64,000 nt of DNA from Eledone cirrhosa (Eukaryota): the NCBI GenBank assembly GCA_964016885.1, contig OZ024743.1:372062001-372126000 (forward strand), given 5' to 3'. Below are positions 1-64,000 of the stretch, one piece after another. The notes under the pieces are model-generated. The model did not search any database. It was not told the origin of the DNA and saw nothing but the letters and a program-made list of their open reading frames with translations. Positions within the stretch are counted from its first letter, which is position 1; the number at the start of each line of letters is the position of its first letter. Position numbers and translations under genes: made by a program.

Positions 1-560
1 CAAAATGGAATATATCCACAGGTATGATAGAATCGGGACCTTCATACACAGGAAATTATGCCAGAATTATGAAATACCAACAGAAAAAAGATTGTACAAA
101 CAACACCAGGAAAAGTCTCAGAGAATGACAAAGCAACCATTCTCTGGGATATACCAATACATACAGACAGAGAGATCAAAGCCAACTGACTAGATGTTAT
201 AGTCAAAGACCACAAAGAAAAACAATGCCTTCTAATAGATGTATCAATCACACAGATGACAATATGTCTTCCAAGGAAATAGAGAAACTCTCCAAATATA
301 AAGATTTAGAGATAGAAATAACTTGAATGTGGAAAATGAAAACAGAAACAATACATATAATAATAGGTGCTCTAGGAATGATAAAAAAACACACAGCTAA
401 ATACATAGCCCAAACCCCAGGACTTATATATACAATATATACAGCATACAAAAGATAACATTACTAGGCACTGCACACATATTATGAAAAGTAATAGCAA
501 TACAATAGAATCAACATCAGCAAAAATTACAGTGCTCCTACCCAAGGCGCACAGAGCTGT
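1..560 (+). mobile_element. Degenerate 3' end of Dong/R4-like non-LTR retrotransposon (restriction-like endonuclease region)
   Basis: Frameshifted peptides YIHRYDRIGTFIH..LC and ILWDIPIHTDREIKAN.LDVIVKDHKEKQCLLIDVSI (RHD...LWD...TD...PD...IDV pattern); followed by (AAT)n. Confidence 0.75.
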
Positions 561-613
561 GCTTGGTAAGGCAGTAATGATGTACAATAAAAATGATAAT
601 GGAAATAATAATA

Positions 614-1020
614 ATTGTTTCTACTTTTGGCACAAGGCCAGCAATTACCCAGTGCATTACTGGTACTTTATTTTATCGACCCCATAAGGATGAAAGGAAA
701 AGTTAACCTCGGCGGGATTTGAATTCAGAATGGCAAGGGCTGTAACTCTATGCGTCAAAGCATGGCGTCCAACCCTCTACCGATACTGCCAATCCACCAA
801 TAATGCTTTCTTATATAGGCACAAGGCCAGCAATTTTTGGGGAGGGGAAAGTCGATTAAATCGACCCCAGTGCGTGACTGGTTCTTTATTTTATCAACCC
901 CGTAAGGATGAAAGGCAAATTAACCTCGGCGGGATTTGAACTCAGATCATAAAGGGCTGTAACTCTATTCTGCAAAGCATGGTTTCTGACCCTCTACCGA
1001 TACTGCTAATCCACCGCCCT
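614..1020 (-). mobile_element. Two tandem Nin-domain tRNA-derived SINEs
   Basis: Reverse complement of GCCTTTCATCCTTACGGGGT(C/T)GATAAAATAAAGTACCAG core with a tRNA-like head; (AAT)n flanks; many copies elsewhere in the window. Confidence 0.75.
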
Positions 1021-1039
1021 AATAATAATATATCATTAT

Positions 1040-1350
1040 CATCATTTAATGTCCATCTTCCATGCTAACATGGGTAGGGTGGGCTGTCCCTTTGTGAGAG
1101 ATCAGGCCTTTCATTTTGAGGGAAAAATTTTTTTGTAGTTAACAGCGGTAATAGATCCCTGAACTTTCTCTAACTTGATCTCATTCTGGCTACTGTACTT
1201 TTGGAACCCCCCCCCCCCCCCACTGCTGATTTTGTCACTAGCTAACAGAAGCTATCTACCACTTCTATAGAGCCCTTTAGGCATTTGAAGGTGATTGTAC
1301 TTTGAGATCTGTTGCTACTTATTGCTCCTGTGCACCAACCGCATGTAAAA
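1040..1350 (-). mobile_element. RTE LINE internal fragment and tail
   Basis: Similar to the GGG.SKSTVARMRS..KFRDLLPLL segment and (GAT)n tail of the larger RTE copies. Confidence 0.6.
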
Positions 1351-1776
1351 CTTACATACCCACACACACACATACATATATATATGAGTCATTTGCTATG
1401 ATGATTCACCCTATCAGTCCTAGTTATGTGTTGTTTGTAATTTTTTTTGGAAATATCATGTAGTTTCTATGTGTAGTGCATGTTAATGCATCTACTGCAC
1501 ATACATGCATACATTTAAAACTTTTTTACATACCCTATGGCAACTATATTGTACCCAAACATATATACATATGTTTATTGAGGCATTAAGAAAAGACTAC
1601 GACAATTGCTGTGATAATACACAGTTAGGAATTACTGTGACTAAACAACCAAATCAAATGGATATAGTCTGCAAGCCATCACAAACTCTCGGTTAACATA
1701 GTTTTCCTTCAAATTTAACTTTAACTTGTAATAAATCTTTCCCTTTCTTCTCTGTCAACTTTTAAATCTTAAGTGC

Positions 1777-3856
1777 TATAGGGTTTACTGGTTGCATGAA
1801 TGTAACAAAACGAGACAATGTTTGTGTATATAATATTTAATTAACGGTAGATAGAATACTTGACATGTCAAAGATAGATGTTAGAATGAAACAAAGTTAG
1901 TAGTTACCGTTTTGATTGCCAGGCAAACGCGGCTGGCAGAGGGCGCCTGGCCTTAGCCAGGCGCCTGTTGGCCAAATTAATGGCAGAGCCAAATGAGAAG
2001 ACTCTTGACCTGGTGCCGAAAAGGCAAAGAGAGAGAGGAAGCCCAAAGTTGTTAGTTTTATAGGGCTCTGACCGGAAGTTGCAGAAAGGGTTCCACTTCC
2101 CGTCTAGATCCCAATCAAAACAAGGGAGACAACCGCTACATAACCTCCCGCCAGAATTTTAGTGTATAAAAATCGAAATGAAAATATGTAGCAAGTTGGC
2201 GAGAATGTTGTAACAGGCATGAAAATTACGACCAAAGAATGTTTGGAAAAATCAATGATAGATATCAAGGTAGCCAACCGCTCTTGGCCAGAGAACGACT
2301 GGACATCCATCTATCCATCACCCAAAGATACAATGTAATAAAGTAAAAGTAATAGAAGAGCTCAAAGTTCAAAATATAGTTCACAGGTGTGCAATCACAT
2401 GACAGCTGGAAAGAAAGTGTGTTCCAGAGAATGAATGCAGGTGGTTTCTGTTCTGTGGTACATCGTGAAATTTCCAACCTCCGAATGGATTTTCTCACAG
2501 GAAGAGTGCTGCAAAAATGAATTCTCTGGCTTTGGTGAAGCTGTATTGATGTATTGCTGTTGCTGCTGCTGTTGTCTCGCTGAGTGAGCGTATTCGGTGT
2601 TTAAATTCACAGTAAAAAATTTTTTTTTTTAGAAAAAAATGAGTTGCGCAAAGTGCTAGAAATAGCAGCCGAAGTTGATGGTCGATGTTGAGAATGCGTT
2701 GACCTGGAAGGGTCAAGAGGCCAGCGACCAGAGAAATAAGCATTCTTAATAAATGCGCGGTTATCAACGGTAAATTTACATTGTAAATTTATAAACCGGC
2801 AAATAGAAGAATATAGCTTAAGGCTGAAGAATCCCTGGTGATAAATGGCGTGCGGCTGTCTGAGTAGAGACATCTCAGTGAATCGAGAATTTATGCTGCC
2901 TACACGTGCCAATACAAGGTTGAAAAAAAAATATTTCTAACGCGCGAGAAAATGATAGTGCAATTTTGAAAGTGACAATGATGAAAAAGAAAGGCTTCAA
3001 TCAGCATAATTATAGGTGTGAACTTTTGGAAAAAAAAAAAAAAAAAAACTTGAACGATGAAGAAAACGAAGAACAAAAGGCAATGGTTCATCGAAAATAA
3101 ATGTTCCTGTTGAAATGTTTTTTAAAGAATATCAAATTTCTTTTTTTTTTTGGTGTTTTGAAAGAGTTCGTTGTAAGAAACGAGAAACATATATATATAT
3201 CGTGAAATGTTTTTTTTGTTTTGAAAGTGTTCGTTGTAAGAAACGAGAAACATATATATATATATTGGTGAAATGCGACAGTTAATTGATGCGTGAGAGA
3301 AAAAGTATGTCTGTGCGAATTCCACATGTGCGTGTGTGCGTGTCCTTGAGTATTTTCATAGTTTGTCGCTAAATTTGCTGTGTATTCGTAATGTTACTCA
3401 CAAAACCAGATGTGCTATTTTTTTCTTTTTTGGGGGGTGACCACTTATAGCGATGAACGGCTGCGTGTTCGTATCACGTCAGGGTCACCAATATAGGGTT
3501 TTACTGGTTGCATGAATGTAACAAAACGAGACAATGTTTGTGTATATAATATTTAATTAACGGTAGATAGAATACTTGACATGTCAAAGATAGATGTTAG
3601 AATGAAACAAAGTTAGTAGTTACCGTTTTGATTGCCAGGCAAACGCGGCTGGCAGAGGGCGCCTGGCCTTAGCCAGGCGCCTGTTGGCCAAATTAATGGC
3701 AGAGCCAAATGAGAAGACTCTTGACCTGGTGCCGAAAAGGCAAAGAGAGAGAGGAAACCCAAAGTTGTTAGTTTTATAGGGCTCTGACCGGAAGTTGCAG
3801 AAAGGGTTCCACTTCCCGTCTAGATCCCAATCAAAACAAGGGAGACAACCGCTACA
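1777..3856 (-). mobile_element. Young non-autonomous LTR retroelement (about 364-bp LTRs, non-coding 1.35-kb interior)
   Basis: Near-identical direct repeats 1777-2140 and 3492-3856. 4-bp TSD GTGC at 1773-1776 and 3857-3860. In minus orientation the LTR starts TGTAG. tRNA-Trp-complementary PBS at 3459-3490; polypurine tract GGCGGGAGGTTA next to the 3' LTR. No gag/pol ORF. Confidence 0.9.
3459..3490 (-). promoter_or_regulatory. Primer-binding site complementary to tRNA-Trp 3' end (unusually long)
   Basis: The + strand reads GGCTGCGTGTTCGTATCACGTCAGGGTCACCA, close to the 3' portion of metazoan tRNA-Trp including CCA (recalled sequence). It lies 1 nt from the LTR edge. Confidence 0.8.
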
Positions 3857-4489
3857 GTGCTATCAATTTTAAATTGTGATTGTAATGAATGCTAAGTTCT
3901 TCTGTAAATTCTAGATAGATTTCTTTAATTTTTAATGGTAATTATAATAAGTATAATATCAATAATTCTAGATCTTCTTAGGCACACACTTATTCCTGGT
4001 GGGTGGGGGCCATGCCCTCAGATGTGCCTTCAAGCAGGTCCTGTCAGAAGCAACCATCTCCAGCTATATGCCTAAGCAAGACCAGCTGAGCTCATGGAGT
4101 TTACCCAACCAAATTGCTCAGGGTCTACCCTTGGGTCTCCTGCCAGTTTGAATTGCCCGTAAAATCCATCTAGTGATTCTTTCCATAGACATTCTAACCG
4201 CATGTCCGTAGTTTCTCTAAAGAGGCCACCTTTTTGCCCCCCCCCCCTCCCGACACATTATAAAAGCAACTCTATTGAGCTCTCCCATAGATAGAGACAC
4301 CAGCCTCCTCCACCTACATACATATGTGGATGTGCTGCATATGATTTTGCATGCCTATATATACATTCCAGGGTTATATAAGTTACTCTAGAAACGAAGA
4401 GCTTTTCATGTTTATGTTGCTAGGATATGACAGATCTAGTGACTAGTGGTAACTTTGGTAACAAGTGCTGGCTGTGACTACAAACATCT

Positions 4490-5420
4490 GAGCCATCAGC
4501 ACTGGGGGGTGACTGGAGTGGGCCATGTCCTTGACATAACTAAAGGATCCTCCCAACCCTTTATTTGGCAAGCTTTCTATGGCTGGATGTGCTTCATCTC
4601 ACCAAATAGTTTACAGCATGTACTAGAGGTATCTATTTTTAGATGACCAGCACTGGAGAGATTGTTGTGTCTTTGACACACCTGAACTTTTGTGTTAGTC
4701 ATAGACCCAACTGTAGAGCTCTCTCAGCTGTGAGGAGGGGGAAATAGGGGAGAGTGATAGGTATTAATTTATAGGTGTATGTGAGGAAGGGTAGGAGTGG
4801 CTGATTAGTGTATGAGGATGTAGTTGTGTGAAGGATATGGTCAATATGGTGGGGGTGGGGTCAAGATGGAGAGATAGGTAGGGGGTAAGGCTTAGGTGTA
4901 GCTGGTTAGTGTATGAGAGGGTACATAGTGGTGTAGAAGATGTGCTTGATAGAAGGGGGGTGGTTGTGGCAGAAAGATAGGAAAGGAGATAGTGGGGGGT
5001 AAGGGGTGGTAATGGGGGTGAACAGAGTGTAGAGAGAGTAGCTACTAGGGTGCAATGATGAGGATATCTAAGGCCTTTAGAGGAGGGGTAGTAGTTAAGG
5101 AGGGGGCATGGGTGGTGGGTGCAGTAGTGGTGAAGATAGATGGTGGGGAGTACTAATGGGAGAAAGGGAGAGTGACTCATGGATGGGTCAGGTCATATTG
5201 TGAACTTCTGGCTAGGTCTTCATCATCACAGCATAGCACCAGCATTCTCGATCCTTTGTCATCTTAGTTGTGAGGCTTAGTTTCTTAAGGTTGCTTTTCA
5301 CTACAGCATCCCATGTCTTCCTGGGTCTGCCTTTCCTGCATAAGGAAATAGCTCTGCATTTCCTTATGCAGCTGCTATCTTCCATTCACATCACATGTCC
5401 ATACCAATGCAAGCTTCTCT
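4490..5420 (-). mobile_element. Old RTE LINE 3' fragment with purine-rich low-complexity UTR
   Basis: 5200-5420 resembles the RRL.WYGHVM.ME..C...GRP.KTWD region; 4560-4620 matches the shared RTE tail; 4740-5190 is G/A-rich. Confidence 0.5.
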
Positions 5421-5451
5421 CTTGCGCATTATACCCATGGATATATATATA

Positions 5452-6653
5452 CGAGGTGGTATCAAAAAGTTACTGGACTAGTTCTGTAGCACACCAACAG
5501 ATGGCAACACACGGTTGCATGTGCAATGAGAGCTAACAGTGACCTTCATGTACCAGTGTCCCGAGTGACATCAATGTGTTCACTTTGCAAGTTGTGAAAT
5601 TTGTGCTTTTGTGACCACAAGTATGCTCTAGCCTGAGATTTTGTCTCGAATAGGAAGTTGGAACAAAAAGCCAGTGTGAAACTTTGCATTCAACTTGGGA
5701 AATTGCAACAGAAACATTGAGCATGCTTTGGCAAGCTTACAGTAATAAGGCAATGGGTTGTATGTAATATTTCGAGTGGCATGTGCACTTCAAAAGTGGA
5801 AGAATATCCCTGGAAGATGACAAGTGATCTGGAAGACCTGCCACGAGTGACACACCTGGAAATGGGGAGAAAATTAATCAGCTTGTGCATGAAGATCGTC
5901 GGAGAACAATCAACAATATTGCTGATGTTGGTCTGTCATATGGGTCCATGCAATCCTAACATCTGAATTGAACATGTGGCCTGTTGCTGCCAAGTTTGTC
6001 CCCCACCTGCTGACCACTGAGCAGAAAGAACATTGTGTTGAAGACTGTCAAGATCTCCATCAGTGTGCCACTGATAACCCATCCTTCATGTCGAGGATCA
6101 TCTCCAGTGACAAGAGTTGAGCCTATAGGTATGACTCTAGGACAAAGCAGCAGTTGAGACAGTGGAAAAGCCCTTAATCTTCATGATTGAAGAAGGCGCG
6201 ACAGAGCTGCAGCTCAACCAAGAGCATGCTCATCATTTTTTCCAACATCTGCAGCATTGAGAATTCATTCCCCAGGGCCAGTCCATCAATCGAGAGTTCT
6301 ACTGCAACAGTTTGAAGCATCTGAGGGAGGTTGTTTGGCGAAAGCAACCAGATCTGTAGAGTACAAAGAATTGAATTCTTCATGACGACCATGCACCCTG
6401 CCACTGAATTCTCCTCACTTGGGAGTTTCTCACCCAAAACAACATTGTATAGCTTCCGTACCTGACATATTTGCCAGATTTAGCACCTGTGGACTGCTGT
6501 CTCTTCTCCAAGCTGAAAATGCAGCTCAAAGGTTGCTGATTTAACACCGTTGCCAAGATCCAGAGCGACTTGCGGAAGGTCCAGATTCCAAAAGTGTCAG
6601 AAATGCTAGGACTGGTGCAAGGTGACTATTTCGAAGGAGATGATACCACCTTA
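5452..6653 (+). mobile_element. Degenerate mariner DNA transposon
   Basis: TIR CGAGGTGGTATCA / TGATACCACCTTA in a TA context. Transposase remnants KFVPHLLT, ISSDKS.AY.YD, LHDDHAPCH and YLPDLAPVD.LF correspond to the WVPHEL, TGDE, HDNA and YSPDLAP motifs; many stops. Confidence 0.85.
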
Positions 6654-6689
6654 TATATATATATATGTGTGTGTGTGTGACAACTCACA

Positions 6690-6920
6690 CCTATGCAGGG
6701 TTAGCTGGCCTCCTCTAAGGTATATCTCATTGGAGGTATCTTGGGTAACTTTATGATAGGGACCCCAGTCCTATTATCTCATTTCTACAGCTGAGTAAAC
6801 TGGAGCAACGTGAAATAAAGTGTCTTGCTCAAGGAAACAACACATCACCCGATCCGAGAATTGAGCTCACAACCTTTCGATTGCAAGCCCAATGCTCTAA
6901 CCACTAAGCCACGCATCTTC
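6690..6920 (-). mobile_element. tRNA-derived SINE (CCTTGAGCAAGACAC central-domain family)
   Basis: The reverse strand has A-box TGGCTTAGTGG, a B-box-like segment and the CCTTGAGCAAGACACTTTATTTCAC core. Homologous to 19381, 43810 and 53955. Confidence 0.75.
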
Positions 6921-6940
6921 ACACACACACATATATATAT

Positions 6941-7381
6941 ACAATAATGAGAAATACACAGATACATGTGAATACATACATATACATGCATATACCTTTC
7001 ACAAGTATGTGAAATTGTGTGTTGCCAACCTTAACCGTTGTTGCGCTATGATTAAGAGGGGCAAAATAATCGGAATAAATTGACTCTATATCAGAGCTAT
7101 ATAATACATTATAAAGAAAGAAGAAACATTAGACATAAATAAATAAATTGTGAAGAAATAATGGGTATTTATTTATGCCTAATGTTTCTTCTTTCTTTAT
7201 AATGTATTATATAGCTCTGATATAGAGTCAATTCAATTCATTCAGATTATTTTGTCCCTCTTAATCATAGAGCAACAACGGTTAAGGTTGGCAACACACA
7301 ATTTCACATACTTGTGAAAGATATATATGTATATATGCATGTATATGTATTCACATGTATCTGTGTATTTCTCATTATTGT
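6941..7381. repeat. Fold-back palindrome (about 205-bp arms, about 20-bp spacer)
   Basis: 6941-7146 is the reverse complement of 7166-7381, with a few mismatches and indels. Confidence 0.9.
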
Positions 7382-7436
7382 CTATAACTCCCTCACGGTA
7401 GAGTAACCACAGAAGTATAGTGACAGCTTTCAAGCT

Positions 7437-8659
7437 TGTAGCAAGAGTTGCCTCCCTTGTTGTGACGAAAACATCACCAATAGAGTAACGCTCTCTAGAC
7501 GGGAAGTAGCTGGAGTTGCTTCCCGTTGGGGTGGCAGCCCTTTTTGTCACTTCCGTTCCAGCATCTATAAAGGGAATAACTTTCAGCTCTCTCCCTCTCA
7601 TTTGCCTTCGGCCAGGCGCGTTCGCCTGGCAACCAAACGGTAACTAATAACTTTGCTTCATTCTTTCATCTATTCATTGACATGTCAACTATACTGTTCT
7701 ATATAACCACAAATTGTTAATTAAATATTATACACACAAATCACGTCTCTTGTTATATATTCATACACACTAGTATTATGTTATAAGTGGTGACTCCGAA
7801 AAAAAAAGAAAAAAAAAGCAGAATCTGGTGTTGTGTGAGTAGGGAAAATTAATTATCAGTTTCGATTATGCAGCAAGTTTTATTGACAAACTAGGAAAAT
7901 ACGCAGACACAGAAACGAACACACACACATGTGAAATTCTCGTTCAGACAGACTCTTTTTCTCTCACGCATGTGTCGTACATCAACTAACTGTCGCATTT
8001 CACTGTATATATATATGTTTTTCGTTTCTTCTTACAACGAACACTTTAAAAACAAAAAAAAAAAAAGAAATTTGATTTTTTTTTACACATTTCAACATGA
8101 ACATTTATTTTCGATGAATCTCAACTATTGCCTTTTTTCATCATTCACAAAAAATTGAACTCGCCATATTTGTTATACTAAGTGAAGCCTTTCTTTCTTT
8201 TTCATCATATTGTCACGTTCACACACACATTTTTCAAAATGGCTGCCAACGACATGTTGCACTATCATTTTCGCGCCATTTTCTCGCGCAATAGAAATAT
8301 ATTATTTTTAAACTTAACCTTGTTTTGGCATGTGTAGGCAGCACAAATCTAGACTCACAGTGATACCACATGCCAGAGATAACGTTTCTCGCCAACGATT
8401 CTCCAGCCTTAAGCTATATTCTCCTATTTGCCGGTTTAAAAATTTGTAAATTTGCCGTTGAAAACTGCGCATTTATTCAGAATGCTTATTTCTCTGGTCG
8501 CTGGCCTCTTGACCCTTCCAGGTCAACATCGACCATCAACTTTGGCTGTTATTTCTAGCACTTTGCGCAACTCATTTTTTTCTTGAAAAATTTTTACTGT
8601 GAATTTAAACATCGAATACGCTCACTCCGCGAGACAACATCATCAGCAACACAGCTTCA
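7437..8659 (+). mobile_element. Truncated older relative of the 1777-3856 LTR element (5' LTR, PBS and partial interior)
   Basis: Starts TGTAGCAAG; LTR to about 7785; PBS TGGTGACTCCGA at 7788. The interior matches the reverse complement of about 2570-3450 (e.g. CTCTGGTCGCTGGCCTCTTGACCCTTCCAGGTCAAC). No 3' LTR; flanked by a 44-bp direct repeat. Confidence 0.8.
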
Positions 8660-9119
8660 TCACGGTAGAGTAACCACAGAAGTATAGTGACTGCTTTCAA
8701 GCTAATACTATTTACACTTCTAGACTCCCTTGCCACCTCGTCTGTAGCCTCGGCATTGTATTAATGCCCCCTCTGCCATTTGTGGTATTTCTCATTGCTA
8801 TAAGGGGTTTAGCTCTGTTTCTTGACCACTGTATCACGTGATAGGTTCCCCCTCCGCCTTCCCGGGACTCTCTCGTGCGATACAGACCTGTTTTGAAACT
8901 TTAAATGGGGTATTTTCTTGATAAGTTGGCAAACCTCACAAGAATACTACATCTCTATGATATAGGATTATAAGATTAGCTGGTCAAAATTATCGGTAGC
9001 GAAAGCCTACAGTAACGGTATGTCCCACTGCAGGCTTTGTAATTTAGAACTACTACATGTTTTAAGGTACGATCGGATGCTGTTTAACAGCAAAATAGAA
9101 AGATCTATTTTCTGTAGAC

Positions 9120-10830
9120 ATAAAATCAGGAAACATTAGCTCCTCCTTTAGCTAATTCCACCTCTACAATTCCTATTATAATTAATCCTGGGCCACTTGC
9201 AAATAACTCTGTTAATAACATTAATCGTAAATGCAACTGCCCTAATAGAACTAAATATCCTCTTAATAATTTCTGTCTCAATAAAAATCTAGTATACGAA
9301 TGTAAGGTGCTAACTAGTACCAATTCTTATACTTACTTCTACTTCCTTTAAGGCAAGACTATATAACCATTCTTCCTCATTTAAATATCCACTTAAAAGA
9401 ACAAACACTGCACTCTCAGAACTCAGAACTTGTTAAAAGTCAAAAACATTAATTACAAAATTTATTGGCGTAAAATATGCAGTGCTTCTCCATATTCTAA
9501 TGCTTCCATATCTAGGGCTTGTAATTTATGTCTAGCTGAAAAATTTACCATTATCTCGAATTTCAACTATAATAAATAGACGCACCGATTTATTTGCTCT
9601 CTGCATCCATAAATCTCTTAGGTCATTTCACGAAGTATACAGCTAATACCCTATATCTTATTCCACGAATAAAGGTTAAAATTTTTTTACACATATATAT
9701 ATTTTTTTTACACAAATATCTTTTTACACTTTTTCTCGTATATTTCAGTACACTCTACAAAGTTTTAAACATACTATGAAGTTATATGTTCTTCTACGCT
9801 TCACTCAAGCAAATTCCTTTATCTACTTGGTGAGACAAAATATTATTTAAATAGTTCATATTTAATGTTTCTTTATTTTATTTCTTCTCACTATTTTTAA
9901 GCCGCTCACTTTTCCTCCTTTATCACATCATATTTCTTCGTAGATTTTATAAACAAATTATGACGTCATATGTCCTCTTCGTTTTTTTACGCTTAAATAA
10001 TTATAACATTTTCCTCTATTTACTTGTGGATTAAATTAATATTTAAATAGTTTTCCCACATATATAATTTCTTTTATACATAATCTATAATTTTTTTTAT
10101 ATATAACCTATAATTTTTAATAGTAAACTTTTAATTTTTGACATGGTTTGACTACTCTTATTTATTTTCTTCTACACATATATATATTTTTTCACACATT
10201 TTTCAATTACATTCTATTTAAACAAACTATGACATTATTTTGTCTTCTACGCTTAAAAATCACTTAATTTTATTTTACTTTATTTTATTTTAATAATACA
10301 TTTTCACACCTCTTAATAATTTTTTTTTAGTATATAAACCCTAAATAAATAATATACCTAATTTCTATATCTGTAATCATAAACCTCATCAATTTATTAA
10401 TTTATTTATTTCGTAGCCGTATATATTATTTCAGCCGTTATTCACAGCTGTTTTTCAGTTTTGACAGCGTTTCCCCGTTTAAAAGTCTCTATCTTTCTCC
10501 TTTCTCTTTCTCTCTCCTCCTTCCTTCTTAAACTTTTCCTGTTATCTTCTTTTTCCTTTTATATTTTTATCATATGTTGACTAGACACTTTATTGTTCAC
10601 AAGTGTTTTTTTAGGCATCATATCATGTTACATTATTTTATCTGATGAGAACGCAACTATCGTCCCAGGATGATATTTGTTTTTGAAATGCGCATAATAA
10701 AATATATGGAACTTTTTTAACCATCTTTTAATTTCTTCTTATATATACTCCAGTTCAATAAACTGTTGAGTGCTACTTATCCGATATATGCATAGTTTTG
10801 TTGTTCTACAATAAAACTCCCCTCCTACAT
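9120..10830 (+). mobile_element. Penelope-like element remnant (GIY-YIG end plus AT-rich tail)
   Basis: Decayed CNCPNRTKYPLNNFCLNKNLVYECKV and CNLCLAEKFTII peptides; the tail holds a hammerhead and ends at (TA)n. Confidence 0.8.
10634..10704 (+). ncRNA. Minimal type-I hammerhead ribozyme
   Basis: TATTTTAT-CTGATGA-[stem II 10649-10684]-GAAA-TGCGCA-TA-ATAAAATA. Perfect 8-bp stem I, intact core, palindromic stem III; predicted cleavage after A10696. Confidence 0.88.
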
Positions 10831-10899
10831 TATATATATATATATATATGTATATATACGATATTAAACAAATGGAAACTACATTTATAAAACCATATT

Positions 10900-10965
10900 T
10901 ATTTCATTATATATATTTCAGGGATATCATATTAAAAATATGGTATGCCCTCTTCAGACAAAATA
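10900..10965 (-). ncRNA. Mirror copy of the 14560-14625 hammerhead
   Basis: Reverse complement of 14560-14625, within the left arm of the inverted repeat. Confidence 0.85.
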
Positions 10966-12431
10966 CAATATATAAACAGTTTTATAAATAAATTTGACAT
11001 ACCTTAAAAATTTTACAACTTCCATTTAAAAAGTTGTTATGGTAGTGAAAATGTTAAGGACAGTTAGAAAGAAAGACGGAGAAAAAAGAAAAAGAAGGAA
11101 AAAAGAAAAAGAAAGAGCGGAAGGTGAAGAAGATGAGGAAATGTATGTAAAGAGAAAAACACCAAATGAGAGATTTATGAGGGAAGGGGGTACTGTAATT
11201 ATTTATTTATTTATTTAGTGTTAAGGATACGGGGAGAAATAAAAACAAAAATAAATAAGGAGAGGTAGATCGAGTAATATCTATTATACGAGGTGGGAGA
11301 GATAGGGGAGGGTTGAGATACAGGAGATAGAGTTAAAACAGCCGATACATAAGTCCCGTCAAGTGTAGAGGGAGGAGGAGAGGAGATATACTTAGAAATA
11401 AAAATGATAGTTTTAAAATATTATGTTTCATCAGTCTATCAATTCCTATGAATTATAATGTAAATATCAATATTCATGAATGAGACACATATCAATTATG
11501 TGTGAAAAAATAATGACTATATGTTTAGTTTAAAAATTCTTAGGTTTATAATCAAAATCTGATATAAAACTTCAAAAAAATACTGAAATACATAAGTATA
11601 TATGTATTTTCATGAAAAAAGTGAAAAAGAAAAAAGAGAAAGAAAAAGAGAAGGTTATCTCAAATTGACATTATAGACACATGTGAGTTTACGTGATCAG
11701 CTCTGTAAATTTTTATTTCACATGAAAATCTTCATTGCGTTAAAAAAGATTTTACCATACATATATGTACATACATATATATATATACATAAAATATACA
11801 TTATTAATAATAATAATATTCTTGCCCTCTCTTACATGATTATCGTTCAAGCATAGAATAGAACAGATATCAATATATTAAAATATTAAAAACGCCAAGA
11901 ATATTTCACTCCCCAGAATATCTAGGGCCGTAATAAAACACAGTGTGCCCCGCATATCAATCAATCCTTCCAATTTATTTGACAATATATTGCCAAGTTC
12001 ATTAGAAGCAATCAGAATCAAAAGCAAACAAAACCAAAATTATTCACCAAACTTATTTAGCAGAAATCTTTCAAAAAAAACTTTAGGATACCCGGTTGTT
12101 CTACAGATGCTCTTATATTTATTATAGAAGTTTATCTAGCTTAAAAATTTTATTCAATAGATTGGGAGCATCACCATTTTAAGGTAGTTTAATTACATTA
12201 TTAATTATATACTCATGAAGAAGGTTTAAAGAATTGAAGGAATCGAAAGATTTATCGCCAAGTTTTCTAAAATAATTAAAAGTCTTAAGTAAATATATAA
12301 CATTTTAAATTTATATTTATATTTAAAAGTTGAGTTCAATCTATGTCTGCAGCAACTGAATAAATTGGTCCGTAAATTAAGGGAATTTTTAGATTTTAGT
12401 ATAAAGAATATCTCCTCCGCGCAGAGGTCAC

Positions 12432-14755
12432 GATAATAATAGACAAACTAACCAAAATAACAACAATTTTAATTACGGTAACAACTTTAACAACTATAAT
12501 AGAAAGAATTACAATAATTCCAAAAACCAGAAAAGAAATAGAACTAGAAACATAATTTGGTTTGCCCCCCCCCCCCCTTCTCACTAAACATTAAAACCCA
12601 CATCGCTAAACTATTTTTTAATGCTCTTGACAAACGATTCCCTAGAACACATAAGTATCACTCAATTTTCAATAGACATACTATAAAATTAACCTACTCG
12701 TCCACCAAAAATTTAGCACAAAATATTAATAGAATAAATAATAGGAATCTAAAACCTAGCCAAAATACCGATAATAGCATAAACAATATTCAAGTAAACA
12801 ACTGTAACTGTAGAGATAGATCTAAATGCCCGTTAAATAACAATTGCTTAGTTAAAAATATAATATACAACTGTAATGTTAAAACTGACTTAAATTCTTT
12901 TAATTATGTTGGTTCCACCTCGACAGAATTTAAACTTCGCTATAATAATCACAAGAATTCTTTCACGGATCCAAACAAAAAATCTTCAACATCACTATCA
13001 GGTTTACTCTGGCAACTTAAACATGATAACGTTGGATATTCGATGGTTTGGAATATAGTCTCAAGAGGGATTCCTTTTAACTCCTCCTCTGAGACATGTG
13101 ACCTCTGCGCGGAGGAGATATTCTTTATACTAAAATCTAAAAATTCCCTTAATTTACGGACCAATTTATTCAGTTGCTGCAGACAGATTGAACTCAACTT
13201 TTAAATATAAATGTAAATTTAAAATGTTATATATTTACTTAAGACTTTTAATTATTTTAGAAAACTTGGCGATAAATCTTTCGATTCTTTCAATTCTTTA
13301 AACCTTCTTCATGAGTATATAATTAATAATGTAATTAAACTACCTTAAAATGGTGATGCTCCCAATCTATTGAATAAAATGTTTAAGCTAGATAAACTTC
13401 TATAATAAATATAAGAGCATCTGTAGAACAACCGGGTATCCTAAAGTTTTTTTTGAAAGATTTCTGCTAAATAAGTTTGGTGAATAATTTTGGTTTTGTT
13501 TGCTTTTGATTCTGATTGCTTCTAATGAACTTGGCAATATATTGTCAAATAAATTGGAAGGATTGATTGATATGCGGGGCACACTGTGTTTTATTACGGC
13601 CCTAGATATTCTGGGGAGTGAAATATTCTTGGCGTTTTTAATATTTTAATATATTGATATCTGTTCTATTCTATGCTTGAACGATAATCATGTAAGAGAG
13701 GGCAAGAATATTATTATTATTAATAATGTATATTTTATGTATATATATATGTATGTACATATATGTATGGTAAAATCTTTTTTAACGCAATGAAGATTTT
13801 CATGTGAAATAAAAATTTACAGAGCTGATCACGTAAACTCACATGTGTCTATAATGTCAATTTGAGATAACCTTCTCTTTTTCTTTCTCTTTTTTCTTTT
13901 TCTCTTTTTTCATGAAAATACATATATACTTATGTATTTCAGTATTTTTTTGAAGTTTTATATCAGATTTTGATTATAAACCTAAGAATTTTTAAACTAA
14001 ACATATAGTCATTATTTTTTCACACATAATTGATATGTGTCTCATTCATGAATATTGATATTTACATTATAATTCATAGGAATTGATAGACTGATGAAAC
14101 ATAATATTTTAAAACTATCATTTTTATTTCTAAGTATATCTCCTCTCCTCCTCCCTCTACACTTGACGGGACTTATGTATCGGCTGTTTTAACTCTATCT
14201 CCTGTATCTCAACCCTCCCCTATCTCTCCCACCTCGTATAATAGATATTACTCGATCTACCTCTCCTTATTTATTTTTGTTTTTATTTCTCCCCGTATCC
14301 TTAACACTAAATAAATAAATAAATAATTACAGTACCCCCTTCCCTCATAAATCTCTCATTTGGTGTTTTTCTCTTTACATACATTTCCTCATCTTCTTCA
14401 CCTTCCGCTCTTTCTTTTTCTTTTTTCCTTCTTTTTCTTTTTTCTCCGTCTTTCTTTCTAACTGTCCTTAACATTTTCACTACCATAACAACTTTTTAAA
14501 TGGAAGTTGTAAAATTTTTAAGGTATGTCAAATTTATTTATAAAACTGTTTATATATTGTATTTTGTCTGAAGAGGGCATACCATATTTTTAATATGATA
14601 TCCCTGAAATATATATAATGAAATAAATATGGTTTTATAAATGTAGTTTCCATTTGTTTAATATCGTAAAATACTCCAAAACCTGTTGAGTGCTTTTATA
14701 TCAGTTATAAAATATTTACTCGTTGTAACACAACAATTTTAAATAAAACTTTTGC
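12432..14755 (+). mobile_element. 5'-truncated Penelope-like element with GIY-YIG endonuclease ORF (12557-13204) and inverted pseudo-LTR
   Basis: PPFSLNIKT..FF..LDKRFP..HKYHSIFNRHTIKLTYS, CNCR...CPL..NCL..NIIY, YVGSTSTEFKLRYNNHKNSF, CDLC.EE, LNLR..LFSCCR: a PLE linker plus GIY-YIG domain. Confidence 0.9.
14560..14625 (+). ncRNA. Minimal type-I hammerhead ribozyme in PLE tail
   Basis: TATTTTGT-CTGAAGA-[GGGCATACCATATT ttt AATATGATATCCCT]-GAAA-TATATA-TA-ATGAAATA. Stem I has two G.U pairs; predicted cleavage after A14617. Confidence 0.85.
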
Positions 14756-14774
14756 ATATATGTATATATATATA

Positions 14775-14888
14775 AGTTGAAAAAAAATGAAAACGAAATT
14801 TCATTTCTCACTCTTTGTATGGCACTTACTTAAATGTAAGTATGTATGTATACGTACATACATATATGTATACAGACGTACAGTAGCA

Positions 14889-14926
<38 letters not shown>

Positions 14927-15160
14927 CATATATACATACAGGTACACATACATATATGCACGCATCAGTTTAGCGGACGCTTATTATAACGCCGCTTTGT
15001 TCGTTTGTAAACAAACTGAACAGCCTGAATTTATGCCATACGGTGTTAAGGTAACCACGTCACCTTTTTGTTCAACACTGACACAGGAACGATGTACTAG
15101 TTTCAAGCTTGTTAGCTATCATCAGCACCATTTACCCATCTGCCAGATAGTTGAACGTGT
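14775..15160 (-). mobile_element. Hammerhead-containing non-coding element (retrozyme or PLE pseudo-LTR type), copy 2
   Basis: Diverged reverse-complement match to about 20690-21022; embedded between (TA)n tracts. Confidence 0.7.
15089..15131 (-). ncRNA. Minimal type-I hammerhead ribozyme
   Basis: Minus strand ATGGTG-CTGATGA-TAGCTAACAAGCTT-GAAA-CTAG-TA-CATCGT; ACTAGT palindrome in stem III. Confidence 0.82.
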
Positions 15161-15237
15161 GTATATATATATGTGTATATATATATATTTATATGTGTGT
15201 ATATATATATGTGTATATATATGTGTGTATATATATA

Positions 15238-15278
<41 letters not shown>

Positions 15279-15285
15279 ATATATA

Positions 15286-15325
<40 letters not shown>

Positions 15326-15397
15326 TATATGTGTATATATATATATATATGTGTGTGTATATATATATACATATATATGTGTATATATATATATATA

Positions 15398-15432
<35 letters not shown>
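15160..15432. repeat. (TA)n/(TG)n microsatellite (others at about 14890-14960, 15655-15833, 16230-16412, 18790-19020)
   Basis: Seen directly; source of the spurious YIYI ORFs. Confidence 0.98.
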
Positions 15433-15433
<1 letters not shown>

Positions 15434-15654
15434 ACAAAGGAAATGTGGTAAGGAACCAGGTGGACCATAACGCACCAAAGTACTCAATACTTAGGTTAGT
15501 AGAGTGGGTAATAGGAACGAGTAGGACCTCGACGGCTGAGCTGAAGCCGTTTCGACGGCTAATTCTGGACTAAATACACATATATATAGATTTAGTCCAG
15601 AATTAGCCGTCGAAACGGCTTCAGCTCAGCCGTTGGGGTCCTACTCGTTCCTAT
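15432..15654 (-). mobile_element. Very short PLE-type tail with inverted duplication (palindrome 15511-15654) and hammerhead 3' half
   Basis: About 65-bp inverted arms. GAAACGGCT-TCAGCTC-AGCCGTC forms a stem III with a GUC cleavage triplet. ACTC/TTGAGT hairpin downstream; sits in (TA)n. Confidence 0.65.
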
Positions 15655-15708
15655 ATACACATATATATATATATATGTGTATATATATATATATGTGTAT
15701 ATATATAC

Positions 15709-15818
<110 letters not shown>

Positions 15819-15834
15819 ATATATATATATATAC

Positions 15835-16230
15835 ACCTTACCCAACTACACCTCTCAAAGTCAATGACACACGACCGTGACTTCTGGCGTCACGCAGTAA
15901 TACAGGGTACCCGACCTCCCATGGGTACATGCTGAAGCATATAAACAATATGCCCCCCCCCCCCCACCGCAAGGTGGTCGTGGAGGTGCCACGGCAAAAA
16001 AGCACCCAGCCCACACTGTAAAGTGGACGTGTAGGCGCCACGAAAAAGCACCCAGCACTCACTGTAAATGAGGTTGGTGTTAGGAAGGGCATCCAGCTGT
16101 AGAAATCAAGCCAGATCAGTTCCTGTATGAGCAAGGCATGGTCAGCCGACCAGACACTGCCCACAACAGGACAACCCGTCTAACCCATGCTAGCGTGGAA
16201 GAACGGACGTAAAACGGTGATGATGATGAT
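15835..16230 (+). mobile_element. RTE LINE 3' end, near-identical to 55520-55922
   Basis: Same [32 protein letters not shown] terminus, 3' UTR and (GAT)n tail. Confidence 0.9.
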
Positions 16231-16287
16231 ATATATATATATATATATGTGTATATATATATTGTTATACTTGGGGAGGGTCATATT

Positions 16288-16324
<37 letters not shown>

Positions 16325-16469
16325 ATATATATATATATGTGTGTATATATATATATATGTGTATATATATATATGTGTGTATATATATATGTGTATATAT
16401 ATATATATATATAAACCCATGCAAGCGTGGAAGATGGACGTTAAACGATGATGATGATGATATATATAT

Positions 16470-16640
16470 CCTGTGGGAGCCCCTACATGGACACACTGGA
16501 AGAGGAAGACCAAGGTTAACGTATGTTGATGCCCTAAGGACAGGCACTGGTCTGTTGGAGACGCAGGACATGGCAGCGATAATGAGGGACAGAGACCGCT
16601 GGAGGGAACTCGTCCATGGATCTCGGGAATTTTACCCGCC
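16470..16640 (+). mobile_element. Short 3' fragment of another RTE-type LINE
   Basis: [22 protein letters not shown]...[11 protein letters not shown], a typical RTE C-terminus. Confidence 0.7.
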
Positions 16641-16710
16641 ATATATATATATACATATACATATATATATATACATACATATATGTATGTATGTATATAT
16701 GTATGTATGT

Positions 16711-19075
16711 AGAGAGCACTTTGATGATCTTTTGAATCAGCCGTCTGTCGTCAGTGAAGATTTCCTCAATCTCATTCCAGAAAGTCCTGTGAAAGTAGCT
16801 CTCGCAGAACCTCCAACGCTTGTGGAGGTTGCAGTAGCTATCTCGAAGCTGAACAGTGGAAGATCTCCAGGTATGGATGGCATACATGCTGAGCTCCTAC
16901 AATATGGTGGTGAGAGACTCCTGCAACATCTTCACTCTTTGTTTGGCAGGATATGGGCTAATGAATCCGTACCTGAGGACTGGAGAGATGCAGTAATGTA
17001 CAAGGGAAAGGGTAACAGGAATGATTGTGGGAACTACAGAGGTATATCATTGCTTTCTGTCGTAGGGAAAGTTTTATGTAGGGTGCTTCTGGACCGTCTG
17101 CTGACACACATTGCAGATTGTGTTCTTCCTGAAAGTCAATCTGGTTTTCGTGCTGGACGCGGCACTACTGATATGATCTTCTCAGCTAGACAGCTCCAGG
17201 AGAAGTGCATGGAACAAGGCTTGGATCTGTATCAGGTTTTTGTCGATCTGACAAAAGCTTTCGATACTGTTAACAGAGATGCATTATGGAAGGTTCTCCA
17301 GAAACTTGGTTGCCCTAAGTTCCTTGCTTTAGTTAGGTCTTTCCATGAAGACATGAAGGCTTGGGTTAATGTCGGAGGTAACATGTCGGAGCCTATCTCA
17401 GTAAAAAATGGAGTGAAACAGGGGGATATTCCAGCACCGACCCTGTTTGCCATATACTTTGCAATGGTTTTCTGTATTGCATTCAGGAATTGCGAGCATG
17501 GTGTTTACATCCGATATCGAACCTCAGGCAGCATATTTAACATCAGGCGCTTTGCTGCAAAGACAAAAGTATTTACATCAATCATAAGAGACCTCTTGTA
17601 TGCAGATGATTGCGATCTTGTAGCGCACACAGAGAGTGATATGCAGCACATTTTGAATGCATTCTCTGACGCTTGCACTGCCCTAGGATTGACTGTCAGT
17701 CTCAAGAAAACCGTCGTCATGTACCAACCTGCCCCTAGTAAGCAGTACACTGAACCAAACATCTATGTGTATGGCAAACGACTTGGAGTGGTTGATCAGT
17801 TTGTCTACCTGGGAAGCACTGTCAATCGATACAGCAACCTTGACAGTGAAATCTCACTTAGGATTAGGAAAGCAAGTGATGCTTTCGGAAAGCTAGAAAG
17901 GCGACTCTGGGGTCGGCGAGACATATGCAGGGGGACAAAGGTAAAGGTGTACAAGGCATGTGTGCTCTCTTGTCTTCTTTATGCCTGCGAGACCTGGGTC
18001 ACATATCGACACCACCTTAAGCAATTGGAGCGTTTCCATCAGATGTGTCTCAGACGGATCCATGGCGTTCACTGGAGGGACCACATCAGTGATGTCGAGA
18101 TTTTGGAAAGCTCTATGTGTGACAGTATAGAAGTTCTTGTGCTTAAGCAATGACTCCGTTGAAGTGGTCACCTTGCCAGGATGAAGGATTCTAGAATACC
18201 AAAACAACTCTTTTATGGAGAGTTGGTTAAAGGAAAACGACCGCCACATAAACCAAAAAAGAGGTATAAGGATTCCTTGAAAGCCTCTTTGAAAGACGCT
18301 AACATCTCTGCTGATACATGGGAAAATATTGCTGCTGATCGTAATAAATGGAGAAAGACTGTATATGAGGGAAAAATTGCCTTTGAGGCATCTCGAATTG
18401 CATACGAGAAAGTAAAGCGGGATGTGAGGAAGGGCATTGCTGTTGCACTTCCAGACGGCGAGGGTCCTCCTATGGTGCTGACATGCAGCGTCTGTGCGAG
18501 ACTCTACCTAAGCAAAGCTGGACTCGAAAGTGATCTTCGCAGTCATAAAGTAAGACCAGTGGTTGACTACCAGGCTGCTGTTGGAGATGCTACTCATCAT
18601 GCTTGCCAAACATGTGGTAGAGAATGTAAATCAGCAGGAGGGCTCAAGCGACATGCAAAAGTACACGAACTCCAACCACAGCCGACTATTCCCAGTGAAT
18701 GTTTTGGTTGCCGACTCTGTGCAAGACATTTTAGATCATTGGCTGGGCTAAAAAGCCACATTCGATCGCAGTGCTGTTAGTTGCTATCGTGTGTGTGTGT
18801 GTGTATAGATGTGTTTATGTGTGTGCGTGTATGTGTATATATATATGTATATTATTGTTGTTGTTGTCGTTATTATTATTGTTGTTATTATTATTATTAT
18901 TGTTATTAATGTATATGTGTGTGTCTATATGTGTGTATATATGTATATGTATGTGTGTATATATATATATATATATTATTTTTTTTTATTTTTTATTTAT
19001 TTATTATTATTATTTTTTTTTCTCTTCGTGCAATGGCCATACTCGATAACGAGGGGGCAGCCATCATGTATGTAT
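16711..19075 (+). mobile_element. 5'-truncated RTE (BovB-like) LINE with RT and three C-terminal C2H2 fingers
   Basis: [54 protein letters not shown]. Two premature stops at about 18151-18163; ORF resumes 18181-18780. The 3' tail ends in (ATGT)n. Confidence 0.92.
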
Positions 19076-19079
19076 GTAT

Positions 19080-19375
19080 TAGTTAAGAGAGTGGGACTGA
19101 CTTTGTGCAGTGCCTTTGCTCACTATAAAAGCTTCACGGCACAGGCATTGCTTTATATCTGGAGATCTCTCTGCACTTGTCGTCACATGGTACCATGGAC
19201 CCAGCACTATGTGTCAATAATTGTCACAAGTGTAGTGTTTGTACCAGAGTTTTCAAGTCGCTGGCTGGACTAAAAAGTCACACTCGTTCAGCGCATCAGT
19301 AGGGGTTCTCCTACATGGATATAAAGTAGTGGCCGTACTAGAAAACGAGTTGCCAGTCACCATGTATGTATGTAT
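19080..19375 (+). mobile_element. 3' fragment of a related zinc-finger RTE
   Basis: CSVCTRVFKSLAGLKSHTRSAH and a tail (TGGCCGTACTAGAAAACGAG...CATGTATGT) paralleling 19033-19075. Confidence 0.7.
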
Positions 19376-19380
19376 ATATG

Positions 19381-19750
19381 GAGGCACATGGCTTAGTGGT
19401 TAGAGCATTGGGCTTGCAATCGAAAGGTTGTGAGTTCAATTCTCAGACCGGGTGATGTGTTGTTTCCTTGAGCAAGACATTTTATTTCACATTGCTCCAG
19501 TTTACTCAGCTGTAGAAATGAGATGATGATATCATTCCACTGCAAAGTGGTTGTGGAGGTGCCACGGCAAAAAAGCATCCAGCCCACACTGTAAAGTGGA
19601 CCTGTAGGCGCCACGAAAAAAAAGCACCCATCACTGTAAATGAGGTTGGTGTTAGGAAGGGCATCCAGCTGTAGAAATCAAGCAAGAATCCGTTCCTGTC
19701 CCACCCTTGCAAGCAGGAAAAAGCGGGCGTAAAATGATGATGATGAAGAT
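19381..19750 (+). mobile_element. tRNA-derived SINE with RTE-derived tail
   Basis: A-box TGGCTTAGTGG, B-box GAGTTCAATTC, CCTTGAGCAAGAC core, then GGTGTTAGGAAGGGCATCCAGCTGTAGAAA shared with RTE 3' UTRs, then (GAT)n. Confidence 0.85.
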
Positions 19751-19789
19751 GATATATATATATACACACACACATATATATATATATCA

Positions 19790-20490
19790 TTATCATCATC
19801 TTTTCCGTTAAACGTCAATTCTTCCCTGCTTGCATGGGTTAGATGGGTCGTCCATGCAGGGAGGGAAGTCTGGCCATGTCGTACCTTGCTCCGGTGAGGA
19901 CTGTAAATTTGCCCAGGTATTTTACAGCTGGATGCCCTTCCTAAAACCAACCACATTTACAGTGTGTGACCGGATGGCCCCATCATGAGGAGGGACAGGC
20001 CAGTTGGCCACACTGAACCCGTCTCACAATGGAACCACAGTTTTGGATCGAGACCCATCTCACAGCAGAACCATAGTTTAGGAGCCCGGTATTCGAAGGC
20101 ATCGATACAAGGAGCCTGACCCATCTCACAGCATAACCACCCTTTTGGGGCCAGTAATGGATGAGGAGGGACAGTTTAGGAGCCTGTTGTTGTATGGCAC
20201 CACTATGCGAAGAGGCCAGTTGGCGCCTAGTACTGGATGGCACTGATATGAGGAGCTTAACCCATCTCACAGTGTAGCCATAGTTTTGTGGCCCAGTATC
20301 GGATGGCACCGACATGAGGAGGTACAGATCAGTTGGTCAAACCCATCTCACAGTGTAGCCACAGTTTAGGAGCCTGATGCTGGATGACGCTGCTATGAAT
20401 ACTCTCCATGCGACGAACCAGTGAAACCACATTTTGTCAGCCTGGGACTGGATAGCGTCACTGTGAGTAGGGGTAGACCAGTTGGCCGTG
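19790..20490 (-). repeat. RTE/SINE-type tail followed by a degenerate tandem array (ACCCATCTCACAG motif)
   Basis: The motif recurs at about 20016, 20052, 20119, 20260 and 20341 with variable spacing. Confidence 0.6.
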
Positions 20491-20539
20491 CATATATATA
20501 TATAAATATATATATACACACACACACACACATGTATAT

Positions 20540-21023
20540 TATATTTAAGTAACAGCCGTACTAAGAGTGGGAAATGAAATATCGTTTCATTTTTTCCGTT
20601 TATCGTTTTCGGTGCACCCGGCCGATTAACCCACTCGATATGCAAATTGGGCTACTCAGCCGTTAATATGCATAAGGTAAGTATATATGTTCAACAATCT
20701 GGCAGGAAGGTATACGTTGCTGACGATAGCTAGCAAGCTTGAAACTAGTACAGCGTTCCTTTGTCAGTGTTGAACAAACGAGCAACGGTGGTTGCTAGAC
20801 ACTACGGCTTAATACGTCATGTTTGTTTACAAACACACCGAGCATTATAATAAATGTTCGGTGAATCCATACGTGCATATATATATGTGTGCATGTATGT
20901 ATATATATATATACATACTACTGTACGTCTGTATACATATATGTATGTACGTGTACATACTTATATTTAAGTAACAGCCGTACTAAGAGTGGGAAATGAA
21001 ATATCGTTTCATTTTTTCCGTTT
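20540..21023 (+). mobile_element. Retrozyme-like unit of about 422 bp with terminal direct repeat, copy 1
   Basis: ATATTTAAGTAACAGCCGTACTAAGAGTGGGAAATGAAATATCGTTTCATTTTTTCCGTTTA occurs at 20541 and 20963. Internal hammerhead; no ORF; (TA)n flanks. Confidence 0.75.
20714..20756 (+). ncRNA. Minimal type-I hammerhead ribozyme
   Basis: ACGTTG-CTGACGA-TAGCTAGCAAGCTT-GAAA-CTAG-TA-CAGCGT; predicted cleavage after A20750. Confidence 0.82.
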
Positions 21024-21229
21024 ATATATATATACTTATTTATTTAATCAATTTAAACGTCCGTACAGGGTTAGGAAGCCATGACAGACTAGGGGAAGTA
21101 TCGAGTACTCCTTACAGTTGGTATTCAAAGAGCTAGTGAGACGTAATAATTGTTTCTACTTTTGGTATAATGCCAGTGAGACAAATAATAATAATAACAA
21201 AAATAAAATAAAAAATTCAAATATTGAAG

Positions 21230-23985
21230 GCCAATGGGAGGCAGATTATGCATAAAAACAATGAAAAAGAAAAGAAAAAGAGGAAACAAGGGAAGCTGTA
21301 AAACAAGTTTCTGTTGTTGAATCTTTTCATAGCTTCCATGTACTCAAAGATTTTGTTTATATTTAGTAGACCTTTAATTATATATTGAACTTCCAATCTT
21401 GGTAGTTTTCTAAAGATTAGTTTCAGCATGGCTTCTCTTTAAGACTGATAGTTTCTACAACAGAGTTTCTGGAGAGTCATCACAAGAACATAGAGGTGAA
21501 TCTCTACAACCTGTTCTTGATAGAATAAAGTTTTGAATGTTGTTAAATCTGGTTGAAAAAATAAGGGATTGAAATTTGTGAGCTTATCTTTGGATTCTTC
21601 CCAAAATGTTTCCCACCCATGACTAATTATATGTTTGCTAAATGATTTTACTTGTGAAAGTTTTGGGATGTACTCTATAATTATTATTTCTCTTTGTGCT
21701 CCCTCTTTTGCTAATTCGTCTGCTCTCCTATTTCCTCTAATATTTGTATGGCCTGGTATCCAAATCACTGTTATTTCTTTATTATTTTCTGATAGGTAGT
21801 TATCTATTTTTAGCAGATCATTCTCAATATCTCTAATCCGACCCTTTTTTCTTGACTGAAGCAGTTCTAGCTTCAATAGACTATTAGTAAATAGAAAACC
21901 ATTTCTCCAGGGAATTCCTTAGCTGAATCTATGGATAATGTAATTCCCTATCATTCTGCATCAAATATCCTGATGTAATCTGAAGTTTTTATCTTTATAA
22001 TTATTTTTGAAAGTAGCTCCACAACACACCCCCTTGTCTGAATGTGCTCCGTCTGTGTAGCAGACCTAGCTGTTAAAAGAGATTGACTGTGTGATAGTGT
22101 TATGGAGTTCTTTTGCTTCCTCTTTTGTGTTTTTAATCATTATTTGGAGGAAACCAAATACCATGCTGTTTTCTTTTGCATTTAAACTGAGCAGTTGGCA
22201 TTTTGCCTTTCCTGGACTCTTCTATCAACAAGTGAGTTGGGGTTAACCCTGCTTCATGAAAAATCACTATCTTGGGGGTAGATCTTAGACATCCCAGTAT
22301 GGTTTTGCCAATTTGGGTATGGAATCTATGAATAGCTTGAAGATAGCTAATACTTGTTTGTCTCCAAACCCAGCTGCCATACAACAATTGAGCATTGATG
22401 ACTCCCTTATTATACAGTCTCAAGTGGTTGTATCTTTGAGATTACTTTAATTGCATGTTGAAGTCATTTTTTTCAGTGTGTGTTTGAGATGGGTTTTCTA
22501 TTTCAAGTCAGATTCAAACCCAATGTCTAGTATCTTGATGGATTTTTGTGGTATCAGTAGTTGGTTCAGGATTATGGAAGTGTTATGTTTTAGAGGGATC
22601 AAATTGTTGGCTATTCTCTTTTGACCATTCAGTTGTAGTTGATAATTTGGATAATTTGGTTTTGTTGTTGATGATACTAGATGAAGAATATAAGTTGATA
22701 TCATTTGCAAAATCTGATACTTCTACAATATTATTTAGTGATGTAAATAAGTCTGTTGTATAATATAGAAAGAAAATGGGTGATATTGGTGAACCCTGTG
22801 GGAGACCCTTTAAAAGGTAAATAATTTTGATTTTCATGTTTCTAAGAATCAGACTTGTACTATGATGAGTGAGAAAGCTTTCAACCCAGTTAAAAAGATA
22901 TTTGGGGATTTCAAATTTGTGTAGTTTTTTTTTTACTAGAGTCCTGAACCACATTATCATAAGCTCCCTCTATGTCTAGTTGATTTTTTCAAGAGTTTTG
23001 AGTTTCTGATGAATGTGGTTATTTCATGCACACAGTTCTCAGTGTTTCTATTCATTCAAAATCTGAACTTGGATTTGGGGAAAATGTTAATTGACTCTCC
23101 TAAGTAAGATAATATATTGCCTATATATGTTCTACCATGTTAGAAAGTTTTCTTAGATAGTATTGGATGGTAGAGTAGTAAGTTATCCTTATTTGGTTTT
23201 GGTATTACTAACATAGAGTAAATTTCCATATATCTGGATGGTGTTGGAATTTAATTATACTATTAAATAAGTTTAGCACAATCTCATGTATTACACAAGT
23301 TTCATTAATGATTAAATTGATTATACCATCAGGGACTGTGGCCGTTTCGATTTTCAACTCATCCTTAAATGCTAGTAGTTCTTGTTCAATAATGGGAGGG
23401 AAATCTGTTTGGAGTGAGAGGAACAGAAGCTTTCTAATGGGTAGTAGATTCTGTAATTGAAGTGTTGCCAAAATACGATTCTGCAAATAGTGAAGAGAGT
23501 TTGGAAGTGTCTGAGATTACCTCACCATTGTGGTCATGTATCAATAGCTCTTGATTTATTTGTGGGGGTTTGGGTTTGATTCATATATCACCCATGGTAC
23601 TCCACGTTAGCTTTGCTAGTCCAGAAATCATTTTTGGCTTGTTTTATTTGTCTTTTAAACTTTTTCTTTAGTCCTTTATATCTTTCATAATTGTAATCTG
23701 TAGAATGGTATTTTCATTTTTTTAATGACTGAGTTATTTCCCTTCTTAGTTGTTTTAGTTGTTCACTCCACCATGTAGTTGTTATCCTTATTACTGTTAT
23801 TTTTATTTGGATTGAAATACGTAAAAGATACTTTTTCAGTGATTGTATCCTGTATTTTCTCGATAAATATTTGTAGACTTGTTTTTAACTCTTCAGCTGA
23901 TTGGACATTGTAAAATTTGTTGTGGGGTGATAATTCTGCTTCTAAGTAATTAGTAAATTTAACCCAGTCAGTTTTGTGAAATTGA
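21230..23985 (-). mobile_element. Degenerate RNase H-containing LINE (I group)
   Basis: RT remnants PDGI, GLPQGSPISPIFF, FANDI; RNase H YTDG and ITVIWIPGHTNIRGNRRADELAKEG; many frameshifts. Confidence 0.82.
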
Positions 23986-24890
23986 TCATCATCATCTTCC
24001 ACCCTAGTGTGGGTAGGACGAGTTGACACTTAGGGAGAGAATCAGGTCAGCGGACCATGTTTAGCTCACTCGGGGCAGATTTTGGCTTGGTTTTTACAGC
24101 TGGATACCCTTCCTAATGCCTACCACATTTACAGTGTGTACGGGTGCTTTTTGTTGTGTCACCTGCATGACCACATTACAGTGTGGTCTGGGCACTTTTC
24201 TCTTGAAACTAGTGAGTGGGGGAGGAAGCTTGGGGAAATTGCGGATGTAGGTAATAGGGGAAAGATGGTTACCACAAAGGGAGGTATATGGGAGGGGAGA
24301 AGGTTGAGGAAGGTGTTGCCTACTAGGTATAAGCCTCAGCCTGAGAATAATAGAAGGTGGGTCTTCTATAGTACTACATAGTACCAGAGGTCGTGCTCCT
24401 GTGTCATTGCCTTGGTGAGGTGTAATTGTGCAAGGTCAGCTTTTATTATCTCATCCCAAGTCTTCTTAGGCCTGCCCACACCATGGCTACCATCGACTTT
24501 GAGCGCTCTGCACCTTTTTATACATCTGTCATTCTTCATACACATCACATGTCCATACCAATGCAATCTCCTCTCCTGCATGCAACAACTGATCCCTCTT
24601 ATACCTAATTTCTCATGCAGTACATTTATACTTTGCTGTTCACGTACATTGCTATTGCACATCCAGCGAAGCAAGGAGGCTTCATTTCTTTCCAATCTTC
24701 ACCAGTCCGCAGTACATAGTGCTCAGGACTCGCTGCTGTGCAACATTGCTGTTTGTATACATGCATCATATAGTTTGCCTTTCATTTTGAAGAGAAAACC
24801 TTTTGCAGTTAGTAATGGTAGTAGCTCCCTGAACTTTCTACAACCCAATCTCACTCTGGTTAGTGTGCTTTCAGAACACTCTCCCCCACT
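23986..24890 (-). mobile_element. RTE LINE 3' fragment
   Basis: ERNEASLLRWMC...RRLHWYGHVM...GRPKKTWDE, plus 3' UTR and (GAT)n. Confidence 0.85.
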
Positions 24891-25001
24891 ATATATAAAT
24901 ATATATATATATCCCCCTTCATACACCTAGCACATCCTAACTCTCCACCTACACCCTAGCACTCTACCCCATGGAAGAATAGACGTTAAACAGTGATGAT
25001 G

Positions 25002-25035
<34 letters not shown>

Positions 25036-25113
25036 CCACCCACACATACTATTACACACACATAAGTTACATAAAACTTTAATTTCTTACAGTTATTGCT
25101 ATATGTTACCTAC

Positions 25114-25282
25114 CTCATGGTAGCAAAACAGTCTTGAAGCCGCGCCAAGTTGATGGTATTGAGGGCGACTTCCAGAAGGGAGGGAGTAAATAACATTCGA
25201 GTGATTTGATTATCTTTTACGAATTGGCACAGTTGAATTGGGTCATAAATAACATTGTCGGGGATTATATACATTGGAATAC
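25114..25282 (-). CDS. Exon C of NRPS-like adenylation-domain gene
   Basis: Translates to (G)IPMYIIPDNVIYDPIQLCQFVKDNQITRMLFTPSLLEVALNTINLARLQDCFATM(R), with the IT....TPSLL motif typical of A domains. Acceptor TTTTTCAG|GT, donor AG|GTAGGT; 169 bp, phase 1-2. Confidence 0.9.
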
Positions 25283-25409
25283 CTGAAAAAATCAAACAAA
25301 CGCAATGTCTTAGAAAGAGTTAGAAAAGGAGTTCAAAGAAATCCTTTATTTTTTCTTCTTTTGTATTTCTTTTTTCTGCGAGATGTGACCATTATTATTA
25401 TCTTCATGA

Positions 25410-25625
25410 AGGCAGTGGATTGGCAGAATTGTTAGAGGGTTGCATAAATACTTTGCAATATTTGTTCTAGCTCTTTAAATTTTGAGTTTAAATTCTGCTG
25501 AGGTCAATTTTGCTTTTCATCCTTTCAGGGTTGATAAAATAAAGTACCAGTCAACAACTCAGGTTGATGTAATCAGATAACATTTACTCCCAAATTGCTG
25601 GCCTTGAGTCTAAACTAGAAATCAT
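25410..25625 (+). mobile_element. Old Nin-domain SINE
   Basis: GCTTTTCATCCTTTCAGGGTTGATAAAATAAAGTACCAG core. Confidence 0.7.
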
Positions 25626-26945
25626 TATCTTTGTTAAACATGGTTTAAGAAGTACACAATTTATCTTTAGACATATAATTAATTAATCGAGTAAAGGCAA
25701 GTTGTTCATAGGTTATTTTTATGAAACATTTCATTGATGATTAAAACAGTTTTTATCTTAACTTTTATCTGAAAAAAAAAACAACAAGAAAACAAACAAA
25801 CTTAGAAGTTTGAAAAATGAATGAACATGCACAAAGGCAATCAAGATAAAAACTAATGTGTTCAATTGATAATAAGAACTTCTGAAGGCTAATAACATCA
25901 GGCAAATGACCCTGTGCCCTATATAGGGATTAAATGAGAATCAATATGATTTTTTCTTCATATCCAAATTGTAATATATGACGGCAAAAGATGAAAAGGT
26001 AAGAAGAATCTGAAATGGATACAGAAAACAGTTTTGATCTTTGAGATGTCTAGTTGAGGACATAACAAACTCATTAGTGTTGGTGCCATAATAAAATGTT
26101 CCCAGTACACTCTGCAAAGTTGTAGGTGCTAAGATGGACATCCAACTATAGAATCAATGTGAAAGACAAAGTTCTTTGACCAACGTAGTCTCAGACTGTA
26201 ACAACCCATCCAAGTATGGAAAGGGAATGTACAATGATGATGATATCCTTTACCCCCCACCCCCCAAAAAAATCTAGATACATATTGAAGAATGAGGATG
26301 TTCAAGGCTCTAAGAATATTTATAAATGCTAGTATTGCTATTTTCTGGAAAATGCCTGTCTATCCTTTTAGGTAATTTGAGAAGGTCTTTTCAAAAGTGA
26401 TTCTGTATTATTACTGTTGTACCAATGGGATGATAGACACATTTAAAAAACCTTTTTGTGACCCTGTTTCTAATGAAAAGATTCTCTATTTCAATTAATT
26501 AACGAAACATTTTGAGTAATTGACTAAAATTATTAAGTATTTCATTAGTAATACAGTAACTTCACATATGGTTCTTATATAAAATAATGTTGGAATATAT
26601 CAATTTAACTAGTTTTAGTAGCAGTAGCAATGGTGGTTGTGGTGGTGGTGATGACAACTGCATTGATTTATCAGAATTTTACTTAAAGTGCTCTCAAGTT
26701 TTTATTGACATTATTATTGATATGTTCCTATTTCAGCATGCACTGATCAATAACAGAAGTTTAGAAGATTTGAGGAGAGGTTCATGTTGTTATAATATTG
26801 CCAGAAATATATAATAAAACACATTCACTATTTGGTTTAGGTTGGTTTTCACTTCATATATATTTCTATAATTAATTCAGCTGGCAATCAATGTTTATCA
26901 TTGATTGACCAACAGTTAAAAATATAAATATAAATATAGTTTCTC

Positions 26946-27530
26946 AGATTTCTATATAAGTCATTGTCATGTTTTTGCAGACACCCCCTGTACATTCTAT
27001 GCTATAGACTACATTTCTAGTTTTAAAATTTATTTGTGGATTTATTCTACATATTATACTTTTCTTATTAGTACAGTGGGTTTTCTTAAAGGGGTAAGTT
27101 TTACTGATCAGGGATTTTATGGTAGTTTCTGGCTTTTCTGCCACTTTAATCTATAAATGGGTCTTTCTAAATTGGTTAGCTAATTCACCTCCAGGGGTAG
27201 CATCCACGAACATGACACTCTGGTATCTCTGGTTGTCGTACCATGAAGTATCTTTCCCTATCTTATGTTTAGTCCTACCTATGCTCTTCCATGATTTGCT
27301 CCTGTATAGTGGGCAAATCCCTTTCATGCCCATCTCTATGAGGGTCTTATATTTCTCCGTGTCTCTTTGGTTGTAGCCAGAGAACTGCATGCAATTGATG
27401 AAGTGTTCTATGTGTCTCTCCATTTCAGTTGGATTGCACATGCGGGACACATTCTTCATCACTCTCACCAAGTCTGTGATCAGAATGTTAAACTTGGATA
27501 TCCCTGAGTTTTTGTGTAAAAGCTAAATTA
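26946..27530 (-). mobile_element. Penelope-like element fragment (different subfamily)
   Basis: MQFSGY, VMFVDATPGGELAN, C...C.IC......KTRNVVYSIEC: RT C-terminus to start of GIY-YIG. Confidence 0.65.
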
Positions 27531-29737
27531 ACTATATTGAATAATTCAATGAAGGGCAATATAGTATTCTATCTCTGATTAAAATAAATTTATGTTGAAT
27601 TTTTGTTAATTCTAGCTGTTTAACAGTCGAGTCTTATGTGTGGCTCTGTACACTATCATGTAAAACGTGGTAATCGATATACATGTAGTAGTTTGCCATT
27701 TGTTGAATCAATAAATACCCATTGATTTCAAAGATGTTTATTTATACTATATTGAATAAATAAATGATGAATGATATGCTGTTTTATATCCATGCTTTAT
27801 GAATAAGTTGATCCTGTACAAAGCGCTGTCAACTGAATTTCTAAAAATTCACAACTCTGAAAAGCAACTCAGCAACAAAACCAAATATCTGTCACATCAT
27901 CTTCAGAAGTATAAGAATGCATGGTAAAAATTTGAAAATGATATTGAACTGCCCACATGTTCAACTAACGGCATCAAAATGGGCATTTTTTTAGAAATTT
28001 TGAAATCACACATATTTCAAAAAATTATTCTGACACTCCCATAATAGTAATTAACATGGTTACTGCTCAGAAATGGTCTACTATATGCTAAGTAACAAGA
28101 AAGAAATTGTGGTTGCTTTATCTAGTGTGCCTATTGAGATAAAAAAAATACCTAAAAGAGGTATACATTTGCTGTACATTTAATTCTTGGCAATTTTCAG
28201 AGGCCTGTAGATGGAAAAATATACAAGATACACTTGATTTGATAATATATTATAAAAATATACAAGATACACTTGATTTGATAATATATTTGAACTAGTA
28301 TAGTTCAGAAAAAGTTAGCCCCAAACACATGATTTCAAAGTTGTGATTTCAAAAATGGCTGTCTCAAGTTGGTCCGAGAGACTCGTTTGGAAAAAAATGT
28401 TAAATTAATTAATATTATAAAGGCCTACAATTTCAAAACTATCAAAGATATTGACCTAATACTTTATATTTTTCCACCATATAGGTACAGGAGCTAGCAT
28501 GAATTTTTTCAGGGGGATCTGAGGAGGTGACCTGGGACCCTCTGGGTGATTTGACATGGAATGACCCAGGAGCAATACGCTTATGTATGCTGTTGCTTAT
28601 CAACATTGAACAAGCAGATCTATGATCTAATGCTTTCCAGCTATGACAATTCCAGCTTCTTTGTATACCCAGGATTACATTATTTAACGAATAGCTATTT
28701 TTTAAGGCAGTAGGACGTGTTTTGTTGGAGATTTGGCTATTTTAGTAACAGGTCAAATGACCACATAGAATTTCGCTTTTTGACTCATAATTTAACCCTT
28801 TCATGACCATATTTCTAACTATTTCAATAAATTAAGGAAGAATTTTGAAAAATTTACTAACATTGCATTACTCAGATAGTAACTTACCACATGATTCTGA
28901 TATAAAACAATGTTTTAAACCTTTAATCAAAATAGAAACTCTTTAAAATAGATGGTTTTGTTTCATAGCAGTAGAGCTGGTTTTGGCTGTTTCATAGAAT
29001 TAGAGCTGGTTTTGACTTGTATTCAAATTAAATGAAGTTCTATTTTAAATTATGTTCCAACAATAAAGATCTCATGGGATAGCTATAGTTGGAATGCTTT
29101 TGGATCATAGGTCTGCTTGCTCAGGGCTAACATGGGGCTAAACAACAACATTAATACAATTTTGGCCTTTAAATAGTAGAGAGTGATGAAGTAGAAAGGA
29201 TTGGGATAAACGACTGATAGAAGAGGTAATGGAAGGGAGACAGTGAATGACAGCTACATGCTGGTTGTTGGTAAAGTAATTGAATAGAAAAATGGCATGA
29301 TTGGGGAAGGTAGAGCAGTAAGAATGAGACAGTGTAATGGATGTGTGAGAGGGTGATGGGAGAAAGTGATAAGAGTGAGTGATGGGAATGAGAGAGTGAT
29401 GGGATGATGGGAGTAAGAGAGTGGTTGGAGAGAGGTAGTGACTGGTGCAAGAGAGATAATGATGGGAAAGTGGGAGAATGATGTATCTCAACAATTAGCA
29501 ATAGAGAAAGGAGTAATAAACATTATACCTGAAAAGATGATGGGATAGTTATGGCTGGAATGCTTTTGATCATAGGTTTACTCAATTTAAAGATGATCTT
29601 GGGTTAAGCAACATCGACAACATCAGTAATTAATTCTCGTAGATGGGATATTTATATTTTATCAGCCTAATGATGACAGAAACATATAGCGATGTGGTCA
29701 TTTATGTAAGGGTAAATGTTAATTTGACCATACATAC

Positions 29738-29869
29738 CTTTCAAAAGTGGACGTAGCATTTCCCAAATAAAGAAAACATTACATGCTTCTTTGTCACCTG
29801 GTTTGTAAGGAAATTCTTTATGTCGCCATATATACGAGAGAACTGCCCCTCTGTGTGGACACATAATTC
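29738..29869 (-). CDS. Exon B of NRPS-like adenylation-domain gene (A4 region)
   Basis: Translates to (G)IMCPHRGAVLSYIWRHKEFPYKPGDKEACNVFFIWEMLRPLLK(G). Acceptor TTTTCTAG|GA, donor AAAG|GTATGT; 132 bp, phase 1-1. Joins exon A as ...KPK-G-IMCPHRG. Confidence 0.9.
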
Positions 29870-29923
29870 CTAGAAAAACAACAAGAACAAAAACAACAAT
29901 GATAATGATAATAATAATGGTGT

Positions 29924-30026
29924 CTGATTTAGGCATGAGGCCAACAATTTTGAAGAGGGGGAAAGTTGATTAAATCGATCCCAACCTTCCCCCTCTTCAA
30001 AATTGTTGGCCTCATGCCTAAATCAG
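29924..30026. repeat. Short inverted repeat (about 45-bp arms) from a SINE tail
   Basis: CTGATTTAGGCATGAGGCCAACAATTTTGAAGAGGGGGAA ... TTCCCCCTCTTCAAAATTGTTGGCCTCATGCCTAAATCAG. Confidence 0.9.
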
Positions 30027-30029
30027 TAG

Positions 30030-31760
30030 GCAATCCCAGTTGTCACCTATAGTTTCAACATCATAAATTGGAACATTAATGAAATAAAGAAAAGGGCGGT
30101 GGATTGGCAGTATCGGTAGAGAGTCAGACGCCATGCTTTGCAGCATAGTTACGTCCCTTTACGGTCTGAGTTCAAACCCCGACGAGGTTGACTTTGCCTT
30201 TCATCCTTACGGGGTCGATAAAATAAAGTACCCGTAATGTACTGGGTAATTGCTGGCCTTGTGCCAAAAGTAGAAACAATTAATGAAATAAAGAAAATGG
30301 ATAGAAAAATCAGGAAACTTCTGACCTCTAATAAACTACATCACCCAAAAGCATTTGTGGATCGCCTTTGTCTCTTAGACAAAACAGAAGTAGAGGTATG
30401 ATCCAGCCTGAGCTGTCATGCAAAAATATCAACCATTGAACTCAAACAATACATGAAAATGACAAATGACTGGATAATGAAAATGGTTGCAGATCATGAA
30501 AGGAAGAAAAATCATAGTTTGAAAATGATGGTGATTCTGTAATTAAGGCTGCAAAGAACATCAAAATGTTGTCAAAATATGAAGGTCAATGGAGACTGTG
30601 TACTGAATGGGAACAAAAACCACTGCAAAAACTACATCACTCAAAAGCAGATGTGGATCACCTCTATCTCTCTAGACAAATGGAGGTAGAAGAATGATAC
30701 AGCTTGAGCTGCCATGCAAAATATCAACCATTGGTCTAAAACAATACCTGAAAATGACAAACAACTGAATAATGAAAATGGTTGCAGATCATGAAAGGAA
30801 GAAAAATCTACATTCAATTACGATGAAAGTAGGCTGTTTGTGGAAGAATTGGGAACTTAGTCTGAAAATGATGGTGATTCTGCAATTAAACCTCAAAGAA
30901 CATCAAAATGTCGACAAAAATGTCAATGGAGACTGTGTACTAAATGGGAGCAAAACCACTGCATGGGCAGTATATGCTCTGTAGCAAAGAACGAAAGGGT
31001 TTCATTTTGGCTGCACAAGACCAGTGTCTTCCAATGCACAACTTTCAAGCCGATGTGATCAGAAATGGAACTAACTCAAAGTGTTAATTTTGTGATAAGC
31101 AAGTTGAGACCATTGACCTCCTGGTTTCTGGCTGCAAAATATTGGCTTCCCAGGAATATAAAACTAGGTATGATAGAGTAGGGCAATACTTCCACTGGGT
31201 AATGTGCAGGTTTTATGGTCTGAAAACAACATCACTCAGATAAAGTAACAGTAGGCAAGAACGTGACAATCCTATGGGATTTCCCTGTGAACACCGACAA
31301 CAGACCTGATATAATTGTGAAGGACCATAAAGAGAAAACATGTTTCTTAATTGACCTGAGCATTCCATCAGATCGTAACATCTCGAAAGTGTTCAGAAAG
31401 CTCAGTAAATATAAAAATCTGACAATTGAAATTGAGAAAATGTGGCATCTTAAAACCTGTACAATACCAGTGATAGTCAGCACACTTGGAATGATATAAA
31501 AGAGTACTGAAAAATATTTGTACTGGATACCTGGAAAGCCATTTCAGGAAGAGAAAAAACAGTGCTGACTGGTACTGCCCATGTCCTAAGAAGGGCATTA
31601 TCAATTTAAAAACCTTGCAAAGACATTTACTGTGGTTTGTGCCCTTATGGCATCCTTTGTATGACAACTGATTCTAAAATATGTGTATTATTAAATTTTG
31701 CCTCCGGTGTCAGGTTGACACTCGGCATGATTTGGAAAAGAAGCAGAATTCAAAGGAAGT
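30030..31760 (+). mobile_element. Degenerate Dong/R4-like LINE with internal duplication of about 300 bp and nested SINE
   Basis: MDRKIRKLL..LHHPKA, KPLHGQY, GFILAAQDQ.L, C.FC....ETID.L.SGC, TILWDFPVNTD..PDIIVKD....FLIDLSIPSD. Confidence 0.8.
30093..30280 (+). mobile_element. Nin-domain SINE with TSD ATTAATGAAATAAAGAAAA
   Basis: Full head GGGCGGTGGATTGGCAG, B-box GAGTTCAAACCC, Nin core; flanking direct repeats. Confidence 0.85.
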
Positions 31761-31949
31761 AACAAATAATAATAATAATTTGGGCATATTTTCCAGTTAA
31801 ATAACATAAATGACTGAGTTATCAAATTCATAATAATTTTTTTTTTTTTTTGCAAAATCTCTAGCAATTTGTTAGGTGAAGAGTTAATTGGCCTAGCATC
31901 AGTCCTTGATCTCAGAGGCTCAATATATCATGCAGGATTCTGGCAGTGT

Positions 31950-34190
31950 TAGTGATAGCAGAAATTTGAGCACTACCTATGAAATCAGGGATCCGAAGGC
32001 TTTTGATGAAATACGTAAGCATTTAGAGACCATGCCTAGCACCCCAGTGATGATTGGCTAGACTTCTATCTCTACATAACGCTCAGTTCTGATAGCACCT
32101 GCAAGGTCTGCATAGTTACTGATCTTTTCCATTTCCTTTTCAGCCACATTGTGGTTTCGAGGGATTGCAATATCAATTAAAATCCATTTTTTGGGTCGCT
32201 TGTTTTTGCAACAATATCAGGGTGGTTATGTTGGATATGTTTGTGGTCTTGATCTTGAGCTCCCAAAATAACTCTACTCCCTCATCTAATAGGCAGGATC
32301 CAAAAGGAGTACGTTTGTACCATTGACATTGCGATTCAATGTATTTTTGTAAAACTCCGATGGATTCTTTTTGCTATAAGATCATGCCATATTTTGTAAC
32401 ATTGTTTTACTAATTGCTCACATCCACTAACAATATGTTTTACTGATTTGTCTGTTTATGGCATACTCTTCAAAGTGGGGAAAAATTTCGTCCATCGATG
32501 TTAGCTTTTACCCAATTTGTTCTGAGTGCCTTGTCTTGTGCAGCAGTAATATTCTCAGTGCTCTTTTTAACTCAACCCGACCTAAGCTAAAGCCAATACC
32601 TATGATCAGTAGTGTTATTAATTGTAGCTGAAAATTTGCCATGAAGAGCTTTTTCTTTCAATATATATTATTGTTTCTCTCTAAAGGCTTTGGTGAATGC
32701 TTTCTTACCTGGACATTATGTTATAAAGTCTTCCCTCAGAACTTCTTTGAGTAATGGTTCTTCAGTTAATGTTAGATAGTCCCACAAGCTGTTATACTCA
32801 CTACGTACACATTGCTCAACTGAAATTAAACCTCTCCCACCTTCCTTCTACAGCATAGCAATATTTGCCCTTGGGTGTAAGCACCCATTTTATGTTAAGA
32901 TCTTATGAGTGCATCTATCAATTCTTCCAAGGTCTTGTTTTATCCAATTAACTATTCCAGCACTATACCTCACTACTCCCAAAACCCATTGTGTTATTCC
33001 AGATGTTACATTTCCTGTATATAGTTTTCAGTTGAACAATTTTCTCACTCTCCTGATGTTCTCCTTTTCAATCTTTTCCTTCATTTCATTTGTTTTAATT
33101 CCTGGATCCTGCAACATGCCCAAGTATTTGTAACCTGTCCCTTCAATTTGTGACATTCTTTCACCACCAGGTATTTCAGTAACATCGATCCCAACCAATT
33201 TGCTCGTTTCCATTGACCCGGATATGGCACTTGTCTAAACCAAACTTTATGCCTATATCATTGGATACAATCCTCACTGTGTGGACAAGTGAATGAAGTT
33301 CTCTTTCAGTATGGCCATACTAACTTTAAATTGCCCATGAACAATAGATGGTTTATAGGCATGGACACTTTCGAAATGAAATATCCACAATTTGTTTCTA
33401 TAATAAGGGGAATCAGTATAATGATAAACAACAAAGGTAACAATGAGTCTCTTTGGAAAATACCTTGTCCGATGCAAACCTCTCCTAGAACTTCATTACC
33501 AGATGACATTTCTGTTCTCCATTGCTCCATGCATTTCCTTGATGTTATCTGCTACACCTAAGAGTGGGGCACCATGTCGTAGGCTTTCTTGTAATCTATG
33601 AAAGCCATTGCCAAGTTTTCATTCTCTTGCAAATAGCTTTATCAATTAAAACTGGTCCTTTGTTCCCTTTGGACTCTCTATGACATACTTTCTGTTCATT
33701 TGGGAGGAAATTTGCCTCATTCAGATGTTCGTATATCTTGTTCCTGATAATCCCAGTCAAGTTTCCAAATAATTGCCAGGCCCGTAATTGGCAGGTCAGT
33801 AATTGGCAGGTCAGTAATTGGCAGCCACATTTTCCTTTGCTTTGTCCTTCACTATAAGGACTGTCTGACTCTTGGTCATACAATTTGGAACTACTCCTAA
33901 CTGCAAGCACTTGTTCAAGTGCTAAGTGATCCTATCATGTATGTCACTCATTTTTATGTACCAGAATCCTTGGAGGCTTTTCAGCTTACCATTCCTATAG
34001 AAAACTGTTTAACAACACTGGAGTTAATGCTGATGTTATCTTGTTTCACATTCTGGTTTAGTTGATGTCTTACTCTTTGAAGCCACTCTGTCTCATCCTT
34101 ATAAGAAGGTATTCCATAGATGTTCCAAAATTCAGATGCCTCAACTGGATCAGGAAGCATTCTCTGTTTTGCATTTGCCATTGAGTTCTT
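31950..34190 (-). mobile_element. Degenerate Dong/R4-like LINE
   Basis: FLPNEQK, GIFQRDSLLPLLF, INHLLFMGNLKL, YKYLGM, and C-terminal endonuclease remnants. Confidence 0.8.
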
Positions 34191-34199
34191 TATAATAAT

Positions 34200-37100
34200 A
34201 ATAATGTTTTCTTTATTAACCACAAGGGTTGACACAAAGCAAAACATTAAGGACAGCAGAGGATGGTACAAATGGGCCTTTCTGCATGTAAAATACAAAA
34301 ATATAAAACAAAAACAAAAGATGTAAGGAAAAATTCCTCAATAGAGGGTGACTTCCAAGGGTCCCTTGTGGAGAAAGCCCACAAAAGCCACTGTCACCCT
34401 GACCGCTAGGGCAAGCGCCCTCTCCCAGTTTTCCTCCTACGATACTACAGGCACTCGTTCAGAGCAGCCCCATTCACATGGACCATTCTTGCCTCTCTCA
34501 AGCCACCTTTCAACAAACTGGGTGGAAGGCAGCACTTCTCTCTCCACTGTGATTTTACTGTTCAGGTGAAACCTGAAAAGATTAATGAGGGCGTTGCCAA
34601 AGAGGAAAGTGCTCATCTTCAATCCTTTCAGACATGTCCACCATACAACCTCTTTTACTATGACCACTAAGCAGATAAAAACTGCTTGCCTTTCCTGGTT
34701 AAAGGAAGGAAGCGGGGCAATCTTCACGATGGACTCAGTTGATAGCCGGATCCGTCCTACACACGACCACAGATGTTTGACTTAAACCCACAAGTCAGTG
34801 ATGTTCGGATATTAGATGAGTGCATGCAGGACGGTCTAGTCGCCCCAAGCACATCTCAGACAGGTCTGGCTGACGGCACTTCCATGCCTGTAAAGTTTAT
34901 CTCGAACTGAGAGGCAGGGACTTCTGGAAGTTATCCATGGGCCCTGGACCGAAAGTCTTCCCAAAGGACGTGGTCTCCACTAACCTTCTATAGAATGCCA
35001 AGGTGGAGTTTCCACCAATCTCAGTGCCCGGTTGGCAAAGGGCAGTAAGCGCTTGAAGAGATTTCAGTTTCCAAGTGCTCCCTCTTGATCTTCGTTTGAC
35101 CCAGGACTGCAGCTCCATCAAGGAGATGAGCTGGAGAAAAATGAGCCTAGCAAAAAGTTACCACACCTGTTTACTGTCGAGGAAAATCTGGAGATGTCAT
35201 AGCCTCAGTGCATGTCTGCGCGTCATCAGCCACAGCATGCACAGTCCTCCACGCAGCAGGTGTTGACAGCAGATGAATCACCTGACCATCGGAGCACATC
35301 CCTTCCACAAAAAGCGAAAGAGCAAACACCCCAGTGCAATCAGACAAAGCTTAAGAGAAGACACAATGGTCAGGCGGTAGTAGATAACGATGTGATGTAT
35401 GCGTTCGCCAACTCCATCCGACCTTTCAGGGATAGCTTTCTCTCAGCCCATTTCTGGATAAGAGAGGCCACACTGCTTGTCTCCTCATCCCAGTTTTTGT
35501 CCTCTGTCTGGAGGTCCGGACCAAACCAGCCCCCCTAGCAATTTAACTGGTACTTCCGTCCAGTGCCCGACAAAGCTGTTGGACAGTATGAACCTGCCTC
35601 TCCAGGTGCCCACCAACTCTCTTCCTGGCTAATCATTGTTCCTGTTACTGCCTTGTATTCTCTTAGTGTAGTGCCAATCACCTTGATGTGTTGGCTGCTC
35701 AACACCAATGCGAGATGTCGGCATCTACTGACATGCTTCTCTAACATCCCAGTTCACACGGGATGCCCAACAACCTTTCCAGTTTCTGCAGCAATGGCTT
35801 GAGAGACAGTATGTACAACAGGGACGAGAGGGGAAATCGTTAGTGGACCAAGCGCATGATGTTGAACGGTTCTGAAAGGTGACTGTTCACTCTCACAACA
35901 GAGCATATGTTGCTGTGCATGGCAGCAATCCAGCCTCTGAAGATGGGCTCAAAGCCAGCTGCCCTCAGGACCACCGCCAGATAACGATGGTTGACCCTAT
36001 TGAAAGCTTTTAACTGATCTAAATTGATCAAGGCCTCACCCGTGCTAGGTTCCCTAGCTACCCTCTCCATGATGTATCACATTAGGTGGAGGTTGTTGTG
36101 GATAGATCTGTCAGGAATGGCACATGTCTGTGCTTCCCCCACCAGACCACCAACAACAAGCGCCAACCTCTTTGCTAGCACCTTGGCCAAAATCTTGAAA
36201 TCTGTGTTTAGCAGAGTTATGGGCCTGAAATTTTCTATGTTGTCGCCCTTGTCCGGGTCCTCTCTCAGCAGTGCCACTGCTCCTTGGCTCACAGAGCTTC
36301 GAATTCTCCTGTTCTGCTGCCAGTTACATAGCCATCTGCCAAAACGTCGCTGAACAAATCTGGCATATGAACATAAAACTCATGGAGCAGACCATCCAAA
36401 CCAGGTGATTTACCCATCGTGCAGTCATTGCCTCCCATACTTCAGTGGCTGACAACTGTGGCAGACCATCAAGGTAGGCACTAAAGTTAATTCTGCAATT
36501 CGGCCTGCTGCTGCCCCCGAACAGCTGAGCGAAGTGGCACACATATTTGCTCGGGAGCATCGTGGTTGCCACGACGCACCTCCGCCACTTGAGCCCATTG
36601 AATGGCTTTTGTTCCCTTGTGTCTGAGAGCATGTACCCTAGCTCTGACAACGCAGCATTTGTGCTTTGCATTGATGAATTGGTCGAGAGCCAATCTCGCC
36701 GCAAGCACATTGGTTGCGATGTCTTTACTAAGCGCTTTGTCTAATTTTCTAACTAGTTCCCCCTCTGCTCTATTCTTCTCTATTGATAATGCCTTACTAA
36801 ACCTAATGGACTCTATTCTAATCGCCCTTTTCAGGGTGAACCACCATTTGTTGTTGATGACTGCCCCCATCAATACCCGCTTAACTAATTTGCTAATGTG
36901 GTGATTGTAGACTTTGCGCAATGTGAGCCAGGTCCCCGTCTATGAAGCCTATCTAAGTCGACCACACAGATCACAAATTTGTAGTCTGTGTAGTCAACTA
37001 TCTTGAATTGTAGACACCCTATGCTAAATATATATACTTCTTTACAAAATACCCTATCTAGATACGATCTGGATGATCTGATGCAGTTTGTCCATGTCCA

Positions 37101-38500
37101 TATTGGCACATTCGGGAAATCTAGTCGGTACCTATCAGACAGCTGGAAACGTCTGAGCAGGTTTGCGAGGCTTTTACACTCTCCTCCTCTATCTGCTAGT
37201 CCCACACAGTCCCAGCGTACATCCAAGATCCCGTTCCAATCACCCACTAACATTAAAGAGTAGGACATTCCTAAGAAGGTCTCCAGTCGCCTGAAGAAAT
37301 CAGGGCGTCCTTCTGATTGATTCCACAATGATGTCTTTGTATATCCTTCTGGAGTGTCATTGGGAGAGTTTCCTTTTAGAGTTGTGTATGATTTTTGTGA
37401 GATGGGTGTTATTTGTATGTGTGGCTGGTGTGAATTTTTGGGATGTTGTGTAGTTTTTCTCTGTGATGCTGGTGTTGTGTTGGATGTAGTGTAATAATTG
37501 TTTATTGTTCATGTTTAAAGCTGTGTAGTGTGTTTCAGTTTTGTCGTTTTGTTGTGGTTGCACAGTTTGGGTGGTGGTGGTGTTGATGTCTTAACTTTTT
37601 TATTTTTTTGTTTATTTGTTTCATCCCCTTTTTTGAGGGCAAAAGAAGAGAGTTCTTTCTTTTCTTCTTGTTTTTTTTATGGTTTTCCACCCTTCCTTCT
37701 TGTCACAATCCATCTCCTCTTGTGAGAGGTCGAGGAGTGGAATGTCCTCCATAGACGTTGGTGTTGCTTGTGGTGTGGTGGATAGTGGTGGCACTAGTGT
37801 TACTTCTGGCATGGTGGGTGGTGGTGCTCTTGTTACCATTGCTGAGATGTGGCTGCCGTCATCGAGGTCTATCACCTCTGGAATCTCCTGGATGTTCTGG
37901 TCCGCTTGGATCATGAGCTCTTCATTCTTTAGTAGAGACATAGAGTGCTCTCTGGCTTCTTGTGGCGTTGCATAGAACACCTCCATAGTCCCATACCTTA
38001 GTCCACATGTGATGTGGGTTTTTTGAGCCCACACATGTCCCAAAGTCTTTTGAATCTGGGACTCGGATGCCTGTTGCACTCGGTGTGTCTTTGTGTTAAT
38101 TGTACGGTATGATACTGAACATAGCCACCAGTGTTCTATGGTATTTGATGGAGGAGTGAGGCTGACCCTGTATCCATTCTTTTCTACTATTCGGCTGGCC
38201 TCATTCTTGCTTGCTGCTCTGGCAAAAGTGACATTTGGTCTTGCGTAGCTGTTGCTGTCGTTGTTCATGTTGTTGGATGTGATTGCTGACATTGTGGTGG
38301 TAGGGATTGCAACTGTTCACATTTTTTAAATGTCATTGGCAATGGTGGGAATTGTAATTCATCTGTAGCAAGGGATAATTTGTTTTTGGTTATTGTTGTT
38401 GTTGCTGCTGGTGATACTGGTGTTGATGCTATTGGTAGTGGAAGTGGCAGTGGTAGTGTTTGTACTTGTGTTGTTTTATTCAATGTAGTGGTGATGAAAA
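34200..38500 (-). mobile_element. Degenerate Tx1/L1-clade LINE (ORF1 remnant, APE, RT)
   Basis: MLVGDWNGILD, WTWT...SYLDRVF, NFRPITLLNTDFKILAKVLAKRL..QTCAIPDRSIHNNL, LINLDQLKAFNRVNH; upstream ORF 37621-38292. Confidence 0.85.
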
Positions 38501-38629
38501 TTCTTCATTGCTGCTGCTAGTTAAATTTTATCACACCTGGGATTGACATTGCTGCTGATTGAGAACTCTTGATTAAACATACGCTGTTTCTTTTCGCAGT
38601 GATAAATAATCAAATAATAATAATAATGG

Positions 38630-39040
38630 TTTCTTATATAGGTACAAGGCCAGCAATTTTGGAGGAGGGGAAAGTCAATTAAATCGACTCCAATGCGTGA
38701 CTGGTACTTTATTTTATCAACGCTGTAAGGATGAAAAGCAAAGTTAACCTTGGTGGGATTTGAACTCAGATCATAAAGGGCCGTAACTCTATGCTGCAAA
38801 GCATGGCATCCAACTCTCTACTGATACTGCCCATCCACTGCCCTAATAATAATAATAATAATAATTGTTTCTACTTTTTGCACAAGGCCAGCAATTAGCC
38901 AAGTGCATTACTGGTGCTTTATTTTATCGACGCTGTAAGGATGAAAGGCAAAGTTAACCTCGGTGGGATTTGAACTCAGATCGTAAAGGACCCTAACTCT
39001 ATGCTGCAAAAGCATGGCATCTGAACCTCTACCGATACGA
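38630..39040 (-). mobile_element. Two Nin-domain SINEs separated by (AAT)n (further copies at about 39884-40068, 43608-43730, 62430-62640)
   Basis: Same core as 614-1020. Confidence 0.75.
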
Positions 39041-39266
39041 CCATAATAGTAGCCATAGTGACTTCAAAGGAAAATGAGGCATCAACCTATTTATAGACTG
39101 ATGTTGCTGACCTTGAACCAGTAAAAAAAAAAGCTCTCAGGAACATGAAACAAATCGCTTTGAATATCATCATCCACAGATGACACCCATGCCATCACCA
39201 CAGAAAAATGTAACAATTTCAAAAAATGTTGCCACCATAACTGCCACTGCCTTTGTGGAATAATAA

Positions 39267-39878
39267 TCTATATTATAAAAAAAGAATTGTTCCTGTCAGT
39301 CTGTCTGTCACACTTGTATGTATGTATATAAATATATATATATATCGACAGTCGATCGACTTTCGTTAGACCCAGGAAACAATGTTTCCATTGGTCTTTC
39401 CAATTGCTAATACTATCTGTCAGTCGCAAATCTGGGAATCGACTCACAACCTCACAATTGTGAATCCAATTCTCTAACCACTCAGCCACACACACGCCTT
39501 CACTATATATAATTCACATTTTATATACATATAGAGGCAAAGCAACACAAACTTTAAAAAAGACTTTCACTATAAAGACAGGTTGTTGATGTTGTTGTTG
39601 TTAAGAGAGGGGTGGGGGTGGGTGGGTGAGAAAGATAGATAGGTAGTGAATGTTTTCACCATAGTAATGCAGGATCTTTAACTGCAAGTCTGTCAACATG
39701 TGTGGAACAAATATGTGTGTGTTTGTTTCTGTCAACATATAGACAATGCAAAACAGACTTAAAAACCATTTTGACATTTGTCAGTCACACTTATATATAT
39801 AATACATATAGATATTTATTTTACTATTTGTGCATGTGTGTATTTTACTGGCAACATAAACGACAGGTAACAACCTAG
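39267..39878 (+). mobile_element. Probable non-autonomous Helitron
   Basis: A|TCTATATT 5' end, GTCTGTCTGTC microsatellite near the 5' end, CTAG|T 3' end. Confidence 0.5.
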
Positions 39879-40189
39879 TAATAATTGTTTCTACTTTTGA
39901 CACAAGGCCAGCAATTACTGCATTACTGGTACTTTATTTTATCGACCCCATAAGGATGAAAGGCAAAGTTAACATCGGCGGGATTTGAACTCAGACTATA
40001 AAGGGACGTAACTATGCTAGAAAGCATGGTGTCCAACCCTCTACCGATACTGTCAATCCACCACCCTTGTGATAATGATAATAATAGTGTCCAGCACTGC
40101 ATAGTCCACCTTAGTTCTCTAGTGAAGGTTTCACTACAAAAATACTAGTGGTAGTGCAACCTTAAACTCATTAATCCCCTTTAAGAGTG

Positions 40190-43100
40190 CTTAAATGTTG
40201 AATCTAAGTACTTCAAATAATGGTGTAAAGGAGGCTGGAACTTCATGTGAAGGGCTCTCATCCAGCAAGTGTTCCTTGGCCCAGCAGCAGGAACCTAGCC
40301 ATCTAACTACTGCTGTTGTTGGAAGAAGAAGGGTCTAGGCAAGAACCAACTGGACGAAGGAATTGAATAAAACTGTAATGAAACGTTATCTGAAAGGCAA
40401 CAAATGCATAAAATCTGGAGCAATATTGGTATATTTGAATCAGGTGAACAAAAACTAGAGGGTCAGGTTCATGGAATAAGAACTAATGGATGGATAAGCA
40501 AGTTGGAATTGGAGGAACTGAGCAGAGAGATTGAGTTGGAAATAGAGAGTGGAGTATATAAGGTAAACGAGCCAGTGGAAAATGAGGATGAAATGGTTAT
40601 GAGACTTGAGGAAGTAACCGAAGAAGACAATGATCTAATGGTTCAGATAAATAATATCTGGAGTAAAGATACAGCCATTGAGAAAATGAACGCTAACGGG
40701 CTAGGGCAAGATTTTGTTGATATTCTGAGTTTAATGGTGGATGAAATGAATAAGAATAGTGGAAAACCTATGAATCTAAGATTTGTAGACAGCAAAAAGT
40801 TAAAAGAAATGACAGCTAAGGTAAACAAGGTTGCTCCATACCTTTAGGCAAATAACCTTCACCAATGCAACAACATCTTCAAAGCAGCTGCAAATGTGGT
40901 GAAAAAATTGCTTGGTATCAAAATGGAGGAAAACAGATGAGAAAGGACAGAACCTTGGTGGAAGAAGCAGTTGAAAGGTCAAATCAAGGAAATAAGAAAG
41001 GGCATCGAGTCGGGAAACTCAAGTTTTTATTAAACGGTACATTACAAAACATAGATGCTAAGGGTAGATTGACAAGGAAATACAACACAAAGAGAAAGGA
41101 CAATGTTATAATAGAGGAACTAAAGCAACATGTCATAGCCAAAAGTACAAAAATTAAAAGATGTTATTTGAACAGCTTGAAGGGAAAGAAAGAAGCAACG
41201 ATACTATCACTGAGGCTGAACAGACCAACTCATTTTAGAAAGGGATTTGCGAGCAGTATGTTGAATATAATAGTCGTATTGAGAGAGTTAAAAAGGAGAC
41301 TAATGAATAAGCACACCAACAACCTGATTTGCGTATCTTGGTTGAAACCCTTAAAAAGCAGGCCAATAAATTAACCAACTGGATATCACCAGGCCCAGAT
41401 GGTGTGCAAGGATATTGGACTAAGAATATAACATCTCTCTGCCCGTTACTGACGGCCATGTTCAACAACTGCTTGATGTTGGGTGAAGTACCGAAGTGGT
41501 TGACAAAAGGTACCACAGTTCTGGTAATGAAAGACCAAGCCAAGCGGAATGACATTGCCAACTATAGGCCTATCATATGTCTGTCCTTGATGTCGAAATT
41601 GCTAACAAGCATTGTGTCTGAGGAAATCTACCACCACCTCGACATAAACAACATATAGCTAGAGGAAGAGAAAGGATGCTGAAAGAAGTCCTGTGGTACA
41701 AAAGACCAATTGACAAGATGATAATAAGGAACTGCAAGAGGAGGTATACTGGTCTTGCCATGGGATGGATAGATTACAAGAAGGCATTTGACATGGTTCT
41801 TCCTTCTTGGATAACGAAGTGCCTTGAAATCTTCAAGATGGCAGACAACATCAGACTGCTATTAAGTAATAACATGAAGAACTGGGAGATAGAAAATCAA
41901 GAGAGGTATCTTCCAAGGAGATAGTCTGTTTCCTTTATTGTTTGTTCTTACCCTCATACCCCTGTCTTTCATAATGCAAAGAGTGAAGGCAGGATATGAA
42001 CTGGGAAGAGGAAAGCTTACCATCAACCATCTCCTCTTCATGGAGGACTTAAAACTCTTCAGGAAGAGTGAGAAGGAGTTGGATGTACTGTCCGTATTTT
42101 CAGCAATGATCTGTGTATAGAATTTGGTGTTAATAAGTGTGAAGTACTAGTAATAAAGAGGGGTAAATTAATTAGAAGCAAAGGAATTGTGGTACCAACA
42201 GGTGAGATGATAAAGGAGATAGACACTGAAGAGGGATATAGGTATTCTGGAGGCAGATAAAATTGAAGGAGGTAAGATTTGAATACATAAGGAGAGTAAG
42301 AACAATACTAAAATCACATCTGAATAGTAGGAATGCCATAAGTGCAATAAATTCCCAAGCTGTGTCTATTATTAGGTAGGATGAAAGGCAAAGTCAATCC
42401 CGCCGAGGTTGACTTTGCCTTTCATCCTTACGGGGTCGATAAAATAAAGTACCAGTAATGCACTGGGTAATTGCTGGCCTTGTGCCAAAAAGTAGAAACA
42501 ATTATTAGGTACAGTGTGGGAATTCTTAAATGGAATGTAAATGAACAAAAAGAACTGGATAGAAAAACAAGGAAATTAATGACTACCTACAGTATGTTTC
42601 ATAAGAAGGGTGATGATAGAATGTACTTAAAGAAAGCTGAAGGCAGGAGAGGTGTTTTCAGCATGGAGAACAGTGTTCAGATTGAAAAGAACTGTTTACA
42701 TAAATATGTATCTGAGAGTAACAAGTCAATGCTTACGGCTGTATAGAAGGAAGAAATAATAGACTAGGGGATGTCCAAGAAAGAAGTATTGAGGAAAAAC
42801 AACCTGAATAAAAAGGCCCTTCATAGCCCCTAAAAAGAAAACAAAATTTAGAGATCTGCAAATATGGGACTGGTTAAAGGGGGACCTTAAGAAAGCTACC
42901 GGATGCACAGCAAACACTTATAATGAAGTGGATGAAACATCATATTGACAAGGGGGAAGCTAGCCTGCTCTGTAAGATCTGTGGGGAGAGAGGAAACTCT
43001 GGCTCACACTATTAAGTGTAAACACCTAGCTCAAACTCATTATAAAGAATGGAGGTATGATATGATAGGAAAAGTGATGGAATGGCATTTATGCAAACTA

Positions 43101-43600
43101 AATAATTTACCACATCTGAGAAGTGCTTTGAGCATAAACCAGAGTCGGTGATAGAAAATCATTAGGTGAAGGTGCTGTGGGATCTCAGGATACAAACAGA
43201 TAAAGAATTAGAAAACAGTAGGTCTGACCTGGTGGTTTTGACAAAGAACACATATGTTGCTTGATTATAGATGTAGCTTGCACCTTTGTTACAAGAGTGC
43301 AAGAAAAGGAGAAGGAGAAAATTAACCAGTACCAGGATCTAAAATGGGAACTGAAAAGGATTTAGGAGTGTCATGAAATCAATGTTGTCCCCATCGTCAC
43401 AGGAGCACTAAGTACTGTTTCGAAGAGATTCCAAAGTTGGCTAAAGGCCATTAGCCTAGCCACCTTTTTTGGAACACATCCATGCCTACTGGGAACAGCA
43501 AGGACCCTCTAATATGTCTTGAATATCTGAGGCTGCAGGTAGCAGAGTAATGGGCAATTTTCTGGTTAAATAATATCAATGACTGTGATATCAAATTAAT
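40190..43600 (+). mobile_element. Long degenerate Dong/R4-like LINE
   Basis: NWISPGPDGVQGYW.K, NYRPIICL, WIDYKKAFDMV, GIFQGDSL.PLLF, INHLLFMEDLKLF, ELDRKTRKLM, LWDLRIQTD....SDL....LIIDVAC; (AAT)n on both sides. Confidence 0.87.
42379..42500 (+). mobile_element. 5'-truncated, 5'-inverted Nin SINE with TSD ATTATTAGGTA
   Basis: Hairpin AGGATGAAAGGCAAAGTCAA...TTGACTTTGCCTTTCATCCT; direct repeats at 42368 and 42501. Confidence 0.8.
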
Positions 43601-43809
43601 AATAATAATTGTTTCTACTTTTGGTACAAGGCCAGCAATTATCCCAGTGCATTACTGGTACTTTATTTTATCAACCCCGTAAGGATGAAAGGCAAAGTTA
43701 ACCACGGCAAGATTTGAACTCAGACCGCAAATGGTTGTTATGGCTTCAGATTTCGATGGGAGGGTATAGTTAATTAAATCTATCACAGTACTTCATCAAC
43801 ACTGTGAGT

Positions 43810-44157
43810 GTGTATAGGGTAAAGACCCTCTTCGGTCATGAATGACCATGGGATTTGCACCTAGAAAGTTCCCCTCCAAGCCACAAATCCAGGCAAGGTT
43901 GTTTGTGGAAGATCAGCAGTCGCCCATGCATACCAGTCTCCTCTTTCCACACCACCGATGTTGTCCAAGGGAAAGGCTATGGCCGATACAGTTTGTAACC
44001 AGTGACGTCGCAACTCATTTCTGCAGCTGAGTGAGTGAACTGGAGTAACGTGAAATAAAGTGTCTTGCTCAAGAACACAATGCAAAACCCGGTCCGAGAA
44101 TTGAATTCACTACCTCACGATTGTAAGCCCAACACTCTGACCACTAAGCCATATGCC
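43810..44157 (-). mobile_element. tRNA-derived SINE (CCTTGAGCAAGACAC family) with a different tail
   Basis: The reverse strand has TGGCTTAGTGG, GAATTCAATTC and TTCTTGAGCAAGACACTTTATTTCAC. Confidence 0.75.
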
Positions 44158-44929
44158 TAGAATAGATACCCTATAACCTGAGTGAAAGGCAACTAAAATG
44201 GTTAGTTCCAGGGATGGTATTAAGCCACAAAAGATTTCTTCAAAAAAAGAGCCTCATGACGCGCATGAAACCTTTCACGAGGCCCACAAAGGCTAATTAC
44301 TTTTTTAGCAAGGAAAATAACCTTAAAACATTTGATTCTGCTGTGGTTGCTGCTGCTGCTGCTACAGTACTGCACCAATATTTAATTTTATAAAAGAGGA
44401 AAAATCAGTGTCGGCCTCAGTAGAATTAGGGCTCAGACGATAAACAGCATGACTAAAATATTGCAATGTTTTGTCCACCACTAAACAATTATATCAGTAC
44501 TTCACTGATATTTATTTAAACTAACAAGGAAGCCTCTACCTGGTCACCTGATGTGCTAGATAATCTTCCTAGTATATATATATAGTGTGTATATTGATAT
44601 ACGCAAATAGATCGGAGGTAATCCGATAGGATATTTATGACATAGGTCTTTCCTGTACCTGCACTTGCATTCAAGCAGAAATGCCCTAAAAAAGGAAAGA
44701 TACACTGGATAATGTAGCCATAGATGAAGGTAGGCTAGAACGCCTTTCAAAACGGGTCTAAATTCAAACTCAGAAAATAAGGTGTAATTACATATGACAA
44801 AGTACATATTCGGCTGCTCTAATGCTTCTACAATGCACATATCAAAACCACTTCACTAATGATAACATTAAACTTTCACTGCTATCAGTTATCAAACTTA
44901 GATTGCTACTTGTGATATGATCTATATTA

Positions 44930-46264
44930 TCTATATACCTAAAACAGAGAATGTTTGTCTGTCTGCCAGTTCATTGTTTTCAAACTTTACACATGTAAAA
45001 CTTATGGTCCTGTGAGTGTTTTGAGGAAAAAATTCGAATTTTCCATGCACTAGGGAAAAAAATTAGAGATAAGAGGGATCAGATGTTGTTTACTCGAGAG
45101 AAGGCTACGTTGGTATGGACACGTGATGCGCATGAAAGTCGATAGCTGTATAACAAAGTGCAGGGCAATAAAGATAGACGGTAGTCACGGAATAGGCGGA
45201 CCTAGAAAAACCTGGGATAGCTGATAAACTCCGACATCACACACTTACACCTCTCCAAGACAATGTCACTGGACCGAGACCTTTGGCGGTACTCAGTAAC
45301 AGAGAAGACCCGCCTTACCTAAATATATAGTAAAACCTACTCCAGCCAGTAGGCATCTCTAACAAAATACCTCCCCCCCCCCGTCCCGCCACCACCCCCA
45401 CCCCATCCACACCACCCCATTCTATGTAAAGTTATGTTGGTGCCGCGCCATCCAGGCCGAAACAAATGAGATCGTGTAGGTGTCACGACAAAAAACACAC
45501 AGTCCACGCTGTAATGTGGCCGTGTAGGCAACACGGTAAAAACCTCCCAGACCCACACTGTAAATGTGGTTGGTGTTAGGAAGGGCATCCAACTGTAGAA
45601 AACCTGCCAGACAGTCCTATGCGAGCAAGACAATCACTCTTGCCTCAAGTGGGACTACCCCCGTCCAAACCCATGCTAGCGTGGAACACGGACGTTAAAC
45701 GTTGATGATGATGATGATGATGATGATAGGGACTGCATTAGACGATTTAGCAATCTCTCTCTATAACTCTTAGTCTTTCTCTTTTTAGAGAGATACATAG
45801 ATATAATGTTGTGCCCATATAATATCTGTCTGTATGTCTAGCTGTCTGCATTACGACATTATGACGTGGTGTGTGTGTGTATATAAATGTATATATAGTG
45901 TGTGAATATATATATATATAGTGTGTAACGTTTTTCGAAATATTTACTTCTGTGTTCACAGATTGATTTTTTTAGTTTCAGAAGATCCCGTTAAGGGTGA
46001 AAGCAGCGATTCTTCGCTTAAACTTTAATCTGTTATTTTAATATATATATAATTATATATTCATGTACAGATTTTTTGCATACACAATAACAAAATATAA
46101 ACAAACGTATTTATTTCACGAGGCTCAACAACAGCAAAAACAACAACAAAAAAGAGAGGGCACGCAATTACATGCTTTTGAAAAATCTTAATGGAAAATG
46201 ATTTGCCTTTTCACCGAAGGCGACTATGTTTAGAAGAACCACCCTTCGAGCAGTTTTCTGCTAG
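44930..46264 (+). mobile_element. Probable non-autonomous Helitron interrupted by an RTE fragment
   Basis: A|TCTATATA start, GTCTGTCTG near the 5' end, decayed hairpin AACCACCCTTCGAGCAGTT followed by CTAG|T. Confidence 0.55.
45050..45727 (+). mobile_element. RTE LINE 3' fragment
   Basis: RGIRCCLLERRLRWYGHVMRMK; same subfamily as 51011 and 54350; (GAT)n tail. Confidence 0.88.
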
Positions 46265-46739
46265 TATATATAGTGTGCATATTGATATACACAAATATAT
46301 ATACACATAGATATGATATGTAAATTGACAATATGCACATAAACTGAACAAAGACTGTGTTACACTTATGTCTGTAATCAGTAAAGTAATCCATGATACA
46401 TTTAAAAAAAAGGCGATAATGGAGATGGAAAAGCGATGAAACTGTTGACAGAAAATGTTCATGAATCTTCACTTGAGAATGTCGATGGGAAGCTTCAAGC
46501 AGTGAATTTGAAAATAGATGCTGCTGGTATGAATGAATGAATTACATTTACCAATATGAAGTGTTGACCTTCGCTATATTGTTGGTCTACTGTATTCACA
46601 TATAGACTTCGTAAGTTTTTGTAGTGTCTCTTTTCTAGCAGTTAAAAAGAAACTGAAATACATTTCAACTAAAAGAGAGTGACAGCTGTTTCACATCACT
46701 GTAGAGTTTCTTTGTAGACACAATTGTCAGCAAACAGAC

Positions 46740-49700
46740 CCCTTTCATTTAATATTTTTATATTTTCTTTTTTTGTAACTCGTGATAATCCAACATACAT
46801 CTGACCATGTGAGAATTGTGTTGGTAGATATACACCTATCTTTTCAAATGTCTGCCCTTGTGCCTTGTTGCATGTAAGGGCAAAGGCTGGTTTGACAGGA
46901 AATTATTTGCGAGTAAAGGTGAAAGGGAACTCAAGCTCTTGAGATTAGTGGTATCCTTGGCATTAGCAACCTTGTTCCAGCATTGGGACCCAATGCCACT
47001 TCAACTTCAATTACATGATTATGTAAACTGATGATGATGTAGCATGTACCATTGCAATGCACGTTTAGAGGATCCAGATTTCTCAAAAGCATGACGCAAC
47101 TGCCTTTCTTCAGTTTAAGTATGTGTGTTGGGATGCCTGATGGGGTAAGTTTGTTGATGAACTCAATTGGATATTGCAGTTAATTATTTACTGTATCAGA
47201 GCTTCTGTAGATTACTTTATGACCATGAACTCATTCGCCAATCTTGCTGCATCATTTGTTGGAGTGACAATGGCTCTATTTGCAAGCCATAGTGGGTTTG
47301 TGTAGTTTGCTGGAAGATTTGTATACACAAAATCACACAGTCCAGACACATTACCATATTCCAGACAAAGTTCATTTGGCAGAAGGATTGTGAATGCACC
47401 TACAGTTGGAACAGTTGGAATGTTACCATTTCCCACATCAAGAAGGTAGTTTGCAAACTGTCTTTCATCAGAGGCCTCTGCATTAATTAGCCGTTGATTG
47501 GTCGTCATCTCCATGGTTTCCACATAGTCCCAGAGATAGGATCTCTTGATGGTTGCTACAACTATTTGTGGTCTAGCACCACGATGTACAACTGGAAGAA
47601 ATTGCTTCCAGTCACCAGATAGTAATACTGTTAGACCACCAAATGGCTTTTTGCAATCTCGAACATCTTTGAAGCTCCTGTCAAGGCATGCAAAGATAGG
47701 CTTATGTCCCATACCTATCTCATCAATGATTAGCAGGTCAGCTTGCTGCATAAGTTTACCTGTGGCATCCCTCTTTGTGAAGAAGCAAGTTGATTCAGCA
47801 GTCACATTGAGAAGAATCTTGCACTTGGAATGAAGAGTTCTACCTTTGTGAAGCCAAGTGGCTGCTATTCCAGATATGGCAGTGGTAAGTGTAATTTTAT
47901 TTTTAGATCGGAGGTAATCCAATAGGATATTGATGACATAGGTCTTCCCTGTACCTGCACTTGCATTCAAGCAGAAAATTCTACCTTCATTTTCATTTAC
48001 AGAGGTGATTACTTTGTGAAATATAACCAGTTGCTCAGGATTCAATGTTGGCAGAAGTTCATTTATGTTTACTTGCAGTTGGTGTGTATTGAAATCAGTC
48101 TCTGCCATAAGAACCCTGTTGATTTCTGGTATGGCAACAATAGTTGGGTCTGGCCGAGGAAGTCCATAGTTGACATGAATATCCAAGCCATCATGTTGAA
48201 GTCTTTGTTGGATCTTCTGTAGAACAATCTGCACGGTTTGCATGGACATGACTTGCTCATGACGTTCATGCATGATATCCTCTGCAAGACAGACAATTCT
48301 TCCATTTCTCCCAGAACTGCAGAGGGACATTTTCTTTCAGACATTTTCTGTCATACTTGATCTTGAAGACTCTTGCACAAATATCAGGACGGTCTCTAGG
48401 TTCTTCACCAGGGTGCAAACTATTTTTTATTTCATCCCAGTTAGGGTTAGTTGTTACCGTGATGAAATAAGATGGCTTTCCCATGTGTCCAACCACAGTC
48501 ATTGAATTCTGAAAGCACTTACTGTAGAAGCAAGGGGAACCATAGATTGAAGGAGGAAGAACAATTCTTCGGCCTGCATTTACTGAATCTCCTTCAGCCA
48601 CAGCATCATACAAACCCTCATACTTTCAGCTCGTATCATGGTTTGATTGTTGCGGGCCCATTTTAAGTGACAATGTTCTATTTTTGCCTGGACCTCTACA
48701 GAATATTGCTGCATCAGCCACCTGCTCTTCATGATAATGTTACAGTCACCTTGCCTAACCTGAAACCGATAACAGTAGAAATCAGTGGGTCTGAGTGTGT
48801 GGTTGTTGTCAATCCTTTTCAAACCAACCTGAAACCTATCATTCCCTCCAAAAAACAGTAGCACATAATGCAGAGGATCATAAGAATGGTGCAACTGATG
48901 AATCCTCTGAAGACCACCATCTCTTTTATGAATGATGACTTCCAAAAGACCTAATGCTGTATCAGGTTGAATAACAGCAATCTCAGATGCCAGGGGAAGA
49001 TTATATGTGCGACAATGAAAATCAGTGGAGTTTACTTTGTCAGCATGTAGGACAATATTCACATTTTCAGAGACTAGCATTTCAATGACTGCCTTGAAGC
49101 TTCTTATAGAGGTGTTGCAGTAGTGCAAGTCTTCCTGCAGGTCCTGCAGGACAGCAGCATCTAAATTAGCATGATGCAAGCGATTCTGAAGCTCATGATC
49201 TGTATCATAGAAGTAAAGCTGCGCAAACTTGGGTGAAGCATCACTTGGAAGTAGTGATCCAATAATGTGATAAACCTTACCTTGGATAGGGGACTAAATC
49301 CTGGGTCTCTAATCTCTTTGCGACCAATTGCAGCTAAGGCAAGCACATTGTTATATGCACGTATCTTATGGAGAAAAGAATTTCCTGCTTGAGTGATATC
49401 GAAATATTTCAGTATATTTGGTGGAGGAGGAGGAAGTTGAGGGAGTTTCACTTTTCCCTGGAAGCAGCACAGAGATTTGGGTTCATGTGGCCAGCGATAA
49501 GCTTTGTAGTGCGGACAGAACAGAGGCAAAGAGACTCCCTGCATTATGTTGTGGCATTATGGAAAGAACATTTTGCTCTTGGAAAGGGTCATCTGTAGGA
49601 TTCTTTGCCAGACCTTCAATTGACCTGTTCCTTCCTCTCCGAACGTTTGGTGAATTTGTTGCAGGTTGTTGTTGGTGTGTTAACTGAACTACATTTGTAG

Positions 49701-49860
49701 AAATTTGTTGCGATGTTGTAGAGCGATTATTGTTTGATTGATTTGCCTTCGTCTCTCTTTGTCATTGTGCGTCTGCTGCCATGCGTTGGGATTTAGATGA
49801 GAAATGTTTTCTGCATCCCATATTCACTTTCTGTCATGTATGTTATCTCTACAGTGAAAT
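46740..49860 (-). mobile_element. Degenerate Helitron Rep/Helicase coding region
   Basis: LCCFQGKVKLP, IRAYNN.LA, SYDPLHYVLLF, RRIVLPPS..GSP, GKPSYFITVTTNPNWDEI (Rep); LNASAGTGKTY, LIIDE, PFGGLTVLLSGDWKQ.LPVV (PIF1 helicase); frameshifted. Confidence 0.92.
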
Positions 49861-49914
49861 CTTACAAATAAATATATGTTAAAACAAAAAAATAAATATA
49901 AATATATATATACA

Positions 49915-52900
49915 TACATTCTCACACATATGTATATACCTTATATTATATATACATATACTAACTATTTAAAAACTATCTAGTTATAATAAACTAATTA
50001 AATAAATGTTTTTAACCCCCTCCACACAAGTTTAAAAGATAACAATTATATAACCAATAATATTTTATATACTCTATAATGATTAATTTATAACACTACT
50101 ACAATATTAAAACAACCCTTAATTTATCAACAACCTTAATTACCTCCCTTTGTTATTAACCCCCTTTACAACTTCCTGTGTAAACTTATAAAATTAAACA
50201 ACATAACGGTTCACCAACAGCTCAATAACGGTTAATACAAACCCTAGAAAAGATAATTTGTAGAAAAAAAATGCATAAGATAATATACCTAAAATAACAA
50301 CATGGCCAGTAATTCAGCAGAATTTACATTTAACAAACAAACACCTATTGACTATAATCGACTCAAAATAATCCCATGGTTAATAGCTGTGAGTAACAAA
50401 CAACATATACACATACATACGAACTACAACACAAAAACACTTAAATGAAAATCACATACCCAACTCTATCATGTGCTTTGCATTACACCTTACATAACAA
50501 ATACCTTCATTATCACCACATGCCTCTCTAACAAATTGCACACTATCTTAAACATTTATAACAATTATAACATGCTATAACACCCCACACAAAATATGTG
50601 TACTTCAACTGCATTATAAAAGTAAAAACATATATAGCCTAGATTACGATACATATAGAGAATTTATATATAAAGAACTTTATAGGAACTACAAAAAAAC
50701 ATCTCATAAAAACCTGGATGACATAAATATTGAAGCCTGTAGTTTAATATGTAAATTAGGACTAGAGAGATATACTCAACCGTACACCCCTAATCCCCCA
50801 CGATTCTCTCTGAAAGACCATAAGGATGACTTCAATACTAACCCCTCAATTAGACTTATTTGCCCATCCAGATCCGACATTGGTATTATTAGTAAAAAAT
50901 TTTTAGATAAAGTAATCCCCCAAATTAAACAAAAAATTCATTTTAACCTCTGGGGAAACACTAGTGAAGTAATCGAATGGTTTAATGGTATTAATGAAAA
51001 TAATAATAAGAACATACGTGAACGGCAAAGCATAAGCGAACTAAGGAAAACATTAGAAATAAGAGGGATCAGATGTTGTTTACTCGAGAGAAGGCTATGT
51101 TGGTATGGTCACGTGATGCGCATGAAAGACGACAGCTGTATAACAAAGTGCAGGGCAATAAAGATAGACGATAGCTACGGAGTAGGCAGACCCAGAAAAA
51201 CCTGGGACGAGCTGATAAATTCCGACCTCACACACTTACACCTCTCCAAGACAATATCACTGGACCGAGACCTTTGGCGGTACTCAGTAATAGAGAAGAC
51301 CCGCCTTACCTAAATACAAAGTAAAACCTACTACAGTCAGTAGGCATCTCTAACAAAATACACCCCGTCCCACCACCCCCACCCCATCCACACCACCCCT
51401 TTCAATGTAAAGATATGTTGGTGCCACAACATCCAGGCCGAAATAAATGAGATCGTGTAGGTGTCATGACAAAAAAACACACAGTCCACGCTGTAATGTG
51501 GCCGTGTAGGCAACACGGTAAAAACCTCCCAGCCCCACACTGTAAATGTGGTTGGTGTTAGGAAGGGCATCCAGCTGTAGAAAACCTGCCAGACAGTCCA
51601 CGCTGTAATGTGGCCATGTAGGCAACACGGTAAAAACCTCCCAGCCCCACACTGTAAATGTGGTTGGTGTTAGGAAGGGCATCCAGCTATAGAAAACCCG
51701 CCAGACAGTCCTATGCGAGCAAGGCAATCACTCTTGCCTAAAGTGGGAAAACCCCCGTCCAAACCCATGCAAGCGTGGATCACGGACGTTAAACGTTGAT
51801 GATGATGATGAAATTCATCCAATTTGATATAAACTCCTACTACACCTCTATTTCACCTATCCTCCTAAATAAAGCACTAATAACGGCCATGAACAATAGT
51901 GAACTCACTAGATCCCAGGTAGATATAATCCTTGTGGCCAGGAAAACAATAATTAAATTTGAAGACCAACTAATGGACCTGCAAGAATACACCCAACAAC
52001 TTCTATATCACCATGGGATCTAGTGACTCAGCACAGGTAACCGACTTAGTCGGTCTATTTCTCTTAAACAAAATACACAAGAACCTACCTTACCTCAACG
52101 GTGGCCTCTACCGAGACAACACACTTTTCCTCTTAGACTATAAAAAGTTCAATATAGAAAGAACTAGAAAACAATTACATAAAATATTTAAAAACTATAA
52201 CTTAGGTATCACTTTAGATAAACACACCAAAAATGTTAACTTCCTAGACGTCACTCTCTACTTAGACTCTAAAAACTACACACCTTATCATAAACCTAAT
52301 GAAAAACTCTTCTATGTTATTACCAACTCTAACCACCCTAAATCTGTACTGACCTCAATCATTAAAGGAGTATCTAATAGAATCTCTAGCTTTTCTTACA
52401 ATGAGAATATATTTAATCATAACTCCCAATACTATAATGAAGCCTCAGCCTGTTCCGGCCATAGAGATAAAATTAAATTTAAACCTAAATCGTCAACCAC
52501 CCATAGACAACCTAATATAATTTCACACAACATGGTCATGAATAAAAGTACATATGATCATAGTATTGAAAATCCTGACTCCTATACAAAGGGCACCATA
52601 AAAAAGTTAAATCACGCCACAGCAATAATCCTAAGAAACACCACAGAAAGAAAATATAGATAGGAAGGAACCTAACACCACACTAAACAGTAGTATGAAT
52701 AACAACCATAAGAAGAATAGAAGAAGTAGCACATTTTTTAACCCTCCGTTCAACTTAAATGTATCAACAAACATACCAAAAGCTTTCTTCTCTACTTTCT
52801 TCTCTACCAAAACTTCCCAACTAACCATAAATACCACAACCTATTTAACAAAAACACAATTAAAATATCCTACTCCACCACGCCTAACATAGCACACCAT

Positions 52901-53557
52901 ATAGCCAGCACCAACAAGAGAAAGATTGAAAAGTACTTCAAATTACACCAAAGTAATAATGTCCAGCATAGAAATAACCTGAACAATAACACAGTACAAG
53001 ACCATACAGCAAGTTACACTAATAATACCAATAATAATAATACTTACCATAATCATAACACTAGAAGTAGAAACAGAAACAACCACTCAAATGCACACCC
53101 CCTTAACCAGTATACTAGTTACCAAAACAATTGTAACTGTAGGCCTAACAAGACATGCCCATTAAATAAGAACTGCCTAATTAAAGACATTGTCTACTCT
53201 GGTACAGTAACCGCTAATCACATCTCGAAAGTATATATAGGCTCAACATCGAATAGCTTTAAGACCAGATATAATTCACACTTTCATTCGTTCAGAAATC
53301 CTAAACTTAGAAACGTAACCTCAATATCCACATACATACACTCATTAAAATCATGTAACATACCATACACCTTAAAATGGGAAGTGATAGCTAAGGCCCC
53401 TTCATATAGACTACCTAACAAATTTTGTAACCTTTGCATCCTTGAGTCTAAAAATATTATTCACTCTAACCTTAGCCTACTAAATAGGAAATCAGAGATC
53501 TTCTACACGTGTCCACATTACCATAGATTCTCGTTCCACTACTTCAAACCTAGTAAC

Positions 53558-53599
<42 letters not shown>

Positions 53600-53940
53600 T
53601 AAAAATAAAGACCAATGTTGGAGATAACACTAGACCCCCACCGTGTAATTTATCCAACAAGACCTTTATTTATCCAACTAGACCTTCACGAATATAGGAC
53701 TACACCTTAATTAAAAGACCACACTGACCTACATACAGTCAATAAACCCCTGTGTGATCTCTTACCTTATACAATTAAAAGATTTAAATAATATAGACAC
53801 TCTAATAAACTCTCAATATACAACACCAACTAAATAGCAGACAACTGTGTATAACTCCAATTACTCCAGTATATATTATGCAACTCACTATCCTGTCATA
53901 AAAAACTTCAACTATCTCTACACAATCTGTATGCATGCGT
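49915..53940 (+). mobile_element. Penelope-like element (RT plus GIY-YIG), degenerate, interrupted by RTE
   Basis: SLKDHKDDF.TNPSIRLICPSRSDIGIISK, KFIQFDINSYYTSI, MGSSDSAQVTDLVGL, GGLYRDN, VNFLDVT, YHKPN, FFNPPFNLNVST, CNC...CPL..CL, YIGSTS..FKTRY..H, CNLC. Confidence 0.9.
51011..51810 (+). mobile_element. RTE LINE 3' fragment inserted in PLE RT
   Basis: Splits ...WFNGINENN from KFIQFDI...; has a tandem duplication in its 3' UTR and a (GAT)n tail. Confidence 0.9.
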
Positions 53941-53954
53941 GTATATATATATAT

Positions 53955-54291
53955 GGAGGCACATGGCTTAGTGGTTAGAGCATTGGCCTTGCAATCGAAA
54001 GGTTGTGAGTTCAATTCTCAGACCTGGTGATGTGTTGTTTCCTTGAGCAAGACACTTTATTTCACATTGCTCCAGTTTACTCAGCTGTAGAAATGAGATG
54101 ATAGGGACTGGGTTCCCTATCATTCCACTGCAAAGTGGTCGTGGAGGTGCCACGGCAAAAAAGCACCCAGCACTCACTGTAAATGAGGTTGGTGTTAGGA
54201 AGGGCATCCAGCTGTAGAAATCAAGCCAGAATCAGTTCCCGTCCCACCCTTGCAAGCAGGGAAAAGTGGACGTAAAATGAAATGATGATGA

Positions 54292-54295
<4 letters not shown>
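53955..54295 (+). mobile_element. tRNA-derived SINE with RTE tail
   Basis: Highly similar to 19381-19750. Confidence 0.85.
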
Positions 54296-54341
<46 letters not shown>

Positions 54342-54344
54342 GGT

Positions 54345-55490
54345 GCAATAAGTAGCAACAAGTGCCCTCAAAATACTAGCTTTCAACTGCGCAGAGGGTC
54401 CTATAGAAATAGTGGACAGCTTCCGTTACCTGCGTGACAAAATCAGCAGTGGGGGAGGGTGCTCTGAAAGTACAGTAGCTAGAGTCAGAACTGGATGGAA
54501 AAAGTTCAGAGAGCTTATACCACTATTAGCCGCTAAAGGGTTCTCCCTAAAAATGAAAGGCAGGTTGTATGATGCCTGCATACGAACAGCAATGTTGCAT
54601 GGCAGTGAGACCTGGGCATTGTGTGCAGAGGATATACGCAGACTGGAGAGAAACGAAGCTTGCATGCTCCGCTGGATGTGTAATAGTAATATATGTGAAC
54701 GGCAAAGCATAAACGAACTAAGGAAAAAATTAGAAATAAGAGGGATCAGATGTTGTTTACTCGAGAGAAGGCTACGTTGGTATGGTCACGTGATGCGCAT
54801 GAAAGACGACAGCTGTATAACAAAGTGCAGGGCAATAAAGATAGACGGTAGCCACGGAGTAGGCAGACCCAGAAAAACCTGGGACGAACTGATAAATTCC
54901 GACCTCACACACTTACACCTCTCCAAGACAATGTCACTGGACCGAGAACTTTGGCGGTACTCAGTAATAGAGAAGACCCGCCTTACCTAAATACAAAGTA
55001 AAACCTACTACAGTCAGTAGGCATTTCTAACAAAATACACCCCCGTCCCACCACCCCCACCCCATCCACACCGCCCCTTTCAATGTAAAGTTATGTTGGT
55101 GCCACAACATCCAGGCCGAAACAAATGAGATCGTGTAGGTGTCATGACAAAAAAACACACAGTCCACGCTGTAATGTGGCCGTGTAGGCAACACGGTAAA
55201 AACCTCCCAGCCCCACACTGTAAATGTGGTTGGTGTTAGGAAGGGCATCCAGCTGTAGAAAACCCGCCAGACAGTCCACGCTGTAATGTGGCCGTGTAGG
55301 CAACACGGTAAAAACCTCCCAGCCCCACACTGTAAATGTGGTTGGTGTTAGGAAGGGCATCCAACTGTAGAAAACCTGCCAGACAGTCCTATGCGAGCAA
55401 GACAATCACTCTTGCCTCAAGTGGGAAAACCCCCGTCCAAACCCATGCAAGCGTGGAACACGGACGTTAAACGTTGATGATGATGATGAT
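54345..55490 (+). mobile_element. RTE LINE 3' portion (open frame 54412-54990)
   Basis: DSFRYL.D.IS..GG, LHGSETW, RRLRWYGHV, GRPRKTW; UTR with tandem duplication; (GAT)n. Confidence 0.92.
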
Positions 55491-55519
55491 GTGTGTGTGT
55501 ATGTGTATGCATGTGTGTG

Positions 55520-57565
55520 TGTCATCATCATCATCATCATCACCGTTTTACGTCCGTTCTTCCACGCTAGCATGGGTTAGACGGGTTGTCCTGTTGTGGG
55601 CAGTGTCTGGTCGGCTGACCATGCCTTGCTCATACAGGAACTGATCTGGCTTGATTTCTACAGCTGGATGCCCTTCCTAACACCAACCTCATTTACAGTG
55701 AGTGCTGGGTGCTTTTTCGTGGCGCCTACACGTCCACTTTACAGTGTGGGCTGGGTGCTTTTTTGCCGTGGCACCTCCACGACCACCTTGCGGTGGGGGG
55801 GGGGGCATATTGTTTATATGCTTCAGCATGTACCCATGGGAGGTCGGGTACCCTGTATTACTGCGTGACGCCAGAAGTCACGGTCGTGTGTCATTGACTT
55901 TGAGAGGTGTAGTTGGGTAAGGTCGGCTTTTATCACCTCATCCCAAGTCATCTTGGGTCTCCCCACTCCGCGGTTTCCATCAACTTCTAGTGCTCTGCAC
56001 CTTTTTATGCAGCTGTCATCCTTCATACGCATCACATGTCCATACCAGCGTAACCGCCTCTCCTGCACGCAGCATTTGATTCCTCTTATGCTCAGTCTCT
56101 CTCTCAATTCATTTATGCTTTGTCGTTCACGTATATTACTGTTACACATCCATCGGAGCATGCAGGCTTCGTTTCTCTCTAATCTACGTAAGTCTTCCAC
56201 CTTCAGCGCCCAGGTCTCACTACCATGCAACATCGCTGTTCGGATACATGCATCATACAGTCTGCCTTTCATTCTGAGGGAGAAGCCTTTTGCAGCTAGC
56301 AGTGGTAGTAGTTCCCTAAACTTCTTCCATCCCGTTCTTACCCTAGTTATTGTACTTTCTGAGCACCCACCTCCGTTGCTAATTCGGTCACCTAGGTAGC
56401 AGAAGCTGTCTACTGTTTCTACAGGGCCCTCCCAGAGATTGGTGGTACTTGTTTCCTGTGGCTGTTTGCTTGCTGTTTCAGCACAGCTGCTGCATGTGAA
56501 TCCTACATTCTTAATTAAGCTTCCTGAGATCCCGCTACATCTCTTGTGTACCCATTGTTTGCATTTGGGGCAAAGAATGGAGTTCCTACCTACACCTTTC
56601 CTACATACTGAGCAAGGCCATTTCCCTGAGGGGATCTGGGTTCTGTTTTCTCGTCTACTTATAAGGACCTTAGTCTTTGTCATGTTGACTTTGAGGCGCT
56701 TTCTCTCTAGTCCCTGCTTCCAGGTTTGGAATTTATTCTCTAGTTCTACCATAGATTCAGCTATGAGTGCGAGGTCATCAGCATACAGGAGTTCCCATGG
56801 GCATCCGGTCTTAAACTCCTCCGTTATTGCCTGCAGGACTATGATGAACAGGAGAGGGCTAAGAACAGAGCCCTGGTGGACCCCAACCTGTACGCTAAAT
56901 TCCTCGCTATACTCATTGCCAATCCTAACTTTGCTGACTGCTCCCCTATACATGGCTTGTACCGCTTTCACAAGCCATTCATCTACTCCTAGTTTTCTAA
57001 GAGCCCACCAGATTACTGCACGTGGAACTCTGTCAAAGGCTTTCTCAAGGTCGACAAATGCCAAGTAGAGTGGCTTACTTTTAGCTAGGTACTTTTCCTG
57101 TAATTGCCTCACAAGGAAGAGCGCATCAGTGGTGCCTTTCCCTGGAACAAACCCAAATTGCATCTCGTCTATATTCACCCGGTCCCTAATCAGCTGTGCT
57201 ATAACTCTTTCTGTTACTTTCATGACCTGGTCCATCAACTTTATACCTCTATAGTTTCCTCTATCTAGTGCATCGCCTTTACCTTTGTAGCAGTTGACAA
57301 TGATGCTACTGCACCAATCTTTTGGTATGGCCCCCTCTAGTATTACCTGGTTAACGATACGTGTGGTTATAGTGTGACCTACAGACCCAGATGCCTTCAG
57401 CATCTCGGCAGCTATACCCGATGGACCGGTTGCCTTCCCTATCTTCATATCTCTGATTGCCTTACTTACTACGCTGCCGCTGACTTGTACTGCTGGTCCC
57501 TCTATAGGGTCTACGTGGGGTAGGGTCTCTTCTTCCCATGCATTCTCCTCATTTAGTAATCTATC
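55520..57565 (-). mobile_element. Young 5'-truncated RTE LINE with uninterrupted RT frame
   Basis: ORF 55823-57619: NYRGIKL, QFGFVPGKGTTDALF, FVDLEKAFDRV, GVHQGSVLSPLLF, LLYADD, a C4HC3 Cys cluster, FCYLGD. Confidence 0.95.
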
Positions 57566-57604
57566 ATTTAGTAATCTCTGTGTATGTATATATATATATA
57601 TATA

Positions 57605-57752
57605 TACATTCTCACACATATGTATATACCTTATATTATATATACATATACTAACTATTTAAAAACTATCTAGTTATAATAAACTAATTAAATAAATGTT
57701 TTTAACCCCCTCCACACAAGTTTAAAAGATAACAATTATATAACCAATAATA
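57605..57752 (+). repeat. 148-bp direct repeat of 49915-50062
   Basis: TACATTCTCACACATATGTATATACC...TAACCAATAATA appears identical at both sites. Confidence 0.9.
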
Positions 57753-58040
57753 ATGTTCTAAACTAAAATTTGATCGTTTCAACACTTTGTATCTCGGCTC
57801 TGTAAAACACTTGAAAATTTGCATTGAGCCTTTTGTCATACCAGTAACTGGCTAGTACTTAGTACTACCCTACATATTTATAGTTATATCAAACATATAT
57901 AAATATAAATATTCTTATTACTATATATATATATATATTTATTTGCTCTATGGTTTTATATATCTTGATATATATACTATCCTTTTCGAGCCCTCTTCGG
58001 ATTTTAGTCTTCACATTTATTATTATTAATATATATATAT

Positions 58041-61000
58041 CATCATCATCATCATCATCATCATTTTACGTCCGTTTTTCCCTGCTTGCAAGGGTGGGAT
58101 GGGTCTTATTCAGCACAGCATCTCTCCACTTGTCACAGTCCTTCGTCATCTCCACCGTAAGTTTCAGCGATCTGAGGTCTGTTTTCTCACCACCTCTGCC
58201 TATGTTTTTCGTGGTCTACCTCTACCATGTCTTCCTTCAACTGGCATTTCCTGGCACTTCTTCACCCATCAGTCATCCTCCATGCGCATCACATGTCCAT
58301 ACCACCGCAGTCTCCTCTCTCGCACACTAAATTCTATGCCTCTCAGACACAGTTTCTCTCTCAACACATCCCTGCTGGGTCGTTCACGCACATTGACATT
58401 GCACATCCAACGGAGCATGCTTGCCTCATTTCTCACCAGCCGTTGCATATCCTCTGCAGTTGCTGCCCATGTCTCACTACCATGCATCATCGCGCTCCTC
58501 ACACAGACATCATATAACCGGCCTTTCGTACTCAGGGAGAAACCCTTCTTTGTCAGCAGAGGAAGCAGCTCCCTAAACTTCTTCCAACCCGTCCTTATTC
58601 TAGATACTATGGCCTCGGAACACCCCCCTCCCATGCTAATCTGATCTCCTAGGTACCAGAAGCTATCAACCACTTCTATAGCATCCGCCTGCATTTGAAA
58701 AATGTGTCTATCAATGCAACTTCTACTGTCTAATTTCCCTGTACATCTACTGCATACGTATTTCTCCCTACCTGTTAGTTTGCCTGCTATCCCACTACAT
58801 CTCTTGTGTACCCAGGATCTGCATTGTGTGCATTTTATAGAATTATGCCAGTTCCTTTTCTGCATATCGAACATGGCCATTTCCCTGATGGAATCAGAGT
58901 TTTGTCCTTTTTTCTACTCATCAACACTTTTGTCTTAGCTAGGTTCACTCTCAGCCTTCTTGCTTACAACTTCTGTTTCCATAGTCAGAATTTATTCTCT
59001 AGCTCCTCTACTGATTCTGCTATAAGAACCAGATCGTCAGCATAGAGAAGTTCCCATGGACAGCCAGTCTTAAACTCTTCTGTTATGGCTTGGAGGACTA
59101 TAATGAACAAGAGCAGGCTGAGGACCGAACCTTGATGTACTCCTACTTGTATCTGGAATTCCTCACTAAACTCCATTCCTACCCTGACTTTACTGAGAGT
59201 ACCTCTGTACAAAGTTTGCACTATCCTCACATACCTCAACACCTAGTTTCCTTAGCGACTACCAGATGACAGATTGGGGTACCCTATCAAAGGCCTTCTC
59301 TAGGTCAACAAAAGCTAAGTATAGTGGCTTATTCTTCTCTAAGAACCTCTCTTGCAATTGTCTCACCAAGAAGAGGGCATCTGTTGTACTTTTCCCAGGC
59401 ACAAAACCAAAGTGTATCTCATCTAGTTTGACACTTTCTCTAATTAGTTGTGCTAATATCCTTTCTGCAACTTTCATAACCCGATCCATCAGTTTTATAC
59501 CCCTATAATTGCTCTTCTCCAGAGCATCCCCTTTACCTTTGTAGCAATTTATGAGAATACTGCTGCACCAGTCTTTGGGTCCATATATAGACTGATTGAT
59601 GCGTGCAACCAGTTTAGTGCGTACGTCCCCTGATGCCTTCAGGATCTCAGCAACTATCCCTGACGGTCCAGTGGCCTTACCATTTTTCATTTCCTTAATC
59701 GCCTCTTGGACCCTATATTCATCAATCTCAATAGCTGATCCCTCTGTCGGGTCTATTGGGGGTAATTTATCTCTCTCCCATTCGGTCTCCACATTCATCA
59801 GTCTCTCATAATGACATTTCCAGGCCTCCTTTTTCTGATCATTCGTGACACTAAGTACACCGGTATCATTCCGGACACATTTATCTCCAACAACACCCTG
59901 ATTTGCATTGAGACACTGCACGCCTCTGATCTTCCTGTCGTAGAACATTAGCAAACCTCCTACTCTCAGCGCCCCTGCGTGCTAAGTACACCTGACATCT
60001 AGCTTCTCTCTTAGCGGCTGTATATCCTTCTCTACTCCCACCCTTTTTCCAAGCCTTCCATGCTAGTCTTTTGTCTCCAATGGCCCTATCTACCGTGCTG
60101 TTCCACCACCAGGTCACTCTCTGTCTGGTTGGAGCTCTGCTCCAGCCACAAGTTTCATCAGTAGCCTGCAGTAAGTTGTCACGTAAGAAATTCCAGTTAT
60201 CATTTATGTCATACGACACTAAATCGTCTTCTTTTTCGTCATACACATCTTGAAGGGCTTTCCTAAATTTGTATTTTAGTGGAAGGTCTTTTAGCTTCCA
60301 GACCTTTCTTCTCCACACCTTCCTGTATGTCTCATTCCATCTCTTGCTTACTGAGATATCACTAACGACTAACCTATGCTGTGGGGTACATTCTTCCCAA
60401 GGGTATGCCTTGGTATTTGACACCATCTGCCTGTCCTGCTGCCTAACTAGTAAGAAGTCAATCTGGCTTATGTGCTCGCCTGATTTGTGGTTGACAGGTT
60501 TCTGGAAGTTAGTGTTGCAAATGGTCAGTGTATTTGCATCACAAAATTCAAGAAGTCTCACTCCTTCTTCATTTCTTGAGCCGTAACCGTGCCCACCATG
60601 TACCCCAGTGTAACCATCCTGGCGCTGTCCAACATGACCATTGAAGTCCCCTGCTAGCATAACCATGTCTCCGTCCTCTGTCATTGCGGCTGTTTGTAAA
60701 AGTTGCTCGTAAAAGCAGTCTTTCTCTTCTTTGCCTAGGCCTCCCTGGGGAGCATAGGCAGAGATGATTGTCAGTAGTCTCCTGCCTACAACTAATCGAA
60801 GCTTAATTATTCGATTACTAACTCAAACTACCTCTATTGTCTTATTGATCCATCTCTCAGCCAGGAAAATGTCTACTCCCCCTAATCCATCATCCTTACC
60901 TACCTAGAAAAGCTTATAACTAAGATGTTTGCCTGCGATTAGTCTCACAGAGGCACCTCTCCATGCCTTCTCTCCAGCACCTCCGCTATTTCACCAGATC

Positions 61001-61080
61001 TACCTGTGAGAGTGCCAACATTAAGTGTCGCAACTCTGAGATGCGATGTCTTCATATTTTTGTTGTTCCTTTTCCTGTAG
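58041..61080 (-). mobile_element. Near full-length degenerate RTE LINE (APE endonuclease plus RT)
   Basis: LRVATLNVGTLTG, ISAYAPQ, LAGDFNGHVG, SQIDF.LVR, QHRLVV, FVDLEKAFDRV, LLYADD; frameshifts and an internal deletion near 58270. Confidence 0.92.
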
Positions 61081-62236
61081 TGTGATTGCTTGAAGACGGT
61101 TGGGGGGGGGGGTGTTCTCGCACATGGCCGCACCAGCCACCCCACTACCGTGCGCAGCTCTAACATGGTTAGTGCTATTGCTGTTTATGCAGTTATTGCG
61201 ATATATATTTGTTGTTGTGCTCATAAATGTTTTGGCATTAATACACTGGTTGGATGCCCTTTCTAACACCAGTGCCACTTTACAGCTTGGACTGGATGCT
61301 TTTATTCGTGCCACCAGCACTAGAGAGGATGTCTTACTGGACTCATGGGCCCTCTCTACCCCTCCATTTTACAGCATGGTCATAACAATAATAACAATAA
61401 CAATAACACTATTAATAATTATTAATTAATGCAATCGTGCAATGCTTGTGCATGAAGAATATTTTTAAAGTGAGGAAAGGCTGTGCACTGAGCCAATCCC
61501 ACTCTCTGAGCGACAGTAGCTATAACCCGAAAAGAAGAAAAGATCAACATCATCGGTAACTACTGAGCCGCAGGTTTTATGTCGGAGTTAACCCAGTTTC
61601 CTGAGATGCCTTCTCCTAGAAGAATGCTCTGACAAGGGCTAGGGGTCCTTCACTCGCAGTGGTTTAACTGCGCGATCGGGTATCCAGCCCAATTATTTCT
61701 ATGTCCCTGCACAAAAAAAAACAAAAACATATATATATATATATATATTTGACAGGAAGTGATGCTCTGACATAGCATGATTGATATGAGACTGGGGTTG
61801 TATATATACACAATGTTCATGTAAATAAACATTTTTATAGCCTTGCTATGAATTTTAGAAGTGGCAAATTTGACCACTAGTTTTTACCAACCAAGAGAGA
61901 GCATGCTAACAACCATTTTGGGTTCTTTAACCGTCTCATGACAATTCAAACATGATGGACAGAAAGTAATGGTGTGTGATCTAGTGGTAAGTGTATTGTA
62001 TTCATGATCATCAGGGCATGAGTTTGATTCCTGAGCAGAATGATACATTGTGTTCTTGAGCAATATACTTCATTCATTTTATGTTACTTTTCATAAGAGG
62101 ACTGGGGCTGCTATCATCAAAATACATAAGAAACCTCCTATGAGATGAAACCTCATAGGCAGCCAGCTAAACCATAAAAATGATGGATAGGATGGAAGAA
62201 AGTAAAGGATGAACGAAGTAACAGGAAGATAGTTAC

Positions 62237-62374
62237 CTTTAGGTTTCCCTGTTGTCCCTGATGAATAAGCTATGTAAGCCAGGTTACACCAATCCATTGA
62301 TATGGGCACCATGTGAGTAGACTCTTTGGCTTGAATTAGATCATTCAAATCTACAATAATTACATCAGCATTGT
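62237..62374 (-). CDS. Exon A of NRPS-like adenylation-domain gene (A3/P-loop motif)
   Basis: Translates to NADVIIVDLNDLIQAKESTHMVPISMDWCNLAYIAYSSGTTGKPK(G), which carries the AMP-binding signature LAY..YSSGTTGKPKG. Acceptor TTTCAG|AC at 62375, donor AAAG|GTAACT at 62236; 138 bp, phase 1-1. Confidence 0.92.
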
Positions 62375-62689
62375 CTGAAAAACAATTTTGAAAGTTAATA
62401 AAAATCAACAACAGTAACAACAATAATGGTTTATTACATAGGCAAAAGGTCATTTTGAATGGTGGTACAGTCAATTATATCGACCTCCCTCCCCAGTACT
62501 CATCTGATACATATTTTTATTGACCCTGGAAGGAGCAATGTTGACCACAGCAAGATTTGAACTTAGACTGTAAATAGTTGGAATAAGTGTTGCAAAGCAT
62601 TTTGTCTAATTGTCTGCCAATTCTACCAGTTTATTAGCCATCTAAATAGTCATTAACGTTTTTGTGAATATATTTTTTATTGAAATACA

Positions 62690-64000
62690 CTAGCAGAGGT
62701 ACCCGGTGTTGCCCGGTATAACTCAATGGAGTAGTCGTTCAAATGAACTGAAAGACTTCCGTTAAACACAACTATAGAAGTAACAATTTATAGGTGTTGG
62801 CCCTAAAGAGGACCTTTGAACGTTCACTTTGAAATATCTCTACGGCGGTGCTGCCAGCAAAGATGAATCCGATGGTAACAATTTAAAGTTGGTGGCTCTA
62901 AAGAGGACCTTTGAACGTTCACTTTGAAATATCTCTGCGGCGGTGCTGCCAGCAAAGAATAATCCGATGGTAACAATTTAAAGTTGGTGGCCCTAAAGAG
63001 GGCCTTTGAACGTTCACTTTGAAATATCTCAGCGGCGGTGCTGCAGCAAAGATGAATCCGATGGTAACAATTTAAAGTTGGTGGCCCTAAAGAGAGTCTT
63101 GGATTGTTCATTCTTAAAAGTCCCAGCAGCAGAACTGTCAGCAAAGATGACTCCGATTAGAGGTGGTGGCCCTTAAGAAGTCCTTCACACCACTTTGGTG
63201 TGTCATATTTGCTTTGCTTGTTAATTGAGATTGTAACCTAGAAAGCATGTAACAGTGGGTGGCCACAAAAACGGACCCTGGCAAGATCACGCTGGAATGT
63301 CAAAAAAATGTGTAAATAAGATGGAGGGAAAAGTAGATTAATTAGGTTAAAACTACGGAACATCGATAGCAAAGCATATAAATGAGGAAAACGGAGACAT
63401 TGAACATTTATAACGTATAGCAAAAGCAACCTCAGAGGCGTATGTGGTATTATCAAAATGACAAAAATAGCACACAGATACAGCAAATGTAAGCACTTAT
63501 ACAAAAAAAAACCGATTACTTGTTGGCGGATGGGGTGCCTACAAAACTTCCTTATAGACTATATTTTGGCTTTTCTCGAGAGTTGCAAAAGAAAATAGGT
63601 TATGTCGGCTCCCCACTCGAGAGCAGCCAACATATAGTTGACCATGGGAGAAGCACGGTTCTTCTAAATTAAGCCCTACGACCGTCAGCGTCTGATACTG
63701 TGATGTGTTAATTGAAATGGCGAAACTGAGCCGGAGAGGGAATTGCAGCCTTCTGAATGTGAAAGGAATATCTTTACCGGATGGAATGAGAGGTATCCTT
63801 GGTATGAAGACAGTATCCCCCTTACCACATCCTGTAAGTATTGTTGCCTCAATAACATGAGGCACTGTCTTTTGGCGGACCAGACGCGTGCCGTTGGAAA
63901 GCCTTCGGAGTTCCAATTTCCTGAGGAGCATGACAAGGGCACCTTTCTTAAGTCGCAGTAAGTGTGGTGGCAATCCAGGAGGGTCTAGGGAGTTAAGAAA
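62690..64000 (-). mobile_element. Helitron 3' part (PIF1 helicase C-terminus, subterminal hairpin, CTAG end)
   Basis: PPHLLRLKKG..VMLLR, NGTRL, IPRIPLIP, RLQFPLRLSFAISIN.SQ.QT, FSHGQLYV.CSRV. The minus strand ends CCGGGCAACACCGGGTACCTCTGCTAG|T at 62690. Confidence 0.93.
62792..63160. repeat. 95-bp minisatellite (3 full copies plus 1 decayed) within the Helitron 3' region
   Basis: G(A/G)CCTTTGAACGTTCACTTTGAAATATCTC at 62811, 62906 and 63001. Confidence 0.92.

Follow-up and report, generated by a model that had tools for sequence, protein, structure and literature searches.

An intact, spliced ATRR-type gene in the octopod Eledone cirrhosa and the substrate predicted for its product

The locus considered here, a stretch of 64,000 nucleotides of the Eledone cirrhosa genome (the window), raises two questions: whether three short minus-strand exons lying far apart in it belong to an intact gene, and what substrate the encoded enzyme would use. 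In an earlier note, made from the sequence, these exons were read as pieces of an NRPS-like gene resembling the fungal glycine betaine reductase ATRR, with conversion of betaine towards choline as the proposed activity.

The exons are coding exons 3, 4 and 5 of 24. Exon 3 (62237..62374, minus strand, 138 bp, residues 122-167) holds the A3 P-loop YSSGTTGKPKG, and its match to the Pfam AMP-binding profile (E 1.3e-5) falls under the family cut-off. Exon 4 (29738..29869, minus strand, 132 bp, residues 168-211) encodes the A4 region NVFFIWE with pocket residues V199, F200 and W203, and exon 5 (25114..25282, minus strand, 169 bp, residues 212-267) supplies pocket residue L242. The P-loop and NVFFIWE bear out the identification of an A3-A4 core of an NRPS adenylation domain. 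Between the exons lie intron 3 (29870..62236, 32,367 bp) and intron 4 (25283..29737, 4,455 bp), both GT-AG and phase 1 on the minus strand; the remainder of the window is minus-strand intron sequence, part of intron 5 (1..25113, whole intron 43,554 bp) and part of intron 2 (62375..64000, whole intron 4,682 bp). Each exon is preceded by a pyrimidine-rich AG acceptor and followed by a GT donor; the end phases are 1, 1 and 2. The three phase-matched exons join in one frame without a stop and give the peptide originally described, CNVFFIWE included, although it comprises 145 whole codons rather than 146 residues. Among 20,000 random triples of equal lengths on the same strand, 71 gave stop-free joins by chance. 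Exon 5 alone shows a 91% match to an Argonauta hians protein (E 1.6e-23) and an 85% match to an Octopus sinensis protein, and has a single match in the 3.0-Gb assembly, at the window locus.

The statement that everything else in the region is decaying was too strong, as the introns hold retroelement frames, 646 and 611 aa long, that carry RT domains. Seven of the 25 long intron frames tested match Pfam families of LINE-type RT/endonuclease or Helitron helicase. Non-LTR retroelement frames occur at 16213-18780 (plus), 54352-54990 (plus) and 55823-60822 (minus); in this set the 646-aa RT is followed by a C2H2 finger and the 611-aa RT is found with a PHD finger. An older copy, 71-74% similar and with an endonuclease, and an inverted fragment also belong to the set. 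Intron 3, which contains LINE-type RT/endonuclease remnants, also holds a Helitron remnant (47212-49293, minus) with a PIF1 helicase and a Helitron-like N domain. An element of about 700-800 bp, whose 3' end carries a 112-bp tandem unit, is present in three copies (45057-45719, 51004-51813 and 54681-55491) that are 84-98% alike.

Four sequencing runs (X1, X13, X19 and X20) were compared with window positions 24500-30500. Run X1 comes from a relative, and its being RNA is a guess; in it a 4,536-nt contig carries exon 4 at bases 522-657 and exon 5 at bases 658-822. Exon 4 is thus joined to exon 5 at bases 657/658, without the 4,455-bp intron between them; the cut lies 4 bases off because GTAT occurs on both sides. 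The 29738/25282 junction, for which RNA-seq mapping had been proposed, is therefore seen joined in a transcript-like contig. In X19 a 4,721-nt contig matches exon 5 without a difference and ends at 25114; its depth is 34.6, with equal depth on exon 4, and neither an exon 4 piece nor the joint is among the matches listed. Run X20 reads unspliced across both borders of exon 5. Run X13 has zero cover on exon 5, and none of the pieces listed for it falls on exon 4 or 5. Very high-copy, SINE-like short repeats flank exons 4 and 5 at 25454-25554 and 30090-30282, and contig depth on them is enormous in each of the four runs.

The gene model was built on the window plus 200 kb of neighbouring sequence, where the whole O. 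sinensis protein is colinear on one strand (tblastn). In the splice-aware model there are 24 coding exons over 187,529 bp, and all 23 introns are GT-AG. The 3,849-nt coding sequence has its sole stop at the end and encodes 1,282 aa, of which 1,149 (89.6%) are identical, without gaps, to O. sinensis P0002. Coding exons 1-2 with the ATG (contig 372129851-372129057, minus) lie 3.1-3.9 kb past the right end of the window. Exons 6-24 (contig 372043559-371942323, minus), with the rest of the A domain, the other domains and the stop, lie 18-120 kb past the left end, the carrier Ser at about 45 kb and the stop at about 120 kb. A pyrimidine-rich AG acceptor 19 bases ahead of the ATG (contig 372129851) suggests an upstream non-coding exon.

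A single polypeptide carries, in order, adenylation (A), carrier (T), thioester reductase (R1) and SDR (R2) domains, as judged from the Pfam sets of P0002 and the genome's own R1 and R2 exons. The T and R domains, rightly placed outside the window beforehand, are found downstream in the full gene. Catalytic residues are kept throughout: the A10 Lys (K503), the T-domain Ser (S560), Y828/K832 in R1 and Y1190/K1194 in R2. The NADPH motifs TGATGFLG (657-664, R1) and TGASSGIG (1046-1053, R2) are intact, and all 16 pocket and catalytic sites checked are present. The gene of which exons 3-5 form part is intact, spliced and of the A-T-R1-R2 (ATRR) type. Two loci in the same genome, L021 and L022 (25-27% identity), were considered as paralogues and set aside, as they resemble ordinary acyl-CoA synthetases.

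Orthologues with the same domains, among the best 120 of 3,603 matches, occur in molluscs, nemerteans, annelids, cnidarians, Trichoplax, echinoderms, hemichordates, tunicates, flatworms, nematodes and several insect orders. Identity to the E. cirrhosa protein is 82.7% for Argonauta hians P0001, 57.4% for Haliotis rufescens P0031 and 51.4% for Nematostella P0073. RefSeq names the last two 'glycine betaine reductase ATRR' or '-like', whereas P0002 is annotated 'linear gramicidin synthase subunit D'; the RefSeq names are automatic. The Argonauta record stops short of R2 and its pocket is deviant (VFWLLSSDVK); an error in the gene model or genuine divergence could account for this. The suspicion that invertebrate homologues were already catalogued was sound, since they are annotated (Haliotis and Nematostella in RefSeq) and in print: Hai et al. 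(10.1101/559534) recorded atrr in invertebrates, and the available part of PMC11869996 mentions a molluscan glycine-betaine reductase homologue. The portion of PMC10531068 consulted, a survey of animal NRPSs, does not discuss ATRR. The gene is an ordinary further member of an ATRR family already recorded across invertebrates. General database searches added little: plasmid tblastn and PDB gave only general NRPS/SDR matches, with no ATRR-named entry among 60 of 106 PDB sequences, and the Atlas feature-cluster search returned only generic AMP-binding clusters.

An A-domain tree was built by a quick LG+G4 search with SH-aLRT support only from 94 of 95 rows, P0082 being dropped (A domain aligned only in part); PtNRPS1, Ebony, AASDH and Lys2 were not among the rows. 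The E. cirrhosa protein nests with Octopus and Argonauta (support 100) and, in this tree of sequences other than fungal ones, groups with nematode and other animal ATRRs. All 59 animal rows lie on one side of a branch (support 89), and six canonical NRPS rows stand apart from the whole ATRR-type clade (support 100). With the A-T-R1-R2 order and this placement in the animal ATRR clade, the family assignment proves right. No fungal ATRR is among the matches listed (the best 120 of 3,603, which are animal proteins and bacterial NRPSs; 120 Rubrobacter-type A-T-R proteins; 150 multi-module NRPSs), and no fungal-looking locus was found among the further ATRR-type loci examined.

The adenylation fold is common to Ebony, AASDH/ACSF4, Lys2 and acyl-CoA synthetases, and Lys2 is itself A-T-R, so that the gene might be one of these, or else a contaminant, a recent transfer or a pseudogene. 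Ebony and AASDH carry an amine-acyltransferase-like or PQQ-repeat domain C-terminal of A-T; here the C-terminus is a thioester reductase and an SDR, with no AANAT-like or PQQ domains. Against Lys2, TIGR03443 scores 396.6 bits on P0002 (cut-off 1030.1), and a second SDR is present. Contamination or a pseudogene is opposed by the full open frame on a 379-Mb contig, by the spliced contig and by the well-supported nesting with Octopus and Argonauta, and contamination or transfer also by the introns. The 24 animal-like metagenome loci compared have 93 inferred introns, of which 68 share their exact nucleotide position with the E. cirrhosa gene, whereas none of 12 does so in six other loci; the E. 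cirrhosa protein was the reference for this scoring, which may favour matches slightly. The position of the 32-kb intron 3 recurs in loci with coral as best named match and is common to coral-like, insect-like and tunicate-like loci. Such common positions argue for old vertical inheritance rather than contamination or recent transfer. ATRR is a gene of long vertical descent in invertebrates, and orthologues of it are publicly recorded. Together these alternatives have a negligible probability and were discarded on architecture, tree, introns, open frame and splicing; Ebony, AASDH and Lys2 fall to architecture, not to the tree. The results that were to count against the original reading (placement with Ebony, AASDH or acyl-CoA synthetases, missing T-R-R domains, lack of splicing) did not occur, and its view of a resident, spliced animal gene is upheld by 24 exons with GT-AG introns, the open frame, the spliced contig and the conserved intron positions.

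The ten-site code of the A domain is V199 F200 W203 L242 I271 C273 L297 D305 V306 K503 (VFWLICLDVK). The alpha-amino-binding Asp is absent, as had been noticed: Val199 occupies a column that is Asp in all six canonical NRPS rows. The betaine pocket of fungal ATRR consists of F201, W204, W270 and E304 (10.1101/559534), and these sites were mapped by motif and spacing to published residue numbers rather than by aligning a fungal sequence. The I271-D305 spacing of 34 equals that of fungal W270-E304 (10.1101/559534) and of diatom F285-E319 (in the accessible text of PMC13194791). The Aspergillus nidulans enzyme (AN5318; 10.1101/559534) likewise has A-T-R1-R2 with a C-terminal SDR, lacks D235 and has a catalytic Tyr in both reductases; the E. 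cirrhosa gene differs in its 24 exons over 187.5 kb. By this mapping F200 (F201), W203 (W204) and an acidic residue (D305, Asp for E304) are kept, and the third cage aromatic, fungal W270, is replaced by Ile271.

Site 271 is labile in animals, with Trp in 33 of 59 rows, Ile, Val or Leu in 23 and other residues in 3, and the tree demands at least 11 changes. Sites 200, 203 and 305 are nearly fixed (59/59, 58/59 and 59/59). Haliotis and Nematostella, which share the domains of the O. sinensis and Argonauta orthologues (the P0001 record lacking R2), keep Trp271; its loss is fixed in the octopods seen, and their nearest outside relative, P0003, retains Trp. The third cage aromatic belongs to the description of the betaine pocket in fungi and not to the architecture by which the ATRR family is defined. 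The code VFWLICLDVK recurs identically in Meloidogyne incognita P0082 and M. hapla P0103. According to the available part of PMC11050029, nematode ATRR pockets differ from that of A. nidulans at 5 of 10 sites, and the nematodes concerned carry the E. cirrhosa code; Bursaphelenchus has His at a site of the code, in agreement with the His/Ile site given there. M. incognita MiATRR, as described in the same portion, relieves betaine toxicity in yeast and has RNAi phenotypes. It belongs to the animal ATRR clade, with about 46% identity and the same code in P0082, but P0082 has 1,098 aa against 1,306 for the published protein and may not be the same one. Its source is a plant parasite rather than a marine mollusc, and its function derives from growth rescue and RNAi, a choline-product assay not being found in the part of PMC11050029 at hand.

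Gene structure, open frame, domain order, catalytic residues, one spliced junction and the animal-ATRR placement were observed directly; the catalytic steps all derive from homologues, that is, from the Aspergillus enzyme. On these grounds the E. cirrhosa protein is predicted, with somewhat better than even confidence, to reduce glycine betaine to choline. A PPTase would place phosphopantetheine on S560. The A domain would adenylate betaine with ATP, F200, W203 and D305 holding the trimethylammonium group, and the acyl group would pass to the T-domain thiol. R1 (Y828/K832, NADPH) would then free betaine aldehyde, and R2 (Y1190/K1194, NADPH) would reduce it to choline, the whole sequence consuming one ATP and two NADPH. 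The choline might enter phosphatidylcholine or acetylcholine synthesis, or serve to balance the betaine pool. A PF01648 (PPTase) profile search of the genome gave no matches, and an exon-split gene could escape it. Cephalopods have large betaine pools and make heavy use of acetylcholine. If the enzyme is fungal-like, they could draw choline from the betaine osmolyte pool for membranes and acetylcholine; choline-to-betaine oxidation has been described as one-way outside ATRR-bearing organisms (10.1101/559534). Literature searches found no in-vitro product assay of an animal ATRR and no paper on betaine replacing or converting to choline in insects.

The betaine reading is favoured by the retained F200, W203 and acidic residue 305, by the code shared with Meloidogyne, and by betaine and carnitine genes beside bacterial relatives. 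It is weakened by Ile at the third cage site, since the activity of fungal ATRR depends on cation-pi binding (10.1101/559534). The substrate is less certain than was implied at first. The same A-T-R1-R2 chemistry might act on another onium acid (beta-alanine betaine, proline betaine, butyrobetaine, DMSP or dimethylsulfonioacetate), Trp to Ile at 271 widening the pocket and the product being the matching alcohol. This possibility, which we hold to be doubtful, gains from the exchange of the cage Trp at so labile a site, from the further divergence of the Argonauta pocket (VFWLLSSDVK) and from BurA, which keeps an acidic pocket residue and prefers DMSP (PMC7496086, as far as accessible). However, one labile site beside three nearly fixed ones also fits tolerated drift, the code is that of Meloidogyne, and neither beta-alanine betaine nor DMSP is accepted by the fungal enzyme (10.1101/559534). 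A tentative extension, no likelier, is that the third cage Trp was lost repeatedly in animal ATRRs because the substrate shifted, and that the octopod enzyme turns a larger betaine or sulfonium acid into an undescribed animal choline analogue; if so, the shift could possibly feed cholinergic or phospholipid chemistry with that compound.

A different reaction, in which an aromatic amino acid or aryl acid would be reduced to the amino alcohol, is suggested by PtNRPS1 of the diatom Phaeodactylum tricornutum, which, in the part of PMC13194791 available, has the same four domains, two sequential reductions, an NVFF.WE motif and L-Trp as reported substrate (giving tryptophanol). Its pocket has Phe/Asn/Glu where E. 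cirrhosa has Ile/Cys/Asp, and its motif set, PtNRPS1 not being in the tree, is nearer to the Rubrobacter-type branch than to the animal one. Aromatic amino acids were also poor PtNRPS1 substrates in the hydroxamate assay reported in that part, and the alpha-amino-binding Asp is absent from the E. cirrhosa protein; an aromatic substrate is improbable. A second molluscan enzyme, FmtATR (bur-ox), is also a single-module NRPS with reductive release, but it is Fmt-A-T-R, acts on tyrosine and is classed by its authors apart from the molluscan betaine-reductase homologue (PMC11869996, accessible part).

Betaine as substrate can also be approached through bacterial members of the same A-domain clade. 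Among the 53 intronless loci examined, hybrids of the TE-A-T-KS-AT-KR type or cut pieces of them account for 43, and A-T-R types for the other 10. Beside the hybrids a choline/carnitine O-acyltransferase occurs in 13 loci, a BCCT transporter in 2 and a ProU-type betaine transporter in 1 (16/43); 27 of the 43 are without such a neighbour, many loci being cut short. The loci with neighbours are L049, L056, L062, L070 and L083 from metagenomes and L126, L129, L132-L135, L137, L139-L141 and L144 from genomes (e.g., Arcobacter, Filomicrobium, Desulfobacteraceae). The acyltransferase family is found in none of 14 control genomes; it is single-copy in two genomes where it is adjacent, lies on another contig in a third and is absent from two. 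Hybrids with an Ile/Val pocket keep the acyltransferase neighbour in 9 of 16 cases; as the five included in the tree group together in a single clade, the neighbour pattern is likely one event. The hybrids differ from the E. cirrhosa protein at pocket sites 273 and 297, and their neighbourhood lends independent but indirect support to a betaine-type substrate.

Betaine plus malonyl and ketoreduction would give carnitine, and the hybrids may therefore act as carnitine synthases in prokaryotes, or else make gonyol as BurA does. The BurA-A domain of Burkholderia thailandensis (PMC7496086, in the part seen) resembles that of E. cirrhosa in being of the onium-acid kind, in lacking D235 and in having an acidic residue in its pocket; BurA itself is an NRPS-PKS hybrid that loads DMSP towards gonyol, and not a terminal double reductase. 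No paper on an NRPS-PKS carnitine synthase was found in the literature, and the hybrids are probably more interesting than the animal gene itself.

Among the A-T-R types, locus L146 adjoins a ProU-type betaine transporter. Stand-alone bacterial relatives of the A-T-R type in which the third cage site is Trp are L146-L151, L153 and L154 as well as P0282-P0401 (Desulfobacterota, Rubrobacter, Entotheonella). One of them adjoins both a ProU-type transporter and a PPTase; ATRR had been described as exclusive to eukaryotes.
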